In this document: positions 1 through 64,000 of the stretch, piece by piece
Layout of the letters: each line of letters begins with the position of its first letter
How positions within the stretch are numbered: the stretch's first letter is position 1
DNA from: Candidatus Latescibacterota bacterium
GTDB taxonomy: Bacteria; Latescibacterota; UBA2968; UBA8231
NCBI GenBank assembly: GCA_965203175.1
Contig: OZ241867.1
Coordinates: 5,440,001-5,504,000, forward strand
Direction: 5' to 3'
Length of the DNA stretch: 64,000 nucleotides
Notes under the pieces: model-generated
Databases searched by the model: none
What the model saw: only the letters and a program-made list of their open reading frames with translations
Told to the model about the DNA's origin: nothing
Program-made: the position numbers and the translations under genes

Positions 1-300
1 CATCAACAAATTGTCGCGAGTGACGCCAGCGTTGTTGACCAGCACGTCCAACCGGCCCAACTCCGCAATCGTCGCGGCCACCAACTCGGCCGCCTGCTCG
101 GCGTCGGCGACATCGGCCTGGCGCACGAGGCAACGACGTCCTAGGGCCTCAACAGCCGCGGCCACTTCACCAGCCGCCGCAACATTGCGGGCGCAGATCG
201 CCAAGTCCGCGCCTTCTTCTGCCAAGCGCAGGGCAATGGCCCGGCCAATGCCCCGCGATCCACCCGTCACCAGCGCAACTTTTCCGTCCAAGAGTCCCAT
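1..300 (-). CDS. fabG: 3-oxoacyl-ACP reductase (5' part; runs off window start)
   Basis: Manual translation from ATG at 300: MGLLDGKVALVTGGSRGIGRAIA...DVLVNNAGVTRDNLLM (SDR TGxxxGIG and NNAG motifs); directly downstream of fabD. Confidence 0.92.
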   Translation of the reverse strand, partial: MGLLDGKVALVTGGSRGIGRAIALRLAEEGADLAICARNVAAAGEVAAAVEALGRRCLVRQADVADAEQAAELVAATIAELGRLDVLVNNAGVTRDNLLM

Positions 301-301
301 G

Positions 302-1231
302 TTATTCCGCTCCTTTTGCCGCGGCGATTTCTTCCACAGTACCCGCAAGCGCAACCGCGAGCTTGGGCGCAGTGCGGCGCACCAGTCCCCTTAGCACAGC
401 CCCCGGCCCTACTTCAAAAGCGCGGTTGATACCCATAGCCGCCAGCCGCTGCATCGTCGCGCTCCAGCGAACCGGACCCGTAATCTGATGGATCAGGTGC
501 AACCGCAGTTTTTCCGGGTCTTCCACAGGCTCAGCCGAGACATTGGTCAACACCGGCACGCGCGGCGGCGCAAAAGGCACCGCCTGTAACAGCGACTCCA
601 TCTCCACAGCTGCCGACGCCATAAGCGGCGAGTGAAAAGCCCCACTGACGGCCAATTCGACGACGCGCCTAGCACCGGCTTGAGAAGCCAACTCGCTCAC
701 CTGCGCCACCGCGGCCCGCTCACCCGACACCACGACTTGGCCCGGAGCGTTAAAATTGGCGGCTACTGCGATTCCCACATCCGCTACCTGTTGGCACAAG
801 GCTACGACGTGGTCGTCGTCCAGACCGATCACCGCCCCCATCGTCCCCGACCACTCGCTGCCAGCCTCCAGCATCAACCGGCCGCGCGTTCCCACGAGTG
901 TCAGGGCCTCGGCAAAGGAGAGCACTCCAGCCGCCACCAGCGCCGAATATTCCCCGAGGCTGTGTCCGGCTACGGCCACAGGCTGTAATCCAGTAGCGGC
1001 GAGCAACTCGTTGGCGGCGACGCTGTGGACGAAGACAGCCGGCTGCGTAACGTTGGTTTGCGTTAGTTGCTCGGCCGGCCCCTCAAAGCAAATCGCACTG
1101 AGTGGAAAACCCAGCACCTCGTCGGCCTCGGCAAAGCGCGTTCGCACCGACTCGTGCTGCTCGTAGAGGTCGCGGCCCATGCCCACGGCCTGCGAACCCT
1201 GTCCGGGAAACAAAAAGGCGCACCCGCCCAT
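302..1231 (-). CDS. fabD: Malonyl CoA-ACP transacylase
   Basis: FPGQGSQ, GHSLGE catalytic Ser motif, VSGAFHS. Confidence 0.96.
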   Translation of the reverse strand: MGGCAFLFPGQGSQAVGMGRDLYEQHESVRTRFAEADEVLGFPLSAICFEGPAEQLTQTNVTQPAVFVHSVAANELLAATGLQPVAVAGHSLGEYSALVAAGVLSFAEALTLVGTRGRLMLEAGSEWSGTMGAVIGLDDDHVVALCQQVADVGIAVAANFNAPGQVVVSGERAAVAQVSELASQAGARRVVELAVSGAFHSPLMASAAVEMESLLQAVPFAPPRVPVLTNVSAEPVEDPEKLRLHLIHQITGPVRWSATMQRLAAMGINRAFEVGPGAVLRGLVRRTAPKLAVALAGTVEEIAAAKGAE

Positions 1232-1232
1232 C

Positions 1233-2237
1233 TCACGACCCCCAGCGAAACAAGGCGCTGCCCCAAGTAAGGCCGCCGCCGACGCCGGTCATCAGCACCA
1301 AGTCGCCGCGCTCCAACCGACCTTGAGCAGCGGCTTCTGCCAAGGCAATGGGAATTGTCGCGGCCGTGGTATTGGCGTAGCGGTCGATATTCATCATCAC
1401 TTTTTCTGGGGGGAGATCCATGCGCTGGGCCGCGGCGTCGATGATGCGTTTGTTGGCTTGATGTGGCACGAAAAGCTTGAGGTCTGCGCCCGTAAGACCG
1501 TTGCGCTCCAGCAGGCTGACCGACACTTCGGCCATTTTTTCCACGGCAAACCGGAAGACCGTGCGCCCTTCTTGGCGGATGTAGTGCATGCGCTGATCTA
1601 CGGTTTCGTGCGAAGGAGGATGCAGGCTGCCGCCGCCTTTGATGTGCAGGCATTCGACCGCGGCCCCGTCGGCGTATAACTCAAAGTCGATCATGCCGCC
1701 CCCATCCTCACCGCGTTCTAACAATACCCCACCCGCCCCGTCGCCAAAGAGCACGCAAGTCGCGCGGTCCTCAAAGTCGAGGATGCTGCTCATCTTGTCG
1801 GCACCGATGACCATCACCCGGCGATGCGCGCCGCTTTCGATGAACTGAGCGCCGGTCGCCACGGCAAAGACAAAGCCGGAGCAAGCCGCCGACAGGTCGT
1901 AGGCCCAGACCCGGCTGGCTCCGATGGCATGTTGCACCAAGCAGGCCGTCGCCGGAAAGATCATGTCTGGCGTAATGGTCGCGACGATGATTAGGTCGAT
2001 GTCATCGGCGTCGATTCCACGGCGCGCCAATAGCTCTTGGGCCACGGCGATAGCCATGGTGGAGGTCGGCTCGTCCGCCGGCAGGAAGCGCCGCTCGGAA
2101 ATGCCGGTGCGCGAGCGGATCCACCCGTCCGAGGTGTCCACCAGCCGTTCCATATCGGCGTTGGTGATCACCTTGTCGGGCAGGAAGTGCGCAGTGGCCG
2201 TAATGGCCGCGCGAATTCTTTTCCCCTCTTCAGTCAC
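1233..2237 (-). CDS. fabH: 3-oxoacyl-ACP synthase III
   Basis: AACSGF (Cys), PHQAN (His), ANT (Asn), GGGLTWG. Confidence 0.96.
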   Translation of the reverse strand: MTEEGKRIRAAITATAHFLPDKVITNADMERLVDTSDGWIRSRTGISERRFLPADEPTSTMAIAVAQELLARRGIDADDIDLIIVATITPDMIFPATACLVQHAIGASRVWAYDLSAACSGFVFAVATGAQFIESGAHRRVMVIGADKMSSILDFEDRATCVLFGDGAGGVLLERGEDGGGMIDFELYADGAAVECLHIKGGGSLHPPSHETVDQRMHYIRQEGRTVFRFAVEKMAEVSVSLLERNGLTGADLKLFVPHQANKRIIDAAAQRMDLPPEKVMMNIDRYANTTAATIPIALAEAAAQGRLERGDLVLMTGVGGGLTWGSALFRWGS

Positions 2238-2259
2238 GCAAGCATCCGCCCCGAGCAGC

Positions 2260-2442
2260 CTAGACTTCAGGCTCTACGTATTCGCGGCCTCGATAGAAGC
2301 CGCAGCTCGGGCAGACGCGATGGGGCAAGGCGGGTTGTCCGCAGTGGGAGCAAGTAGTCCTCGCCGCTGCCTTGATCTTCCAGTGAGTGCGCCGCTTGTC
2401 GCGGCGGGTGCGCGAAATTCTCCTCTTAGGTACTGCAGCCAC
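2260..2442 (-). CDS. rpmF: 50S ribosomal protein L32
   Basis: MAAVPKRRISRTRRDKRRTH and zinc ribbon CxxC...CxxCG. Confidence 0.96.
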   Translation of the reverse strand: MAAVPKRRISRTRRDKRRTHWKIKAAARTTCSHCGQPALPHRVCPSCGFYRGREYVEPEV

Positions 2443-2454
2443 GGGGAACTCCTC

Positions 2455-2994
2455 TCAAGAATTTTCTTTGGGTTGGGAAAAATCGATCTGTGCGAGGGCG
2501 GCCCAACGCGGGTCCACTTCTCGCTCCTGTTCGGCGGTGGGTTCGTCGGCTCCGTCAACTCCGCAGTGCGGGCATCGCCCATCGGCGTCCGGGGTGGGTA
2601 TGCGCATCGGCAAATCTAAGATTACGGCCTCGCGAATGTACGCGCACAAATCGAACTCGCGCGTCCCCGGATCGACGATCTCGATGAACCCGTCTTTTTC
2701 GGCCGACGCCAACTCTTCGGGGGTAGCCTGGCGGCGCTGCAAGAGCAAGCGGAACCGCGCTGCGACCTCTTCTTGTACTTCCTCTAGACAGCGATAGCAC
2801 TCGCCGGCAATCCGGCAGGTGACAACCCCGTCGATCCTGAAGTTGTCGAGCGCGCGCCGCACCTCAATGCGGGCTTCCACGCTGGAGGGGAAAGCGAAAA
2901 ATTCGTCTTTTAGCTCCAGTTCCTCTGCGCGCAGATCAAAGGCGAGCGCATTGGGGCCCTCTGCGAGGTCGTCGAGTACTAGCAAGGCGCTCAT
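2455..2994 (-). CDS. yceD: YceD/DUF177 family protein (23S rRNA accumulation)
   Basis: ECYRCLE motif, REAVILDLPMR, DPRWAAL C-terminus; upstream of rpmF; start reassigned to ATG 2994 to avoid overlap with ndk. Confidence 0.88.
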   Translation of the reverse strand: MSALLVLDDLAEGPNALAFDLRAEELELKDEFFAFPSSVEARIEVRRALDNFRIDGVVTCRIAGECYRCLEEVQEEVAARFRLLLQRRQATPEELASAEKDGFIEIVDPGTREFDLCAYIREAVILDLPMRIPTPDADGRCPHCGVDGADEPTAEQEREVDPRWAALAQIDFSQPKENS

Positions 2995-3002
2995 GGGATT
3001 GC

Positions 3003-3404
3003 TCAGTCGGCAAAGAAAAACGCGATCTCGGACTTGGCGTTGGCCGCTGAGTCCGAGGCGTGCACGGCGTTGCACTGCACGTCCGTGCCAAAGTCGCCGC
3101 GAATTGTGCCCGTCGGAGCCTCTGTGCTATTGGTCGGCCCGATAAAATCGCGCAAATGCGCCACCGCGTCGGCGCGCTCTAGCACCATCGGCACCGCTGG
3201 CCCCGAGGTCATAAATTCCACCAACTCGCCGTAAAAGGGTCGCTCCCGATGCACGGCGTAGAAGGCCCGCGCTTGCTCGGCAGATAGCTCGACCATGCGC
3301 AGAGCGCGCACCACAAACCCCTCGCCCTCCACGCGGGCAATAATCTGGCCGATGGCGTTTTTGGCGACCGCATCGGGCTTGATGATCATCAACGTGCGTT
3401 CCAT
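3003..3404 (-). CDS. ndk: Nucleoside diphosphate kinase
   Basis: MERTLMIIKPDAV, GTIRGDFG, NAVHASDS phospho-His motif. Confidence 0.97.
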   Translation of the reverse strand: MERTLMIIKPDAVAKNAIGQIIARVEGEGFVVRALRMVELSAEQARAFYAVHRERPFYGELVEFMTSGPAVPMVLERADAVAHLRDFIGPTNSTEAPTGTIRGDFGTDVQCNAVHASDSAANAKSEIAFFFAD

Positions 3405-3457
3405 AAATAGAATTTATTTCCTCGGCAAGTGCTTTCCCTAGTTAAACAAAAGTCTGA

Positions 3458-3486
3458 AAAATAGGAGCCAATCGGTTTTGTGTCAA
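3458..3486 (-). promoter_or_regulatory. sigma70-type promoter for the ndk-fab operon
   Basis: Minus strand TTGACA (3486-3481), 17-nt spacer, TATTTT (3463-3458). Confidence 0.6.
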
Positions 3487-3549
3487 TGGACGGCCCGCGC
3501 AACAAAATGCCCTAAGTATCGCTTTCATAACGAGTTCGGCGCATATTTC

Positions 3550-3578
3550 TTGACAGGGTAACACGCCTCTCCTAGATT
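3550..3578 (+). promoter_or_regulatory. sigma70-type promoter for the HD-domain gene
   Basis: TTGACA (3550-3555), 17-nt spacer, TAGATT (3573-3578). Confidence 0.65.
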
Positions 3579-3588
3579 GGCCAATACT

Positions 3589-4932
3589 ATGGATTATCCA
3601 CTTTTAGCCGAAGAAGGCAAGGCCTTCCGCGATCCGGTTTGGGGCTATATCCACTTCCCCGCTCCCGTCCTCGCCCTCGTCGATACCCGGGCCTTCCAGC
3701 GCCTGCGCAACATCTCCCAGCTCGGCTACGTGCATCTGGTGTACCCAGGCGCGCGCCACTCGCGTTTTGAGCATTCGCTGGGCGTCTATCACTTGGCCAA
3801 GCAGTTTTTGACCCGTCTCCTCGACTCGGACCCGCCCCTAGTGCTGAGCGAAGAGGACGTGCGCGTCTTCATCGCCGCCACCTTGCTCCACGACATCGGC
3901 CACTACCCCTTCTCGCATACCCTCGAAGAGCTAAGACCCTTTTTCATCCGGCACGAAGAAGGGGCCCGGCAGATCATCGAAGACCAAAACGGCGAACTCT
4001 ACCAGACGATCGCCGATAAATTCCAGATTGATCCAGCGCGGGTAGCCAATGTCATCGACTACGAAAACATCGGTCGCGCGGTTCCCCCCGAGGACCTGCT
4101 CTTGGCCAATATCCTCAGCAGCACCCTCGACCCCGACAAAATCGACTATCTCCTGCGCGATTCCATGTTCTGCGGCGTCCCCTTCGGCGAGAGCGTCAAC
4201 CGCGACCGCCTGATCGCCTCCATCAAGTTCGACTCTGAGCGCCAGCGGCTGGGCATCACCAGCAAGGGCGTCTCCGCGGTCGAGGCCCTTGTCTTTACCA
4301 ATTACCAAATGTACCGCAACGTGTACTGGCACCACGGCGTGCGCTCGGCGTCGGCCATGTTCAAGCGCGCCGTGCAAGAAATCCTCCTCCACCCGCACAA
4401 CCGGCTCGACTTCTCCGATTTCCACCGCCTCACCGAGAGTGGGCTAATCGCTCGCCTCCAGCGCGAGCAGGAGCGCCTAGGGCTGGAAACCTCCGCCCAG
4501 CTCCTCGAAGGCACGATCTACCGCCGCCTCTACAAGGTCGCTACCGTCATCCACCCCAGCGAGCGCACCCAGCCTCTGATGAACCGCCTCGACTTTCTCT
4601 TTCGCCATCCCTATAAGCGCCGCGCCAAGGAAATCGAGCTGTGCCAAGTCTTCGGCCAGCGGCTTGGCCGCTCGTTCCAAGGTCACGAGATCCTCATCGA
4701 CATCCCCAGCTTCAACAAGACCCCCGAAGTCGATCTGAGAGTTTTCTACGGTCGCACGCTTCCCGCCGACAAGACCGACCCCCTGACCTTTGCCGACCCA
4801 GAGGTCTCCCGCCTGCGCGACTCGCTGCTGCACAACTTCGAGGACCAAGCCAAAATTTTCCGTATCTTCTGCATTGACGACCCCGACCTGCGGGAGTTGG
4901 TGGGCAAAGAGGCCAAGCAGTATCTCAGTTGA
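3589..4932 (+). CDS. HD-domain phosphohydrolase, SAMHD1/YdhJ-like (putative dNTP triphosphohydrolase)
   Basis: RDPVWGYI, FQRLRNISQLG, HSRFEHSLG, LLHDIGH, DKIDYLLRD; ATG 3589 preferred because TTG 3577 lies within the -10 box. Confidence 0.85.
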   Translation: MDYPLLAEEGKAFRDPVWGYIHFPAPVLALVDTRAFQRLRNISQLGYVHLVYPGARHSRFEHSLGVYHLAKQFLTRLLDSDPPLVLSEEDVRVFIAATLLHDIGHYPFSHTLEELRPFFIRHEEGARQIIEDQNGELYQTIADKFQIDPARVANVIDYENIGRAVPPEDLLLANILSSTLDPDKIDYLLRDSMFCGVPFGESVNRDRLIASIKFDSERQRLGITSKGVSAVEALVFTNYQMYRNVYWHHGVRSASAMFKRAVQEILLHPHNRLDFSDFHRLTESGLIARLQREQERLGLETSAQLLEGTIYRRLYKVATVIHPSERTQPLMNRLDFLFRHPYKRRAKEIELCQVFGQRLGRSFQGHEILIDIPSFNKTPEVDLRVFYGRTLPADKTDPLTFADPEVSRLRDSLLHNFEDQAKIFRIFCIDDPDLRELVGKEAKQYLS

Positions 4933-5023
4933 AAATCGGTTCAAGTAGCCAGCCGGAAGCGACGGTTATTTCTTGCAGATCTAACATCAGATATTAAATT
5001 TGCAAGAAATAGGTTCGCATACT

Positions 5024-6253
5024 ATGCCCTATCTCAAGCGTCATTTGACGCAAACCATCCTTCGGGCCGCCGCAACCTTTCCCGCCGTTCTGGTCACCGG
5101 TGCGCGGCAGACGGGCAAAACCACCCTGTTGCGCCGAGAGTTCGGCGCTTCCCACCGCTATCTCTCGCTCGAACGCCCCGACATCCGGGCGCGCGCCCAA
5201 GCCGATCCAATCGCCTTCCTCGCCGAGGCCGCCCCACCGGCGATCCTCGACGAGATCCAGTACGCGCCAGATCTGCTCCACTACATCAAAGAGGATATCG
5301 ACGCCAACCGCTTCCCCGGCCGCTGGCTCCTGACCGGGTCGCAGCACTTCGCGCTCATGCACGGCCTCAGCCAAACCCTCTCCGGTCGCGTCGCCGTCCT
5401 CTCCCTAGACCCGCTCTCCACAGCCGAAGTTGAACAACAACCAGCGCCGTCTAGCATTGATACCCTGCTAGACAAAGTGTTCGGTGCCTCCTCGGCTGCG
5501 GACCAACCATCGCAGCCGATTGAGCTCGCAGACTGGCTTTTACGCGGCGGCTTCCCCGAGCCGAGGATCAACCCGCAGGTGGATCGACAACTCTGGTTTG
5601 GCAGCTATGTCCAAACCTACCTCGAACGCGACGTGCGTGACCTAGCTCAGATCGCCGATTTGGGCGCTTTTACCCGCTTCCTCATGCTCGTCGGTGCCCG
5701 CACTGGCACCACGCTCAACATGACCGAACTCAGCCGCGAAGTCGGCGTCAGCAACCCGACGATCAAGCGCTGGCTCTCAGTGCTGGAAACCAGCCAGATC
5801 ATTTATCTGCTACAACCCTATTACCGCAACTTAGGCAAACGCCTGCGCAAAAGTCCCAAGCTCTACCTGATTGACCCTGGGTTAGCCACTTTCTTCCTCG
5901 GCCTCCACGCACCAGAATCGGTACTCCAAGGCCCCAGTCTAGGGGCGCTAGTGGAAACGGCCGTGGTAGGCGAGTGGCTAAAAGCCTGTCGGCAACAGGG
6001 CGAAAAACCAAATCTGTACTACTGGCAATCGAACACCATCGCCGAAGTAGATCTCGTCATCGAACGCGGCGGCGCGCTCTACGGCATCGAGGCCAAAGCT
6101 ACCGCCACGCCCACGCCAAACCACGCTGAGGGTCTGGCGCGCTGGCTCGCCCTCGTCGGCTCCCAAGCTAGCGGCGTCCTAGCCTGCCGCGTCGATGCAC
6201 CGCACACTTTGCGGCCGGGCATCCGCGCTGTTCCCTGGCACCTCACTTGGTAG
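5024..6253 (+). CDS. AAA+ ATPase with C-terminal DUF4143-type/PD-(D/E)xK-like domain
   Basis: Walker A GARQTGKTT, Walker B ILDEIQ, LTGS, KSPKLYLIDPG, EVDLVIE...IEAK. Confidence 0.85.
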   Translation: MPYLKRHLTQTILRAAATFPAVLVTGARQTGKTTLLRREFGASHRYLSLERPDIRARAQADPIAFLAEAAPPAILDEIQYAPDLLHYIKEDIDANRFPGRWLLTGSQHFALMHGLSQTLSGRVAVLSLDPLSTAEVEQQPAPSSIDTLLDKVFGASSAADQPSQPIELADWLLRGGFPEPRINPQVDRQLWFGSYVQTYLERDVRDLAQIADLGAFTRFLMLVGARTGTTLNMTELSREVGVSNPTIKRWLSVLETSQIIYLLQPYYRNLGKRLRKSPKLYLIDPGLATFFLGLHAPESVLQGPSLGALVETAVVGEWLKACRQQGEKPNLYYWQSNTIAEVDLVIERGGALYGIEAKATATPTPNHAEGLARWLALVGSQASGVLACRVDAPHTLRPGIRAVPWHLTW

Positions 6254-6979
6254 GTTGGTTACAGAGCTTGCTTATTAGTGTATTCGTTTGAAAATTAGGC
6301 AGCGACCTAGCTCTTGTGATAGCTGGCTGCGGCAGCTAGATTCAAGTCACAACAGGCTCAGCCGGGACCAATTATACCTTTTGGGTCAGAGATCACTATA
6401 AAATCCCCGAATAAGCCGCAAGGATTACAGAAATATCACTCATATGTCCCTGCGTTTTATGTCTGTCTCTTAAGACTCATCGTAAAGCGCGTGGCGCACC
6501 TTAATTTCAAACGGATACACTACCCACAGACGAAGGGATAGAGTAATGCCACCGATAGCTAAAGCAATCGGCTTTACCCTCTCCGGCCCTACCGCCGCGA
6601 CCCGGCCTGGGACGAACCGGAGGAGTATACGAGACCCATTACAACCGCACTGGCTGCTTGGCGTAGAGACCGTCGCCGTCTCTACTGGCCTCCTCCCCAT
6701 CCTGCCGCAGCACCGTCTGGCATTAGAGATGAGTACTGCTCGGCGAACGCCAGGAGCGGTAGAGGCAACAGACGTTGCGTACCGCCCGCCCCGAAGGTTG
6801 AGCCGAGCAGGCGCTGAAGGTTGGGTGCTCAACCTGCCAAGAGGGATACCGTCCACATGGAACCGCGTCAAGTTTGAACCTACTCAGCAAGCCAAAACGC
6901 CTTGTGCGTTTCGGCTTCATCGCCGTTTCAATCCCTATCCCTCTGCCGACTCAAATCGCCAGTCTCACGGGAGGTATCT

Positions 6980-8431
6980 ATGAGACAATCAGAGGGAAAA
7001 CGAGAGGCCGGTGAACACAGCAACGGCCTCCAGATGGCACCCGAACAGATGCTTGATCTGGCGCGCAAGGCCGCAGAACTCGTGGTGGAGCGGATCGACG
7101 GCCTGCCCAGCGAAAATGCTTGGGAAGGAGAATTCCGACGCGAACTCGAAAATTGGCTGGTAGAGGAGCCGCCCGAGGCGGGCCGGCCAGCAGCGGAAGT
7201 CATTGAGCAGGCTGCACGAGATGTTCTCCCCATTGCGACGCGGCTGGACCACCCGCGTTGCTTTGGGTTTATCCCGACAGCACCCACTTGGCCCGGAGTA
7301 CTCGCCGACTTCATGGCCGCCGGATACAACGCCAATGCCTGCACTTGGTTGGTCGCCAGCGGCCCGAGCCAGCTAGAACTGGTCGTCATCGACTGGTTGC
7401 GGCGCTGGATCGGCTACCCAGAGAGCGCTGGCGGGCTGTTGACGAGCGGCGGCTCAGCGGCCAGCCTCGACGCCTTTGTCGCGGCGCGAGAAGCAGCGGG
7501 CCACCCCGAGCGGATGACTGTGTACATGAGCGACCAGAGCCATAGCGCACACATCCGTGCGGCCAAGATCATCGGCGTACGGCCGGAGTGCGTACGCTTG
7601 CTTCCGAGCGACGATCAGTTCCGCCTAGACATGGAGGCGCTCGCGCGTGCTGTGGCCGACGACCGAGCGACGGGGTTTAATCCCATCGCGATATGCGCCA
7701 ACGCCGGCGCGAGCAGCACCGGAGCCATTGATCCGATCGGAGCCATGGCCGATTACTGCGAGGCGGAAGGCATTTGGCTGCACGTCGATGCGGCGTACGG
7801 CGGCTTCGCAGTCGTGACCGAGCGGGGCAAGGAGCTTTTGCGCGGGATTGAGCGCGCCGATTCGATTGGGCTGGACGCGCACAAATGGTTCTTCCAGCCT
7901 TATGAAGCCGGCGGCCTACTAGTGAAGGATCTGAGCACGCTTGAGCACGCTTTCGGCGTTCACCACGACATTCTCCAAGACACAATATGGGGCGCGAACC
8001 ACCCGAACTTCTCGGATCGCGGCCTGCAACTGAGCCGCTCGGTGCGAGCGTTGAAGATTTGGATGTCAGTGCAAACCTTTGGGATGGCCGCGTTCCGGCA
8101 GGCCGTGTCAAAGGGAATAGAGTTGGCCGATCAAACCGAGGAGTACGTCCAGGCGAGCCCGACCCTGGAGATGTTGACCCCCGCGTCGCTGAGCATCGTG
8201 TGCTTCCGGGTCAACCCCGCCGACATGGACCTCGACGAGGAATCCCTCGAAGCAATCAACAAGACGGTGCTCGCCCACGTCTTTTGGGACGACCAGGCCT
8301 TCGTATCATCGACCCTTCTCCACGGAAAGTTTTCGCTGCGGATGTGCATCGTCAACCACACTACTACCTGGGACGATGTGCGCAAGACCCTAGAGGCTAT
8401 CGAGCGGTTTGGGCGTGAGGCGTCAGCCTAA
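6980..8431 (+). CDS. Group II PLP-dependent (aromatic amino acid/glutamate-type) decarboxylase
   Basis: LHVDAAYGG, DSIGLDAHKW (PLP Lys), SDQSHS; GGAGG RBS before ATG 6980. Confidence 0.88.
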   Translation: MRQSEGKREAGEHSNGLQMAPEQMLDLARKAAELVVERIDGLPSENAWEGEFRRELENWLVEEPPEAGRPAAEVIEQAARDVLPIATRLDHPRCFGFIPTAPTWPGVLADFMAAGYNANACTWLVASGPSQLELVVIDWLRRWIGYPESAGGLLTSGGSAASLDAFVAAREAAGHPERMTVYMSDQSHSAHIRAAKIIGVRPECVRLLPSDDQFRLDMEALARAVADDRATGFNPIAICANAGASSTGAIDPIGAMADYCEAEGIWLHVDAAYGGFAVVTERGKELLRGIERADSIGLDAHKWFFQPYEAGGLLVKDLSTLEHAFGVHHDILQDTIWGANHPNFSDRGLQLSRSVRALKIWMSVQTFGMAAFRQAVSKGIELADQTEEYVQASPTLEMLTPASLSIVCFRVNPADMDLDEESLEAINKTVLAHVFWDDQAFVSSTLLHGKFSLRMCIVNHTTTWDDVRKTLEAIERFGREASA

Positions 8432-8507
8432 AGGAGGACATTGTGTGTAGAAGCGGTTTTACACCTGAGCCTCTCTCAAGTTATGAAACCACTTCTAGTC
8501 AACGGAT

Positions 8508-9653
8508 TCACAGGCTGTACTGCGGGATCTTCAGCAGTTCGCCGTCCTTCAGCGCCGACTCGTGCGCGACGATGCCGCTGACCGTCATGTTAAGTGCTTG
8601 GGCCACGTCGATGAGAGGCGTGCGGTCCAGCAGGATCGCCTCGACGAACTCGCACATCAGGTAGCCGTGAGAGCCGCCGTGCCCGCCGGCGTCCACCCCC
8701 GGAGGAAGAGGTGGACGCTTAAATGTTGGCACAGAGTCCTGCCCGCCATTCTGGAACGCGCCGTAGAAGGTGCCCTTCTCCGTGCGAATCCGGCCCGTCT
8801 CCCCGCCGACACCCGGCGTGTCCCAGCTAACCCCCATCCGCGCCATGCCGCCGTCGCTAGTGCGAAATAGCGCGATTTCGGTACCAAACGGGTTGCCGTA
8901 GCGATTGTTTGCAGCCTTCAGATGATCGACGCTGCTGGGCACGCCCATGCAGGAAACCTCGGTGAAGCTCCCGCCGGTGATGCCCACGTAGTAGGCATTG
9001 GAGTGCGTGGGATACCATTGCGGGGGAGCCCCAGTGCGCCAGCCCTCGTGCGCGGCCAGCGGCGTCGGGAAGTAGTGCCAGTATTCACCCTCTGCATAGA
9101 CGACTTTTCCCAGCGCGCCGGCTCGGTACAACTCCCGCATGTTGTAGAGATCTTCGTGGAAGTACGAGGTTTCGAACATCATGTAGCTGCGGTCGGCCGT
9201 CTTGGCCGCGGCGAAAAGCGCCTCCGCATCCTCCAGTGATCCCCACACGGCGGGCACGGCCGATGCAACGTGTTTGCCGGCTTTGAGCGCGGCGATGGCC
9301 AGCCGGGCATGGCTCGGGGCGTCGGTGGCAACGAAAACGGCCTCGAGCGAGTCGTCCTCGATCAACTCTTCGCACGAGGCATAGGCGGTCGCACAGCGGC
9401 ATGCTCTGGCCAGTTCAGCCCGCTTATCGGGATCCAGTTCGGCCACCGCGGCGACAGTCACATTCGGGTGGTTCTGGAAGTGGAAAGCCGCACCGAAATT
9501 GCACACGCCATACCCGGCGATACCTACGCGAATCACGCGGTCGGACACGGGTTGCCAGTCCTTCGACGCCTCGTAGTCAGTAACTGCCTTCTCGAAGCCT
9601 TGGATCGGGACGGCCTCCGCCGTCGGTTCTGCATCACTCTTCTGGTTCATCAT
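8508..9653 (-). CDS. Gfo/Idh/MocA family oxidoreductase
   Basis: RVGIAGYG Rossmann start, AGKHVASAVP, YAEGEYWH, GHGGSH. Confidence 0.8.
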   Translation of the reverse strand: MMNQKSDAEPTAEAVPIQGFEKAVTDYEASKDWQPVSDRVIRVGIAGYGVCNFGAAFHFQNHPNVTVAAVAELDPDKRAELARACRCATAYASCEELIEDDSLEAVFVATDAPSHARLAIAALKAGKHVASAVPAVWGSLEDAEALFAAAKTADRSYMMFETSYFHEDLYNMRELYRAGALGKVVYAEGEYWHYFPTPLAAHEGWRTGAPPQWYPTHSNAYYVGITGGSFTEVSCMGVPSSVDHLKAANNRYGNPFGTEIALFRTSDGGMARMGVSWDTPGVGGETGRIRTEKGTFYGAFQNGGQDSVPTFKRPPLPPGVDAGGHGGSHGYLMCEFVEAILLDRTPLIDVAQALNMTVSGIVAHESALKDGELLKIPQYSL

Positions 9654-9703
9654 TCCCCCTTTAGTATCTCAACCACGCGCCTCCATCCACATGGTGAGGA
9701 TTA

Positions 9704-9782
9704 GGAACGATAAAGGGCCCTCACCGATGCGTTGTCAATACGGTCCCTTGACAACGCATCCATAAAGGCTTCTTATCGTTCC
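9704..9782. promoter_or_regulatory. Back-to-back divergent promoters forming an imperfect inverted repeat
   Basis: Arms 9704-9738 and 9748-9782 are 28/35 complementary, with perfect core GATGCGTTGTCAA/TTGACAACGCATC; each arm carries TTGACA facing a gene. Confidence 0.75.
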
Positions 9783-9807
9783 GATCCGTACAGAGGGAGC
9801 GATAAAA

Positions 9808-11130
9808 GTGAACGCGCGACAGGAAAAGCTGCTCAGAAGAACCTTCCTCGACTACCAGGCGACGGCCGAGTTTATGAAAAATCCGCTCATCGTGTCGCGG
9901 GCGGAAGGGCTCTACTACTGGGACACGGACGGGAAACGCTACTTCGACGGCATCAGCGGTATCTACTCAACCCTGCTCGGCCACCGTCATCCGCGCGTCG
10001 CAGAAGCCATGCGAGCTCAATGGGACAAGCTCGCCTTTGCGCCGCCCATGCACGGCACGGCCGACGTGACGCTCGACTTCGTCGAGAAGATAGGCAGCGT
10101 CACCCCCGACGACCTCAACTACGTAAAAGCGTTCAGCGGCGGCTCGGAGTCTATGGAGGCGGCGATTAAGTTCACGCGCCAGTATTTCAAGCAGTCGGGC
10201 CATCCGCACAAGTACAAGTTCATCAGTCGCTACCAAGCCTACCACGGCGCCACCATGGGAGCCATGGCGGCCAGTGGTACGGGAGAGCGCAAAACCCCAT
10301 TCGAGCCGGCCCCACCGGGCTTCCTCAAAGTATTCCCCCCAACGCACTACCGCGACCGCTTTGGCGACTGGGATGAGGCCAACCGGTTCGCGGCGCAACA
10401 GTTCGAGGATGTCATCATCAGCGAAGACCCGGCGACAGTGGCCGGCATCATTCTCGAACCAGTGTCGAACACGGGGGGTATCATCACGCCCACAGACGAG
10501 TACTTCCAGATCATCCGCGACACCTGCGACCGCCACAACGTCGTGCTCATCTACGACGAGATCATCACCGGCTTCGGTCGCACGGGAGCGATGTTTGCCG
10601 CCCACACCTTCGGGGTGACGCCCGACATTATCTGCGGCAGCAAGGGGCTGTCGAGTGGTGCCATTCCCCTCGGAGCGCTGATGGCTCGCGAGGGGATGGG
10701 GGAATACTTCTACGAGCAAGGCGAGAACTTCGCTCATGGTCACACCTACGCTGGCCATCCACTGGCCTGCGCAGTCGGCATCGCCGTGGTTGACGAAATC
10801 GTGGAGCGCGGCCTCGATGCCCATGCCCGCGAGATGGGCGACTACCTCGCTGCCAAGCTCGAAGGCCTGCAATCGCTCGGCGTCGTGCGGGAGGTGCGGG
10901 GCAAGGGGTTGCTGAGGGGGATTGAACTGGTGAAGGATACGTCAAGCCTCGCGCCGTTCCCAGCGCTGGGCAGGGCGCTCAAGAAGACGGCGCTGCAAAA
11001 CGGAGTCATCCTGCGGGTTGATCCAAGTTGGTTCGCCGTCGTGCCCGCCCTCATCATCGACAAGCCCCAGGTTGACGAGCTTTTCGACCTCGTCGAGCAA
11101 AGCCTCAAGGACGCACTTGACCAGGTCTGA
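9808..11130 (+). CDS. Class III PLP aminotransferase (omega-amine/taurine/beta-alanine-type)
   Basis: SGGSE, AYHGAT, DEIITGFGRTG, SKG (PLP Lys), GHTYAGHP. Confidence 0.88.
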   Translation: MNARQEKLLRRTFLDYQATAEFMKNPLIVSRAEGLYYWDTDGKRYFDGISGIYSTLLGHRHPRVAEAMRAQWDKLAFAPPMHGTADVTLDFVEKIGSVTPDDLNYVKAFSGGSESMEAAIKFTRQYFKQSGHPHKYKFISRYQAYHGATMGAMAASGTGERKTPFEPAPPGFLKVFPPTHYRDRFGDWDEANRFAAQQFEDVIISEDPATVAGIILEPVSNTGGIITPTDEYFQIIRDTCDRHNVVLIYDEIITGFGRTGAMFAAHTFGVTPDIICGSKGLSSGAIPLGALMAREGMGEYFYEQGENFAHGHTYAGHPLACAVGIAVVDEIVERGLDAHAREMGDYLAAKLEGLQSLGVVREVRGKGLLRGIELVKDTSSLAPFPALGRALKKTALQNGVILRVDPSWFAVVPALIIDKPQVDELFDLVEQSLKDALDQV

Positions 11131-11168
11131 TCGGCTGATCAGCGCCGCCTGAACAAGGAGATGCAGAG

Positions 11169-11873
11169 ATGGCGACGATTCAACTTCCAGTGAGATGGTA
11201 TTCCGGCTACGGCCCCGACAATCCCGACGGAAATCGTTTCGGCGACCTCGACCTGCCGTTGGCGACCACTGCCTTTATGATCGTGGATTCGGACTGCGGC
11301 GAGGGGAACCCCTGCGTCGAGGAGGGGATTGCGCCCGCGCTGAAGGCCGCCCGCGCCATCGGCATGCACGTGTTCTTCATTCACAACGACTTTTCCCTGT
11401 GTGACGAACCGGGCAGTATCAAGCGCGAGATCCACGGCACCCGCTGGGGCAACGAAGATGCCGCCGACCGCCCGGCGCCGGAGCGCAGCCCGCTGCAGCC
11501 GAACTATTCGCCGTCGATTCAGCCCCTCGCCCACGAGCCGGACTTTCCCAAGCGGGAGTGGTCGGGATTTCACGAGACCCACACCGACTATCACCTGCGC
11601 TGCCACGACATCAAGACCCTGATCGCCGTGGGATTCTCGCAGCGGTCCTGCCTGTACTTCACCTGTGCCGGCGCGGTGGAACACAACTACCGGGTGGTGA
11701 TGTTGCGGGACTGTACCCACTCGGCCGAGTACCCCGATACGGTGGACGACAGCCTGCCGGAAGGGGGATGGCTGCGCAAGATCATGCTGCGGAACTTCGA
11801 GCACGTAGTAGGCTACACCTCCACGTCGACGGAGTTCGTCCAGGCCTGTTCCGCGCTGAGCGCCGTCCCTTGA
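11169..11873 (+). CDS. Isochorismatase-family cysteine hydrolase
   Basis: Asp-Lys-Cys triad context IVD / PKREWSGF / GFSQRSC; RVVMLRDC. Confidence 0.78.
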   Translation: MATIQLPVRWYSGYGPDNPDGNRFGDLDLPLATTAFMIVDSDCGEGNPCVEEGIAPALKAARAIGMHVFFIHNDFSLCDEPGSIKREIHGTRWGNEDAADRPAPERSPLQPNYSPSIQPLAHEPDFPKREWSGFHETHTDYHLRCHDIKTLIAVGFSQRSCLYFTCAGAVEHNYRVVMLRDCTHSAEYPDTVDDSLPEGGWLRKIMLRNFEHVVGYTSTSTEFVQACSALSAVP

Positions 11874-11915
11874 CAACGCGTCCAGAAAGACTTCTTATCG
11901 TTCCGAACCATACAG
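11865..11915 (+). repeat. Direct-repeat copy of the promoter at 9743-9793
   Basis: 46/51 identity by manual alignment; its TTGACA contains the TGA stop of the upstream gene. Confidence 0.85.
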
Positions 11916-11937
11916 TAGCACAATAGGAGCACGAATA

Positions 11938-12741
11938 ATGGGACAAGCAATAACAGAGCGCGAGATCGAGACCATCGTCCGGGAGGTCACAGACGAGGAA
12001 GTCGCCTTCTACCACGAATACGGCTGGGTTATGATGCCGCGGCTCGTCGCTCCGGAGTTCGCCGGACAGCTTTTGCGCGTCGGGCAGGAGTGGGTCGATC
12101 GCAACGCTCAGGAGGTTGGCCACGGCAATCCACGCGCCGGCCTAGCGCGGAATCAAGAGACCGAGCCGTTTCGCTCATTCATGTTCAGCGAGCGCATGGC
12201 GCAAAACGCAACGCGCCTCGTGAACAGGAAGCGGCTCAAGGGAGTAGATGTTCCGCTCCGCTACCGCGTGGATATTCTCCTAAACAAGCCCCCCGGAGCA
12301 GCCGGGTCCACCTATCACCAGGACTCGTCCGAGCATGGCTCCGACCGGGTCGGCGAGCTCCAGTTCTGGCTGGCGCTGGCGGAAGTCACACCCGACATGG
12401 GTGCCATGCGGTTCGTCAGCCGCTCCCATCGCGAAGGACCGCTCGGTTCGGTGTTCAAGGACGACCAAGGCGACCTGCTCAAGCAGTTCCCGAATCTGAC
12501 GTCCGTGCTGGAACTCTCGCCGCCCTTCCACTACCAGCCGGGCGACTGCACCGTACATCACGGCTACACCGTCCACGGGGGTCCAGACAATACCACCGAC
12601 AAGCCGCGCTGGTCCTACCTCTTCTCGTATAGCCCCGCCGACACCCGCTACTGGAACGGCAGCGCCGCCAACTGGGGCAGTGAGCGGCAGCGCCTGAATG
12701 ACTCGGACAATCCCATGGTGCCCGCCGAGGCCGGACCGTGA
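11938..12741 (+). CDS. Phytanoyl-CoA dioxygenase (PhyH) family Fe/2OG oxygenase
   Basis: HQD facial-triad motif, WLAL, SH, TVHGG..N..R. Confidence 0.85.
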   Translation: MGQAITEREIETIVREVTDEEVAFYHEYGWVMMPRLVAPEFAGQLLRVGQEWVDRNAQEVGHGNPRAGLARNQETEPFRSFMFSERMAQNATRLVNRKRLKGVDVPLRYRVDILLNKPPGAAGSTYHQDSSEHGSDRVGELQFWLALAEVTPDMGAMRFVSRSHREGPLGSVFKDDQGDLLKQFPNLTSVLELSPPFHYQPGDCTVHHGYTVHGGPDNTTDKPRWSYLFSYSPADTRYWNGSAANWGSERQRLNDSDNPMVPAEAGP

Positions 12742-13463
12742 ACCTCGAAGGACACATCGCCGTCGTCACCGGAGCTAGCCGCGGCGTCGGACGGGCAATC
12801 GCAGATGCGCTGGAAGCGCGCGGCCTTGCCGTCGCAACCATCGCGCGCCGCTCGGCGCAATTCGCAGCGGATGTCTCGAACCCGGCCGATGTTGACCGCC
12901 TCAAAACCGCAGTCGAAGCCGAGTTCGGCCGGCCCACCGTTCTCGTCAATGCCGCCGGGGTCTTCGGCCCAATCGCCCTCGTAAAAGACAGCGACCCCGA
13001 AGAATGGGTCGAAACGCTCAGGATTAATGCGGTGGGTCCCTATCTCGTATCTCGCGCGTTCCTCGACGGAATGCTAAACGCAGGATGGGGTCGGATCGTG
13101 AACCTTTCGTCGGCGGCGTCGCTGCACACACCTGGGCGGCTCAACAGCGCCTACGGCACGGCAAAGGTCGCTCTCAACCAGTTCACCCGCCACCTCGCCG
13201 CCGAGCTGGAGGGAACGGGCGTCACGGCGAACGTCATCCATCCCGGCGACGTCAAGACCGCGATGTGGGCGGATATCCGCGACAAGATGGGCAGTGTCAG
13301 CGAGAGCGGCTACCACGACTGGGTGGCGTGGGTGGAGCAAACAGGTGGGGATCCGCCAGAGAAGGCGGCCAAGCTCGTGATCGACATCATCGAGAGCGAC
13401 GTCAACGGACGCTTTCTCTGGATCGACGATCCGCTTCAGACCCCGATCCCGAGCTGGGATTAG
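12738..13463 (+). CDS. Short-chain dehydrogenase/reductase
   Basis: TGASRGVG, NAAG, YGTAK (YxxxK); GTGA overlap with the PhyH gene. Confidence 0.88.
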   Translation: MNLEGHIAVVTGASRGVGRAIADALEARGLAVATIARRSAQFAADVSNPADVDRLKTAVEAEFGRPTVLVNAAGVFGPIALVKDSDPEEWVETLRINAVGPYLVSRAFLDGMLNAGWGRIVNLSSAASLHTPGRLNSAYGTAKVALNQFTRHLAAELEGTGVTANVIHPGDVKTAMWADIRDKMGSVSESGYHDWVAWVEQTGGDPPEKAAKLVIDIIESDVNGRFLWIDDPLQTPIPSWD

Positions 13464-13502
13464 GCGGCGAAGTCAGAACGACGCAGCAGACAATGCCCAA
13501 GG

Positions 13503-15131
13503 TCATTGATCCGTTGGGCTATAAATACTCTTCATCTCCCAAGCATCCAAAACAACCAAGCGCACATCCCGGCCCACCGCCCGCATTGCCACGCCGACGC
13601 TGTCCTGGCGGCCAGGATACACCCGCACAGCGAGGCATTGCCTGTTGTTGGCAAAGACTTCGACAATGCTTTTGTCGACGAACACCCGCATCTTGAGATT
13701 CTCCTCCGGCGCCAGGAACACCGGGGCAATCTCCGGAGGCCGCGATCGCGCCTCAGGCTGTATCGATGCATGGGAAGAATCAAGGGCGACTAGGCTGTAA
13801 GTGCCCTCATTATTGGGCGGCGTCCCGGCCCCGATACCGGGCTCAAGGGGCTTGACGCCGCGGTCCCGGTAAAAGGCGATCCGGGTGTACTCCTGCTGAT
13901 CCGGTGAGCGCAAAACATCCAACTCGATCAAGGGCGCACCGTTAGTCTCGACTTCGAGGCTTAGCTCAATAGCATTGCCGGCGAGTTGGTCGAAAACGAT
14001 CTCGCTATTGCCCTTGATGGTGCAGTCGGCGATCTGCGTATGGCGGCCGCGTAGCGATTCGATATCCCCGGTCGGTTCAATCTGTACCTCGCCGCTAGCG
14101 CTCAAGCTCAGACGCCGGGGCAGGCTCATAAGCTGCTGTCCTTCCCAACAGCCAAAGTGGCGGATCTGGCGTTCCTCCTCGCTCCAACCTGGGCTCGGCA
14201 TCCCCCAATTGACATTAAAGATCGCAATCAATCCCCCCTTGCCGTCGGGAGTAGCCGATGGCGCGTGTATCCCCCCGGGCCAAGAGGCGCCAAAGTTGAA
14301 ACGGCCGTAATCGCGAGCGATCAATTTGTCTCGCGCTTGGTCGTAATCGCCAATTAGGTACTGACCACCGTTGCGATGGCTGTAATACAGCAGCATGTGT
14401 TTGTCGCCGATGGGCCAAAAATACGGACAGGCCCCGTCGTCACCGTTGCCGCTAAACAGATCGTCTTCGACAAATGGGTGCAGGTATTCCCAGGTTTCGA
14501 GATCCTCCGAGCGAAAAAGAAAATTCGCCCGGCGCTGTAGGCCCCTCGGGCCAGTAGGCAGTGTGCCCCCTGAAAGCGAGTAGTAGGCCCCGTCCTTTTT
14601 CCAAATGCACGGATCGTAAACCCGGTAGGGTTGACTGGGCTCGTTGGCCTTGGGCTCGGGGATACCCCCGGGCACTTTTTGCCAATTCAACAACAGAGGA
14701 TCGCGGCTGATGGCGCTTACATTGCCTACTTGGTGGCCGTAATAGTGAACTATGACCCGATCCCCATCGACCAGCGACGCGCCAGACCAGCAACCGTGTT
14801 CAGGATGGGGATAGATGGCGTAGGGCAAATCGCGCCAGTGGATTAAGTCATCGCTGACCGCGTGGGCCCAGTGCGGCCGCGGGTCTTCAGGGGGAAAGGC
14901 CTGGTAGAACAGGTGCCAGCGCCCCTGCCAAAAACACGGCCCATTGGGATCGTTTAAGCGGCCATCCGGGTTGCAAAAATGGTATATGGGACGCACGGGG
15001 TCGTCGGCATGTGCCTGCCTAGTGGCCCTAAAGCGCTGCAGGAGCGGGTTTGTTCGCAGTTGGGCTTCCTGCTCGGCGAGGGTATCGCCAAAGCTATACT
15101 GGGCAACGCTCGAGGTATGATCAGGTTGCAT
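13503..15131 (-). CDS. Glycoside hydrolase family 32-like protein (atypical catalytic motifs)
   Basis: NDPNG, WHLFYQ, WAHAVSDDLIHW, WSG, C-terminal VFVDKSIVEVFAN beta-sandwich. Confidence 0.82.
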   Translation of the reverse strand: MQPDHTSSVAQYSFGDTLAEQEAQLRTNPLLQRFRATRQAHADDPVRPIYHFCNPDGRLNDPNGPCFWQGRWHLFYQAFPPEDPRPHWAHAVSDDLIHWRDLPYAIYPHPEHGCWSGASLVDGDRVIVHYYGHQVGNVSAISRDPLLLNWQKVPGGIPEPKANEPSQPYRVYDPCIWKKDGAYYSLSGGTLPTGPRGLQRRANFLFRSEDLETWEYLHPFVEDDLFSGNGDDGACPYFWPIGDKHMLLYYSHRNGGQYLIGDYDQARDKLIARDYGRFNFGASWPGGIHAPSATPDGKGGLIAIFNVNWGMPSPGWSEEERQIRHFGCWEGQQLMSLPRRLSLSASGEVQIEPTGDIESLRGRHTQIADCTIKGNSEIVFDQLAGNAIELSLEVETNGAPLIELDVLRSPDQQEYTRIAFYRDRGVKPLEPGIGAGTPPNNEGTYSLVALDSSHASIQPEARSRPPEIAPVFLAPEENLKMRVFVDKSIVEVFANNRQCLAVRVYPGRQDSVGVAMRAVGRDVRLVVLDAWEMKSIYSPTDQ

Positions 15132-15287
15132 ATAGTCAGACTTCCTTGGTTAAGTAATAGGAAAAATGAAGAACCTTTTTTCGCTGCTCTGTCAAGGCAT
15201 TGTGCAAATTAGCATGACGCTCAAAATTAGTCTTGCCAAGGTTGCCTATCTCAAGCGAGAATTGGCACAAACTATACAAAAAAGAAT

Positions 15288-16499
15288 ATGCCCCCTCACT
15301 ATCCACCCCTCTACCTGCGCCCCAACAGCGAGCGCACCGTGCGCAACGGCCACCCTTGGGTCTTCTCCGGCGCGGTCGAACGCCCTCCCCGGGACGCCGA
15401 CACCGGCGATATCGTCGATGTCTTTGACGCGCACGAGCGCTTCGTCTGTCGCGGGTTCTACAATCGGCGCTCGCTGATCCGCGTGCGCAGTCTCACCCAA
15501 GACCCCCGCCGCCCCATCGACGCAGCCTTCTTCACAGAGCGCATCGCCCAAGCCATCGCCCTCCGCCGCAATGCCGGCCTATCCGCCCACACCAACGCCA
15601 TGCGCCTAGTCCACGGCGAAAGCGACGGCCTACCCGGCCTAATCGCCGACGACTACGCCGGCTACCTAGTGGTGCAATTCCACACCGCTGGCATGGAAAA
15701 ACAACGCCCCGCCATCCTCGACGCGCTCCAATCCCTGCTCGCCCCCCGCAGCCTGTACGAACGCAGCGATGTGGGCACCCGCCGCGCCGAGGGACTAGAC
15801 GACCGGCCCACCGGCCTGCTAGCCGGCGAAGCACCGCCCGAATTCGTCGAAATCGAAGAGCACGGCACGCGCCTCTACGCCGACCTCTATCGCGGCCAGA
15901 AGACCGGCTTTTTCCTCGACCAACGCGCCAACCGCTGCTATCTCCAGCAGCTCGCCCGCGACCAGCGCGTGCTCAACCTCTTCTCCTATTCGAGCGGCTT
16001 CTCCGCCCACGCCCTTAAAGGCGGCGCATCCCGCACCCTCGACGTCGATATATCGCCCCAAGTCGTGCCTGCCGCCCGCCGCACCCTCGCGGCCAACCGC
16101 CCCCAAGGCTCCCACTCCGACCTGTTGATCGCCGATGTCTTTTCCTTTGTGGACGAGCTGGCCGACCGCGGCCCCCGCTACGATATCGTCGTCTGCGACC
16201 CCCCCTCGCTGATGCGCAAACGCAGCCAATACAAACAGGCCATGGGCATCTATACCAAACTCAATCGCAACGCCTTCCGCCTCATAGCCGACGGCGGGCT
16301 GCTGGTGACCGCTTCGTGCTCGTCGCGAATTTCCCAAGAGGACTTCTTTCAAATCGTCCGCCGCGCCGCCGCTGGTGCCCGAGTCCGCACCCGCATCCTC
16401 GCCTACAACCTGCACCCAGCCGACCATCCAATAGACCCAGCCTTCCCCGACGGACGCTATCTTAAGTGCATCTTCGCCCGCGTCCATCGCCCTTCTTGA
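15288..16499 (+). CDS. rlmI: RlmI/RlmK-like class I SAM-dependent 23S rRNA methyltransferase
   Basis: PUA domain GHPWVFSG, HGESDGLPG, GQKTGFFLDQR, VLNLFSY, DPP, ASCS, YLK. Confidence 0.82.
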   Translation: MPPHYPPLYLRPNSERTVRNGHPWVFSGAVERPPRDADTGDIVDVFDAHERFVCRGFYNRRSLIRVRSLTQDPRRPIDAAFFTERIAQAIALRRNAGLSAHTNAMRLVHGESDGLPGLIADDYAGYLVVQFHTAGMEKQRPAILDALQSLLAPRSLYERSDVGTRRAEGLDDRPTGLLAGEAPPEFVEIEEHGTRLYADLYRGQKTGFFLDQRANRCYLQQLARDQRVLNLFSYSSGFSAHALKGGASRTLDVDISPQVVPAARRTLAANRPQGSHSDLLIADVFSFVDELADRGPRYDIVVCDPPSLMRKRSQYKQAMGIYTKLNRNAFRLIADGGLLVTASCSSRISQEDFFQIVRRAAAGARVRTRILAYNLHPADHPIDPAFPDGRYLKCIFARVHRPS

Positions 16500-16509
16500 T
16501 GCTGCCGGG
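16478..16509 (+). repeat. Left direct repeat (3' end of rlmI-like gene), candidate island boundary
   Basis: CCGCGTCCATCGCCCTTCTTGATGCTGCCGGG matches 40426-40457 at 29/32, with a 17-bp identical core spanning the TGA stop. Confidence 0.8.
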
Positions 16510-16589
16510 GAGTCGGCACAACTTTAGAACTGAAGTGATCCAAGCCGACTGCGAAAGCGTATATTCCAATGGATGGACTGAGTTAGACC

Positions 16590-18038
16590 GTGCTCCTGCT
16601 CCTTTTGCTCGCTTGGGGCTGTGCCCGCGACGATCCGCTCCTAGTCGAGGGCCGGCAACACTTCCACAATCGAGACTACCAAGCCGCGATTGTGGTTTTG
16701 CAGCAAGCTGTACAACGCCCGTCCCCGTCGCAAGTCGCCTATCGCTATCTAGGACGTTGCTACCTCCAAGTCGGCCAATACGAGCAAGCGCGAGAAACAG
16801 CGCGCGCTGGCCTAGCTCTGGCCCCCAACGACCCCGAACTCTACGACCTGCTCGGCGCTATCGAGATGACCCGCGCATTCGCCGAGGCCCGCTATAGCGA
16901 TACCGATGCCGCCCTGCGAGCCTTCCAACAGGCCATCAAACTCGACTCGCAACGCGCCACCACCCACTACAACCTCGGCCTCGTGTACAGCTACCGCGAC
17001 AGCGCCCACCTCGCCGAGCGCGCGTATCTATCCGCCTTGCAGGTAGATTCCACGCTCGCGCCAGCCCACAAGAAGTTGGGCCTGTATTACCGACGACAAG
17101 GGGCCTTAGACCAAGCCCTCAGTTATCTACAACGCGCCGTGCAGTACGCACCCGAAGACGCCGAAGCACATTTCCACCGCGGCTTACTACTCCGCGCTCA
17201 AGGGCACTACGACCAAGCCGTCGAGGCGCTAGAGCAGGCCGCCGAACTCAATCCTCATTCTCCGCAAGTCCACTTCAATCTGTCGCAACTCTACTTGCGC
17301 ACCGGGCAGCGCGAACAAGGAGAAAAGGCCCTAGCGCGCTCGGAAATCCTCCGCCAGCACCACCGGGGCATCGGCTCGGAACAATCCCCGCCTGCTGGGA
17401 GCGCAGTGACTGTCGGCTCGGCCACGGCCCGCTACAATCTCGCCCTAAACCTCGCCCTACAAGGCCACTACGACCAAGCCATCCTCGAATATCAAAACGC
17501 TCTCGCCATCAATCCCAAACTAAAAGACGCCCACAGCAGCCTCGGCGTCCTATTCACCTATCAGGGCGATTTGGCCGCGGCAGCCGAGAGCTTTCGCCAA
17601 GCTCTTGCCCTCGACGAAGAAGACCCACTCAGTCACACTCGGTTGGGGATGATCCTCCTCAAGCAGCAACGCTATGCGGAGGCTCGGGCCAGCCTGCTGC
17701 GCGCCGCCGCACTCGACTCTAGCCTGCACGAGGCCGCCTACGGACTCGGCTTGGCTGCGGTCCGCACAGGCGATTTGACCGGAGCCGTCGCTCACTTTGC
17801 TGAGGCCTCCCGACTCAACCCTATGAGCGCCGCCGCACAGTTGAACCTCGGGGTGGCATACGCGAAATTGGCCCGATTCGACGAGGCCGCCCGCGCCTAT
17901 GCCCGCGCCGTTGAGTTGGATCCTGCCAATGACCGCGCCCATCTCTACCTCAGCGACGCCTACCAGCAATTGGGGCATCTGCAAAAAAGCCAAGCGCACC
18001 GCGAAAAAGCACGGCGGTTAGCGCGCGAGGTGCCGTAG
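16590..18038 (+). CDS. TPR-repeat lipoprotein
   Basis: LAWG-C lipobox; many 34-aa TPR units (YNLG..Y, AEAHFHRG, A..LNP). Confidence 0.85.
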   Translation: MLLLLLLAWGCARDDPLLVEGRQHFHNRDYQAAIVVLQQAVQRPSPSQVAYRYLGRCYLQVGQYEQARETARAGLALAPNDPELYDLLGAIEMTRAFAEARYSDTDAALRAFQQAIKLDSQRATTHYNLGLVYSYRDSAHLAERAYLSALQVDSTLAPAHKKLGLYYRRQGALDQALSYLQRAVQYAPEDAEAHFHRGLLLRAQGHYDQAVEALEQAAELNPHSPQVHFNLSQLYLRTGQREQGEKALARSEILRQHHRGIGSEQSPPAGSAVTVGSATARYNLALNLALQGHYDQAILEYQNALAINPKLKDAHSSLGVLFTYQGDLAAAAESFRQALALDEEDPLSHTRLGMILLKQQRYAEARASLLRAAALDSSLHEAAYGLGLAAVRTGDLTGAVAHFAEASRLNPMSAAAQLNLGVAYAKLARFDEAARAYARAVELDPANDRAHLYLSDAYQQLGHLQKSQAHREKARRLAREVP

Positions 18039-18157
18039 CTCCCGTACCGTGCCAACGCATCCTTCTGCTACCTCGCGGCGGCCTTTCCGTTTCTCATCCG
18101 TCTCACCGCAAATACCAACCGCGGCCAACAGCAACGCCACAGCCTCGTCTCTATCGT

Positions 18158-19801
18158 CTATTGACGCGGCTCAACAACGGTCAGGACCTGGTCGGCAGCA
18201 ATGTCTCTCAGCACCTGAACTATCCCGCTGGGCCAGCGTACTTCGAGCCGATCCACGCGCTCGGCCGGTCCCAAGCCAAAGTGCAGCCGCAGATCGTTGT
18301 GCGACAAATAGCTTCCCCCGCTTTGCACCTCGGCGTGCTGGATCTGTCCGCCGGCATGGATAATAACCCGCGCACCAATCCCGTCGCGATTGCTTACCGT
18401 GCCCTCCGTGCGCACCAGCAGGTAGTGATTGCCGTGGTCGCCGTCGTTGCGCAACAGGGTTGGCGGGCCGTTGAGATTGAGAATAAATAAGTCGATGTCC
18501 CCGTCTCCATCGTAGTCAGCGAAACTCGTCCCGCGGCTGACACGACGCAACGCAAAGCCCGCGCCCGCTGCGGTCGCCACCTCCACCAGCCGTCCGCCCC
18601 TATTCTCAAACAGCGAGTTACCTTGTTGGTAGCTAGAGTTGACTCTCGGCAAGTCGGCCTGCGGGTAGGTGTGGCCGTTGGCCACAAAAAGATCGCGATC
18701 GCCGTCGTTGTCGTAGTCGAAAAAGCCCGTGCCCCACGAGACCAATTCGGCCGGTGCAGCCCCGATCCCCACAGCAAAAGACACATCCGCAAAAAATCCT
18801 CTACCCTCGTTCTTGTAGAGCGCGTTGTACTCGTCGGCAAAATTGGTGACAAAGAGGTCGAATAGGCCGTCGTTGTCGTAATCGCCCCACGCGGCCCCCA
18901 TACACCCCTGCGTCACGCCTTCCCCGCTGTACGCCACCCCGGCCATGAGCGCTTCCTCGGCGAAGCGACCATCCCGGCGATTGCGAAAAAGCAGGTTGGG
19001 CGTGGAATCGTTGGCCACGAACAGGTCGGGCCACCCGTCGGCGTCGTAGTCGCCGAACAGGGCACTCATGCCGTAGAACTTTTCGCCTTCCAGCCCGGCC
19101 TGTTTCGTCCACTCGGAGAACGTCCCGTCGCCGTTGTTGCGGTAAAACACATCCGCCGCCGGCAGCAAGCCCACCGGCCCGCAGTACACCTTCACGTTCT
19201 TCCATAGGCAGGGTATTGGGGATTCGTAGTCGAGGGAGAAATCCACGTAGTTGGCCACGTACAAGTCCACGTCGCCATCGCGGTCGTAATCGCCAAAACT
19301 GGCACCCGTGCCCCACCCCATATCGCCTACGCCGGTTTCCACCGTCACATCGGCAAAACGGCCGGCACCCGCATTGCGATACAGGGTATTGCGGCCAAAG
19401 TTGGTAACGTAGAAATCCGAGTGGCCGTCGTTGTCGTAGTCGGCCACCGCACATCCCATTGACCAACTCGTATCGCCCACGTCAGCGGCGACCGTCACAT
19501 CGGCAAAGTGACCACCGTCGTTGCGATAGAGTTGGTTGGCCGGATGCTCGCCTGCGGCAAAGCTCGCAAAGGAAGAGCCGTTGGCCACGTACAAATCCAC
19601 GTCGCTATCGCGGTCGTAATCGAAAAAGGCCGCACCGCCCATCATCCCCTCGACTATGTAGCTTTGGTCAGTGCCTGAGACATTGCGCTGTGTCAAGCCG
19701 GCCGTCACTGCTTGATCGACAAACTGCGCGGCCAGCGACTCGGTCCACCCACTGGTGATCCCGATGAGGCACCCGACCGCGCACTTGTAGAGAGATTTCA
19801 C
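18158..19801 (-). CDS. CRTAC1-like FG-GAP repeat protein with ASPIC/UnbV domain, secreted
   Basis: About 7 DYDxDGxxDLxVxN repeats; SNRDGIGARV, GSYLS, LHFGLG, VRWPSG. Confidence 0.9.
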   Translation of the reverse strand: MKSLYKCAVGCLIGITSGWTESLAAQFVDQAVTAGLTQRNVSGTDQSYIVEGMMGGAAFFDYDRDSDVDLYVANGSSFASFAAGEHPANQLYRNDGGHFADVTVAADVGDTSWSMGCAVADYDNDGHSDFYVTNFGRNTLYRNAGAGRFADVTVETGVGDMGWGTGASFGDYDRDGDVDLYVANYVDFSLDYESPIPCLWKNVKVYCGPVGLLPAADVFYRNNGDGTFSEWTKQAGLEGEKFYGMSALFGDYDADGWPDLFVANDSTPNLLFRNRRDGRFAEEALMAGVAYSGEGVTQGCMGAAWGDYDNDGLFDLFVTNFADEYNALYKNEGRGFFADVSFAVGIGAAPAELVSWGTGFFDYDNDGDRDLFVANGHTYPQADLPRVNSSYQQGNSLFENRGGRLVEVATAAGAGFALRRVSRGTSFADYDGDGDIDLFILNLNGPPTLLRNDGDHGNHYLLVRTEGTVSNRDGIGARVIIHAGGQIQHAEVQSGGSYLSHNDLRLHFGLGPAERVDRLEVRWPSGIVQVLRDIAADQVLTVVEPRQ

Positions 19802-21462
19802 TCCTCCGCTAACCGCTGCATTTCCGCCACGTTTTCCTCGAATAAGGTGACGGAGTATTTCTGCCGTAAACTGCGGACATAGTGCACATAGCCCCTCTTG
19901 GCTTTGTCGATTTTCACGTAAGCCCGGGCCCGACGCTGGGTATCGGCATCGTAGGGCTCTTTTTCCCGCCCTCGATCTATTACCCTAAACACAGAATACC
20001 CCTTCCCTGTGGGCACTGGGCCACCTACTTCGCCTACCTCCAAATGCTGCGCTGCTTCATAAATGCTCGGATAAAAGGCTTGAGTATAAACGTTGAGACG
20101 CAGATTGCCGCTGTGATGCAGGGCTCCTTCCCGCATAGTATGCTGCACGGCTAGCTGGGTCGCATCCGCTCCCTCCTGGAGTTCTCGCTTAAGGCGATAA
20201 GCAAGGGAATCGCTAGGCACCAAGATCTCGGTCACCACGATCGTTTCGGGCGAGGTAAATTTCTCGGGATGGGCGTCGAAGAACGCCTGAGCTTCCTCAT
20301 CGCTAGCGGTCGTGTGCTGATCCACCTCGCGCTGCCGCAGAAGACTGATGAGCAATTCCTCCCGTTTCCTGCTGAGAAAGTCCAGTAGTTCCGGATCCTG
20401 ATCTAGGCCAAGAACCTTGGCTTCTTGGAGGAAGAGGCGTTCCGGTATGAATATGTTCTGCAGCAGAGCCACGACACGACTGCTGTCTGCCAGCTCCCGT
20501 GGAGCGATGCGAATCTTCTGGGCATCCTGAAGAAAGTCGGCGAGCGCAATCTGTCCCCCTTTGAAGGTGCAGAGAGCTTTTTTGCCCGTAGAATCGGACA
20601 AGCTAGCCCCATCTACAGCGCTCAGCAGCGGAATCCTGTGATACATGATCCTAGGCGCATATTCCTCTCTCAACGAATCGAGCAGAGCCTGGGTCCTAGT
20701 CGCCATTTTCCAAGATATCAACTCTTCCCTTATTCTCTGTTCAGACGACTCCAGCGGCACCGGGACGGCGTCCAGGACTTTAAAAACGACATACCCCTTT
20801 TGGCCTTCGTAGGAAAAAGGCACTGGTTCTGAGGTTTCCCCTATTTCTAGATGGAAAACTTTTTCCGCAATGGTTGGCCTTGTTTGGTCTCTCAGCTTGT
20901 ATTTGCCACTATCCCCGCCGTGCTCTCCGGTGTCTTGATGTAATGAGCGCTCGCGGGCGAGTTGCTGGAAATCGGCTCCTGCTTCGAGCGCTGCGACGAC
21001 CTGCTGAGCTTCCTCCCTAGTCTCGATCATGATTCCACCTAGGCGGAGGGCACGATCCCGGTGCGTGGCGCGATAATGCCTGTGTAGTTCTTCATCGGTA
21101 ACTAGCACCTTGTCAACGATCTGTCTTTTTCTATATAGTTTGAGCAGGCGGGATTTTACCTGTTCGTCCATCCGCTTCTGGAATACGGGATCGCTATCGA
21201 TATTCTGGGCATGTGCTTCCCTGAGCAGGAGTTTCAGGTCTATCAGGGCTTCCAGCAGGTTCCTATCGATTTCTAAGGGAGTCTCACCCACCTGCATACC
21301 GGCAGAAACGCGGGACTTGAACGCCTTAAATTCCGAGGAAGAGATCGTCTCGTTCCCTACTATGGCGAGGATAGACTCGGCCTCCGGCAACGGGCGAGAA
21401 TCGTCGGCGAAGGCGATGGTTACGCTAGCTGCCATGAGAAAGGTCAACAGGTATTTTTGCAT
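19798..21462 (-). CDS. Periplasmic peptidyl-prolyl isomerase with two PpiC/rotamase domains (SurA/PrsA-like)
   Basis: Signal peptide MQKYLLTFLMAASVTIAFA; GADFQQLARERS..GGD, LEIGETSEPV; second domain GEVGGPV..GYSVF; start reassigned from 21537. Confidence 0.78.
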   Translation of the reverse strand: MQKYLLTFLMAASVTIAFADDSRPLPEAESILAIVGNETISSSEFKAFKSRVSAGMQVGETPLEIDRNLLEALIDLKLLLREAHAQNIDSDPVFQKRMDEQVKSRLLKLYRKRQIVDKVLVTDEELHRHYRATHRDRALRLGGIMIETREEAQQVVAALEAGADFQQLARERSLHQDTGEHGGDSGKYKLRDQTRPTIAEKVFHLEIGETSEPVPFSYEGQKGYVVFKVLDAVPVPLESSEQRIREELISWKMATRTQALLDSLREEYAPRIMYHRIPLLSAVDGASLSDSTGKKALCTFKGGQIALADFLQDAQKIRIAPRELADSSRVVALLQNIFIPERLFLQEAKVLGLDQDPELLDFLSRKREELLISLLRQREVDQHTTASDEEAQAFFDAHPEKFTSPETIVVTEILVPSDSLAYRLKRELQEGADATQLAVQHTMREGALHHSGNLRLNVYTQAFYPSIYEAAQHLEVGEVGGPVPTGKGYSVFRVIDRGREKEPYDADTQRRARAYVKIDKAKRGYVHYVRSLRQKYSVTLFEENVAEMQRLAEE

Positions 21463-21621
21463 AAGCACTGCTTGGATTCTTTCAGTTTTGCAAAAAATAG
21501 TTTGGTTAAGATTTTCAAATCTATTGATTTTTTTCATGCGATCAAATGCCTATAAAATCTTTGGTGATCCGATGGATAATTGGCTAGGTCAGGAATATAA
21601 AACTCAGTTTTGGAGTCATTC

Positions 21622-22632
21622 ATGATGTTAAAAAACACCAAATTCAACGACAGCGAAATGGCACGCATGGCGTCAATATTGATCAAGTACTACCATTTTC
21701 ACAAAAAACAAAAAGACATAGCTCAAGAGATGGGCATTAGTCCCGGCCTAGTGAACACGATCCTGTCACAAGCAAAAAAGAATGGCTTTGTGCAAAACTT
21801 GATTTCCATGCCCAAAGAGAATGTGTTGGCCGCCCATGTCCAAGAATTGTTCTCTCCAGACATTCCAACCCCTAACGCCATCGTGGTACCCTTTTCGAAA
21901 AATATATCCGAGCGAGAACGCCTGCGGGGAATCGGCGTAGCAGCAGCCCGCTACTTCGAAGCCATTGCTCGCGATGGGATCCATATCACCCTCGATGGGG
22001 GAGAGACGATCTTCTGCATGATAGAGGAACTGCGCCGGGCATTTTTGCAGATCGAGGTGTACAGTGTCGCTGGCGGCCCCCAATACGACCCCTATACTTC
22101 CGTGAACCTGCTAGTCAACTGCCTGCTGGTCCAGTTCGGGGCAACGCGGATGAATCCCCATATTCTGCCAGGCCCCAGAGACAAGGATCTACCTATTTAC
22201 AGGAAGAAGGCCCAGAATACCTTGAAAGCAGCCTCGAAAGCTGACGTTTTCTTTCTCGGTGTTGGCGCTTTGGGCCGCTCCCTTTCTAGGACCAATAGGA
22301 AAAACATGGACGATCTAGGCATAGATTACAAGAAACTACAGGATCGGGGTATCGTCGGCATCAGTGCTTACTCGGCTTTCGATGCCGAAGGAGAGCATAT
22401 TGTCTGCGAACTAGACGAAAAGATCCTCAAGGTCGCACCTGAACAAATTAAAAAAGCGGCCAGAAGCCGGAACAGGCATGTCGTCATCTTAGCCTACGGC
22501 CTCCCTAAGGTCAAGGCTCTGCGCGCCATGTTAAAAGGAGGCTGGGGCAACTGTCTGATCACCGACAGCAGCACGGCCGAAAAGCTTCTCGATAAGAACG
22601 AACATATTTCCAAGCACTTCACTCCTATCTAA
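21622..22632 (+). CDS. SorC/DeoR/LsrR-family sugar-binding transcriptional regulator
   Basis: N-terminal HTH YY...QKDIAQEMGIS...AKKNGFV; GGET, GVG, LITD sugar-binding domain. Confidence 0.85.
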   Translation: MMLKNTKFNDSEMARMASILIKYYHFHKKQKDIAQEMGISPGLVNTILSQAKKNGFVQNLISMPKENVLAAHVQELFSPDIPTPNAIVVPFSKNISERERLRGIGVAAARYFEAIARDGIHITLDGGETIFCMIEELRRAFLQIEVYSVAGGPQYDPYTSVNLLVNCLLVQFGATRMNPHILPGPRDKDLPIYRKKAQNTLKAASKADVFFLGVGALGRSLSRTNRKNMDDLGIDYKKLQDRGIVGISAYSAFDAEGEHIVCELDEKILKVAPEQIKKAARSRNRHVVILAYGLPKVKALRAMLKGGWGNCLITDSSTAEKLLDKNEHISKHFTPI

Positions 22633-22855
22633 AACCATAGGACCGGCTGGCGGGTTTGGTCCCCACTGTTAAAAACAAACGCTATTGGCAAATGCTTTAG
22701 GGGAGATCATTATATTCGATATAAATTTATTCAATTTATTTGAAGTTTTTACTTAATTCTCTTTATATTGTCTAAACATCGATGCTAGGTGGGTTTAATG
22801 CGTCTTCTGAGCCTCTTTTTGGCAGTACATAGGCCCTAGACCCAGGTGGTTTGAG

Positions 22856-25120
22856 GTGTTTGAAAAATCACACTTATCCAGACTAGTCCTAGCAGGACTA
22901 GCCGCGCTCGTCTCGATAGCTAGTCGATGCACGGCGGAAGTTGTCGTCGTGGGTGGCAGTCGAGGATTGGGCTGGGAAAGCGGCGGCGGCAGCATTCCGG
23001 CCACCGTCATCCGAACCGCCCGCACTGTCGAGCGCACCAACGCGCCGGGCGGCGTCATCGACTTTGCCCCCCAAGACAGGCCCAACTGGATCTTTCCGCA
23101 ACGCGCCGATATCACAGCCAATATCGCCGTGGGGGCCAACAGCGAAGAGCGAGGCGGCAGCATCCTCTCCCTCAACTCCTCCCGCGGAGCCGAGTTCGCC
23201 AAAATGATCGATGACGACGGAACTACGGCTTTGGATATGCGCCAAGCTTCTCCCTTACTGGGCGTTATCATCGATCTCGACCTAGGATCTCGCTTCGGAA
23301 TCAACCGCTTCAAATTCTTCCCGCGCAACGCCGACCCCGACTATCCGGCTCCCGATTTTCCCTTTCAGAACAATTTTATCCGGGGTTTCGAACTCTTCGT
23401 CAACGACGGCACTCCGCAGGCTCAGCTAGAAGGGGTGCCGATCTTTGAGACCGTGATCCTCCAGACTCAGAACGACAACGCGGTGGTGGACATCAGCATA
23501 GAGCCACAGTACGTCCGCTTTATCCGTCTGAAGTCTCTGACTACGGTCGGTTTTGAAATCGCCGAATTTCAGGTCTTCGGCACCGGATTCGTACCCGAAG
23601 CTCGCTACGTTTCGAATGTATTCGATTTTGGCGACCTCGCGCTGGTGGGCAAGCTGCGCTGGCTGGAGGAGAAGGAGGGAGACACAGAGCGGTCTAAAGT
23701 GGAGATCCGTACGCGTTCGGGGTTGGACCCGCAGCCTATCGAGTTCAACAAAATTCGTCCCGGCGAGCGCCTCTTCCGAGTAGGCGGCGGCACGGGCACC
23801 GATACCGGGATCATTAGCAGCGTGTACCGGGGAGGCATCAACACCTCCGAGGTAGAGGTACCGTGGAAACAGGCTAAAGATGTAGAGGACGAAGAACTCA
23901 AAACGCTGATCGAGACCGTCTTAGACAACGACGCAATCGACGCGCGGGAAGCCTTTCGAGTCTTCAAGGAGCTACCCTTGGAAAAGCAGGCCTTGATCGT
24001 TATAGATCAGGGAGATTACACCAGACTGAGCAATGACGACAAAGGCGGCATTCGCGATGACCTGACCAACTGGAGCGATTGGTCCCCCCCCCAAGCGCGT
24101 GCCGGGGTCGTTGCCAGCGAAGAGGAACTAGAGGACACCGGTCTGGGCGTCCAGGTCTTCTCACTCGTGCCCCGGCGCTATTTCCAGTTCTCCATCGACT
24201 TTTTCAGTGACGATTTCAGTGCCTCTACGGGCGTTGGCGGTCTGGCTTTCGAAGTGTTATCACCCCCCTTTGCTGCGGAACTGATCGCCGAGATCGCGCC
24301 GCGCACGGCCATTTTAGGGCAGAGGACTGACTTTATATACGCCGTGCGGAATCGCTCTAGGCCTGGACAGGACCGGGGTTTTGATCGCTTCGAAATCGAT
24401 ACGCCGGTGCGGGTTGAATCAATTGGACGGATCGAAATAGAGCAAGTAGATGGTACCGTGCAGGAAGCCGACTTCTCAACCGTTTCTTTAGATGCACTGC
24501 CCCTATCCCAGAACGGTTTCAGCGTTCTAGAGGTGCGCGAGGACGGTTTCGTCATTGCCTTTAACCCCATCGTCGAGGACGGCGTGCTGCTTAAAGTGGC
24601 GTTCGCGGGAACCGTCCTGCGCTTTGGTACAACTTTTACCGGCCGGGCCCGACACAGCCAAGCGAATTCGACCATCGGCCAAGGGGTCATTGCGGGCAAC
24701 GCGGCAGATTTGAGTCCGCTGGGTTTTGCCGATATCGATCAGCAACCAGTGGGCACTCCAGTGGCCCGCAACCTCTCCGTAGCCGGCCCCCTCGTCGGAG
24801 ATTTGCTCATAAATGTGAGAGCCAAGCCGGCTGTCTTTACCCCCAACGAGGATGACCTCAACGACCGGACATTTATCCAATACGATATTACTAGCCTACG
24901 GCGACTCTCGCCGGTAGCAGTGCGCATCTTCGACCTAGCCGGCCGTCTGGTCAGAAATCTTTACCAAGATCAGGACCTCAGCGGCCGCTTTACCCGCTCT
25001 TGGGACGGGAGAGACGAGCAAGGCAATCTCGTGCCGCCGGGGCACTACGTGTTTAGCGTTTCTCTGACCGCTGGGACGGGGAAAGTAGAAGAAGCAGGCT
25101 TGGTTGGTGTGGTCTATTAG
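22856..25120 (+). CDS. Secreted protein with discoidin/F5-8C-like domain and C-terminal FlgD-Ig sorting-type domain (paralog 1)
   Basis: Signal peptide; DLDLG..R.IRL..EIAEFQVFG; FTPNEDDLND..IFDLAGRLVR..WDGRDEQG..PPGHY. Confidence 0.72.
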   Translation: MFEKSHLSRLVLAGLAALVSIASRCTAEVVVVGGSRGLGWESGGGSIPATVIRTARTVERTNAPGGVIDFAPQDRPNWIFPQRADITANIAVGANSEERGGSILSLNSSRGAEFAKMIDDDGTTALDMRQASPLLGVIIDLDLGSRFGINRFKFFPRNADPDYPAPDFPFQNNFIRGFELFVNDGTPQAQLEGVPIFETVILQTQNDNAVVDISIEPQYVRFIRLKSLTTVGFEIAEFQVFGTGFVPEARYVSNVFDFGDLALVGKLRWLEEKEGDTERSKVEIRTRSGLDPQPIEFNKIRPGERLFRVGGGTGTDTGIISSVYRGGINTSEVEVPWKQAKDVEDEELKTLIETVLDNDAIDAREAFRVFKELPLEKQALIVIDQGDYTRLSNDDKGGIRDDLTNWSDWSPPQARAGVVASEEELEDTGLGVQVFSLVPRRYFQFSIDFFSDDFSASTGVGGLAFEVLSPPFAAELIAEIAPRTAILGQRTDFIYAVRNRSRPGQDRGFDRFEIDTPVRVESIGRIEIEQVDGTVQEADFSTVSLDALPLSQNGFSVLEVREDGFVIAFNPIVEDGVLLKVAFAGTVLRFGTTFTGRARHSQANSTIGQGVIAGNAADLSPLGFADIDQQPVGTPVARNLSVAGPLVGDLLINVRAKPAVFTPNEDDLNDRTFIQYDITSLRRLSPVAVRIFDLAGRLVRNLYQDQDLSGRFTRSWDGRDEQGNLVPPGHYVFSVSLTAGTGKVEEAGLVGVVY

Positions 25121-25170
25121 GTTTGGTCTAGACGCGACAGAAACTTCAATCCAGGAGAGAAAGACTTAAA

Positions 25171-27969
25171 GTGAACATCGCCAAGAACTGTCTCCTCGTC
25201 GGCCTGGCCTGTTTCCTGCTCTGCGCCGGGATACTGGACGCCCAGAGCTACGATTCTCGCATCGGCATGCAACGCGGGGGTAAGGTAAGTTTTGAACCTC
25301 GGGGGCCCGGCGTGTTATTCGGGGCGCTCGATCCGGCCGTAAAGAAGTGGTATGTCCCCCAAGAACTTTTCCTCGATTATTCCTGGCGCCAGTGGGAATA
25401 TTCCAACTACGCCAGAGATCCGTACCAGCGCTACGTCAACACCTCGCTAGAAGGTGGCTATTTCTACGATTTCTACGGCAATTTCATCGGTCACGGCTGG
25501 CTAATCTACGACTGGCGCCAGAATCAGCCCCAGCAACTGGGCAGCGGCATTTTCCAAGACACTCGCTTCAGCCGTTGGTTCAATTCAGTGACTATCGGCG
25601 GCGATGCGAAAGGACAGTACTTCTACTCAATCACTGTGGGCAATCGCATCCGCACCACGCTCACCCCCATGACATTCTCCAAACCCACTTTTAACGGGGT
25701 ACAGCTCGATTTTGCCTCTGACAAGTACCACGCCACTATTCTGGCTTCGCGCATCAGCGATCCTATTTCCGGAGCGACCCGCGAACCTGTTGTTCGCACC
25801 AATCAGACGACCTTTTTCGGAGGTCGAGCTACCTTCCAAGTGGGAGACTTCGTAGAGCTGGGAGCAACTCTGGTCAACGCCCACAATGCCAACACGGCCC
25901 TCGATCTGTTCGGCGGCGATCTCTTTGCCGGCAATCTGACCAACGGCCAGAGCAGTACCCCGCTAACGGCTATCGCCGTCGTCCTCAGCGACGATTCGCC
26001 CCAAGACGGCGAGGGAGGAACGGCTCTTTTCAACCACGACATGCGCATCGTCAGCCGGGATTTCGAGACCGATGAAGAGAGTGTTTTTACGCTCCAGGAA
26101 GTCACGCGGCCCGGAGCCGAATGGCCCATCGTCTTCGGGGGATTTGTCCGTCCAGACTTTCTGGCCGCCGATGGACAGGAGCGCATCGTCCTCAACTACG
26201 ACTTTAACGACCCAGGCTATATCGGTCCAGATCCCACCACTATCGTCAAGGTAGAGTTTGACTATCTGGTAGGAAACGACTTCAAGATAGAAATGTGGTC
26301 GGACCGACAAAGCGGCCGGCACGACACGCCGATCCCCCCACTGAGTCCCGAGACCATCGACAGCGCTCGCCCCGCTCTAGCGACTGTGCGCCGGGCACCG
26401 GGCAATATTAAAGACACCTCCAACCTGCAGCGGGTTCGTTTCGACTATGGGCTGCCCACGGCCAACCTAGTAGGCGGCTTCTCCATAGAGGGGACCGATG
26501 TCTGGGGATTCGACTTCTACGGAGAGTGGGACCGCAACAAGCGCTTTACCCAGTACCCAAACGCCGCGCTCTTTAGCGCCAACGAGATACACAAGATATC
26601 ATCTCAAGACGCCGACGCCTGGAACTTCAACCTCTCCAAACAAGCCTATCCCTGGTTCTTCTATGCGGAGGGATACTCATTTGACGAAGCCTACTCTACT
26701 ACGGCATTCATTGTGGACTCCAGAGGCGATGTGCAGTACGACAATACCCAGCGCTATCTGTACGAGTTCGTCGACGATAACGACGACCAAGACCGCTTCC
26801 CCGACTGGATCCGCTTCGGCACGCTTAACGACCTGCTGATCTTTCCGGGGTGGGACGAGAACAACGATTTCATCAACGACTTCAACCAGAACGACAACGA
26901 AGCAGTAACCAACACTATTCCCGACTACGAAGAGCCTTTCCTGCGCTACGAAGTAGATCGCCCCGAATTCCTCTTCGGCATCGATCTAAACAACAACGCT
27001 TGGATCGACCGCTTTGAAGACGACGATTTGCCCGACTATCCCTACAAGCCCGACCGCCGCGGCTACAATATCTTTGCTGGTGTGCATATCGCGCCGGATG
27101 TGCGCCTGACTATCGGGCGCACGGATGAGGAGCAGCCATCAGAGGGCCGTCATAACCAGACGGACTACCTGCTGCTGACCTTTGATGGCGATTACCCCGG
27201 CTTGGGGCGAGTGCGCGTCTTTGATATGCTCAAACGAGCAGAAGATGCTATCGCGGACGACCGGCGCGAACCGGCACCCTACATAGAATCGGCGGTCATC
27301 CAGCCCCTAGTGCCCGACCTGCTACCGGCCCAGAACACCTATATCAACACGCTCTGGATCGGGTTCGATTATAAGGGCATTGAGCATCTCAATTTCGTCA
27401 ACAAACTCAAATACGAGACCTTCCATCAGCAAGAGGATCGCCCACGCGATATCGAGGGACGTTCTCTCCGGGACAGATCCAATCTGTTCGGCCTAGTGAA
27501 CAAGATCGACTATTTGTACGGATTGGGCCGCCTCGATCTACAGCCCAAGTTCAAAAGCGAATATTTGCGGCGCACACCCTTCCTCGCCGAAGAGAAAGAG
27601 CTTCGTAGCTGGACGGGCACGGCTCTGCTGCTGGCTCGGCTGCCCATCCTGCGACATACCGTCCTTGAAGGGGGGTTGGAAGTTCTGCGATTCCGGGACC
27701 TGTGGGTGGACGAAAATGAGATGCTAGACCAAGGCATCGCTGGTCAGACTGGAGACCTGAACTCAACTACCATCGCCGTCCAGCTAGCCAACTCCTCGGC
27801 CTACCAAGGGTACCAGCTAACCACCCTGCTGGGCCTGCGCTTTAGTCGCATTGGAGCGGAGCGGGTGATACGCAAAGATCCACGCGCCAATCCGTCTCTA
27901 TTCGAAAAGGATATAAAGACCAGCAACGAAACCGTCACTTTCATAACGGTCTATGCCGGTTTGGAATGA
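25171..27969 (+). CDS. Uncharacterised large secreted protein, probable outer-membrane beta-barrel with Asp/Asn-rich cassette (paralog A)
   Basis: Signal peptide; amphipathic strands; ends FITVYAGLE; strong similarity to the next ORF. Confidence 0.65.
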   Translation: MNIAKNCLLVGLACFLLCAGILDAQSYDSRIGMQRGGKVSFEPRGPGVLFGALDPAVKKWYVPQELFLDYSWRQWEYSNYARDPYQRYVNTSLEGGYFYDFYGNFIGHGWLIYDWRQNQPQQLGSGIFQDTRFSRWFNSVTIGGDAKGQYFYSITVGNRIRTTLTPMTFSKPTFNGVQLDFASDKYHATILASRISDPISGATREPVVRTNQTTFFGGRATFQVGDFVELGATLVNAHNANTALDLFGGDLFAGNLTNGQSSTPLTAIAVVLSDDSPQDGEGGTALFNHDMRIVSRDFETDEESVFTLQEVTRPGAEWPIVFGGFVRPDFLAADGQERIVLNYDFNDPGYIGPDPTTIVKVEFDYLVGNDFKIEMWSDRQSGRHDTPIPPLSPETIDSARPALATVRRAPGNIKDTSNLQRVRFDYGLPTANLVGGFSIEGTDVWGFDFYGEWDRNKRFTQYPNAALFSANEIHKISSQDADAWNFNLSKQAYPWFFYAEGYSFDEAYSTTAFIVDSRGDVQYDNTQRYLYEFVDDNDDQDRFPDWIRFGTLNDLLIFPGWDENNDFINDFNQNDNEAVTNTIPDYEEPFLRYEVDRPEFLFGIDLNNNAWIDRFEDDDLPDYPYKPDRRGYNIFAGVHIAPDVRLTIGRTDEEQPSEGRHNQTDYLLLTFDGDYPGLGRVRVFDMLKRAEDAIADDRREPAPYIESAVIQPLVPDLLPAQNTYINTLWIGFDYKGIEHLNFVNKLKYETFHQQEDRPRDIEGRSLRDRSNLFGLVNKIDYLYGLGRLDLQPKFKSEYLRRTPFLAEEKELRSWTGTALLLARLPILRHTVLEGGLEVLRFRDLWVDENEMLDQGIAGQTGDLNSTTIAVQLANSSAYQGYQLTTLLGLRFSRIGAERVIRKDPRANPSLFEKDIKTSNETVTFITVYAGLE

Positions 27970-30938
27970 CCATGACACCGGGCATCGCGCTACATATTTG
28001 CCGCTTTTGGGGAGCCCTTTCGCTAATTGTCGTCCTAACTCTTCCCCTCGCCGTCGAAGGGGACTACGGCAACCGCTTGGGCCGGCGGACGAGCGGACAG
28101 ACGACTTATACGGCAGTGGGTCCGAGCATTTTGCTAGAGGCCCTAGATCCAAGCGTGCAGCGGTGGTATTTGCCTCAAGAATTATTCGCCGAGTACGGCC
28201 GACGCCAGTGGCAGTACACCAACTACGCCCGCGAGCCCTACCGGCGCTATCTAGAACGCCAACTTGAAGGGATTCATTTTTACGACGATTTCGGCTCATT
28301 TGTCACCCGAGGCTGGATCATCTACGATTGGCGGCAGACCCGTCCGCGTCCCTTCCAGAGCAGTCAACTCACCAAGCCCGGACGCTACGAAACTTGGTTT
28401 CAGCGCCTAGTCATCGGCAAAGACAGGAGTGGGGACTACGGCTACTCAATCCTCATCGGCGACGAGATCAACGCCACATTAACTCCCATGACGTTCCGCA
28501 AGGCTGGCTTTAACGGGATCGCAACCAGCCTAGTTGGCGACCGCTTCCGGGCCACCGGGCTGTTTTCCAGAATTTCGGCTCCAATCGTCGAGATTGATTA
28601 TCTGGCCCCCACAGTGGCCCTGTCTAATTCCACCAACCTTTCAGCAGGACGATTCGAAGCCGACCTAACCGATTTCCTGACTTTGGGCCTGACTGCTGTG
28701 AATTCCCACAACGTCCGCGGCTCGCGGGAAAGCTTCAGGGACAATCCCTTTAAGGGCATGCTGACTGCGGGGCAGCTAAGTAGGCAAACAAACCTGTTGG
28801 TCGTGCGTCTCAGCGACGACTCTCCAGAGGACGATGAAGGTGGGGCTGTGCTCTTCAGCGAGGATGTGGAGATCACGACCACCCTGCTTCAGCGGATCGA
28901 GGTCGCCGACAGCGTGCAGGTGGTGCCCATCGACACGGTCATCACAGGCAGCAGCATCGGATTCCACGCTGCGCGCGAGGGCGGCAGCGTGCGCGACGGG
29001 TTCCTGACGGCTGACGGAGCCGAAAGTATTACCCTCAAATACGTCCTGAGTCCTGGAGAGACCGAAAGCGAAGAGAGCAGCCTGCGTTTCCTGATGCAGC
29101 GGCATTTCAAGCTAACTCTAGCAGAAGCCGAAGACGCAATAAACGCCATCAGCAATGTGCGCTTCCGCTTGGTGCTGGCCAACGACTACCGAGTCGAGGT
29201 GACTTCCGACCGGCAAACCAACCTCGATGGCCAGCCGCAATTTCTCCTAGTCGAGCGGGCCATCGGCAATATCAAGAACCGCTTGAACCAACGCCAAGTG
29301 GTCTTCGACTACGGCCTACCTACCGCCCATCTGATCTACGGGATCACTGCCGAAGTGCGAAATTTCTATGGCTTCGATTTCTACGGTGAGTTCAACCTCA
29401 GTACTCGGTACCGCAAATATCCGGCCATCAACCGCGAAAAACACCGGGCTATTGCCGGTACTTCAGGCGACAGAGAGGCCGTCGGCTGGATGATCAACCT
29501 GACCAAACGCGTAGGCCCCTGGCGCTTGTTCGCCGAGGCCTTCGGCATGGACGACGAATACAGCACCAGCATCAAGCCAGTAGATGGCCGTGGCATAGTT
29601 GACTTTTCACCCGAAGCCACGAACCGTCTGTACGACTTTGTCGATGACAACGACGACAACGACCGCCATCCAGACCAGATTCGTTTCAATCAGGGCAGCC
29701 TGATCCCGATCCCAGGTCAGACAGCGTTCTCGATCCGCGAGGAGGGCGTGCCCGACCCGGCAGTTTTTCCCGGATACGATGAGAACGGCGATTTCATTTC
29801 CGATTTCAACCAGAACAGCAACAGTGAGCGGCCCAACTTCTTCCCCGACTACGACGAACCGTTTCTGCGCTACAGTTCGGACCGCCCCGAGTTCCTCTTC
29901 GGCATCGACCTGAACAACAATGGCTGGATTGACCGCTTCGAAAACGACGACTTGCCAGACTATCCGTACAAAAAAGATCACTGGGGCTACAACCTCTACA
30001 GCAGCGTCCAAATCAATCCCGCAGTCAAAATAACTCTGGGGCACCTGAACCAAGTGCAGCGAAAGACCGACCGCAGGAATAAGACTACCTACGGCATCTT
30101 CACCCTAGAACGGGACTGGCCGACCTGGGGAAGGGTCCGGATTTTCGATATGCTCAAAAAGGCCGAGGACGATATTCCCGATCCACTCTCCCAGTGGATC
30201 ATGCCCCGCACGCTGTTCGGACAGGCCGGAGAGACCAGCGGCAGCAATATGGCCGTACCCGATCCACTGGCTGCGGAGAACACTTGGATCAATACATTCT
30301 ACATCGATTGGGAATATGCCAGCCCGCGTCAGTGGAGTACGCGGCACCGATTCAAGTGGGAGGTTTTCAGGCAACGAGAGATCGACAAAGGATTCTCGCT
30401 GGACGAAGCAGGGAACATCCTTTTAGATAAGCAGGAGAATCGGCTAGCAGGTTTTGATCCCTTGGGAGCGGAGCCTCGCGATGGCCGTCGGACCTCCGGG
30501 ATGGTAGGGCTGATTGACAAAGTCGATTGTAATTTAACTTGGAGAGAACTAACGTTTTTGCCCAGATTTAAAAGTGAGTTCCTACACGTCGTGCCCTTTG
30601 AGCAGAACGAGGATACGCAGCGGACTTGGGATGCGCTCTTTTTCTTTATGACCGAAGTGCCTTTTTTGCAAAATACCCGCGTCCAGCTAGGCTTGGAGCA
30701 GAGGCTATTCTACAACCTCAAAGGGAAGGAGGACAATCTGCTTACTGGCACTTTGACTGGAGATTTTCGCGGCACCGTTTTCGCCTTGCAACTATCGACT
30801 ACCCATCCATACTCGGGGTACTCTTTAACCACGCAGTTGGGGCTGCGCTACGACAGGCGCTCCTTAGAAGCGGCCACTGATGAACGCAAGATACGGACTT
30901 CGGGATTGGCCTTCCTGTCGATGTTCGTCGGCCTGTAA
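27966..30938 (+). CDS. Uncharacterised large secreted protein, probable outer-membrane beta-barrel with Asp/Asn-rich cassette (paralog B)
   Basis: ATGA overlap with paralog A; shares ALDP.V..WY.PQELF, TLTPMTF.K..FNG and DRPEFLFGIDLNNN.WIDRFE.DDLPDYPYK. Confidence 0.65.
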   Translation: MTMTPGIALHICRFWGALSLIVVLTLPLAVEGDYGNRLGRRTSGQTTYTAVGPSILLEALDPSVQRWYLPQELFAEYGRRQWQYTNYAREPYRRYLERQLEGIHFYDDFGSFVTRGWIIYDWRQTRPRPFQSSQLTKPGRYETWFQRLVIGKDRSGDYGYSILIGDEINATLTPMTFRKAGFNGIATSLVGDRFRATGLFSRISAPIVEIDYLAPTVALSNSTNLSAGRFEADLTDFLTLGLTAVNSHNVRGSRESFRDNPFKGMLTAGQLSRQTNLLVVRLSDDSPEDDEGGAVLFSEDVEITTTLLQRIEVADSVQVVPIDTVITGSSIGFHAAREGGSVRDGFLTADGAESITLKYVLSPGETESEESSLRFLMQRHFKLTLAEAEDAINAISNVRFRLVLANDYRVEVTSDRQTNLDGQPQFLLVERAIGNIKNRLNQRQVVFDYGLPTAHLIYGITAEVRNFYGFDFYGEFNLSTRYRKYPAINREKHRAIAGTSGDREAVGWMINLTKRVGPWRLFAEAFGMDDEYSTSIKPVDGRGIVDFSPEATNRLYDFVDDNDDNDRHPDQIRFNQGSLIPIPGQTAFSIREEGVPDPAVFPGYDENGDFISDFNQNSNSERPNFFPDYDEPFLRYSSDRPEFLFGIDLNNNGWIDRFENDDLPDYPYKKDHWGYNLYSSVQINPAVKITLGHLNQVQRKTDRRNKTTYGIFTLERDWPTWGRVRIFDMLKKAEDDIPDPLSQWIMPRTLFGQAGETSGSNMAVPDPLAAENTWINTFYIDWEYASPRQWSTRHRFKWEVFRQREIDKGFSLDEAGNILLDKQENRLAGFDPLGAEPRDGRRTSGMVGLIDKVDCNLTWRELTFLPRFKSEFLHVVPFEQNEDTQRTWDALFFFMTEVPFLQNTRVQLGLEQRLFYNLKGKEDNLLTGTLTGDFRGTVFALQLSTTHPYSGYSLTTQLGLRYDRRSLEAATDERKIRTSGLAFLSMFVGL

Positions 30939-30987
30939 GAAGGGAGGGTCTCTTGGCCTACCGCATTGAGAAAAGGGACTGGAAAAT

Positions 30988-33519
30988 ATGAGACATACTC
31001 TGTGGCTCTGCCGACTCAGTGCATTGGCTCTGCTGCTGACCGGTACGATAGGATGGGCTCAGCAGCGGGGACATCGGATCGGCAGCGCTGAGGTCCTCGT
31101 CAATACCCGGAATCACTGGCAGAACTGGGAGTTCCCCGCGGGAACCGTGGAGATTTCCGCCACAGGCACAGTACGGCCCCGTCAATTGCGACGAGGGACC
31201 AACGCGGTGGAGGATATAGTTGAATTTCTACGGCGGCATCCTCCGGGTAATTTAACCAAGAAAGACCCCGAACAAATCAGTCTGACTGATGCCATCCAAG
31301 CCGGCTCCAATCCAGAGGATGTGATCCACGTCCTAGATGGCGACCCGAGCACTTACTGGGAGCCCGATCCTCCTCGGAACCCAGACAATCTCGCTTCGGA
31401 GTGGTGGTTCACCGTCGATTTGGGGCGGCTCGTCTTTGCTAAGAAGATAGTAGTGCGATTCGCCCAAGAGGGAGATCCGTTTCTCTTGTTTGAACTGCTC
31501 GTAACCGACGGGCAGAAACGGGCTCAGTTTCCGCGCCCAACCTTCAAGACCGTTCTTCGCACTCTGCAACCCAACAGGAGCGAAAGGCTCTTCGAGATTG
31601 ATCTAACAGACAGCGAAGTAAAGGGTCAGGCCGTGCGCTTATTTCAGGTGCTCGTCAGCGGCAGCAACCTAGGCCGCAGCCAAGAACTTACTCAGGAAGA
31701 ATACAATGCTCTGTCGGCCCCCGATCGAGGTGCGATCGAATACTACAAGCGTCTGCCCGACGGAGGCAGCTTCAGAGTCGAGAAGGAGGTTTATGAACAA
31801 CTGTCGGTGGAGCAGCAGGGGGACGTTCGCCATTTCCGGCGCGAGCGACCCCGGCTAGCAGAAGTGGAAGTATGGAGCGAAGGAGATGAGATAGTCGGCG
31901 GCGCTATCGAACGAGGCGGTCGGCTATCGACCAGCCAGCCGGCTGCTGCAACCGGCAACTTCGTCGATGGCGATCCAAACAGCAAGTCGCGCCTGCCCTG
32001 GGGTGTTCCAGACCCGACCAGAATCGGTGAGGAGATGCAGTTGGTCGTCGATCTGGGTTCGCATTTCTGGATCGATACACATCGAATGGTTTTCCAAGGG
32101 CAGTCTTTCGCCGAATATACAGCGGAGAGCTCAGACGGTTCCCTAGCGCCGGACGGCAGCCTGAAGTGGAATAAACTGCTGCAGCGCAAGCACGAGATCA
32201 CCTATAAGAATTTTGAAGTCAATACCTTCTCGCAGGTAGCGGCGCGCTTTTTCAGACTGAGATGGTTTCTAGCGAGTCTGGAAGGAAGTGCCCAGCTAGC
32301 CGAGTTACAGCTCTACGGAGAAGGTTTCCAACCCAAGGTTTTCTTAGAGTCGGATCTGATCCGTCTGGGAGGCAGCCGCAATCTGCTCTCCATCGAGTGG
32401 CAGGCGGATACTCCTCCAGGTACGGAGGTGCTGATTCAGACGCGCAGTGGCAGTCAACTAGATGAAAAGCTGCACTATTTTCACAAAGACGGCACTGAGC
32501 TAACTAAGGAAAAATACGAAGACCTGTTGTCGCTTTTCAGAGGTGATATCATTGCCGAAGATGTACCGGGAAGTGACTGGAGCGACTGGAGCGAGCCGTA
32601 CAGCGAGGCGACGGGCAGCCCGATTACTTCGCCTTCGCCGCGAGAATTCCTCAAAATACGGGCGACTCTGCTCTCAGAAAATCCCGAACTCCACGCCGCG
32701 CTCCAATCGATCCGTCTGCGCTTCGTCGATCCCGTAGTCCGCAGACTAGTCGGCGAGATCGCGCCATTTCAAGTGGACTCGCTAGGAACGGAACAAGTCT
32801 TTTCGCTCTACTTGGAGCCACAGTTCTCCATCAGAGATTCCGGCTTCGACGAATTGCTCCTCGTAGCTCCATCCGATATGAACCTACAATTCGTAGGTTT
32901 GTACAGGAACGATGGGGAGTTGGCCGTGGAAGGAGTCTCCGTTGTACCCACCCAAGCCGACAGCCTGCGTCTGTCCTTTCCAAGGATAGCGCCGAATCAG
33001 GGCATTGACCTGCTGCGGCTCGACTTCAGGACCGCGCTCTTTGCTGCGGGCGCTGTGCTGCGTCCGGCCGTGCGCAACAGTGACCAAGGCGAGGACACTT
33101 GGCAGCGGGCAGATCCGGGCGATGTCCTAGCGGCAGTCCAAGGGAACACGACCACGATAGTGAGCACGCTCAAGATCAAAAAGCTGATCACTGGGATCGA
33201 GGTGCGCCCCCTCGTCTTCACCCCCAACGGCGACGGGATTAACGACGAGGTGATTTTCTCATTCCGGGTCACTCGTTTGAGCGCTTCTAGCCCGGTGGAA
33301 GTAACCGTTTACGATCTCAGCGGCCGGCCAGTGCGGCACCTAGCCGAACAACGTCCCTTGAGCACGGGAAGTTATGAGATCGGCTGGGACGGTAGAGATA
33401 GTAAGAACATGGTGGTACCCCCGGGAATCTACTTTGCTCGTCTGCAGATCGCTGCTAATACATTCGGCGCGATCGTCGGGGACGAGACCGTCGTGCGCTC
33501 CATAGGCGTAAGCTACTGA
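30988..33519 (+). CDS. Secreted protein with two discoidin-like domains and C-terminal FlgD-Ig sorting-type domain (paralog 2)
   Basis: LDGDPSTYW..FTVDLG, VDGD..VVDLG..ARFFRL..LAELQLYG; FTPNGDGIND..WDGRD..PPGIY. Confidence 0.72.
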   Translation: MRHTLWLCRLSALALLLTGTIGWAQQRGHRIGSAEVLVNTRNHWQNWEFPAGTVEISATGTVRPRQLRRGTNAVEDIVEFLRRHPPGNLTKKDPEQISLTDAIQAGSNPEDVIHVLDGDPSTYWEPDPPRNPDNLASEWWFTVDLGRLVFAKKIVVRFAQEGDPFLLFELLVTDGQKRAQFPRPTFKTVLRTLQPNRSERLFEIDLTDSEVKGQAVRLFQVLVSGSNLGRSQELTQEEYNALSAPDRGAIEYYKRLPDGGSFRVEKEVYEQLSVEQQGDVRHFRRERPRLAEVEVWSEGDEIVGGAIERGGRLSTSQPAAATGNFVDGDPNSKSRLPWGVPDPTRIGEEMQLVVDLGSHFWIDTHRMVFQGQSFAEYTAESSDGSLAPDGSLKWNKLLQRKHEITYKNFEVNTFSQVAARFFRLRWFLASLEGSAQLAELQLYGEGFQPKVFLESDLIRLGGSRNLLSIEWQADTPPGTEVLIQTRSGSQLDEKLHYFHKDGTELTKEKYEDLLSLFRGDIIAEDVPGSDWSDWSEPYSEATGSPITSPSPREFLKIRATLLSENPELHAALQSIRLRFVDPVVRRLVGEIAPFQVDSLGTEQVFSLYLEPQFSIRDSGFDELLLVAPSDMNLQFVGLYRNDGELAVEGVSVVPTQADSLRLSFPRIAPNQGIDLLRLDFRTALFAAGAVLRPAVRNSDQGEDTWQRADPGDVLAAVQGNTTTIVSTLKIKKLITGIEVRPLVFTPNGDGINDEVIFSFRVTRLSASSPVEVTVYDLSGRPVRHLAEQRPLSTGSYEIGWDGRDSKNMVVPPGIYFARLQIAANTFGAIVGDETVVRSIGVSY

Positions 33520-33575
33520 ATCTACCTTGGGGCCAAAACCGCGCTCTGACCAGCGCAAGACTTTGCTACAAACTA

Positions 33576-35576
33576 TTGCGGCGACTAATCCGGTTGCCGA
33601 GAGAAGGAGTAAGAAGTGCGGCCGTGACGAGAGAGCGTTTTTTCCCCAGTCTGTTGGTTGCCCTGCTGGTCTTGCTCAGTTCAGGCTATGGAGAGCGCCT
33701 TACAGCCCTCACTATATACCGAATCGGCGGCGAACACCTGCCTGCTCCCGAGGAGGAGATGCCGCACGAGTTCGTGCAGCTATCTTGGGAAGCGATAGAA
33801 GAAAATCTGCACGGCAAAGCGGAACTGGTGCAGGTGAGTCCCGATTCGGTTTCTCCACTGCGCCTTGATCCCAATCTCAATCTCACGCCGCTGATCGAGG
33901 AGCGCGGCGGCCAGATAGAGAACTTGAGTTTCCGAGGCTGGGAAAAGCACGGCGATGAGGATGCCTTGATATTCGACCGGGATCCGAGCACCATCTACCT
34001 AGGGGACGGCCGCTTCGCCTCGTATTCGGCCACCGAAAAAAATTTGCTCTTCGATTTTGGCGGTAGGGTGACCCTCCACAGGGTTCGCTTCTATCCGCGT
34101 GACCAGTTCCTAAGCGACCGATTTGTGCAGAAGTTCAAGATCGGCATCAGCGACGGGGATTCACTCAAAGATGGCACGCGAGAATTTAACGTACTCTTCC
34201 GCGTATGCCCCAGTTGTCCCACGCAGAGTGCCGGCGACTTCGACCTGATCCACGATATCCGCGAAAACACCGAAGCCGTCGTCGATCTGCAACTACCACA
34301 GATGCCCTCCCGCAAATTGGTCTTTCAGGCTTTCGAAAATACCCGCAATGTCTGGGAGATCGCCGAGTTCGAGATCTACGGAATCGGCTATGCACCCTTC
34401 GCAAGCTATGTATCCAATATCATCGACTTGGGCGCTCCGGCCACTCTGGGAAGGATATCATGGTCCGGCCGCGTTGACCCAGAGGCCAGAATCGACCTAA
34501 AGTCGCGCAGCGGCGACGATAGCGAACCGAACACGTACTGGCGCTTCACCGAGCGCGGCAGCGAGCGCACCCGCCTAGGTGCCAACGGCGCAGAACTGAC
34601 CAGACAAGCCTACCAGAAACTATCGTTTAACGAAAAGGCAGGGACTACCCATGACGGTGAAAACTGGAGCTTCTGGTCAGCCCCATACGACTTCAAGGCC
34701 ATGAGTAGCTCTCTAGTGAGCTCCAAACCACAGCAGTTTATCCAGTTCCAGATCGACTTCTCCTCTGCGGTGCAAGCTGGTGCCCGGCTGGATTACCTTC
34801 AGTTTGGGGTATCGGTACCGCCGGTGGCCAGTCAAGTTCTCGCTGAGATCACTCCGGTGGCAGTGCCTGCGGGTGAAGAATCCAATTTTACCTACAAACT
34901 ACGTCCTCAAATTGCACCCAATGATCTGGGTTTTGACAGTATCGAGATCGACGTGCCCGGAGTCCTTAAAGGTGTGGACGCGGTGCGCATCAGCGGCACC
35001 CCAGTGGAATTCGAGATAAGGCACCTAACAGACAACGGACTTGCCGTGCAGATCCCGAGGATCGATTTCGAGCGCACAGGTGAATTGATCGAATTAGATT
35101 TTCGGGCGGAGGTGTTCAAATTCAGTACTATCTTTGCGGGACGGGTCTTCGACAGTACGCGACCACACGAGATGCATCAGGCAGTAGCACCTGGCGATGC
35201 GGACCCGCTAACTGACACCAATACCCTGAAGGTGGACCTGAGCCAGTTGCGACAGGAGACGATCTGGACGCTGCGGCTTTCCCCAGCGGCTTTTACCCCC
35301 AATGGAGACGGGATTAACGATGCGGTGCGGATCGTTTACGACCTGCTAAATCTGACGAGCCCAGCGTCGGTAACGGTGGAACTATACGACCTGTCAGGTA
35401 GGAAGCTGGCAACGATACATAGGAGCGAGAACCCGAGCGGCCGCTTTTCGTTTAGCTGGGATGGTCGCAACAGTCAAGGCGAGATCCTGCCCCTAGGCAT
35501 TTACTTTCTTCGCATGGAGGTGGATGCGGACAAAGGCCGTGACTCAGCGCAGCGCGTCATTTCCATCGCCTATTAA
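33576..35576 (+). CDS. Secreted protein with discoidin-like domain and C-terminal FlgD-Ig sorting-type domain (paralog 3)
   Basis: FDRDPST, WEIAEFEIYG, FTPNGDGIND..YDLSGR..WDGRN..GIY; true start probably GTG 33624. Confidence 0.72.
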   Translation: MRRLIRLPREGVRSAAVTRERFFPSLLVALLVLLSSGYGERLTALTIYRIGGEHLPAPEEEMPHEFVQLSWEAIEENLHGKAELVQVSPDSVSPLRLDPNLNLTPLIEERGGQIENLSFRGWEKHGDEDALIFDRDPSTIYLGDGRFASYSATEKNLLFDFGGRVTLHRVRFYPRDQFLSDRFVQKFKIGISDGDSLKDGTREFNVLFRVCPSCPTQSAGDFDLIHDIRENTEAVVDLQLPQMPSRKLVFQAFENTRNVWEIAEFEIYGIGYAPFASYVSNIIDLGAPATLGRISWSGRVDPEARIDLKSRSGDDSEPNTYWRFTERGSERTRLGANGAELTRQAYQKLSFNEKAGTTHDGENWSFWSAPYDFKAMSSSLVSSKPQQFIQFQIDFSSAVQAGARLDYLQFGVSVPPVASQVLAEITPVAVPAGEESNFTYKLRPQIAPNDLGFDSIEIDVPGVLKGVDAVRISGTPVEFEIRHLTDNGLAVQIPRIDFERTGELIELDFRAEVFKFSTIFAGRVFDSTRPHEMHQAVAPGDADPLTDTNTLKVDLSQLRQETIWTLRLSPAAFTPNGDGINDAVRIVYDLLNLTSPASVTVELYDLSGRKLATIHRSENPSGRFSFSWDGRNSQGEILPLGIYFLRMEVDADKGRDSAQRVISIAY

Positions 35577-35653
35577 AAGATCGCCTCAATACGTCGGTGT
35601 TAGAGATGAGCTTATGTGATGCGGCCTTCATCTCTAGGCTTACGCGCAAATAT

Positions 35654-35690
35654 AAAAAAGCTGTGCCCGGATGCCCGAGCACAGCTTTTT
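35654..35690. terminator. Bidirectional rho-independent terminator
   Basis: AAAAAAGCTGTGC-loop-GCACAGCTTTTT between convergent genes. Confidence 0.85.
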
Positions 35691-35719
35691 AGGGATCGTA
35701 AAAGATACAGCGAGAAGGT

Positions 35720-36637
35720 TTATTCCATAAAATAGGACTTGATGCTGCCCCAAGTATCGCTCTCGACCGCGGTTGGCAAACGTTCCTCATCAACCGGGAG
35801 CAGCACGAAGTCGGTAAACGAACTAGCATTTCCGAATACATCGTTCTGGCCACCGAGTATAAAACGACCGAAGCGTTTGTCGTCCTGAGACGGACTTATA
35901 TCGTTGTCGATCACTGCGATCCCGAGGCCGATAATTTCGAGCTCGACGAGGTCGTGTTGGACGCTCTGTTCGGGCCCCTGGAAGTTGAAGTCGTCCCATG
36001 CTACCGTGTACCACTCGGCTTTCAGAGTGGCCTGAGTACCGTGGGAGCCGTCTAGGGTGAACGAATCGGCGCAGCAGGAATAAGGCTCTTCATCGTGCCA
36101 AGTCGACGAGCTCATCCAGAACCAGTTCCAACCTTCCGGCTCGATAGCCGGCCAGCGATAGTGGTAGGTCTGTGCATGGGCACCGTCCAACCGCATGAGC
36201 TCTTCCTCGGGCAGCCCGCGGTCTAGGGTGAAGTACCAGTCGCCAGAGTGGTCGGCATCCACTCCTATCTCAATGCTGTCATCGTTGCCCGAATCACCGT
36301 AACCTCCACCATCGCGGTCCCATAAATCGTCAAAGCGGTCAATGACGTAGTAGAGACGGTCGGTTTCGTCGTGCCAAGAGATGGCAACGCGGAACCACAT
36401 GTCGGACACATCGATCTCCTTGGTGGTGCCCAAGTCGCCGCCGAAATCCTGCTCGTTGATCTCGATCCACAGTTCCTCGGGCAACACCTCCCATTCGGAG
36501 ATATCGCCGTCGAGGACGGGAAGGTGGGACGTGGGCCACTGCCAAGCACCCAATATCTTATCTTCAGGGACATGGGCAGAAACCACATTGGCCAAGGCGA
36601 TCAACCCCACTGCTACAATCGAAAGGCTTTTCATCAT
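35720..36637 (-). CDS. Secreted CBM9/DOMON-like sugar-binding protein with C-terminal TWGxIK tail
   Basis: Signal peptide; PVLDGDISEW, DSIEIGVDAD, GIAVIDND; ends PTAVESDTWGSIKSYFME. Confidence 0.65.
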   Translation of the reverse strand: MMKSLSIVAVGLIALANVVSAHVPEDKILGAWQWPTSHLPVLDGDISEWEVLPEELWIEINEQDFGGDLGTTKEIDVSDMWFRVAISWHDETDRLYYVIDRFDDLWDRDGGGYGDSGNDDSIEIGVDADHSGDWYFTLDRGLPEEELMRLDGAHAQTYHYRWPAIEPEGWNWFWMSSSTWHDEEPYSCCADSFTLDGSHGTQATLKAEWYTVAWDDFNFQGPEQSVQHDLVELEIIGLGIAVIDNDISPSQDDKRFGRFILGGQNDVFGNASSFTDFVLLPVDEERLPTAVESDTWGSIKSYFME

Positions 36638-36855
36638 AATTCCCTCCTCAGTTTATGGGAATGCAAAATATAACTACCATACAATCAAGTCAAGATATAT
36701 TTAATTTTTTTAAAAAAATTTAGCGTCAATCAATCAAGGCTCAAATCCCTGCGCTATCGAGCAGTTGGCGATCCGAACGTCCCAGCCCATTTAACTAGTC
36801 TGAATAATTGACCCCAATAAAGGGTCGGATATATCGCAATTAACTTTGTAGGATC

Positions 36856-38745
36856 TCAAGTATAGAAAAAAGAGACGGCCAGAGAAGCCCCGCCAATACC
36901 GACGCTTGCTCCTAGCAGAAGGCCTATGAAGAATGGTCGCGCCTGCCGAAAGAGACTCGCCCCGCCGTAGCGCAGAATTGCGGCCTTGAGGAGCCAAGCC
37001 AGAAAGATGCTGAACCAGTCGAAGCGGATATTCTGAGTCATGCCCAAGACTAGTCCCGCAGGGTGCAGAGGCCAACCGGCGATATGATGGTTGGCAAAGG
37101 TGAGCAAGGCAGCTAGCGCAGCTCCCACACCCATAAAGAAGGCCGTCTGGAGTTGCGGAGGGTGGGGATTGTTCATGGTGTTGGCGACCCAACCCCAGTG
37201 GAAGTCGGGCGACATGACAAAGTACCAGATCCAGCCGTGGATGAGGCCGTGTCGGTAGCCCAGCCAGATATAACAGCCCAAGGCCGTCACCAGACTGACG
37301 ATGAGCGCTGCGGTCATAAAGAGGAAGAGCTGGCGGCTCGTGATCTTTTGCTTTGCCTCTTCGCAGACCTTAAAAGCATGGGCTAGGGTGGCCATGAAGA
37401 AGAGTTGGAGGTCGGAGGCCCAGACAAAATTTACTCCCATGGCCGTCAGGTCGCGGTCGGAGAGATGTCCAGTACCCAAGATATTGGTCAGGATGGGCGG
37501 CAGTGAATAGGGGGCCCGCATGCGACCGAGTCCAGTCTGGGCGACCAGCCGCGCCATGCCGAAGAAGACGAGCAGAGCTACCAAGAGGAAGCCTAGGCTC
37601 CATAGGAGGGAAAGCCCAGTGGCATAGAGGAAGCCGGCCATGTACAGCAGGCCGGCCAAGCCGACGAGGGCGACATAGCGCGGCGAGAGCAGATAGGGTT
37701 CCTGGATACCGCCCCCCACGATCAGGCGCCACTGCTGGCGCAGGTAATCTCGACTGACCCACAGGGAAGAGAGGACTAAGAAAAACAGGGCACCAATCTG
37801 CTGGTGGGTCATAAGCACCGAGCCGGATGGCAGAGGGCCGGCTGGCAATGGACTTGCAATCCCGGCCCATACCAGCAGGCTGTCCTCCAAGTTCATCAGT
37901 ACATGGCAACCCCAAACGCCCAGCAACACGTTCAGGTTTACCAGATACCCGAGACCTATGATCAGCGGATTGACCTCAATGCGGTAACTGAGTCCCAAAC
38001 TGCGGGACACTAGTATGTTGGTAATGGGAATTTCAAAACCGTCTAAAACCTGAAAGTCGAAAAGACGGTCGAGCACATCTATGGTGGGTATGGACCAAGC
38101 GATCAGGAAACCGATCCACAGCAGTTTACTTCTGAAGATGCTCCCCGCCGGATCGTCCAAACTCCCCACCATGCTGGTCGGCAAAATGGTCATCGGATAA
38201 ACCAAGCGCTCCCGGCGGGACCACTGATGATGCATCAAGGTGATAAAGGATACGCTGACTAGATAGAAGGCCAACATAAATGTTCCCCACAGGAACAGAG
38301 GCTTGATCCATAGGCCCCACGGAATAGGCTGATCCGCGGGGATGCCCTGAAATAGGCCCGTGATGGCTTGGAGGTCTCGTGGCACAACCCATTCGGGTAT
38401 GTGGTCCCATATGAGATACTTCCAATTGTTCTCAGGTGTGGCGTAGTAGAACACCCCGGCGAGCAGAGGGATGACATAACCACCAAAACCCATAGTGGGA
38501 ATGACCGTGGAGACCATGAGCGCGGCATAAATAAGCGCCAGATGGGCTGCGGAGAGGCGTAGGAGAGGATGCAACAGGCGTAGTGCCAAGCCAACGACGG
38601 TAGTCCAGAAAACGATGAAGATGACGCCTATGGTGGTGAAGTGGTCGGCGAATCCCGAATACGTGTCCAGTAGTACATAGCTGCGGACACCGACGAAATT
38701 CAGGAAGGCGCACAGGCAAAGAGTGATTACCAGAATCAGCACCAT
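36856..38745 (-). CDS. Polytopic inner-membrane protein, DUF6785/DUF6784 (OPT-superfamily-like) putative transporter
   Basis: Many hydrophobic helices; QWSRRERLVYP, WPLHPAG, ILRYGG..ARPFFIGL motifs. Confidence 0.72.
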   Translation of the reverse strand: MVLILVITLCLCAFLNFVGVRSYVLLDTYSGFADHFTTIGVIFIVFWTTVVGLALRLLHPLLRLSAAHLALIYAALMVSTVIPTMGFGGYVIPLLAGVFYYATPENNWKYLIWDHIPEWVVPRDLQAITGLFQGIPADQPIPWGLWIKPLFLWGTFMLAFYLVSVSFITLMHHQWSRRERLVYPMTILPTSMVGSLDDPAGSIFRSKLLWIGFLIAWSIPTIDVLDRLFDFQVLDGFEIPITNILVSRSLGLSYRIEVNPLIIGLGYLVNLNVLLGVWGCHVLMNLEDSLLVWAGIASPLPAGPLPSGSVLMTHQQIGALFFLVLSSLWVSRDYLRQQWRLIVGGGIQEPYLLSPRYVALVGLAGLLYMAGFLYATGLSLLWSLGFLLVALLVFFGMARLVAQTGLGRMRAPYSLPPILTNILGTGHLSDRDLTAMGVNFVWASDLQLFFMATLAHAFKVCEEAKQKITSRQLFLFMTAALIVSLVTALGCYIWLGYRHGLIHGWIWYFVMSPDFHWGWVANTMNNPHPPQLQTAFFMGVGAALAALLTFANHHIAGWPLHPAGLVLGMTQNIRFDWFSIFLAWLLKAAILRYGGASLFRQARPFFIGLLLGASVGIGGASLAVSFFYT

Positions 38746-38768
38746 AGCTGTGATCGGGGCGTCTGCTC

Positions 38769-39524
38769 CTATTTCATGCGCTCATGCCATATGGCCAGAT
38801 CGCCTTCGACAAAATAAAGCCGCGTGATGGCTTGGCCGGTCGCTCCAGGCGCGAGGGGCCCAAAACTCGGAGCGCTATGTATGCAGGAGTATTCCATGTT
38901 CTGGAATAGGAAGAGAGCTGGTTTCGACGCGGTGGCTATAAAACGGCGACCGTCCACCGACTGGATAGCCATCCACCCCTCTAGGACCACATCTTCGGGC
39001 GTTGCCGCAAAATTGGCTACAAAAGGGATCTTTTTTCCAAGAGGAGCGCCCTCGACGCTGTAAAGCTGGATGGTGGGCCGGGGGCCAAACTGACGCGGCA
39101 ACGCCATCAGACGTTTCATCTGGCCCTGCTGGCCGACCCAATGACGCAGACAGTCGTGGTCCCAGACGGCTTCGGCATTATTTGGGTTAAAACAGTTGAA
39201 GGCCAAGGTGGTCTCCCAGTCCCTAGGACTTTCGTTGGTCAGGCTCAGATGCGCTTCAACCATCTCCTCTCCCGGGATAAGAGTGACGGTGTAGGAGAGT
39301 TCACCCGGACGCCTGCCGACACAATACAGCACACCTCCATCGCGTTCTTCCCAGTTGATCTCCACTTCGTCGCCAAACCAAGTTGCGGCGGCGGCATCGC
39401 CAATCGCTTCGGGAAAGCAGGCACCAAACGTAGCTCCTGGAAAAGCCGGGACATTGGATAGAGAAAAACTCATCGAGCTTGACCCTCCTGGCCCCGAGAG
39501 GGATTTGATCCTGATTGGTGCCAT
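38769..39524 (-). CDS. Hypothetical protein (beta-rich)
   Basis: 251-aa ORF tightly packed between co-oriented genes (1-bp and 23-bp gaps). Confidence 0.6.
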   Translation of the reverse strand: MAPIRIKSLSGPGGSSSMSFSLSNVPAFPGATFGACFPEAIGDAAAATWFGDEVEINWEERDGGVLYCVGRRPGELSYTVTLIPGEEMVEAHLSLTNESPRDWETTLAFNCFNPNNAEAVWDHDCLRHWVGQQGQMKRLMALPRQFGPRPTIQLYSVEGAPLGKKIPFVANFAATPEDVVLEGWMAIQSVDGRRFIATASKPALFLFQNMEYSCIHSAPSFGPLAPGATGQAITRLYFVEGDLAIWHERMK

Positions 39525-39525
39525 C

Positions 39526-40194
39526 TTAGCTAGCCTCCTTTGCGCAGCGAAAACCGTAGAACATGGACCGATTATTGGTGAAGCCGCTCATATTCCGCGC
39601 CGCCGGTCGCAGATTGACGACCGATTTAGTCAGGTAACACCCCCCTTTGATAAAAGCCGAACCCGGTCCCGGTGCGTCAGCGCACCATTCGGCCACATTG
39701 CCGACCATATCCATGACCCCGTACGGGCTCGCACCTTCAGGATAGGAGCCGACGGCAGCCGGGCCTTCCCGGCTGGAGCGTCCCCAGCAGCATACCTCTG
39801 GATCGAACTGGTTGCCCCAAGGAAAACTGAGGCCATTCATGCCGCGCGCCGCCTTTTCCCACTCGGCCTCCGTGGGCAGGCGCTTGCCCGCCCATTTTGC
39901 GTACGCCCACGCATCGTCCTGATTTACCCCAGTGACTGGATGGTTGCGCTTTTCGGTCGGGAGCGTCCCATCGGGCCAGAAATCCGGTGGAGGATGGCCC
40001 GTTGCATCCGCGAATTCGGCGTATTGAGCGTTGGTCACTGGGAACTTGTCGATGTAGAAAGCATCCACGTACACTGACCGCTGAGGGATCTCACCGATGA
40101 ACCAGCTAGTGTGGTAGCCGTACGCGGCTGCTAATCGGGTGGCTTCCCGTTCTGAGGTTCCCATCGGGAATACGCCGGCTGGAATCAATATCAT
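39526..40194 (-). CDS. FGE-sulfatase/SUMF1-domain protein
   Basis: IPAGVFPMG, PVTNAQY, RLPTEAEWEKAARG, DMVGNVAEW, GFRC. Confidence 0.88.
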   Translation of the reverse strand: MILIPAGVFPMGTSEREATRLAAAYGYHTSWFIGEIPQRSVYVDAFYIDKFPVTNAQYAEFADATGHPPPDFWPDGTLPTEKRNHPVTGVNQDDAWAYAKWAGKRLPTEAEWEKAARGMNGLSFPWGNQFDPEVCCWGRSSREGPAAVGSYPEGASPYGVMDMVGNVAEWCADAPGPGSAFIKGGCYLTKSVVNLRPAARNMSGFTNNRSMFYGFRCAKEAS

Positions 40195-40333
40195 TTCTTT
40201 ATTTTTCTGACAAATATACGGCGCAGAGGTGGCCTATAATGACAGCAATTGAATGTTCTTGCGCCATTATTTTCAGCGCGGGTATAGCCCCAAGCTCAGC
40301 TTTTGTTGATCGGTATCGTTGAGACCTTCATCC

Positions 40334-40417
40334 CAGACAGTGGCAGTGGGCGTCTATCTCGTGCGCCTGCACTACCCAGGCGGCGAGCAGACCCGGCGAC
40401 TGCTCCTACTCAAGTAG
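40334..40417 (+). pseudogene. Remnant 3' end of a FlgD/T9SS-CTD-bearing protein gene
   Basis: Manual translation QTVAVGVYLVRLHYPGGEQTRRLLLLK* resembles CTD termini elsewhere in the window; in-frame stop a few codons upstream. Confidence 0.65.
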
Positions 40418-40425
40418 CTCCCAGA

Positions 40426-40488
40426 CCGCGTCTCTCGCCTTTCTTGATGCTGCCGGGCGAAAGGCATCCCCTCGTTGCAATATGTCAA
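40426..40488 (+). repeat. Middle direct repeat (rlmI 3' end/uvrC promoter-like sequence)
   Basis: First 32 nt match 16478-16509 (29/32); full 63 nt match 42195-42257 (50/63, ungapped, last 19 identical). Confidence 0.82.
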
Positions 40489-40539
40489 TCCTCTCCTTGT
40501 TTAAGTCAGTTTCTACGCTATATTTCTGACATTATACCA

Positions 40540-41142
40540 ATGGATACGACCATGCCAAGCCTATCTCAGCACATCGCTAAACGCGCCGCCGAACTGCCCG
40601 AGGGGTCACTATTATGCCCAAGGGCGTTGCTCCACCTCGGAAGCAGAGCGGCAGTCGATCAAGCACTGTCGCGCCTCGCACGTCGTGGACAATTAATGCG
40701 GGTCTATCAGGGCGTCTATGTCCGGCCTATAGAGACTCGCTTCGGTCTGCGCCCGCCCGCAGTTGAGAAGGTCATTGAAGCGCTGGCAGAACTGTGGGGG
40801 GAGACCATTGTTCCCTGTGGCGGTGCGGCGGCGAACTTTCTTGGCCTCACTACTCAGACGCCGGTGCAGTCGGTGTACCTGACCTCTGGCCCCAGCCGTC
40901 GGTTGAAACTCGGCGCCCTGACAGTGCATTTGCGTCATGCCCCGCGCTGGCAGTTGGTAGCACCTAACCGACCGGCCGGCGATGCGGTTCGCGCCCTCGC
41001 TTGGTTGGGAGAGATTGAAGAGAACCTCGGCGCAATTGCGAGCAAGCTCTCCCCTGCCGACCTCGACGAATTCGTTGAATTGCGCGTCCTGATGCCAGCG
41101 CGGCTTGCAGAACTCGTGAGCGCACGGATCGTCAATGCCTGA
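40540..41142 (+). CDS. Type IV TA antitoxin, AbiEi-like (DUF6088)
   Basis: GSRAAVDQALSRL..G.LMRVYQGVY, GAAANFLGLTTQTP, YLTSGPSR; overlaps toxin start. Confidence 0.85.
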   Translation: MDTTMPSLSQHIAKRAAELPEGSLLCPRALLHLGSRAAVDQALSRLARRGQLMRVYQGVYVRPIETRFGLRPPAVEKVIEALAELWGETIVPCGGAAANFLGLTTQTPVQSVYLTSGPSRRLKLGALTVHLRHAPRWQLVAPNRPAGDAVRALAWLGEIEENLGAIASKLSPADLDEFVELRVLMPARLAELVSARIVNA

Positions 41143-42154
41143 TGCACTATTCCAGTCCCTTTCGGCCAGCGACCGACGCGACGCTCTGGAAGTAGCCGCC
41201 GGTTTGAGTGGCCGTCGAGCGCATCTGCTGGAAAAAGACATCTGGGTCGTACAAACGCTACACGCTCTCGCCGGAACCCCGTTCGACAGGAATCTGGTCT
41301 TGAAGGGAGGCACATCTTTGGCGAAGGCGTATCACGCGATCCATCGGTTTTCAGAAGACATCGACATCACCCACGACATCCGCGCTTTTGCGCCCGACCT
41401 CGTAGCCGATGGTGGCGAGGATGCGCTTCCGGTCAGCCGCAGCCAAGAGCAACGCTGGACGCGGGCGATCAGGAGGCGGCTGGTAGCATGGGTTCAAGAC
41501 CGGGCGCTGCCAGCTATTGAAGCAAATCTGGCTCAAGCAGGACTCTCCGCTCAGCTTCGCGCTGAAGGAGATCGGCTGTACGTCGGCTATACGCCGCTGT
41601 TTGCCGACTATGGGTTCGTAAGGCCAGAAGTGATGGTCGAGTTCGGGGGGCGCTCAACCGGAGAGCCTCGCGAAGAGCGTTTGACCGAATGCGATGCTGC
41701 CGCCTTCATACCGGACGTCGTATTTCCCTCGGCCCGCCCATTTGTCATGCTGGCCGAGCGCACGTTTTGGGAAAAGGCGACGGCCATACACGTCTTTTGC
41801 CAACAGCAACGCCGTCGAGGGGAGCGTCTTTCTCGGCATTGGTACGATCTGGTCCGGTTAGACGACGCCGGCTATGCTGAAAGAGCGCTAGCCGACCACA
41901 CAGGTATCGCTTTATCAGTTGCGCGGCATAAGGCGATGTTTTTCCGCGAAAAGGACGCCTCTGGCAGTTGGATAGATTACGAAGCGGCGGTCTCGGATGG
42001 CTTGCAACTGCTACCAAAGGGCCATGCTTATGAGGTGCTTGCCGACGACTACGAAAGAATGTTGAGCGACGGCATGCTCTTCGATGACGATGAACCTTTT
42101 GACGACTTGATTGCAAGGTGTGCGGATATCGAAGAGAGGGCTAATCGCCGCTGA
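41135..42154 (+). CDS. Type IV TA toxin, AbiEii/AbiGii nucleotidyltransferase
   Basis: LLEKDIWVV, LKGGTSLAKAY, RFSEDIDI, ERTFWEK, SRHWYDL. Confidence 0.9.
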   Translation: MPDALFQSLSASDRRDALEVAAGLSGRRAHLLEKDIWVVQTLHALAGTPFDRNLVLKGGTSLAKAYHAIHRFSEDIDITHDIRAFAPDLVADGGEDALPVSRSQEQRWTRAIRRRLVAWVQDRALPAIEANLAQAGLSAQLRAEGDRLYVGYTPLFADYGFVRPEVMVEFGGRSTGEPREERLTECDAAAFIPDVVFPSARPFVMLAERTFWEKATAIHVFCQQQRRRGERLSRHWYDLVRLDDAGYAERALADHTGIALSVARHKAMFFREKDASGSWIDYEAAVSDGLQLLPKGHAYEVLADDYERMLSDGMLFDDDEPFDDLIARCADIEERANRR

Positions 42155-42194
42155 GCAACTTGAATTCTCCCAAGTCCGCCGAATCGGGCAAAAC

Positions 42195-42257
42195 CCGCAT
42201 CTCTCGCCCATCTTGACGCACCCCAGCAAAACGCTTATCCTCGTTGCAATATGTCAA
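42195..42257 (+). promoter_or_regulatory. uvrC promoter region (right direct repeat)
   Basis: TTGACG (42213-42218), 17-nt spacer, TATCCT (42236-42241); homologous to 40426-40488. Confidence 0.72.
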
Positions 42258-42273
42258 CCTGCATCGCTTTCTG

Positions 42274-44124
42274 ATGAAGAACCTCTCCGAAGATCTGCGC
42301 CTCAAACTCGACGCCCTGCCCAACGAATCCGGCGTCTATATTATGAAAAGGCGCGACGGGCAAATCATCTACATCGGCAAGGCCAAAAGCCTGCGCGACC
42401 GGGTGCGCTCGTACTTTCGCACGTCGGGCGGCGATGGTCGGCGTCAGTTCAAAGCCCTAGTCCGCAACATCGCCGACATCGACTACATCGTAACGGGCAA
42501 CGAGCAGGAAGCCCTCATCCTCGAAGCCACCCAAATCCGCACCCACAAACCGCGCTACAACATCCTGCTCAAAGACGACAAGAAATACCCCTACATCCGC
42601 ATCACCGCCGAGCCTTTCCCCCGCATCTTCGCCACCCGCGACGTAGTCCGCGACGGCTCGCGCTACCTCGGCCCGTACAGCAACGTCCGCGCCATGCACA
42701 CCACCATCGACACCATGCGCAAAGTCTTCCCCATCCGCACCTGCAACGCCCAGTTGCCCTCAGACAAAGTGCCGCTGTGCCTCGAATACCACATCAAGCG
42801 CTGCGAAGGCCCCTGCGAAAACCTCGTCTCGGCTGACGACTATCGCAAAACCATCGAGCGGGCCGTGCGCTTCTTGCGCGGTCAGAACGCCGAAGTAATC
42901 CGCGAGCTGCAAAAGCGCATGACCGAGGCCGCCGAAGACATGCGCTACGAGAAAGCCGCCCGCTTCCGCGACCAGATCCAAGCCCTAGAATCCATGCGCG
43001 CGCGCCAAAAAGTCGTCCTCGACGAGCCGGTTGACCGCGACGTCCTCGGCATGGCCCGCAGCGACGACGAAGCCTGTTGCAGCGTCCTCGAAATCCGCGA
43101 GGGCCGCCTGCTCGGCAAAAAGCACCACTTCCTCGGCGGGGTCATGGAGTCCTCAGACGAGGAAATCCTCTCGGTCTTTACGCGGCAATTCTACCTGCAA
43201 AGCGACTTCGTCCCACCCGAGATTCACCTGCCAGACCAGCTAGCAGACGCCGACGAGGTAGCCGCTTGGCTGTCGCAAAAAGCCGACGGCAAGGTCGAGT
43301 TAGCCACCCCCCAGCGCGGTGCCAAGGCGCAAATGCTCGACATGGCCGCCAAAAACGCCACCCAGATGCTCGCCGAACGCCAGCTCAAGCGCGAACTGAA
43401 GCGCGACCGCATCCCCCAATCGGTCTACGCCCTCCAGCGCGACTTGCAACTAGCGGCTCCGCCCCGCCACATCGAAGGCATCGACATCTCCACCTTCCAA
43501 GGCGCGAACCCGGTCGGCTCAGTGGTCTGCTTTATCGACGGCCGGGCCAAGCGCAGCCAGTACCGCTACTTCAAAATCCGCGACCTCGCGCAACCCGACG
43601 ACTACGCCGCCATCCACCAAGTAGTCCATCGCCGCTTCCGCGGCCTAGCCGAGCGCAACGAGCCACGGCCCGATTTGCTGCTCATCGACGGTGGGCTGGG
43701 TCAACTCTCCAGCGCGGTCGCCGCCCTGCGCGAACTAGACATAACAGACCAACCCGTCGTCGGCCTCGCCAAGCGCTTCGAGGAAGTCATCCTGCCGGAC
43801 CAGCGCGATCCCCTGCTCCTGCCCAAGACCTCGGCCAGCCTGCGCCTGTTGCAGATGCTGCGCGACGAAGCCCACCGCTTCGCGCTCAAAAACCACCGCC
43901 AACAACGCGCCAAGAGCGCGCTCAGTTCCACCTTGGACCACGTCCCCGGCATTGGCCCACAAAAGCGCAAGGCCCTGCTCGTTGCCTTTGGCTCGGTCAA
44001 GCGCATCGCCGCCACGCCAGCCGAGGAAATTGCCGCCCTCCCCGGCTTCAGCCGCAAACAAGCCGACGCCCTGCTCACCCATCTCAATGGCCCGGATCAT
44101 GGCTCGCCCGAAATCCACGCCTGA
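42274..44124 (+). CDS. uvrC: Excinuclease ABC subunit C
   Basis: GVY..YIGKAKSLRDRVRSYF GIY-YIG, KPRYN, IEGIDIS, LIDGG.GQ, RDEAHRFA, HhH. Confidence 0.96.
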   Translation: MKNLSEDLRLKLDALPNESGVYIMKRRDGQIIYIGKAKSLRDRVRSYFRTSGGDGRRQFKALVRNIADIDYIVTGNEQEALILEATQIRTHKPRYNILLKDDKKYPYIRITAEPFPRIFATRDVVRDGSRYLGPYSNVRAMHTTIDTMRKVFPIRTCNAQLPSDKVPLCLEYHIKRCEGPCENLVSADDYRKTIERAVRFLRGQNAEVIRELQKRMTEAAEDMRYEKAARFRDQIQALESMRARQKVVLDEPVDRDVLGMARSDDEACCSVLEIREGRLLGKKHHFLGGVMESSDEEILSVFTRQFYLQSDFVPPEIHLPDQLADADEVAAWLSQKADGKVELATPQRGAKAQMLDMAAKNATQMLAERQLKRELKRDRIPQSVYALQRDLQLAAPPRHIEGIDISTFQGANPVGSVVCFIDGRAKRSQYRYFKIRDLAQPDDYAAIHQVVHRRFRGLAERNEPRPDLLLIDGGLGQLSSAVAALRELDITDQPVVGLAKRFEEVILPDQRDPLLLPKTSASLRLLQMLRDEAHRFALKNHRQQRAKSALSSTLDHVPGIGPQKRKALLVAFGSVKRIAATPAEEIAALPGFSRKQADALLTHLNGPDHGSPEIHA

Positions 44125-45025
44125 ACGCCCGCTGACAGCGGCCCTGTCCGTCCCCTGCGAGCGCTTCCTCAAGGCCATGGAGCGCGACAATGGGCTGGCG
44201 GCCAATACCCTCGACGCCTATCGCCGCGACCTCAACCGCTATCTGCACCACCTGTCCGCCCAAGGCGTCGAGCGCCTAGAAGCCGTCCAACACCAGCACA
44301 TCGCCCATTTGCTCCACTCGCTGCGCGACGCCGGCCTAACTGCTTCCACCATGGCCCGCAACCTCACCTCGATAAAGCGCTTCCACCAGTACTTGCTGCT
44401 CAAGGGCACAACGACGCACAACCCGGCCGAACTCCTCGATCCGCCCAAACTGGAGCGCCGCCTGCCCGACGTGCTGTCGGTTGAGGAAATCGCTGCTCTC
44501 CTCGCTGCGCCCGACCCCGACGAGCCGCTGGGCCAGCGCGACCGGGCCATCCTCGCCGTGCTCTACGCCACCGGCATCCGCGTCTCCGAGCTGACCGCGT
44601 TGCAACAGGAGGCCCTGCTGCTGGCGCGGGGCCTCATCCGCATCCGCGGCCGGAGCGAGCGCATCGTACCCATCGCGGCCAAAGACGCACGCACACTTAG
44701 ACACTACCTGCGCCAGGGCCGTCCCCACCTCGCCCGTCCCGACTCAAGCGACCACGTCTTTCTCAACGCACAAGGCGGTCCGCTCTCGCGGATGAGCGTG
44801 TGGAAGATCATCAAAACCGCTGGTGAAAAGGCCCGCATCGACAGGGAGATCAGTCCCCACACCCTGCGCCACTCTTTTGCCACGCACCTATTAGAAGGCG
44901 GCGCTAACCTCCGCGCCGTGCAAGAACTGTTGGGACACGCCGACATCTCCACCACCCAGATCTACACGCACCTCGACCTCAGCTATCTCAAAGAGGTCCA
45001 CAAGACTTACCACCCCCGAGGTTAG
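44099..45025 (+). CDS. xerD: Site-specific tyrosine recombinase XerD-like
   Basis: NTLDAYRRDL, LYATGIRVSEL, HTLRHSFATHLL, LLGHADISTTQIYTH; start uncertain (44087 or 44099). Confidence 0.85.
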   Translation: MARPKSTPERPLTAALSVPCERFLKAMERDNGLAANTLDAYRRDLNRYLHHLSAQGVERLEAVQHQHIAHLLHSLRDAGLTASTMARNLTSIKRFHQYLLLKGTTTHNPAELLDPPKLERRLPDVLSVEEIAALLAAPDPDEPLGQRDRAILAVLYATGIRVSELTALQQEALLLARGLIRIRGRSERIVPIAAKDARTLRHYLRQGRPHLARPDSSDHVFLNAQGGPLSRMSVWKIIKTAGEKARIDREISPHTLRHSFATHLLEGGANLRAVQELLGHADISTTQIYTHLDLSYLKEVHKTYHPRG

Positions 45026-45766
45026 ATGGAGTCTCAGCTAGTCGTCGCCGCAGGACTCAACAAGTACTTCCCCTCTGGGGTCCAAGCCCTGCACGACCTC
45101 AATCTGGAAATTAGCCGCGGCCAATTCGTCTCCATCGTCGGCCCTTCCGGCTGCGGCAAATCCACCTTCCTCCGCCTCGTGGCCGGCCTCGACCAGCCCA
45201 CGAGCGGCGAGTTGCGCGTAGAGGGTCACGATCCGCTCGGCCTCGCCTTCGTCTTCCAAGACGCCACGCTGCTGCCTTGGCGATCGGTCGCACACAACAT
45301 CACCCTCCCTTTAGAGCTGCGCCACGAAGCCGCGGCCGAGCGCGTCGCCCAAACGCTTGAACTGGTCGGCCTAACCGACTTTGCCGAAGCGTACCCGGCC
45401 CAACTCTCCGGCGGCATGCGCATGCGGGTCTCCATTGCCCGCGCGCTGGTGACCCGCCCTCAAATCTTGCTCCTCGACGAACCTTTTGGCGCACTCGACG
45501 AAATCACCCGCCAGCGGCTCAACGAGGAGTTGCTGCGCCTGTGGCAGGAAGACCACTGGACCAGTCTCTTCGTCACCCACAACGTCTCCGAGGCCGTGTT
45601 CCTCAGCCAGCGGGTCCTCGTGATGAGCGCACGCCCCGGCCGCATCCTCGCCGACATCCCCATCCCGTTTCCCTATCCGCGCTCAGCGTACCTGCGCAGC
45701 GCCCCTGAATTCATCCGCATCGCCAACGGGATTTCGCGCCAACTCGCCCACGCCGACGACTCATGA
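45026..45766 (+). CDS. NitT/TauT-family ABC transporter ATP-binding protein
   Basis: [31 protein letters not shown]. Confidence 0.92.
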
Positions 45767-46545
45767 AACGACTGCGCTCCCTGACAACTAACATTCTGCC
45801 TCCACTGCTGTTCTTCGCCTTGGTCGTATGCGCTTGGCAAGGCGCAGTCTCGCTCCTCGGGATCGAACCTTTCCTGCTGCCCGGTCCCCTGCTCGTCGCC
45901 CAAGCCATCGCCGACAATTTGCCACGCCTGCTGTCGGCTACTCTGCTGACGGCATTAGGTGCCATCTTGGGCTTTGTCCTCAGTTTTGCCTTTGGATTCT
46001 TGGTCGCCCTGCTGTTTTCCCAGTCGCGCCTCATCGAGCGCAGCCTCTACCCCTACGCGATCTTCTTGCAGACCATGCCCATCGTAGCCATCGCACCGCT
46101 GATCATCCTGTGGATCGGCTACGGTCTTCAAGGCGTGGTGGCCGTCTCCTTCATCATCGCCCTCTTCCCGATCATCGCCAATACCACCGACGGCCTGACC
46201 CGCGTCGATCCCCACATCCTCGACTTCTTCGCGCTCAACAAGGCCAACCGCTGGCAGGTACTGTTCAAGCTCCGCGTCCCCGGTGCCGTCCCCCAAATGC
46301 TCGTCGGTGTCCGCATCTCCAGCGGTCTGTCGGTCATCGGCGCGATTGTCGGCGAGTTCTTCGCTGGCTACGGCACTGAAGACTTTGGCCTCGGCTACTT
46401 GATCATCCTTACCAACGGCCAAGCCAAAACCGACTACTTGTTCGCCTGTATTCTGTTTTGCACGTTGCTCGGCTTGGGGCTATTTACCACCGTGGGCAGC
46501 TTGAGTAATTTCTTGTTCAGACGCTGGACGGGCGCGCCCGAGTGA
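45763..46545 (+). CDS. NitT/TauT-family ABC transporter permease
   Basis: Hydrophobic helices, QTMPIVAIAPL, GAIVGEF. Confidence 0.9.
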   Translation: MKRLRSLTTNILPPLLFFALVVCAWQGAVSLLGIEPFLLPGPLLVAQAIADNLPRLLSATLLTALGAILGFVLSFAFGFLVALLFSQSRLIERSLYPYAIFLQTMPIVAIAPLIILWIGYGLQGVVAVSFIIALFPIIANTTDGLTRVDPHILDFFALNKANRWQVLFKLRVPGAVPQMLVGVRISSGLSVIGAIVGEFFAGYGTEDFGLGYLIILTNGQAKTDYLFACILFCTLLGLGLFTTVGSLSNFLFRRWTGAPE

Positions 46546-46587
46546 AATGGCGGCGCGCCAACTACCACTACTACTAGGAGGATTCCC

Positions 46588-47556
46588 GTGATGTTCAAAT
46601 ACTCGCTCTTGGCGGCCTTCCTCGCGCTCGTCGCCTGCGCCGCAGAAAAAGAAGCCCCCACAGCCGACGCCCTACCCAAGGTCCAACTCGCGCTCAACTG
46701 GTTCCCAGAAGCCGAACACGGCGGCTTGTACGCGGCCGCAGTCCACGGCTACTACGAGGAAAACGGCGTTGAGGTCGAAATCCTCGGCGGCGGACCGGAC
46801 TCGCCGGTCGTCCAGCGCGTGGCCACCGGCGCGGTAGCCTTTGGCATAGTCAATGCCGATGACATCCTGTACGCGCGCGCCCAACAAATCCCCGTGGTCG
46901 CGCTCATGGCGTCCTACCAGATCAACCCGCACTGCATCATCGTCCACGAGAGCTCGGGTATCGACTCCATTTCGCAAATCAAAAACATCACCTTGGCCTT
47001 GTCGCAACGCCCGGCCTTCTCGCACTATCTGCGCTGGAAATACCCATTTGAAGGCGTCACAATAGTCCCCTATCCCGGCAATGTGGCCCAATTCCTCGCC
47101 GACGAGAATTTCGCCCAGCAGGGCTACGTCTTCAGCGAGCCTTTCGTCGCCAAGACCAAAGGTGGCGATCCCAAGGCCCTGCTCGTAGCCGACACCGGTT
47201 TCAATCCCTATGCCAGCGTGCTCATCACCACCGAAGAGCGCATTGCCGCCGAGCCTGAACTCGTCGGTGCCGTAGTCCGCGCCAGTGTCAAAGGCTGGGA
47301 GAAATACCTCGCTGAGCCAGAGGCGACCAACCGCCATATCAACAGCCTCAACCCCGAGATGGGTATGGACATTCTCGCCTATGGGGCCGCCGAATCTATG
47401 GACATGGTTCTCGACCCAGTCGCCCAACAAAACGGCCTCGGCAGCATGACCTTGGAGCGCTGGCAGAAGCTATTGGAACAAATGGTGACCGTTGGCCTGA
47501 TCAAAGAGGATGTAGTGGACCCCACCGCGGTCTTCACCAACCGCTTCTTGCCCTAG
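46588..47556 (+). CDS. NMT1/THI5-like ABC substrate-binding lipoprotein
   Basis: LVAC lipobox, LNWFPEAEHGG, GYYEENG. Confidence 0.85.
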   Translation: MMFKYSLLAAFLALVACAAEKEAPTADALPKVQLALNWFPEAEHGGLYAAAVHGYYEENGVEVEILGGGPDSPVVQRVATGAVAFGIVNADDILYARAQQIPVVALMASYQINPHCIIVHESSGIDSISQIKNITLALSQRPAFSHYLRWKYPFEGVTIVPYPGNVAQFLADENFAQQGYVFSEPFVAKTKGGDPKALLVADTGFNPYASVLITTEERIAAEPELVGAVVRASVKGWEKYLAEPEATNRHINSLNPEMGMDILAYGAAESMDMVLDPVAQQNGLGSMTLERWQKLLEQMVTVGLIKEDVVDPTAVFTNRFLP

Positions 47557-47559
47557 CCC

Positions 47560-48360
47560 TTGGCCTTTTTGCAAGACATCGCGCTCGGCCGCTACATCGC
47601 GCTCGACTCGCCGATCCACCGCCTCGATCCGCGCACCAAGTTAGGGGGCGTTTTCGCGCTAACGCTGGCGGCCTTTGCAGCGCCCAACGCACTCGCTCTG
47701 CTACTGCTTGGAGCTTTTCTACTGGTGGCCATCGCCTTGGCGCGGGTGCCTTTGAGCCTCATCCTGCGCCAGCTCAAAACCTTTGCTTGGCTCTTCCTGT
47801 TCACCTTTGGTCTCCACGCGCTGCTGACGCCCGGCCGCGCCGTCTTGCCGTTGCCCTTCTCCGATCACGTCCTGACCGCCGAGGGCTTGCGCTTGGGAGC
47901 CTTCTTCACCGCGCGGCTAGCCGCGGCCATCGTCGCTGCCACGCTTTTGACGCTCACCACCGCGCCGATGGAGATAACCAGCGGTTTGGAGCGCTTTTTC
48001 AGTCCCTTGCACCGCTTCGGCTTTCCGGCTGGCGACATGGCGCTGATGATCTCCATCGCCCTGCGATTTATCCCCGTGCTCCTCGACGAAGCCGAGCGTC
48101 TGCGCAAAGCCCAACTAGCGCGCGGGGCCGACTTTAGTGGCTCTTTTCTGCGCCGCAGCAAAAACCTCGTGCCCCTCCTCGTGCCCCTCCTCGTCGCGGC
48201 CTGCGGTCGCGCCGATCGTCTCGCCTTGGCCATGGAGAGTCGCTGCTACGCTAGCGGAGCCGAACGCACCCACTATCGCCCGCTGCGCTTTGGCCGCGCC
48301 GACGGTCTATCCGCCTTGGCTGCCCTAGGCTTAGTCGCGCTCGTGTACTTCTTGCGTTAA
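47560..48360 (+). CDS. ecfT: ECF transporter transmembrane component T
   Basis: SPIHRLDPRTK, IALRFIP, AQLARG and AMESRC motifs. Confidence 0.88.
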   Translation: MAFLQDIALGRYIALDSPIHRLDPRTKLGGVFALTLAAFAAPNALALLLLGAFLLVAIALARVPLSLILRQLKTFAWLFLFTFGLHALLTPGRAVLPLPFSDHVLTAEGLRLGAFFTARLAAAIVAATLLTLTTAPMEITSGLERFFSPLHRFGFPAGDMALMISIALRFIPVLLDEAERLRKAQLARGADFSGSFLRRSKNLVPLLVPLLVAACGRADRLALAMESRCYASGAERTHYRPLRFGRADGLSALAALGLVALVYFLR

Positions 48361-48365
48361 GGGCG

Positions 48366-49121
48366 ATGCGGACGCTGCGCTTAGTAATCGAATACGACGG
48401 CACTCACTTCGCCGGCTGGCAGAGCCAAAAGAGCGATCGCACTGTGCAAGATGCGCTCGAACAAGCCCTACACATCCTACTCAAAGAGCCAGTTCGCCTC
48501 ATCGGCGCGGGCCGCACGGACGCTGGAACCCACGCTCTCGGGCAAGTGGCTCATTTCCAGACCGAGGCCGCGCTGCCTACAGACCGATTGCTCCGCAGCC
48601 TCAACGGTCTATTACCCCCGGACATTGCCGTGCGGGCCGCCGACGAGGTCGCCGCAGATTTCCACGCCCGCTACAGCGCAACCCGCAAGCGCTATCGCTA
48701 CCGCATTCACCAAGGCAAGGCAGCCGTCAACCGCACTCAGGTGTGGACCTATTACTCAGAGATCTCCTTGGATCCTATGGCCGCGGCCGCTCGCGCGCTC
48801 TGCGGCGAACGCGCTTTTGGTGCCTTTTGCAAACAAGATCCCATCCCCGAGTACCTGACCTGCCACGTCTTTGACGCGGTCTGGTCCCAACGCGGCCCCG
48901 AACTGATCTTTGAAATCGAGGCCAACCGCTTTCTCCGCCACATGGTGCGGATCCTCGTCGGCACCATGGTCGAAATCGGTCGCGGTACGAGGCCGCCGGA
49001 GGCCATCGCCGACCTGCTCGCCAGCGGCGACCGCACCGCGGCTGGCGCTACGGCCCCTGCGTGTGGCCTCTGCCTGCTGTGGGTGGCGTACCCTGATAGC
49101 CTTAGCGCAGAAATGGCCTAG
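48366..49121 (+). CDS. truA: tRNA pseudouridine(38-40) synthase
   Basis: EYDGTHFAGWQ, AGRTDAGTHA, FHARYSA, FLRHMVR. Confidence 0.95.
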   Translation: MRTLRLVIEYDGTHFAGWQSQKSDRTVQDALEQALHILLKEPVRLIGAGRTDAGTHALGQVAHFQTEAALPTDRLLRSLNGLLPPDIAVRAADEVAADFHARYSATRKRYRYRIHQGKAAVNRTQVWTYYSEISLDPMAAAARALCGERAFGAFCKQDPIPEYLTCHVFDAVWSQRGPELIFEIEANRFLRHMVRILVGTMVEIGRGTRPPEAIADLLASGDRTAAGATAPACGLCLLWVAYPDSLSAEMA

Positions 49122-49126
49122 CCTAA

Positions 49127-49432
49127 ATGCACAAAAAATTCCAGCGGCACATTGAAAATTTTACTTGCGGAAATTGTGGTTTTCCCGTGCAGGGCGATGG
49201 CTACACCAACCACTGCCCCGAATGCCTCTGGAGCCAACACGTCGATGTAAACCCGGGTGATCGCGCCGAACACTGTCGCGGCTTGATGGAGCCGGTGGGA
49301 TTTACCATCAAACGCGGCGATTATATCCTCGTCCACCACTGCACCAAGTGCGGCACGATCAAAAATAACAAGGCCGCCAAAAACGACAGCTTTGATGCGA
49401 TCCTGAATCTACGCGGCGAATTGCCAGATTAG
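49127..49432 (+). CDS. RNHCP domain zinc-finger protein
   Basis: FTCGNCG, TNHCPECLWSQHVD, PGDRA..C.GLM, HHCTKCG. Confidence 0.85.
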   Translation: MHKKFQRHIENFTCGNCGFPVQGDGYTNHCPECLWSQHVDVNPGDRAEHCRGLMEPVGFTIKRGDYILVHHCTKCGTIKNNKAAKNDSFDAILNLRGELPD

Positions 49433-49526
49433 CGATACTGCGAGATAGCTGCGCAATACTTGCAACTATGTATATGATTATTATATAATTACTTAATCGA
49501 CGAAATTTATTTTCCGAGGTGCAACC

Positions 49527-50630
49527 TTGCACTTTATTTGCTCACTCGCTCTGCTGGCATTCGCTGTGAACCATGCCGGCGCGTCCATTGGGGAGTCGCG
49601 CCGCACGGCCGTAGTGCGGGCCGTGGAGCGGGTCCAGCCCTCGGTCGTCAGCCTCCACGTACGCTACCGCGAGCGCGTCCAGCATCTATACAGGTATCGC
49701 GGCGACCCTTTTTGGAACCTTTTCTCGCCTTTTTACTACGTGCCCCGAGACCAAGACCGAGTCTCCACCGGCTCGGGTTTCGTCGTCGATAACGAAGGCT
49801 ACATTCTCACTAATAGCCACGTGGTCGGCGATCCGCGCCGGCTACAAAAAATCACGGCCTCTTTGCCCGAACCCGACGGCCGCACCTTTGAGGCCCGCTA
49901 CGTGGACTCCGACTTCAACTTCGACCTCGCCGTCCTCAAGATAGATGAAGGCGATCTGCCGGTTGCGCCCCTCGGCACTTCAGGCGATATTCTGGTCGGC
50001 GAATGGGCCATTGCCATCGGCAACCCCTTCGATTTGGGGCCTACCGTCAGCATCGGCGTCGTCAGCGCCCTAGATCGCGACTTTTCCGAACCCCAAGGCG
50101 ATTACTACTACCGAGACATGATTCAAACCGATGCGGCCATCAATCTCGGCAATAGCGGCGGCCCCTTAGTCAATGCCGATGGCGAGGTCATCGGCATCAA
50201 CAGCTTTATCTACACCGGCGGCGAATACTCCAGCGGCTCCATTGGCATTGGCTTTGCCATTCCCATCGACACGGCCGCGAGCTTCTTAGAGGAAATTCGC
50301 CAGCACGGCCAAGTGCGTCGCTCTTGGACCGGCATCCTAGCCGTCCAAGACATCACCCCGCCTCTAGCGGAGTACCTAAGGCTCGATTCCACTGACGGAG
50401 TTCTAGTCGTCAGGGTAGCTAACGACAGTCCGGCCGAGCTGGCGGGCCTCGAAAAGGGCGACGTAATCGTCGCGGTCAATGACGAGGAGATCCGCAGCAC
50501 CGACGAGGCCATTGGCGTGCTGCGCGGCTTGCGCGTCGGCGAAGTCGCCGCGCTCGGTGTCGTGCGCCACAACGAGCACTACAACCTAGACCTGACCCTC
50601 GAAGAGAGTCCATACCGGACGCGACGCTAG
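49527..50630 (+). CDS. HtrA/DegP-family serine protease with one PDZ domain
   Basis: GSGF, TNSHVV, DLAVLK, QTDAAINLGNSGGPL, PDZ SPAELAGL..GDVI. Confidence 0.92.
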   Translation: MHFICSLALLAFAVNHAGASIGESRRTAVVRAVERVQPSVVSLHVRYRERVQHLYRYRGDPFWNLFSPFYYVPRDQDRVSTGSGFVVDNEGYILTNSHVVGDPRRLQKITASLPEPDGRTFEARYVDSDFNFDLAVLKIDEGDLPVAPLGTSGDILVGEWAIAIGNPFDLGPTVSIGVVSALDRDFSEPQGDYYYRDMIQTDAAINLGNSGGPLVNADGEVIGINSFIYTGGEYSSGSIGIGFAIPIDTAASFLEEIRQHGQVRRSWTGILAVQDITPPLAEYLRLDSTDGVLVVRVANDSPAELAGLEKGDVIVAVNDEEIRSTDEAIGVLRGLRVGEVAALGVVRHNEHYNLDLTLEESPYRTRR

Positions 50631-50649
50631 CGGCAGGAAGGATGCGAAA

Positions 50650-51345
50650 ATGAGGCAGTTCATACCCACCGCGTTCACCATCGGCAATCTGTTCTGCGGA
50701 TTCCTCGCCCTGCACTACGCCTTTAACGGCAACTATGTGCCAGCCGCCTGGCTCATCTTCTTGGGCGCGGTATTCGACAAAATGGATGGCCAACTCGCCC
50801 GGGTCATGGGGCGCGATTCCCAATTTGGGCTCCACTTCGACTCCATCGTCGATGTCTGCACCTTTGGCATCGTGCCCGCTGCCATCATCTATCAGGCCCA
50901 CCTGCCAACCGGCTGGGGGCTGGCGCTGGCCTTCGCGTTCCTGCTGTGCGGTGCCATGCGCCTCGCCCGTTTCAATACGCTCAGCCTCGACGGCGAGCGC
51001 GGCGAATTTTACATGGGATTGGCCATTCCCACAGCGGCGGTTTGCCTCACCCAATACGTGGTTTTTGTCAAAGCGTGGCCCATCCCCCACGCCACACCGC
51101 TGGCCGTACTCCTGATTTTAGTGCTGTCCTTCCTGATGGTCAGTCGGCTCGATTACGACAGTATTCCCAATTTCCGCGGCACTTCCCTCGGCGACCGCTT
51201 CAAACAGCTTTACTTCATCACCACGGTCGGACTGACCATCTACGACAGCACCTTTTTCTTTCCCATGACCCTCGTATACATCTTCTCTGGACCCGTTCGC
51301 TGGATCTTCCGGCTTGTACACGGCAACGTCACGCAACACGCCTGA
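50650..51345 (+). CDS. pssA: CDP-diacylglycerol--serine O-phosphatidyltransferase
   Basis: DKMDGQLAR..G...DSIVD motif, RLARFN. Confidence 0.85.
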   Translation: MRQFIPTAFTIGNLFCGFLALHYAFNGNYVPAAWLIFLGAVFDKMDGQLARVMGRDSQFGLHFDSIVDVCTFGIVPAAIIYQAHLPTGWGLALAFAFLLCGAMRLARFNTLSLDGERGEFYMGLAIPTAAVCLTQYVVFVKAWPIPHATPLAVLLILVLSFLMVSRLDYDSIPNFRGTSLGDRFKQLYFITTVGLTIYDSTFFFPMTLVYIFSGPVRWIFRLVHGNVTQHA

Positions 51346-51351
51346 GTCCCT

Positions 51352-51633
51352 ATGCTGCGCGACAAACCCCTCAGCCACCTCATCCTCATCCTCTTCACTA
51401 CGATGATTGGTGCCAATATCCTCGGTGAAATGCTGAGGTTTGTCCTCATGGCCGTGGTCGGCCCCGATACCATTGTCGAACTTGCTCTCTTGCGCTATGT
51501 GGAGTATTCCATCGGGCCGCATATGTTTAACCTCATCATCCTGTCCTTTTCGTTTGAGCTGGCGCTAAAGTTCAACTTAATCACTATGTTGGGACTCTTC
51601 GTCGGCTGGTACTACTTCCGCCACAGCTATTGA
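51352..51633 (+). CDS. Small membrane protein (DUF4321-like)
   Basis: 93 aa with hydrophobic segments, operonic spacing between pssA and tatA. Confidence 0.65.
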   Translation: MLRDKPLSHLILILFTTMIGANILGEMLRFVLMAVVGPDTIVELALLRYVEYSIGPHMFNLIILSFSFELALKFNLITMLGLFVGWYYFRHSY

Positions 51634-51657
51634 ACACATCTTTCGGGAGCTAGAGCC

Positions 51658-51966
51658 ATGTTCGGTATGGGCCACTGGGAAATACTTATCATCTTCGTCG
51701 TCATTCTGCTCATCTTCGGCGCCAAGCGCATCCCCGAGATGGCGCAGGGCTTGGGCAAGGGCATCCGCGAGTTCCGCACCGCTATGCGCGACGTGCAGGA
51801 CGAAATCGAGGCCCCAAAGCAACCTACTCAGCCTACGGCCCCACCGGCTCAAACTGAGCCTCAGTCCAAAGACAAGGACCAAGCCCAGATCGAGCCCCAG
51901 TCCAAAGACAAGGACCAAGCCCAGATCGAGCCCCAGTCCAAAGACAAGGACCAAGCCGCCTCCTAA
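51658..51966 (+). CDS. tatA: Twin-arginine translocase subunit TatA/E
   Basis: MFGMGHWEILII..LLIFGAKRIPE..LGKGIREFR. Confidence 0.93.
   Translation: MFGMGHWEILIIFVVILLIFGAKRIPEMAQGLGKGIREFRTAMRDVQDEIEAPKQPTQPTAPPAQTEPQSKDKDQAQIEPQSKDKDQAQIEPQSKDKDQAAS
51856..51957 (+). repeat. 36-bp in-frame tandem repeat (~2.8 copies) in the tatA tail
   Basis: GAGCCYCAGTCCAAAGACAAGGACCAAGCCCAGATC encoding EPQSKDKDQAQI. Confidence 0.95.
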
Positions 51967-51969
51967 CTC

Positions 51970-53415
51970 ATGGCGCTCAACCAAGCCACTGCCCACGAAC
52001 TCAGTGCCCGCCTGCAACAAGGGGAAATCACCGCCCGTCAGCTAGTCGAGGCCGCGCTCGACCGCATCGACGCAATCGACGGCCAGATCAACGCCTTCAT
52101 CAGCGTAGATCCAGAAGGTGCCCTAGCACGCGCCGACGACATCGACCAACGGCGCGCGGCAGGTGCAACTTTGGGGCCTTTGGCGGGCATTCCCTTGGCC
52201 CTCAAAGACGTCCTCTGCGTGCGCGGCGGGCGCACCACCTGTGGCTCGAAAATCCTCGAACACTTCATCGCCCCCTACGACGCCACGGCCGTCGAGCGGC
52301 TGCGCGCTGCCGACGCCGTCTTCATCGGCAAAACCAACATGGACGAGTTCGCCATGGGCTCATCCTGCGAAAACTCCTATTTCGGCCCCACTTTAAACCC
52401 CTGCGACTCCGAGCGGGTGCCGGGTGGGTCCAGCGGCGGCTCGGCCGCGGCGGTAGCCGCCAACGAGACCATCCTCGCCCTCGGCTCAGACACCGGCGGC
52501 TCGGTGCGCCAACCGGCCAGCTACTGCGGCGTCGTGGGCCTCAAGCCCACCTACGGCCGCATCTCGCGCTACGGACTCATAGCCTACGCTTCTTCGCTCG
52601 ACCAAATCGGCCCCGTGACCAAAGATGTCGAAGACGCCGCTCTCCTGCTCCAAGCCATCGCCGGGCACGATCCCCGCGACTCGACTTCCAGCACCGCCCC
52701 CGTGCCGGACTATCGGGCCGCGCTCACAGGGAACGTCCGCGGTTTGCGGGTAGGCTTGGCGCGCGAGTACTTTCCCGCCGCACTTGACGCGGAAATAGCC
52801 GCTGCGGCTCAAGGTGCAGCCAACGCCCTGGTGGATGCAGGAGCCGAACTTGTGGATGTCCAGCTACCCGTGGCCGGCCATCCCGAATACTGCATCAGTA
52901 CCTATTACATCATCGCCATGGCCGAGGCATCGGCCAATCTCGCGCGCTACGACGGCGTCAAATACGGCTATCGCGCCGAGGGTAACACGGACCTGCAGGA
53001 GATGTATTTGCACACGCGCAGCGAGGGCTTTGGCACCGAGGTAAAGCGCCGCATCATGCTCGGGGCCTATGCTCTGAGCGCCGGCTATTACGACGCGTAC
53101 TACCGCAAGGCCCAGCAGGTTCGCACCCTGATCCGCGAAGACTTTGCCCGTGCTTTTGCCACCTGCGACGCGCTGATCTCGCCCGTGGCCCCGACCACTG
53201 CCTTCCGCCTCGGCGAACAGCTCGACGACCCCTTGCAGATGTACCTCAACGACATCTACACGGCCTCGGTCAACCTCGCCGGGATTCCGGCCATATCCGT
53301 GCCCTTTGCTCAAAGCCGTAGTGACTTGCCCATTGGCGTCCAACTATTAGCCCCTCCCCTCGAAGAGGCTCGTTTGCTGCGCGCAGCCCATGCCCTCGAA
53401 CGGGCAGCCGCCTGA
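51970..53415 (+). CDS. gatA: Asp/Glu-tRNA amidotransferase subunit A
   Basis: [47 protein letters not shown]. Confidence 0.96.
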
Positions 53416-53432
53416 AATCTGGAGATCAAACT

Positions 53433-54359
53433 ATGAGATACTGTGCCCTCGCCGCCTGCATCCTACTTTCGACCTTGACGCCCGCTAGTGCGATCAACCC
53501 CAACGCCGGCACCACGGGTTTCAACTTTCTCAAGATCGGCGTCGGCACCCGCGCGGCTGCACTCGGCGGGGCCTACGCGGCCGTGTCCGGCAACATCGAG
53601 GCCTCGGCTTGGAATCCCGCCGGACTTTTCGGTTTAAGCGAGCGCACGGCCGCGCTCGCCTACAACAGCTATTTCGTCGATTCCCAAGCTGGCTTCGCCT
53701 CCATCGCTGCCCCCAAGGGATCGCGCGTACACGCCCTAAGCGTCCACTACGTATCCTACGGCGACTTGTGGCATACCGATGCGGAAGGGCGCGATTTGGG
53801 AACCTTCTCGGCAACCGACCTCGCCGCTTACCTGTCCATCGCCCAACAGCTCGGGCCAGACTGGCTAGCCGTCGGTGCCAATTTAAAAGCCGTCTATTCA
53901 AACATCGCCGAGTTTTCTTCAGACGCTTATCTTGCCGATCTGGGCCTCCTCATCCGCGCCCCTATCGAGGGCACCACTCTCGGTGCGGCAATCGCCAATC
54001 TCGGTTTTGTCCGCTCGGGCTACACCGAGGGCTTCAAGGACTCGCTGCCGGTACACATCCGCCTAGGGATGGCCCATCACCTCGCGCACATGCCCGTGCC
54101 CGTGCTCTTGGTGGCCGATTTCAACTTGCCCAACGACAACGACTCTTATCTAGCCTTCGGCCTTGAGGTCCAGCTCGCCTCGGGCCTCTACATCCGGCCC
54201 GGTTACACCACTCAACAAACCGGAAGCCAAGACGAGGAGCCGCTGGGTCTGAGCGCCGGAGCCGGACTGATCATGAACCGCTACGCAGTCGATTACGCCT
54301 ACTCGTCCTCTCCCGACTTAGGCCAAATCCATCGGGTCTCGATCATCGGCACCTTTTAA
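53433..54359 (+). CDS. PorV/PorQ-family outer-membrane beta-barrel
   Basis: Signal peptide, FLKIGVGTRAAALGGA..WNPAGL, C-terminal DYAY..HRVSI..F. Confidence 0.82.
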   Translation: MRYCALAACILLSTLTPASAINPNAGTTGFNFLKIGVGTRAAALGGAYAAVSGNIEASAWNPAGLFGLSERTAALAYNSYFVDSQAGFASIAAPKGSRVHALSVHYVSYGDLWHTDAEGRDLGTFSATDLAAYLSIAQQLGPDWLAVGANLKAVYSNIAEFSSDAYLADLGLLIRAPIEGTTLGAAIANLGFVRSGYTEGFKDSLPVHIRLGMAHHLAHMPVPVLLVADFNLPNDNDSYLAFGLEVQLASGLYIRPGYTTQQTGSQDEEPLGLSAGAGLIMNRYAVDYAYSSSPDLGQIHRVSIIGTF

Positions 54360-54367
54360 AACGCGCT

Positions 54368-55282
54368 ATGCCCGGCCTCAGCTCGGAGCAACTCGCATTC
54401 TTCCACGCCGAGGGCTACGTCCACGTACCCGACGCCTTGGCCCCCAAAGATCTAGATCCAGTCCAAGCGGAACTAGAGGGAATCGTCGATCAAGCCGCCC
54501 AACGTCTGCTGGCCGCCGGCAAAATAGAACGCGACTATGGGGAGCTACCTTTTGCAAAGCGCCTGATTCCCCTCGCCAAAGCCGATGCCAGCGCCACAGC
54601 CGGTATCAACTTCCCCGCCAATCTAGGGCCCAACATCTTCGCCTTTTTGCACAACCCACGGCTGCTCGATCTGATCGAATCCTTGGTCGGCCCGGAAATC
54701 TACGCCAACTCCTGCCAGCACATCCGCGCCAAAGTCCCGGCCAGCGACGAGTACGCCGGCAATTTCTCGCAAAACGAATGGGCGCGCTCCACCGCTTGGC
54801 ACCAAGATCTCGGCGTGTTGTTGCCCGAAGCCGACGACACGCTCGTCGTCACCACTTGGATCCCTCTCGTCGATGCCGACGAAGAAAACGGCACCCTGAT
54901 GATCTATCCCCGCTGCCACCAAGAGCCGCTGCGCCGACACGTGCGCCCGCCCGCCGACCAAGGCGGCAGCTTCACCGTCGCTCCCGAAGAGTTGCCTTCC
55001 TGGGATCCGGTCACCATCCCCGTCCAACGCGGCGGCCTGATCGCCATTCACTGCCGCACCCCGCACGGCAGCCAACCCAACCGTTCCGACGCGGTGCGCT
55101 GGAGCATGGACCTGCGCTGGAACGACGCCCGCAAGCCCAATGGCCGGCCCCACCTACCCGGCCTCCTCGTCCGCAGCCAGGAGCATCCCGAACTGGTGGT
55201 CCACGACCGCCAAGAGTGGCTGACAGCCTGGAAATTCGCCCGCGTCTCCAGCCGCGGTGCTCGCACCTATCGCTGGACCTGA
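54368..55282 (+). CDS. Phytanoyl-CoA dioxygenase (PhyH) family Fe/2OG oxygenase
   Basis: WHQD, WIPLVDA..ENG, TPHGS.PN.S..VRWS. Confidence 0.87.
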   Translation: MPGLSSEQLAFFHAEGYVHVPDALAPKDLDPVQAELEGIVDQAAQRLLAAGKIERDYGELPFAKRLIPLAKADASATAGINFPANLGPNIFAFLHNPRLLDLIESLVGPEIYANSCQHIRAKVPASDEYAGNFSQNEWARSTAWHQDLGVLLPEADDTLVVTTWIPLVDADEENGTLMIYPRCHQEPLRRHVRPPADQGGSFTVAPEELPSWDPVTIPVQRGGLIAIHCRTPHGSQPNRSDAVRWSMDLRWNDARKPNGRPHLPGLLVRSQEHPELVVHDRQEWLTAWKFARVSSRGARTYRWT

Positions 55283-55470
55283 GGAGCATTTCTAGCCCGC
55301 CGTGATTGGGGGAGCGGACCGCTCCGCTAGTCATCCCTGAGTGATGGAAGGAGCGTTACCCGCAGTCTGCGCCGCTGTGTCCCAAATGGGTCATTGTCGC
55401 CGGGTGCAAAGATCAATGGCCTGCACATAACTATCTGTTCCTAAAGTAAATAACAGTTTAGTCAACGTCT

Positions 55471-55486
55471 TGGCCCGCTCTTTGCA
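55471..55486 (+). promoter_or_regulatory. sigma54 -24/-12 promoter
   Basis: TGGCCCGCTCTTTGCA with GG-N10-GC spacing; upstream AT-rich tract and palindrome at 55378-55393. Confidence 0.65.
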
Positions 55487-55497
55487 TTAGCAGGGCC

Positions 55498-58440
55498 ATG
55501 GCCCGTCTCCTGTCCTTTGTCCTCCTGCTTGGGTTCGCGCCCCTCGCCGAAGCCACGATTGTCATCAGCGAAGTGCTCGCCGACCCGCCTACGGGTGCCG
55601 CTGGCGACGCCAACCAAGACGGCCAGCGCAACACCTATGAAGACGAGTTCATCGAACTCTACAACGCCGGTTCAGCACCCGTCGATATAAGTGGCTGGCG
55701 GCTGGGCGATAGCTCGTCATCGAACAACTCCTTTCAATTCCCAGCCAATACCATCATTGAACCGGACTCCTACGTCGTCCTCTTCGGCGGCGGCACTCCA
55801 TCGAGATTCACCGTCCCCGTCTATACTGATGACGGGCGCATTGGCAACGGACTGACCAACTCCGGCGAGGAGATTCGCCTGACCGACGCCAACGGCGCGG
55901 AGATCGCGGTCGTTTCGCACGGCACCTGGCCCAGCGACCAATCCATCGTCCGCAACCCATCCGACGGCGGTGCGTTTGTTCCACACAAAACCGCCTCGCC
56001 AACCGGGGAGCTCTTTTCTCCCGGACGCGCCACAGATGCCGAACCGGAAACACCCGAAACACCCGAACCGGAAACACCCGAACCGGAAACGCCCGAAACC
56101 GAAACACCGCCCGAACCTACACCCGCCTACCCCCTCTTCATCAGCGAAGTGCTCGCCGATCCGCCTTCGGGTGCCGCTGGCGACGCCAACCAAGACGGCC
56201 AGCGCAACACCTATGAAGACGAGTTCATCGAACTCTACAACGCCGGTTCAGCACCCGTCGATATAAGTGGCTGGCGGCTGGGCGACAGCAGGCCTCCGAA
56301 GGAACACTTCCAATTCCCCGCCGACGCGGTCATTGAACCCGGCTCGTACGTCGTCCTCTTCGGCGGCGGCAACCCGTCAGGATTTACCGTGCCCGTCTAT
56401 ACCGACGACGGAAAAATCGGCAATGGCTTGACCGGCAAGGGCGAGGTGGTTCGCCTGATCGACAAAAACGGCCATGAGATCGATAGCGTCGCGCATACCC
56501 CTTGGCCCAGCAAACAGTCTCTCGTCCGCCATCCGCCCGACGGAGACGCATGGGTTCCACACAAGACCGCCTCAACGGTCAAAGCCCTCTTCTCGCCCGG
56601 CCACACCCACATCATCCCCAAACCCTCCTACCCCCTCTTCATCAGCGAAGTGCTCGCCGACCCGCCTTCCGGCCTTGCTGGCGACGCCAATCGAGACGGC
56701 CAGCGCGACGGGTATGAGGATGATTTCATCGAACTGTACAATGCCGGATCGGAGCCTATCCCCTTGGCCGGCTGGCGGCTAGGCGACAGCACGGCACTGA
56801 AGAATTTCTTCCAATTCCCCGCTGACGCGGTCATCGCCCCGCACTCGTACGTCGTCCTCTTCGGCGGCGGCAACCCGTCGGGATTTACCGTGCCCGTCTA
56901 TATCGACGACGGAAAAATCGGCAACGGACTGACCAGTAGCGGCGAGGATATTCACCTGATCGACAAAAACGGCCACGAGATCGATGTAGTCTCGCACGAC
57001 GAGTGGCCCAAAGATCAGTCTATCGTCCGCGCCCCATTGGACGGCGGAGCCTTTGTCCCGCACAAAACCGCCTCGCCGATTGAAGCCTTCTTCTCACCCG
57101 GACACGCTCCGGACACGCGACCCATTTTGACCTATTCCCTCTTCATCAGCGAAGTACTCGCCGACCCGCCTGAGGGACCGGCTGGCGACGCTAATCGCGA
57201 CGGTCGGTACGACTCGCATGAAGACGAATTCATCGAACTCTACAACGCCGGTCCCGTGCCCGTTTCCCTAGCCGGCTGGCGTTTGGGCGACGCGGGTTCA
57301 CTAAGCGATTACTTCCGCTTCCCACGCGACGCCATCATCGCCCCTCGCTCCTACGTTGTCCTCTTCGGCGGCGGCAACCCTTTAGGATTCACCGTCCCCG
57401 TCTATACCGATGACGGAACCATCGGCGATGGACTGACCAACTCCGGCGAGTCTATCCACCTAATTGACAATCATGGCCATGAGGTCTCGTTCCTCTTTCA
57501 AGCTACTTGGCCCTATGCCCAGTCTATCGTCCGCACCCCATCGGACGGCGGAGCCTTTGTCCCGCACAAAACCGCCTCGCCGAATGGGACACCCTTCTCA
57601 CCCGGACACGCTCCGGACACGCGACCCATTTTGACCTATTCCCTCTTCATCAGCGAAGTACTCGCCGACCCGCCTGAGGGACCGGCTGGCGACGCTAATC
57701 GCGACGGTCAGCGCGATCCGTATGAAGACGAATTCATCGAACTCTACAACGCCGGTCCCGTGCCCGTTTCCCTAGCCGGCTGGCGCTTGGGCGACGCGGG
57801 TTCACTAAGCGATTACTTCCGCTTCCCACGCGACGCCATCATTGAACCCGGCTCCTATGTCGTCCTCTTCGGCGGTGGCAACCCAGCGGGGTTCACCGTC
57901 CCCGTCTATACTGACGACGGAACCATCGGCGATGGACTGACCAACTCCGGCGAGTCTATCCACCTAATTGACAATCATGGCCATGAGGTCTCGTTCCTCT
58001 TCCAATCTACTTGGCCCTATGCTCAATCCCTCGTCCGCATTTCACCGGATAGCACCGCGTTTGTTCCGCACCAAACCGCCTCGCTGACCCAAGCCTCCTT
58101 CTCTCCTGGACGCACCATAGACGCGCCCTCTGCATCTGCAGCCAAAATCTCTGCAATGGCCTCGGCAACCTCGCTCCACGTGTGGCCCAACCCCTTCAAC
58201 GCAACCGCTCACTTCGGCTTCTACCTCCGCCAAGCCGCCGTCGTCCACGTAGCCATCTACAACATCCAAGGCCAACTTGTGCGCACGCTGGTGGATGCGC
58301 CGCTACACGCGGGTCTGCACCAGATGCGATGGGATGGCCGTGACGAACGGGGCTATTGGGCGGCGACCGGTCTGTACTTCGCTCGTTTCCACATCGCGCA
58401 TAGCCCCCCGCACTACGCCAAGCTTCTCCTCCTCCGCTGA
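55498..58440 (+). CDS. Secreted protein with 5 lamin-tail-domain repeats and T9SS type A/FlgD CTD
   Basis: Signal peptide; 5x ISEVLADPP..(E/D)FIELYN..GWRLGD; PETPE linker; WPNPFN..IYNIQGQLVRTL..WDGRD..KLLLLR. Confidence 0.87.
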   Translation: MARLLSFVLLLGFAPLAEATIVISEVLADPPTGAAGDANQDGQRNTYEDEFIELYNAGSAPVDISGWRLGDSSSSNNSFQFPANTIIEPDSYVVLFGGGTPSRFTVPVYTDDGRIGNGLTNSGEEIRLTDANGAEIAVVSHGTWPSDQSIVRNPSDGGAFVPHKTASPTGELFSPGRATDAEPETPETPEPETPEPETPETETPPEPTPAYPLFISEVLADPPSGAAGDANQDGQRNTYEDEFIELYNAGSAPVDISGWRLGDSRPPKEHFQFPADAVIEPGSYVVLFGGGNPSGFTVPVYTDDGKIGNGLTGKGEVVRLIDKNGHEIDSVAHTPWPSKQSLVRHPPDGDAWVPHKTASTVKALFSPGHTHIIPKPSYPLFISEVLADPPSGLAGDANRDGQRDGYEDDFIELYNAGSEPIPLAGWRLGDSTALKNFFQFPADAVIAPHSYVVLFGGGNPSGFTVPVYIDDGKIGNGLTSSGEDIHLIDKNGHEIDVVSHDEWPKDQSIVRAPLDGGAFVPHKTASPIEAFFSPGHAPDTRPILTYSLFISEVLADPPEGPAGDANRDGRYDSHEDEFIELYNAGPVPVSLAGWRLGDAGSLSDYFRFPRDAIIAPRSYVVLFGGGNPLGFTVPVYTDDGTIGDGLTNSGESIHLIDNHGHEVSFLFQATWPYAQSIVRTPSDGGAFVPHKTASPNGTPFSPGHAPDTRPILTYSLFISEVLADPPEGPAGDANRDGQRDPYEDEFIELYNAGPVPVSLAGWRLGDAGSLSDYFRFPRDAIIEPGSYVVLFGGGNPAGFTVPVYTDDGTIGDGLTNSGESIHLIDNHGHEVSFLFQSTWPYAQSLVRISPDSTAFVPHQTASLTQASFSPGRTIDAPSASAAKISAMASATSLHVWPNPFNATAHFGFYLRQAAVVHVAIYNIQGQLVRTLVDAPLHAGLHQMRWDGRDERGYWAATGLYFARFHIAHSPPHYAKLLLLR
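56041..56116 (+). repeat. Low-complexity PETPE linker repeats
   Basis: Repeated CCGGAAACACCCGAA-like units encoding EPETPETPEPETPEPETP. Confidence 0.8.
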
Positions 58441-58642
58441 GACTCCATCCCACGCAGGTTGTGCATTAGCCGCCTCGGTTACATATTTTGGTAAGACGTA
58501 CTCATCGGTGAGTACGCTTTTAGCAAGGCTTGACCGACCAGCGGTTTTAAAAACTCTTCTATAGGTCACTTGATGGGTGCATCCTTTCTAATCATTCCTA
58601 GCACAGAACGGTTTTAAGAGCCTGCCTAATCCGGCAAAGGTC

Positions 58643-61048
58643 ATGCTCTGCCTCTGCTACAGGCACCTCGCTCTGCTGATGCTGCTCTCGCTCCCATCCC
58701 TCGCCGCAGCCAACGTCATCATCAGCGAAGTACTCGCCGACCCGCCTGAAGGATCGGCTGGCGACGCCAACCGCGACGGTCAGCGCGACCCGCATGAAGA
58801 TGAGTTCATCGAACTCTACAACACCGGCTCACGTCGCGTCTCCCTAGCCGGTTGGCGATTGGGCGACGCGGGACCCCTAAGCGACTACTTCCGCTTCCCA
58901 GCCAAGGCCATCATTGAACCCGGCTCCTATGTCGTCCTCTTCGGCGGCGGCAATCCGGCTGAGTCCACCATCCCCGTCTATACCGATAACGGAACCATCG
59001 GCGATGGACTGACCGACAGCGGTGAGGCCATCCATCTGATCAATAAACGTGGCCATGAGGTCGCGTTCTTCTCCCATACCTCTTGGCCCGACAACCAATC
59101 CCTCACCCGCATTTCACCGGACAGCAGCGCATTTGTCCCGCACAAAACCATCTCGCCGACTGAGGAGTTATTTTCACCTGGACATGCCCCGGGAACTCGG
59201 CCCCCCTTGGTCTACCCCCTCATCATCAGCGAAGTACTCGCCGACCCGCCCGAGGGGCTAGCCGGCGACGCGAATCGCGACGGTCAGCGCGATCCGCATG
59301 AAGACGAATTCATCGAACTCTACAACTCCGGTCCCATTCCTATCTCCCTAGCCGGCTGGCTCTTGGGCGGGTCGGAGTCCCTGAGCGATTACTTCCACTT
59401 CCCGTCCGACGCCGTCGTTGGCCCCGGCTCCTATGTCGTCCTCTTCGGCGGCGGCAATCCGGCGGAGCTCACCATCCCCGTCTATACCGATGATGGAGCT
59501 ATCGGCGATGGACTAACCGACAGCGGTGAGGCCATTCACCTGATCGACGATCATGGCCATGAGATCTCGTTTCTCTCCGAGTCCACTTGGCCCGACAACC
59601 AATCCCTCGTCCGCACTTCACCGGATAGCAGCGCGTTCGTCCCGCACAAAACCGCCTCGCCGACTGGGGCACCTTTTTCACCTGGACATGCCCCAGGAAC
59701 GCAGCCCCCCTTGATTTCCTCCCTCTTCATTAGCGAAGTGCTAGCCGATCCGCCTTTGGGACTAGCCGGCGATGCCAATCGCGATGGTCGGCGCGACCCG
59801 CATGAAGATCAATTCATCGAACTCTACAACGCCGGCCCCGCGCCCATCTCCCTAGCCGGTTGGCTCTTGGGCGGCGAGGGGCCTCGAATTGGCTTCTTCC
59901 GCTTCCCGTCCGACGCTATCATTGAATCCAACTCGTATGTCGTCCTCTTCGGCGGCGGCGACCCGGCGGAGTTCACCATCCCCGTCTATACCGACGATGG
60001 AACAATCGGCAATGGACTGCCCAACACCGGTGAAGCCATCTACCTAATCGACGATCATGGCCATGAGGTCTCGTTCCTCTCCCACGCCACTTGGCCTGAA
60101 GACCAATCCCTCGTCCGCATTTCACCGGATAGCAACGCGTTCGTCCCACACAAAACTGTCTCGGAAACCGAGGCCCCCTTTTCGCCCGGCTATGCCCCAG
60201 ACCTGCCTACTGAGTCAGAAGAGCCGGAAACGCCATCTATGCCTAGTTACCCTCTCTTCATCAGCGAGGTGCTCGCCGACCCGCCTGAAGGATTAACCGG
60301 CGATGCCAATCGCGACGGTCAGCGCGATCCCTATGAAGACGAATTCATCGAACTCTACAACGCCGGAGCAGACACTATCTCCTTAGCTAGCTGGCAGTTG
60401 GGCGACGCTGCGTCCCTGATCGATTATTTCCGCTTCCCTCCCGGTGCCTTCATTGCTCCCGGCTCGTATGTCGTCCTCTTCGGCGGCGGTGATCCATCGG
60501 AGTTCGCCGTTCCCATCTATACCGACGACGGAACAATCGGCGATGGACTAACCGACAGCGGCGAAGCCATCTACCTAATCGATAAAACTGGCTATAGGGT
60601 CGCCAGCGTTTCCCACTCCACTTGGCCCGACGACCAGTCTATCGTCCGCACCTCAGCAGATAGCGCGTTTGTCCCGCACAAAACGGCCTCGTTGACCGAG
60701 ATCCCTTTTTCACCCGGACGCGCCACAGACGCGCCCTCTGAATCAGCGACTAAAATCCCTGCAACGGCATCGGCCCCCTCGCTTCAGGTATGGCCTAACC
60801 CCTTCAACGCCACCACCCACCTCCACTTCCACCTCGACCAAGCCACCTCCGTCCGTTTAGCGATCTACAACGTCCAAGGCCAACTGGTGCGCACGCTCGT
60901 GGACGCGCCGCTCGACGCCGGCGTACACCAGACGCGATGGGATGGCCGAGACGAACGCGGCCATTTGGTGGCTACCGGTCCGTACTTCGTCCGTTTCCGC
61001 ATCGCACATAGCCCCCCACACTACGCCAAGCTCGTCCTTATCCGCTAA
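58643..61048 (+). CDS. Secreted protein with 4 lamin-tail-domain repeats and T9SS type A/FlgD CTD (paralog of preceding gene)
   Basis: 4x ISEVLADPP..FIELYN; near-identical CTD WPNPFNAT..HSPPHYAKL. Confidence 0.87.
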   Translation: MLCLCYRHLALLMLLSLPSLAAANVIISEVLADPPEGSAGDANRDGQRDPHEDEFIELYNTGSRRVSLAGWRLGDAGPLSDYFRFPAKAIIEPGSYVVLFGGGNPAESTIPVYTDNGTIGDGLTDSGEAIHLINKRGHEVAFFSHTSWPDNQSLTRISPDSSAFVPHKTISPTEELFSPGHAPGTRPPLVYPLIISEVLADPPEGLAGDANRDGQRDPHEDEFIELYNSGPIPISLAGWLLGGSESLSDYFHFPSDAVVGPGSYVVLFGGGNPAELTIPVYTDDGAIGDGLTDSGEAIHLIDDHGHEISFLSESTWPDNQSLVRTSPDSSAFVPHKTASPTGAPFSPGHAPGTQPPLISSLFISEVLADPPLGLAGDANRDGRRDPHEDQFIELYNAGPAPISLAGWLLGGEGPRIGFFRFPSDAIIESNSYVVLFGGGDPAEFTIPVYTDDGTIGNGLPNTGEAIYLIDDHGHEVSFLSHATWPEDQSLVRISPDSNAFVPHKTVSETEAPFSPGYAPDLPTESEEPETPSMPSYPLFISEVLADPPEGLTGDANRDGQRDPYEDEFIELYNAGADTISLASWQLGDAASLIDYFRFPPGAFIAPGSYVVLFGGGDPSEFAVPIYTDDGTIGDGLTDSGEAIYLIDKTGYRVASVSHSTWPDDQSIVRTSADSAFVPHKTASLTEIPFSPGRATDAPSESATKIPATASAPSLQVWPNPFNATTHLHFHLDQATSVRLAIYNVQGQLVRTLVDAPLDAGVHQTRWDGRDERGHLVATGPYFVRFRIAHSPPHYAKLVLIR

Positions 61049-61051
61049 AAC

Positions 61052-61082
61052 AAAAGCCCCACCTCCAAGGGAGATGGGGCTT
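61052..61082 (-). terminator. Rho-independent terminator between convergent LTD gene and sodN
   Basis: AAAAGCCCCACCTCC-AAG-GGAGATGGGGCTT hairpin; T-tract on the minus strand. Confidence 0.75.
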
Positions 61083-61106
61083 CCACCAGCGAGACTTGGG
61101 GATGCG

Positions 61107-61565
61107 TTAGTTTTGATAGGCGCTCTTAAACTCATGCAATAAGACCCGCATTTTCTCCACCTGTTCCACGTCCACCGTCTGCTTGCACTTCATGGCCCCC
61201 CGGAGCATCTTGTGCAAAAGCACCAGCTTTGCGGTATATGCGGCCATTGCTTCGTCTCCTTCTTCCACCTCCTTGAGCCGCTGCGTCATAAAATACTGGG
61301 TGACGACGTGCTGGATTCTGTTGGCGTGCTCTTCCTTATTCGCCACCCATCGCGCTAGCTGATTCGCACTTTGGGCGTCGCTTTGGCCCGCGAGCGCAGC
61401 GATTTGCTTCATGGCCTTCTCAATGGTCGTCAGATCTTCCTCTATCGCGGCAAAACGCGCCTCGTCTCCATAAATACCGCAGGGGATTTCACAGTGCGCC
61501 AACAGCGGTGCAGTTGTAGCCAAAAGACAACAGGCGATCAGGATCATCAATTTTCCGTTCTTCAC
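61107..61565 (-). CDS. sodN: Nickel superoxide dismutase precursor
   Basis: Ni-hook AHCEIPCGIY, NQLARWV.NKEEHA, KCKQT; AAGGAGG RBS before GTG 61565. Confidence 0.9.
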   Translation of the reverse strand: MKNGKLMILIACCLLATTAPLLAHCEIPCGIYGDEARFAAIEEDLTTIEKAMKQIAALAGQSDAQSANQLARWVANKEEHANRIQHVVTQYFMTQRLKEVEEGDEAMAAYTAKLVLLHKMLRGAMKCKQTVDVEQVEKMRVLLHEFKSAYQN

Positions 61566-61649
61566 AAGGACCTCCTTAGCAAAATAGTTTGTGGATATAG
61601 GCAAGGCATTATAGGGCGATTTCGTCGGCAGGGCAATTTTGCGCCGGCC

Positions 61650-62744
61650 CTAATCGCGCCAAGTGCGCGAGTCTGCGCGGATGAGCCAGCGGTTGATCTT
61701 ACCGTCTGCGTCCAAATCGACGATTTCCTCTAGTTGCGCCTCAAACTGGTGGTCGGTCACTTGGATGACCGGCGGCCAACGGAAGTGCTCCAAGTCCCGC
61801 GCCTCCATCCCGAGCGAGTCCAAGCTGGACGCATAGTGGCCGCGCTCGCGGCGAAAGCTCTGCTGGCGGTAGTAGATTCCGCGCAAAACGCGCTTGGCCT
61901 CCTCGGCAACTGCCGGGCGAAAGGGCACCTTTTGCCGCCCGACGACCTCAGCGGCAAATTGCACGAACCCCCACTTTTCTGGGTAGTGCATATTAACCAG
62001 CCCTTGCGGCGACCAAACCCAGTTGTCCGGGCTGCGGCCCTCTATTTTGACGTATTTACCCACGTCGGTAGCCAAGGCCCATTGCACCCGCGAAAAATTG
62101 ATCCGCCATTGATCGCCATCCATCGGCGGCACCTTCTTGTGCGTGGCCTCGGCCAGCACGGCCCACGGGAAAGCCATCTCCACCGACCACCCCTGGTCCT
62201 CATCAGTGGGATCGTTAATGCTGCCCCACACCCGCACAGCCGTTTGCAGACCGGCGATGTCCCAAGCGCTTACGTAAGGGCCGCCGTCGCGGTAGGGCTT
62301 AATCATCAGCAAATCCCACTCCGTGCCGAGTGCATTGATCTCAAACTCGTAGTACTGATGCGTATCGCCGTCCGGGTCGATAAAGACCTCGAAGTCGTTT
62401 TCTTGGTAGATCGTCGCATCGCGCATAGCGATGGTAGCCCACACGTGCGGCTCCTCCAAATCGGCGGCTATGTATAGATACTCGTCGTCCCACAGCATTT
62501 TAGCCCGCGTCTGCAGGCGCGGCACGGGTTTGCGCTCGCCCTCAATATCGACGAAGGGCGCAGTCCAATCCGCCCGCTGCCAAGACGGCTCGTCGAGATT
62601 GCCGTCGATGTCGATAGCCCCGGCCGTGCGATACGCCACATAAGTCCGCGGCTCGATGCTCTCTACGTAGTCGATGTCAAAGCGCGGTTGCCCCTCGGCG
62701 ACAGAGGCCAGCAAGGCCGCGCCCAACATAGCCCAGTGCAACAT
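61650..62744 (-). CDS. Carbohydrate-binding family 9-like secreted protein
   Basis: IDGNLDEPSW, AKMLWDDEYLY, DFEVFIDPDGD..YYEFEINA, WRINFSRV, HYPEKWG; start reassigned to ATG 62744 (AAAGGAG RBS). Confidence 0.8.
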   Translation of the reverse strand: MLHWAMLGAALLASVAEGQPRFDIDYVESIEPRTYVAYRTAGAIDIDGNLDEPSWQRADWTAPFVDIEGERKPVPRLQTRAKMLWDDEYLYIAADLEEPHVWATIAMRDATIYQENDFEVFIDPDGDTHQYYEFEINALGTEWDLLMIKPYRDGGPYVSAWDIAGLQTAVRVWGSINDPTDEDQGWSVEMAFPWAVLAEATHKKVPPMDGDQWRINFSRVQWALATDVGKYVKIEGRSPDNWVWSPQGLVNMHYPEKWGFVQFAAEVVGRQKVPFRPAVAEEAKRVLRGIYYRQQSFRRERGHYASSLDSLGMEARDLEHFRWPPVIQVTDHQFEAQLEEIVDLDADGKINRWLIRADSRTWRD

Positions 62745-62858
62745 GGCTGCTCCTTTGTTTGCTCTTTCCCAAGTCTGACGCCATTGCATCAATATATCAC
62801 TTTGCGCTACTTTTGGAATGTGCAATATCAACAATTCACCTCAAAACAGACTCACGCC

Positions 62859-63182
62859 ATGACTGACAAAATGGCCCTCTATAAGAGTGGCATGAACAAA
62901 TTCGTCCAGCAGGACTTTGCCGGAGCCTTGGACGACCTAGCCCAAGCCATCGCCCTCGACCCGCAATTTGCCGATGCCTACCAAGCTATGGCGCATTGCC
63001 ACGAGAAGTTGGGCGACCTCGACCAAGCGCTCAGCGCAGCGCAAAAGGCCGCCGAGCACGACCCCGACGACTTCCTCGTCCACACTAGCCTCTCCATGTT
63101 CTACCAGCGCAAAGGCATGATCGCCGAGGCCGAACGAGAAAAGGCCATCGCCGCCAAGCTGCAAATGGAGAACCCCTTGTAA
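62859..63182 (+). CDS. Small TPR protein
   Basis: AIALDPQFADAY, TSLSMFYQRKGMIAEAE; start at ATG 62859. Confidence 0.78.
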   Translation: MTDKMALYKSGMNKFVQQDFAGALDDLAQAIALDPQFADAYQAMAHCHEKLGDLDQALSAAQKAAEHDPDDFLVHTSLSMFYQRKGMIAEAEREKAIAAKLQMENPL

Positions 63183-63186
63183 GCTC

Positions 63187-64000
63187 GTGCAACTCGGCCC
63201 TCACCAGCTCAACCCCTTCAAGGAGGATATGCCCATCCTCACCCTAGCGCCAATGGCCGGGGTGAGCAACTGGGTCTTCCGCCTTATCTGCGCGCGCCTC
63301 GGAGCGCGGCTGGTAGGAGTTGAATTTATCAACTGCCGCGCTATCGGCATCCACTCGCGCAAGAGCATACAGATGCTCGATTTTTCCGACGCGCCCATCT
63401 ACGCCGACACTGGCATCTCGCTGCTGGCTGCGCAAATCTACGGCAACGACATCGATCTGATCGCCAATGGAGCGCGGGAATTCGAGCGGCGCGGCGCGCA
63501 GGTGGTAGATATCAACTTTGGCTGTTCCGTACCCAAGATCGTCGCCAAAGGCTGCGGCGCGGCCTATTTGCGCGATCTCGATCGGCTCTATCAAGCCGTC
63601 GAGCGCACGGTCAAAGCCGTCTCGGTTCCGGTCATCGTCAAGACGCGCCTAGGCTGGGACGAAGAGGAGATCAATATCCTCGAAGTGGTGCGCCGCTGCG
63701 AGGACGCCGGTGCCCAAGCAGTGGCCATCCACGCCCGCACCGTCGTGCAAAAATACAAGGGCCGCGCCAACTGGCACTGGATCGGCCGCGCTGTCGAAGC
63801 TTCCTCCCTGCCCATCATCGGCAACGGCGACGTACTCACCCTCGACGACGCCCACCTCATGCAGCGGGAAACAGGCTGCGCCGCGGTCATGGTCGGGCGG
63901 GCGGCCTTGGCCAATCCCTGGCTCTTTTCCGGCCGCAGCGGCGCGACTCTCTCCGAGCGCATCAACTTGGCGCTGGAGCAGCTACGCCTGATGGCCGCAT
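63187..64000 (+). CDS. tRNA-dihydrouridine synthase (DusB-like), runs off window end
   Basis: Manual translation: LAPMAG, AQIYG, DINFGCSV.K, VKTRLGW, IHART, IIGNGDV, VMVGRAA; start GTG 63187 or ATG 63229. Confidence 0.9.
   Translation, partial: MQLGPHQLNPFKEDMPILTLAPMAGVSNWVFRLICARLGARLVGVEFINCRAIGIHSRKSIQMLDFSDAPIYADTGISLLAAQIYGNDIDLIANGAREFERRGAQVVDINFGCSVPKIVAKGCGAAYLRDLDRLYQAVERTVKAVSVPVIVKTRLGWDEEEINILEVVRRCEDAGAQAVAIHARTVVQKYKGRANWHWIGRAVEASSLPIIGNGDVLTLDDAHLMQRETGCAAVMVGRAALANPWLFSGRSGATLSERINLALEQLRLMAA

Follow-up and report, generated by a model that had tools for sequence, protein, structure and literature searches.

In Bacteroidota, type IX secretion system (T9SS) cargo with a type-B sorting domain is paired with an outer-membrane barrel of the PorP/SprF kind, as in SprB-SprF and PG1035-PorP-PorE. 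Passages of one report describe an order of type-B cargo gene followed by porP/sprF as common (PMC12618676), and passages of another have type-B cargo staying on the cell surface, bound to the barrel (PMC9143113). The locus that we describe from a Candidatus Latescibacterota bacterium likewise has cargo with a CHU_C/type-B-kind sorting domain, a barrel gene directly downstream of a cargo gene, the order described in those passages (37/49 barrel units), and many cognate pairs per genome. It differs in that the host belongs to Latescibacterota, not Bacteroidota, and in that the barrels are ~900-1000 aa long with ~26-28 strands and two inserts, often form an A/B pair or triple, and are matched by neither PF11751 nor TIGR03519 (PorP/SprF). 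Each unit also has about three cargo proteins, the set further comprises a TPR protein, a CBM9-like protein and a parvulin PPIase of its own, and the cargo-barrel contact is a putative one.

SusC/SusD PULs of Bacteroidota are similarly modular and repeated tens of times per genome; in both systems, surface proteins that bind carbohydrate accompany an outer-membrane barrel, and both take up a large share of the genome (15.4% here). Unlike PULs, the loci described here have no recurrent CAZyme, sensor or regulator, and their surface proteins are predicted T9SS cargo rather than lipoproteins. As the earlier note on this DNA had observed, the locus has no TonB-dependent receptor or SusD, in that no Plug domain or SusD-like match was found there.

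At the level of fold, the closest described proteins are SlpA of Deinococcus (Foldseek E 3e-8; VIA Z 12.2 with 420 residues aligned at an rmsd of 6.4 Å), MtrB (VIA Z 12.1, 425 residues aligned) and LptD (Z 10.3), at TM-scores of 0.15-0.32 and with no relative in a profile search of PDB sequences. The barrels described here differ in having no SLH, coiled-coil, cytochrome or LptD N-terminal domain, and their acidic D/N-rich insert is without counterpart among the matches seen. A partner protein (LptE, MtrA) sits in or on the lumen of barrels this large.

The window is the whole stretch of 64,000 nucleotides that was analysed, in which the following features were identified:

16590-18038, + strand: TPR protein of a recurrent family (Pfam TPR families)
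18158-19801, - strand: FG-GAP/ASPIC (CRTAC1-like) protein (FG-GAP_3 2.2e-51, UnbV_ASPIC 1.1e-24)
19798-21537, - strand: PPIase with two parvulin domains, predicted periplasmic (Rotamase_2 4.8e-26, Rotamase 1.4e-17)
21610-22632, + strand: SorC-family regulator (Sugar-bind 2.3e-27)
22856-25120, + strand: CTD_A, putative class-A lectin-like T9SS cargo, 754 aa (FlgD_ig 36.6 bits, CHU_C 32.5 bits)
25171-27969, + strand: BigA, predicted A-type giant outer-membrane beta-barrel, 932 aa (AF2 fold, no Pfam/NCBIfam match)
27966-30938, + strand: BigB, predicted B-type giant outer-membrane barrel paralog, 990 aa (full-length similarity to BigA)
30988-33519, + strand: CTD_B, putative class-B lectin-like T9SS cargo, 843 aa (F5_F8_type_C 35.8, FlgD_ig 28.6, CHU_C 27.0 bits)
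33576-35576, + strand: CTD_C, putative class-C lectin-like T9SS cargo, 666 aa from TTG (FlgD_ig 40.5, CHU_C 32.9 bits)
35655-35690, no strand (symmetric): terminator-like hairpin with a 16-bp stem, 8 GC pairs and flanking A and T runs
35720-36637, - strand: p305, CBM9-like protein of 305 aa, predicted to be secreted (cleavable signal peptide and no lipobox, as read from the sequence)
36856-38745, - strand: DUF6785+DUF6784 polytopic membrane protein (Pfam 4.2e-87 and 3.2e-23)
38769-40194, - strand: single-copy 251-aa protein without a family, and 222-aa protein with an FGE-sulfatase domain

The earlier note had recognized five large, closely packed genes in one orientation, and the open reading frames at 22856-35576 (+ strand) agree with this, being separated from first to fifth by 50, -4, 49 and 56 bp. 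As for its claim of signal peptides on all five proteins, hydrophobic N-termini were seen by eye on each, in the fifth only past a 22-residue leader from the TTG start, so that the true start of this gene may be further downstream. The strong G+C-rich hairpin, which had been noted as a single terminator ending the block, sits where the block and the p305 gene converge and, being terminator-like, may close both. Sponge metatranscriptome contigs, a proposed check of the block, tile it at 22813-28231 and at 29636-35582 in X16, the pattern in X17 and X18 being similar, and end at 35582-35640. In three runs from two studies, p305 occupies a separate RNA-library contig, whose k-mer depth is high.

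BigA and BigB are 39% identical across their full length and match no Pfam or NCBIfam family, even at E<=10, as expected from their earlier description as paralogs without a recognized family. The AF2 model of BigA (pLDDT 80.6, pTM 0.78) has about 26-28 long strands, counted from the DSSP string, and two inserts distinguished by their conservation by segment, one variable and beta-rich (~242-419) and the other conserved, acidic and D/N-rich (~505-628). Fold searches of BigA with Foldseek and VIA matched outer-membrane barrels only, generic or large, with a best VIA Z of 12-13; FimD and SprA were among the matches, beside SlpA, MtrB and LptD. BigA and BigB are confidently modelled as outer-membrane beta-barrels of very large size, and their family is unnamed; no solved family is matched specifically, and structure prediction yielded neither a known family nor a non-membrane fold, outcomes that the earlier note had named as refuting its view. 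Membership in the TonB-dependent receptors, SusC or SprA was rejected on the fold matches and the absent Plug domain or family match. Our literature searches found no description of the giant barrel family. In a tree of tandem pairs, BigA falls in a position-1 clade and BigB in a position-2 clade (support 99 each), and the branching of the B-type clade mirrors that of the A-type clade.

The three proteins flanking the barrels are mutually paralogous (E 3e-21, 4e-42 and 1e-44) and all have C-terminal FlgD_ig/CHU_C matches, in keeping with the earlier description of discoidin-like/FlgD-CTD paralogs; F5/8 type C matches occur in two of the three (cut-offs: F5_F8_type_C 28.2 bits; PF13585 CHU_C 27 bits), and that of CTD_C is weak. 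In its AF2 model (pLDDT 83.3), CTD_A consists of a signal peptide, a CBM32/discoidin domain (~85-248), a helical and Ig-like middle and a sorting domain (~650-754). The first domain matches CBM32 with Z 15.0 and an rmsd of 1.9 Å over 122 residues, which supports the earlier view of these proteins as binding lids, at the level of a predicted carbohydrate-binding-like fold, and a SusE-like protein is also among its matches (Z 11.3-11.6). Fold searches with the lectins found Ig-like and RbmA-like matrix-protein matches and no catalytic domain.

The C-terminal part of CTD_A resembles the C-terminal region of PorU (Z 12.4), and homologs are annotated in their source records as 'T9SS type B sorting domain-containing protein'. 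From these matches the FlgD-CTD appears to be a type IX sorting domain, and on this basis the flanking proteins are read as T9SS cargo. The three tails score 26.2, 19.7 and 25.3 against TIGR04131 (type B), below its cut-off of 35, so we call the domains type-B-like rather than certified type B. The genome holds the corresponding machinery, with a SprA_N match in a 2133-aa frame and PorU at 632.5 bits (cut-off 420), and 231 first-look candidates for CTD-bearing proteins. The T9SS identity of the FlgD-CTD is absent from the earlier note.

The module recurs widely. The genome has 62 barrel genes in 39-41 loci, and these genes with their linked families make up 15.4% of its DNA. Ten loci repeat the exact five-gene set with position-specific classes: among pair-type loci, the gene directly upstream of the barrel pair is of class A in 10/10, and class-C and class-B genes are present in 10/10 and 8/10, respectively. 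Linkage was defined as a position within 10 kb of a barrel gene (background 4.7%), a distance at which 105/173 CTD genes were found. Across genomes, related loci with a length of 20 kb or more contained a second barrel and a CTD protein in every case (65/65 for both). By family within the phylum, the barrel occurs in 75/75 genomes of f1, 0/22 of f3 and 0/31 of f4, and the class-A lectin in 70/75 of f1 and 0/61 of the barrel-less families f2, f3, f4 and f14.

Among the neighbours, the PPIase, the CBM9-like protein and the TPR proteins are tightly linked to barrels, whereas DUF6785, FG-GAP/ASPIC, FGE and SorC are loose or locus-specific. The PPIase has 39 paralogs in the genome, 31 of them within 10 kb of a barrel gene, and is present in 58/65 related loci; on its domains we read it as SurA/PrsA-like and as the dedicated chaperone of the module. 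Members of the p305 family are similarly placed (26/35 within 10 kb; 48/65 related loci). The label 'CBM9-like' for p305 is weaker than first stated, with no Pfam match but a language-model look-alike score of 0.97 and CBM9_1 on 13-97% of cluster members. The TPR family has 62 members (33 within 10 kb), and in 13 cases a barrel gene is directly followed by a TPR gene. The divergent upstream pair described previously was recovered by Pfam, with the PPIase gene overlapping that for FG-GAP/ASPIC, a loosely associated accessory (19/60 within 10 kb; 44/65 related loci). All tightly linked parts are envelope proteins, and neither the linkage counts nor the annotated loci revealed a tightly linked cytoplasmic enzyme or transporter. 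In the proposed check of neighbourhood recurrence, barrels, CTD proteins and PPIase recur; DUF6785 is loosely linked and, across the phylum, dissociable from the barrel.

Our preferred reading, held tentatively and at somewhat less than even confidence, is that the block encodes a five-protein surface assembly, a T9SS-built lectin display in which the barrels act as a PorP/SprF-like cognate shuttle or anchor. The lectin-like proteins of classes A, B and C would reach the periplasm via Sec and be carried across the outer membrane by the single SprA-type translocon of the genome, after which the A-type and B-type barrels would receive them and retain them on the surface. The shuttle-anchor role is assigned to this unrelated and far larger barrel because its genes directly follow a cargo gene. 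The conserved acidic insert would form a constant core, probably stabilised by calcium, and the variable insert, together with the lectins, would give each locus its specificity. The locus-specific two-parvulin PPIase may chaperone barrels, cargo or both in the periplasm, with the CBM9-like and TPR proteins as further envelope parts, and the product would be a glycan-binding surface complex with which the cell captures polymers in the sponge environment or attaches to them. Several observations weigh against this reading. Anchoring alone does not explain the size of the barrels, which we take to be ~3x larger than PorP/SprF; the cargo:barrel ratio is ~3:1 (173 vs 61 genes) and not 1:1; and 12/49 units are without a same-strand CTD gene immediately upstream.

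Compared with display alone, nutrient acquisition is at least as good a fit to the genomic expansion, to the nearby sugar regulator and to a GH32 gene that lies ~3 kb past the one for FG-GAP/ASPIC. In a reading built on the uptake logic of the earlier note, the lectins would hand a glycan or other polymer over to the barrel pair, acting as a gated channel for import in a TonB-box-less, SusCD-independent PUL analogue, with the DUF6785 protein as inner-membrane step and SorC as sensor of the resulting sugar phosphate. The very large barrels, their acidic insert as a possible plug or gate, the CBM32 and CBM9-like modules and the paralog expansion are consistent with this, and the ExbB-type motor genes near a divergent barrel subfamily (2/7 within 10 kb, p=0.04), some adjoining a lipoprotein with a TonB_C-like tail, hint at energised transport for some members. 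Other evidence leads us to consider uptake unlikely. The barrels have no Plug domain, and of the 31 Plug-domain receptors above cut-off in the genome, none comes within 10 kb of any barrel gene. The loci share no recurrent GH, PL or peptidase family: in 20 annotated representatives, PhyH, GDSL and sulfatase genes occur only in scattered form. Nor does a sensor or regulator recur in the loci. SorC, whose Sugar-bind match agrees with the earlier identification, is specific to this locus and few relatives: it has one genome copy and occurs in 5/65 related loci, four of which hold the closest relatives of P0001 (94-99% identity), a retention that would itself suit uptake. DUF6785 is enriched near barrels (18/54 within 10 kb, p=2.8e-11), but this multi-copy gene is present in the barrel-less f3 (22/22) and f4 (31/31) and absent from f10 (0/13), despite distant barrel homologs in 11/13 f10 genomes. 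Its 'OPT-like' label is a weak lead, with look-alike scores of 0.78-0.80, no sequence match in PDB and no match of the Pfam OPT model to any DUF6785 gene in the genome; the protein is a loosely associated, non-obligate partner and a possible inner-membrane transporter.

The architecture of the preferred lectin display could also serve a different biological role, in which some forty alternative lectin sets act as adhesins for sponge matrix, sponge cells or other microbes and have no nutritional function. Recovery of the organism's DNA and RNA-library contigs from sponge, coral and marine samples, the Ig-like and RbmA-like matches of lectins without a catalytic domain, and loci without recurrent catabolic genes are in line with such arrays. 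We regard them as improbable, given that the long RNA-library contigs over the 22856-35576 block in two studies do not suggest expression of one locus at a time, and that the barrel family also occurs, by record titles, in freshwater and groundwater MAGs.

That the giant barrels are usher- or two-partner-like translocators or assembly platforms for the neighbouring lectins, fed by PPIase and TPR proteins and using the CTD as a docking tag rather than a SprA signal, would suit a barrel about as large as pores that let folded protein through or enclose it (FimD, LptD, MtrB and SprA being among its fold matches), the chaperone accompanying most loci as in chaperone-usher systems, the TPR genes directly after barrels and the burden otherwise placed on one SprA serving all CTD-bearing proteins, but is highly doubtful, as SprA and PorU with tails matching T9SS sorting families make a second route unnecessary and Pfam/NCBIfam detected no POTRA, usher or TpsB-type domain in the barrels.

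At the downstream edge of the locus, the FGE domain previously noted was located at 39526-40194 (- strand); its family is only loosely linked (5/13 within 10 kb), and it and the 251-aa protein are probably not part of the module.

The five large open reading frames (ORFs) proposed by the earlier note were all found on the forward strand by ORF calling, in the following order (window positions; CTD, C-terminal sorting domain):

22856-25120, +, CTD_A, lectin-like flanker of class A
25171-27969, +, BigA (P0001), 932 aa, A-type predicted barrel
27966-30938, +, BigB (P0002), 990 aa, B-type predicted barrel
30988-33519, +, CTD_B, lectin-like flanker of class B
33576-35576, +, CTD_C, lectin-like flanker of class C

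The gaps between them are 50, -4, 49 and 56 bp. Signal peptides had been ascribed to all five proteins, and each has a hydrophobic N-terminus as judged by eye; a single closing terminator had also been proposed, and a 16-bp symmetric hairpin is found at 35655-35690, between the end of the block and the convergent gene for p305, a CBM9-like secreted protein of 305 aa (35720-36637, -). Pfam matched the neighbouring genes as they had been described: a SorC gene, a two-parvulin PPIase gene (Rotamase_2, 4.8e-26; Rotamase, 1.4e-17) overlapping an FG-GAP/ASPIC gene, a DUF6785+DUF6784 gene and a gene for an FGE-domain protein. No SurA_N family was detected in the PPIase by Pfam scan at E<=0.01. About 3 kb beyond the FG-GAP/ASPIC gene lies a GH32 gene (fructan/sucrose hydrolase family; 13503-15131, -), the sole glycoside hydrolase among the annotated genes of the window.

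BigA and BigB are 39% identical over their full length, and neither matches a family in Pfam or NCBIfam at a threshold as loose as E<=10, as expected from their description as two large paralogs of no recognised family. An AF2 model of BigA built from 65 diverse homologs (mean pLDDT 80.6, pTM 0.78) consists of long antiparallel strands, about 26-28 as counted from the DSSP string, which are broken by two insertions at ~242-419 and ~505-628. Foldseek searches against the PDB returned outer-membrane barrels only, the best being the largest known, SlpA (E 3e-8), MtrB and LptD, at TM-scores of just 0.15-0.32. An independent fold search gave Z 12-13 to PgaA, CymA, TamA and PelB, with the longest alignments to SlpA (420 residues) and MtrB (425 residues). 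Chains of TonB-dependent receptors (TBDRs), a family that the earlier note had named as one whose match would count against its reading, reached only Z 9.1-10.0 (rmsd 9.9-11.9 A) and ranked under generic porins and other large barrels. Among PDB sequences, the profile of the 65 homologs found a chance match alone (E 0.028). On this model, the large proteins are predicted to be outer-membrane barrels of an undescribed family. Across the 65 homologs, their most conserved segment is the second, acidic insert at ~505-628 (31 of 124 columns at least 90% conserved; 27% D+E, 30% D+N), with variability concentrated in the N-terminal extension and the first insert.

Neither the N-terminal Plug domain (PF07715) nor the 22-strand barrel family (PF00593) of TBDRs was detected in P0001 or P0002 at E<=10, and a Pfam scan found no SusD family (SusD/RagB) in any of the 14 locus proteins, which bears out the statement that no TBDR or SusD could be recognised here. 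Elsewhere in the genome, the same Plug model gave 32 matches, 31 of them above the cut-off. Membership of P0001 or P0002 in PorP/SprF (PF11751, TIGR03519) was likewise found in neither Pfam nor NCBIfam; a PF11751 search of the whole genome was silent, but control genomes were equally silent, and that search says nothing on absence.

The three flankers are mutual paralogs (E 3e-21 to 1e-44) and fit their earlier description as discoidin-like proteins with FlgD-type C-termini: FlgD_ig was matched by Pfam at all three C-termini (CTD_A 36.6, CTD_B 28.6 and CTD_C 40.5 bits), and F5/8 type C matches were found in two of the three, with PF00754 in CTD_B at 35.8 bits against a cut-off of 28.2. PF13585 (CHU_C), which Pfam describes as a T9SS (type IX secretion system) signal domain, scored 32.5, 27.0 and 32.9 bits in CTD_A, CTD_B and CTD_C against a cut-off of 27. 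The type-B sorting model TIGR04131 scored below its cut-off of 35 in all three flankers (26.2, 19.7 and 25.3), so we call the tails type-B-like; type-A TIGR04183 scored 17.5 and 17.1 against a cut-off of 23. In precomputed Pfam annotation, PF13585 is present on nearly all of the 120 homologs listed, and homologs of CTD_A carry the database name 'T9SS type B sorting domain-containing protein'. An AF2 model of CTD_A (pLDDT 83.3) has a CBM32/discoidin domain at residues 85-248. Residues 88-243 superpose on CpGH89 CBM32-6 over 122 residues (Z 15.0, rmsd 1.9 A), and the domain also resembles tens of other CBM32 entries, among them many modules that bind galactose, GalNAc or fucose. Behind it come Ig-like sandwiches and a C-terminal part similar to that of PorU (Z 12.4); fold searches found no catalytic domain in CTD_A. 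From these matches the flankers are predicted to be T9SS cargo with a lectin domain. The genome also has a SprA_N match (82 bits, within a 2133-aa frame) and a PorU sortase match (632.5 bits, cut-off 420), and with these SprA-like and PorU matches it can be taken to encode a T9SS.

The genome is a single contig of 6.58 Mb. Family sizes were obtained by BLAST of window proteins against all genome ORFs, and linkage was scored as a position within 10 kb of a barrel gene, for which the background among other genes is 4.7%. Recurrence was scored in the 65 related loci, among 80, that span 20 kb or more, a set skewed to A-type relatives of 53-99% identity.

Families of the module: copies in the genome; members within 10 kb of a barrel gene; occurrence in related loci
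Barrel: 62 copies; second barrel in 65/65 loci
CTD protein: 185 copies; 105/173 linked; 65/65 loci
PPIase: 39 copies; 31/39 linked; 58/65 loci
p305: 35 copies; 26/35 linked; 48/65 loci
FG-GAP/ASPIC: 60 copies; 19/60 linked; 44/65 loci
TPR: 33/62 linked; 30/65 loci
DUF6785: 56 copies; 18/54 linked; 25/65 loci
p254 (lipoprotein): 14/17 linked
FGE: 13 copies
SorC: 1 copy; 5/65 loci
251-aa protein: 1 copy

The barrels and the families linked to them add up to 1.01 Mb (15.4% of the genome). The number of barrel-gene clusters varies with the definition used, from 39 to 41. Clustering of the other locus genes gave a TPR family of 35 members spread over 26 loci and the p254 family (13 loci), and PhyH, GDSL+TPR, sulfatase and spermine-synthase-like genes are scattered among the barrel loci. 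No recurrent glycoside hydrolase or lyase was found in these loci among 20 annotated representatives of 209 non-family genes.

A FastTree phylogeny (SH-like support) covering all 62 barrels places first-position barrels in one clade (support 99), with 8 of the 10 from tandem pairs and one barrel whose partner lies beyond an intervening PPIase gene. Second-position barrels form a separate clade (support 99) with 9 of 10 and the partner of the PPIase-split barrel. The two position clades, with their mirrored internal branching, indicate that the A/B barrel pair is old and that its two members were duplicated together. All 10 pair-type loci have a class-A lectin gene immediately before the pair; class C occurs in 10/10 of them and class B in 8/10. 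Genome-wide, a CTD gene is immediately upstream on the same strand in 37/49 barrel units, which is the PorP/SprF-like order of a barrel directly downstream of a CTD cargo gene; a TPR gene directly follows a barrel in 13 cases.

The barrel was detected in 104/168 Latescibacterota genomes (E<=1e-20), with family counts of 75/75 in f1, 0/22 in f3 and 0/31 in f4, and an exhaustive search of representative proteins gave 749 barrel clusters (E<=1e-3). The class-A lectin tracks the barrel across the phylum, in 70/75 genomes of f1 and 0/61 genomes of four barrel-less families. The neighbourhood whose recurrence the earlier note proposed to test does recur in its second barrel, CTD protein and PPIase; DUF6785 is linked more loosely.

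DUF6785 and the barrel differ in their distribution over the phylum. Multiple copies of DUF6785 are present in f3 (22/22) and f4 (31/31), both lacking the barrel, and it is absent from f10 (0/13), though 11 of these 13 genomes have distant barrel homologs. Its expansion in the barrel-less f3 and f4 suggests that it is part of another, equally expanded system there; first-look candidates number 19-68 per genome in these two families (G040-G092). Its designation as an OPT-like transporter found no sequence support: only DUF6785 and DUF6784 match the protein at E<=10, the OPT model (PF03169) matches no DUF6785 gene in the genome, and atlas look-alikes (OPT) score just 0.78-0.80. A sequence search of the PDB gave nothing at E<=10. 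One member in the genome is a 2132-aa fusion (2862405-2868803).

We tentatively hypothesize, at a little short of an even chance, that the block would specify a T9SS-built lectin display complex in which the giant barrels are the cognate partners of the cargo. This reading is favoured because barrel genes that follow cargo genes, type-B-like tails and a T9SS in the genome parallel the pairs of type-B cargo and PorP/SprF shuttle-anchor in Bacteroidota, as presented in PMC9143113 and PMC12618676; unlike PorP/SprF, the barrels here lack sequence membership in PF11751 and TIGR03519. The tightly linked parts are all envelope proteins. A complex prediction of BigA 96-932 with the CTD_A sorting domain (645-754), run without controls, gave ipSAE 0.00 in both runs and speaks neither for nor against binding.

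The SusCD-independent uptake system originally proposed is a rather unlikely reading. The size of the barrels, the scale of their expansion, the nearby SorC and GH32 genes and a weak motor link in a divergent subfamily (2/7) would suit import. However, the barrel loci have no recurrent enzymes, the inner-membrane candidate (DUF6785) dissociates from the barrel, and the barrels have no plug; the genome does have 31 Plug-domain receptor genes above the cut-off, but no barrel gene has one of them within 10 kb. A more elaborate form, which we consider unlikely, is that Latescibacterota would possess a third outer-membrane glycan capture-and-import machine apart from SusCD/TBDR. T9SS-delivered CBM32 lectins would sit on a heteromeric pair of ~26-28-strand barrels, a calcium-binding acidic insert would gate oligosaccharides into the periplasm, and ~40 substrate-specific versions per genome would provide the main polymer-feeding route of the phylum in sponges and sediments. 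A purely adhesive role of the block and use of the barrels as a dedicated export pore are both improbable, the export pore slightly more so.

Should the barrels be cargo anchors, as in the favoured display complex, the T9SS cargo-shuttle principle would no longer be confined to Bacteroidota, and would here employ barrels of a new, much larger class in a constant combination of two barrels with three lectins; should they import substrates, they would constitute a new outer-membrane nutrient-uptake system. Either way, this envelope module, which occupies ~15% of the genome and runs to tens of genes apiece in >100 Latescibacterota genomes, probably shapes the binding and use of polymers by abundant uncultured sponge and sediment bacteria. 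Its central protein has no Pfam family and no description found in our literature search, which also returned no paper on type IX secretion in Latescibacterota (Latescibacteria) and none on DUF6785. The module is not mentioned in the passages searched of one Latescibacteria genome paper (PMC4454575) or in another (PMC12993501), in which 'outer membrane', 'secretion', 'lectin' and 'TonB' have 0 occurrences. The barrel, lectins, CBM9-like protein and chaperone offer well-defined targets for structural and glycan-array work.

The window stretch is present in sponge, coral and marine metagenomes. Three RNA libraries, drawn from two studies, contain long contigs that together tile the block (in library X16, 22813-28231 and 29636-35582). 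Contigs do not prove single transcripts and contig depth cannot rank genes, so we claim only that the block and p305 have a presence in RNA libraries in situ. A separate contig of ~0.9 kb carries the p305 gene; its k-mer depth was 674, 132 and 171 in the three runs, where neighbouring contigs had 5-21, and the DNA run was flat at 11-12. The ends of this contig (36559-36633) adjoin promoter-like hexamers at 36661-36633, and p305 may thus be transcribed alone and in very high abundance. Bins across DUF6785 (37064-38391) have depths of 0-3.3 in the three RNA libraries and 11.3 in the DNA run, the uncovered part being no evidence. In library X17, a contig of depth 6.7 joins BigA at 26948 to BigB at 29880, sites that correspond to each other within the conserved acidic insert; chimeric assembly of the two paralogs is its most likely origin, with recombination between them as the alternative.

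The p254 family, absent from the window locus, was considered as a TonB and ruled out, as it is a lipoprotein family with a lipobox (e.g. 6510190-6511317, -; 5636664-5637905, +; 6497074-6498261, - on the genome contig). A C-terminal extension occurs in 3/17 members, the long ones, with a TonB_C match scored in one. The long members adjoin divergent triple-barrel loci, and for two of these loci there are ExbB/MotA-type motor genes less than 10 kb away. Of the ExbB/MotA genes, 2/7 are within 10 kb of barrel-gene midpoints (p=0.04), a weak link confined to this divergent subfamily.

The GC content of 19798-40194 is 0.51-0.57, against 0.60-0.63 in the flanks, and lies 1-1.5 SD under the genome-wide means of the same gene families, with SorC (0.499) and PPIase (0.526) lowest. 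Directly after the locus is a type IV toxin-antitoxin pair (40303-42154, +), comprising an AbiEi-like antitoxin (DUF6088/AbiEi_4) and an AbiEii nucleotidyltransferase toxin. The low GC and the adjoining pair hint that the window copy of the module may have arrived or been exchanged later than its paralogs. Further along, two large proteins with 4-5 lamin-tail domains and a C-terminal FlgD_ig (55498-61048, +) are probable additional T9SS cargo, and a protein with a Pfam CBM9_1 match is encoded convergently to them (61650-62834, -).
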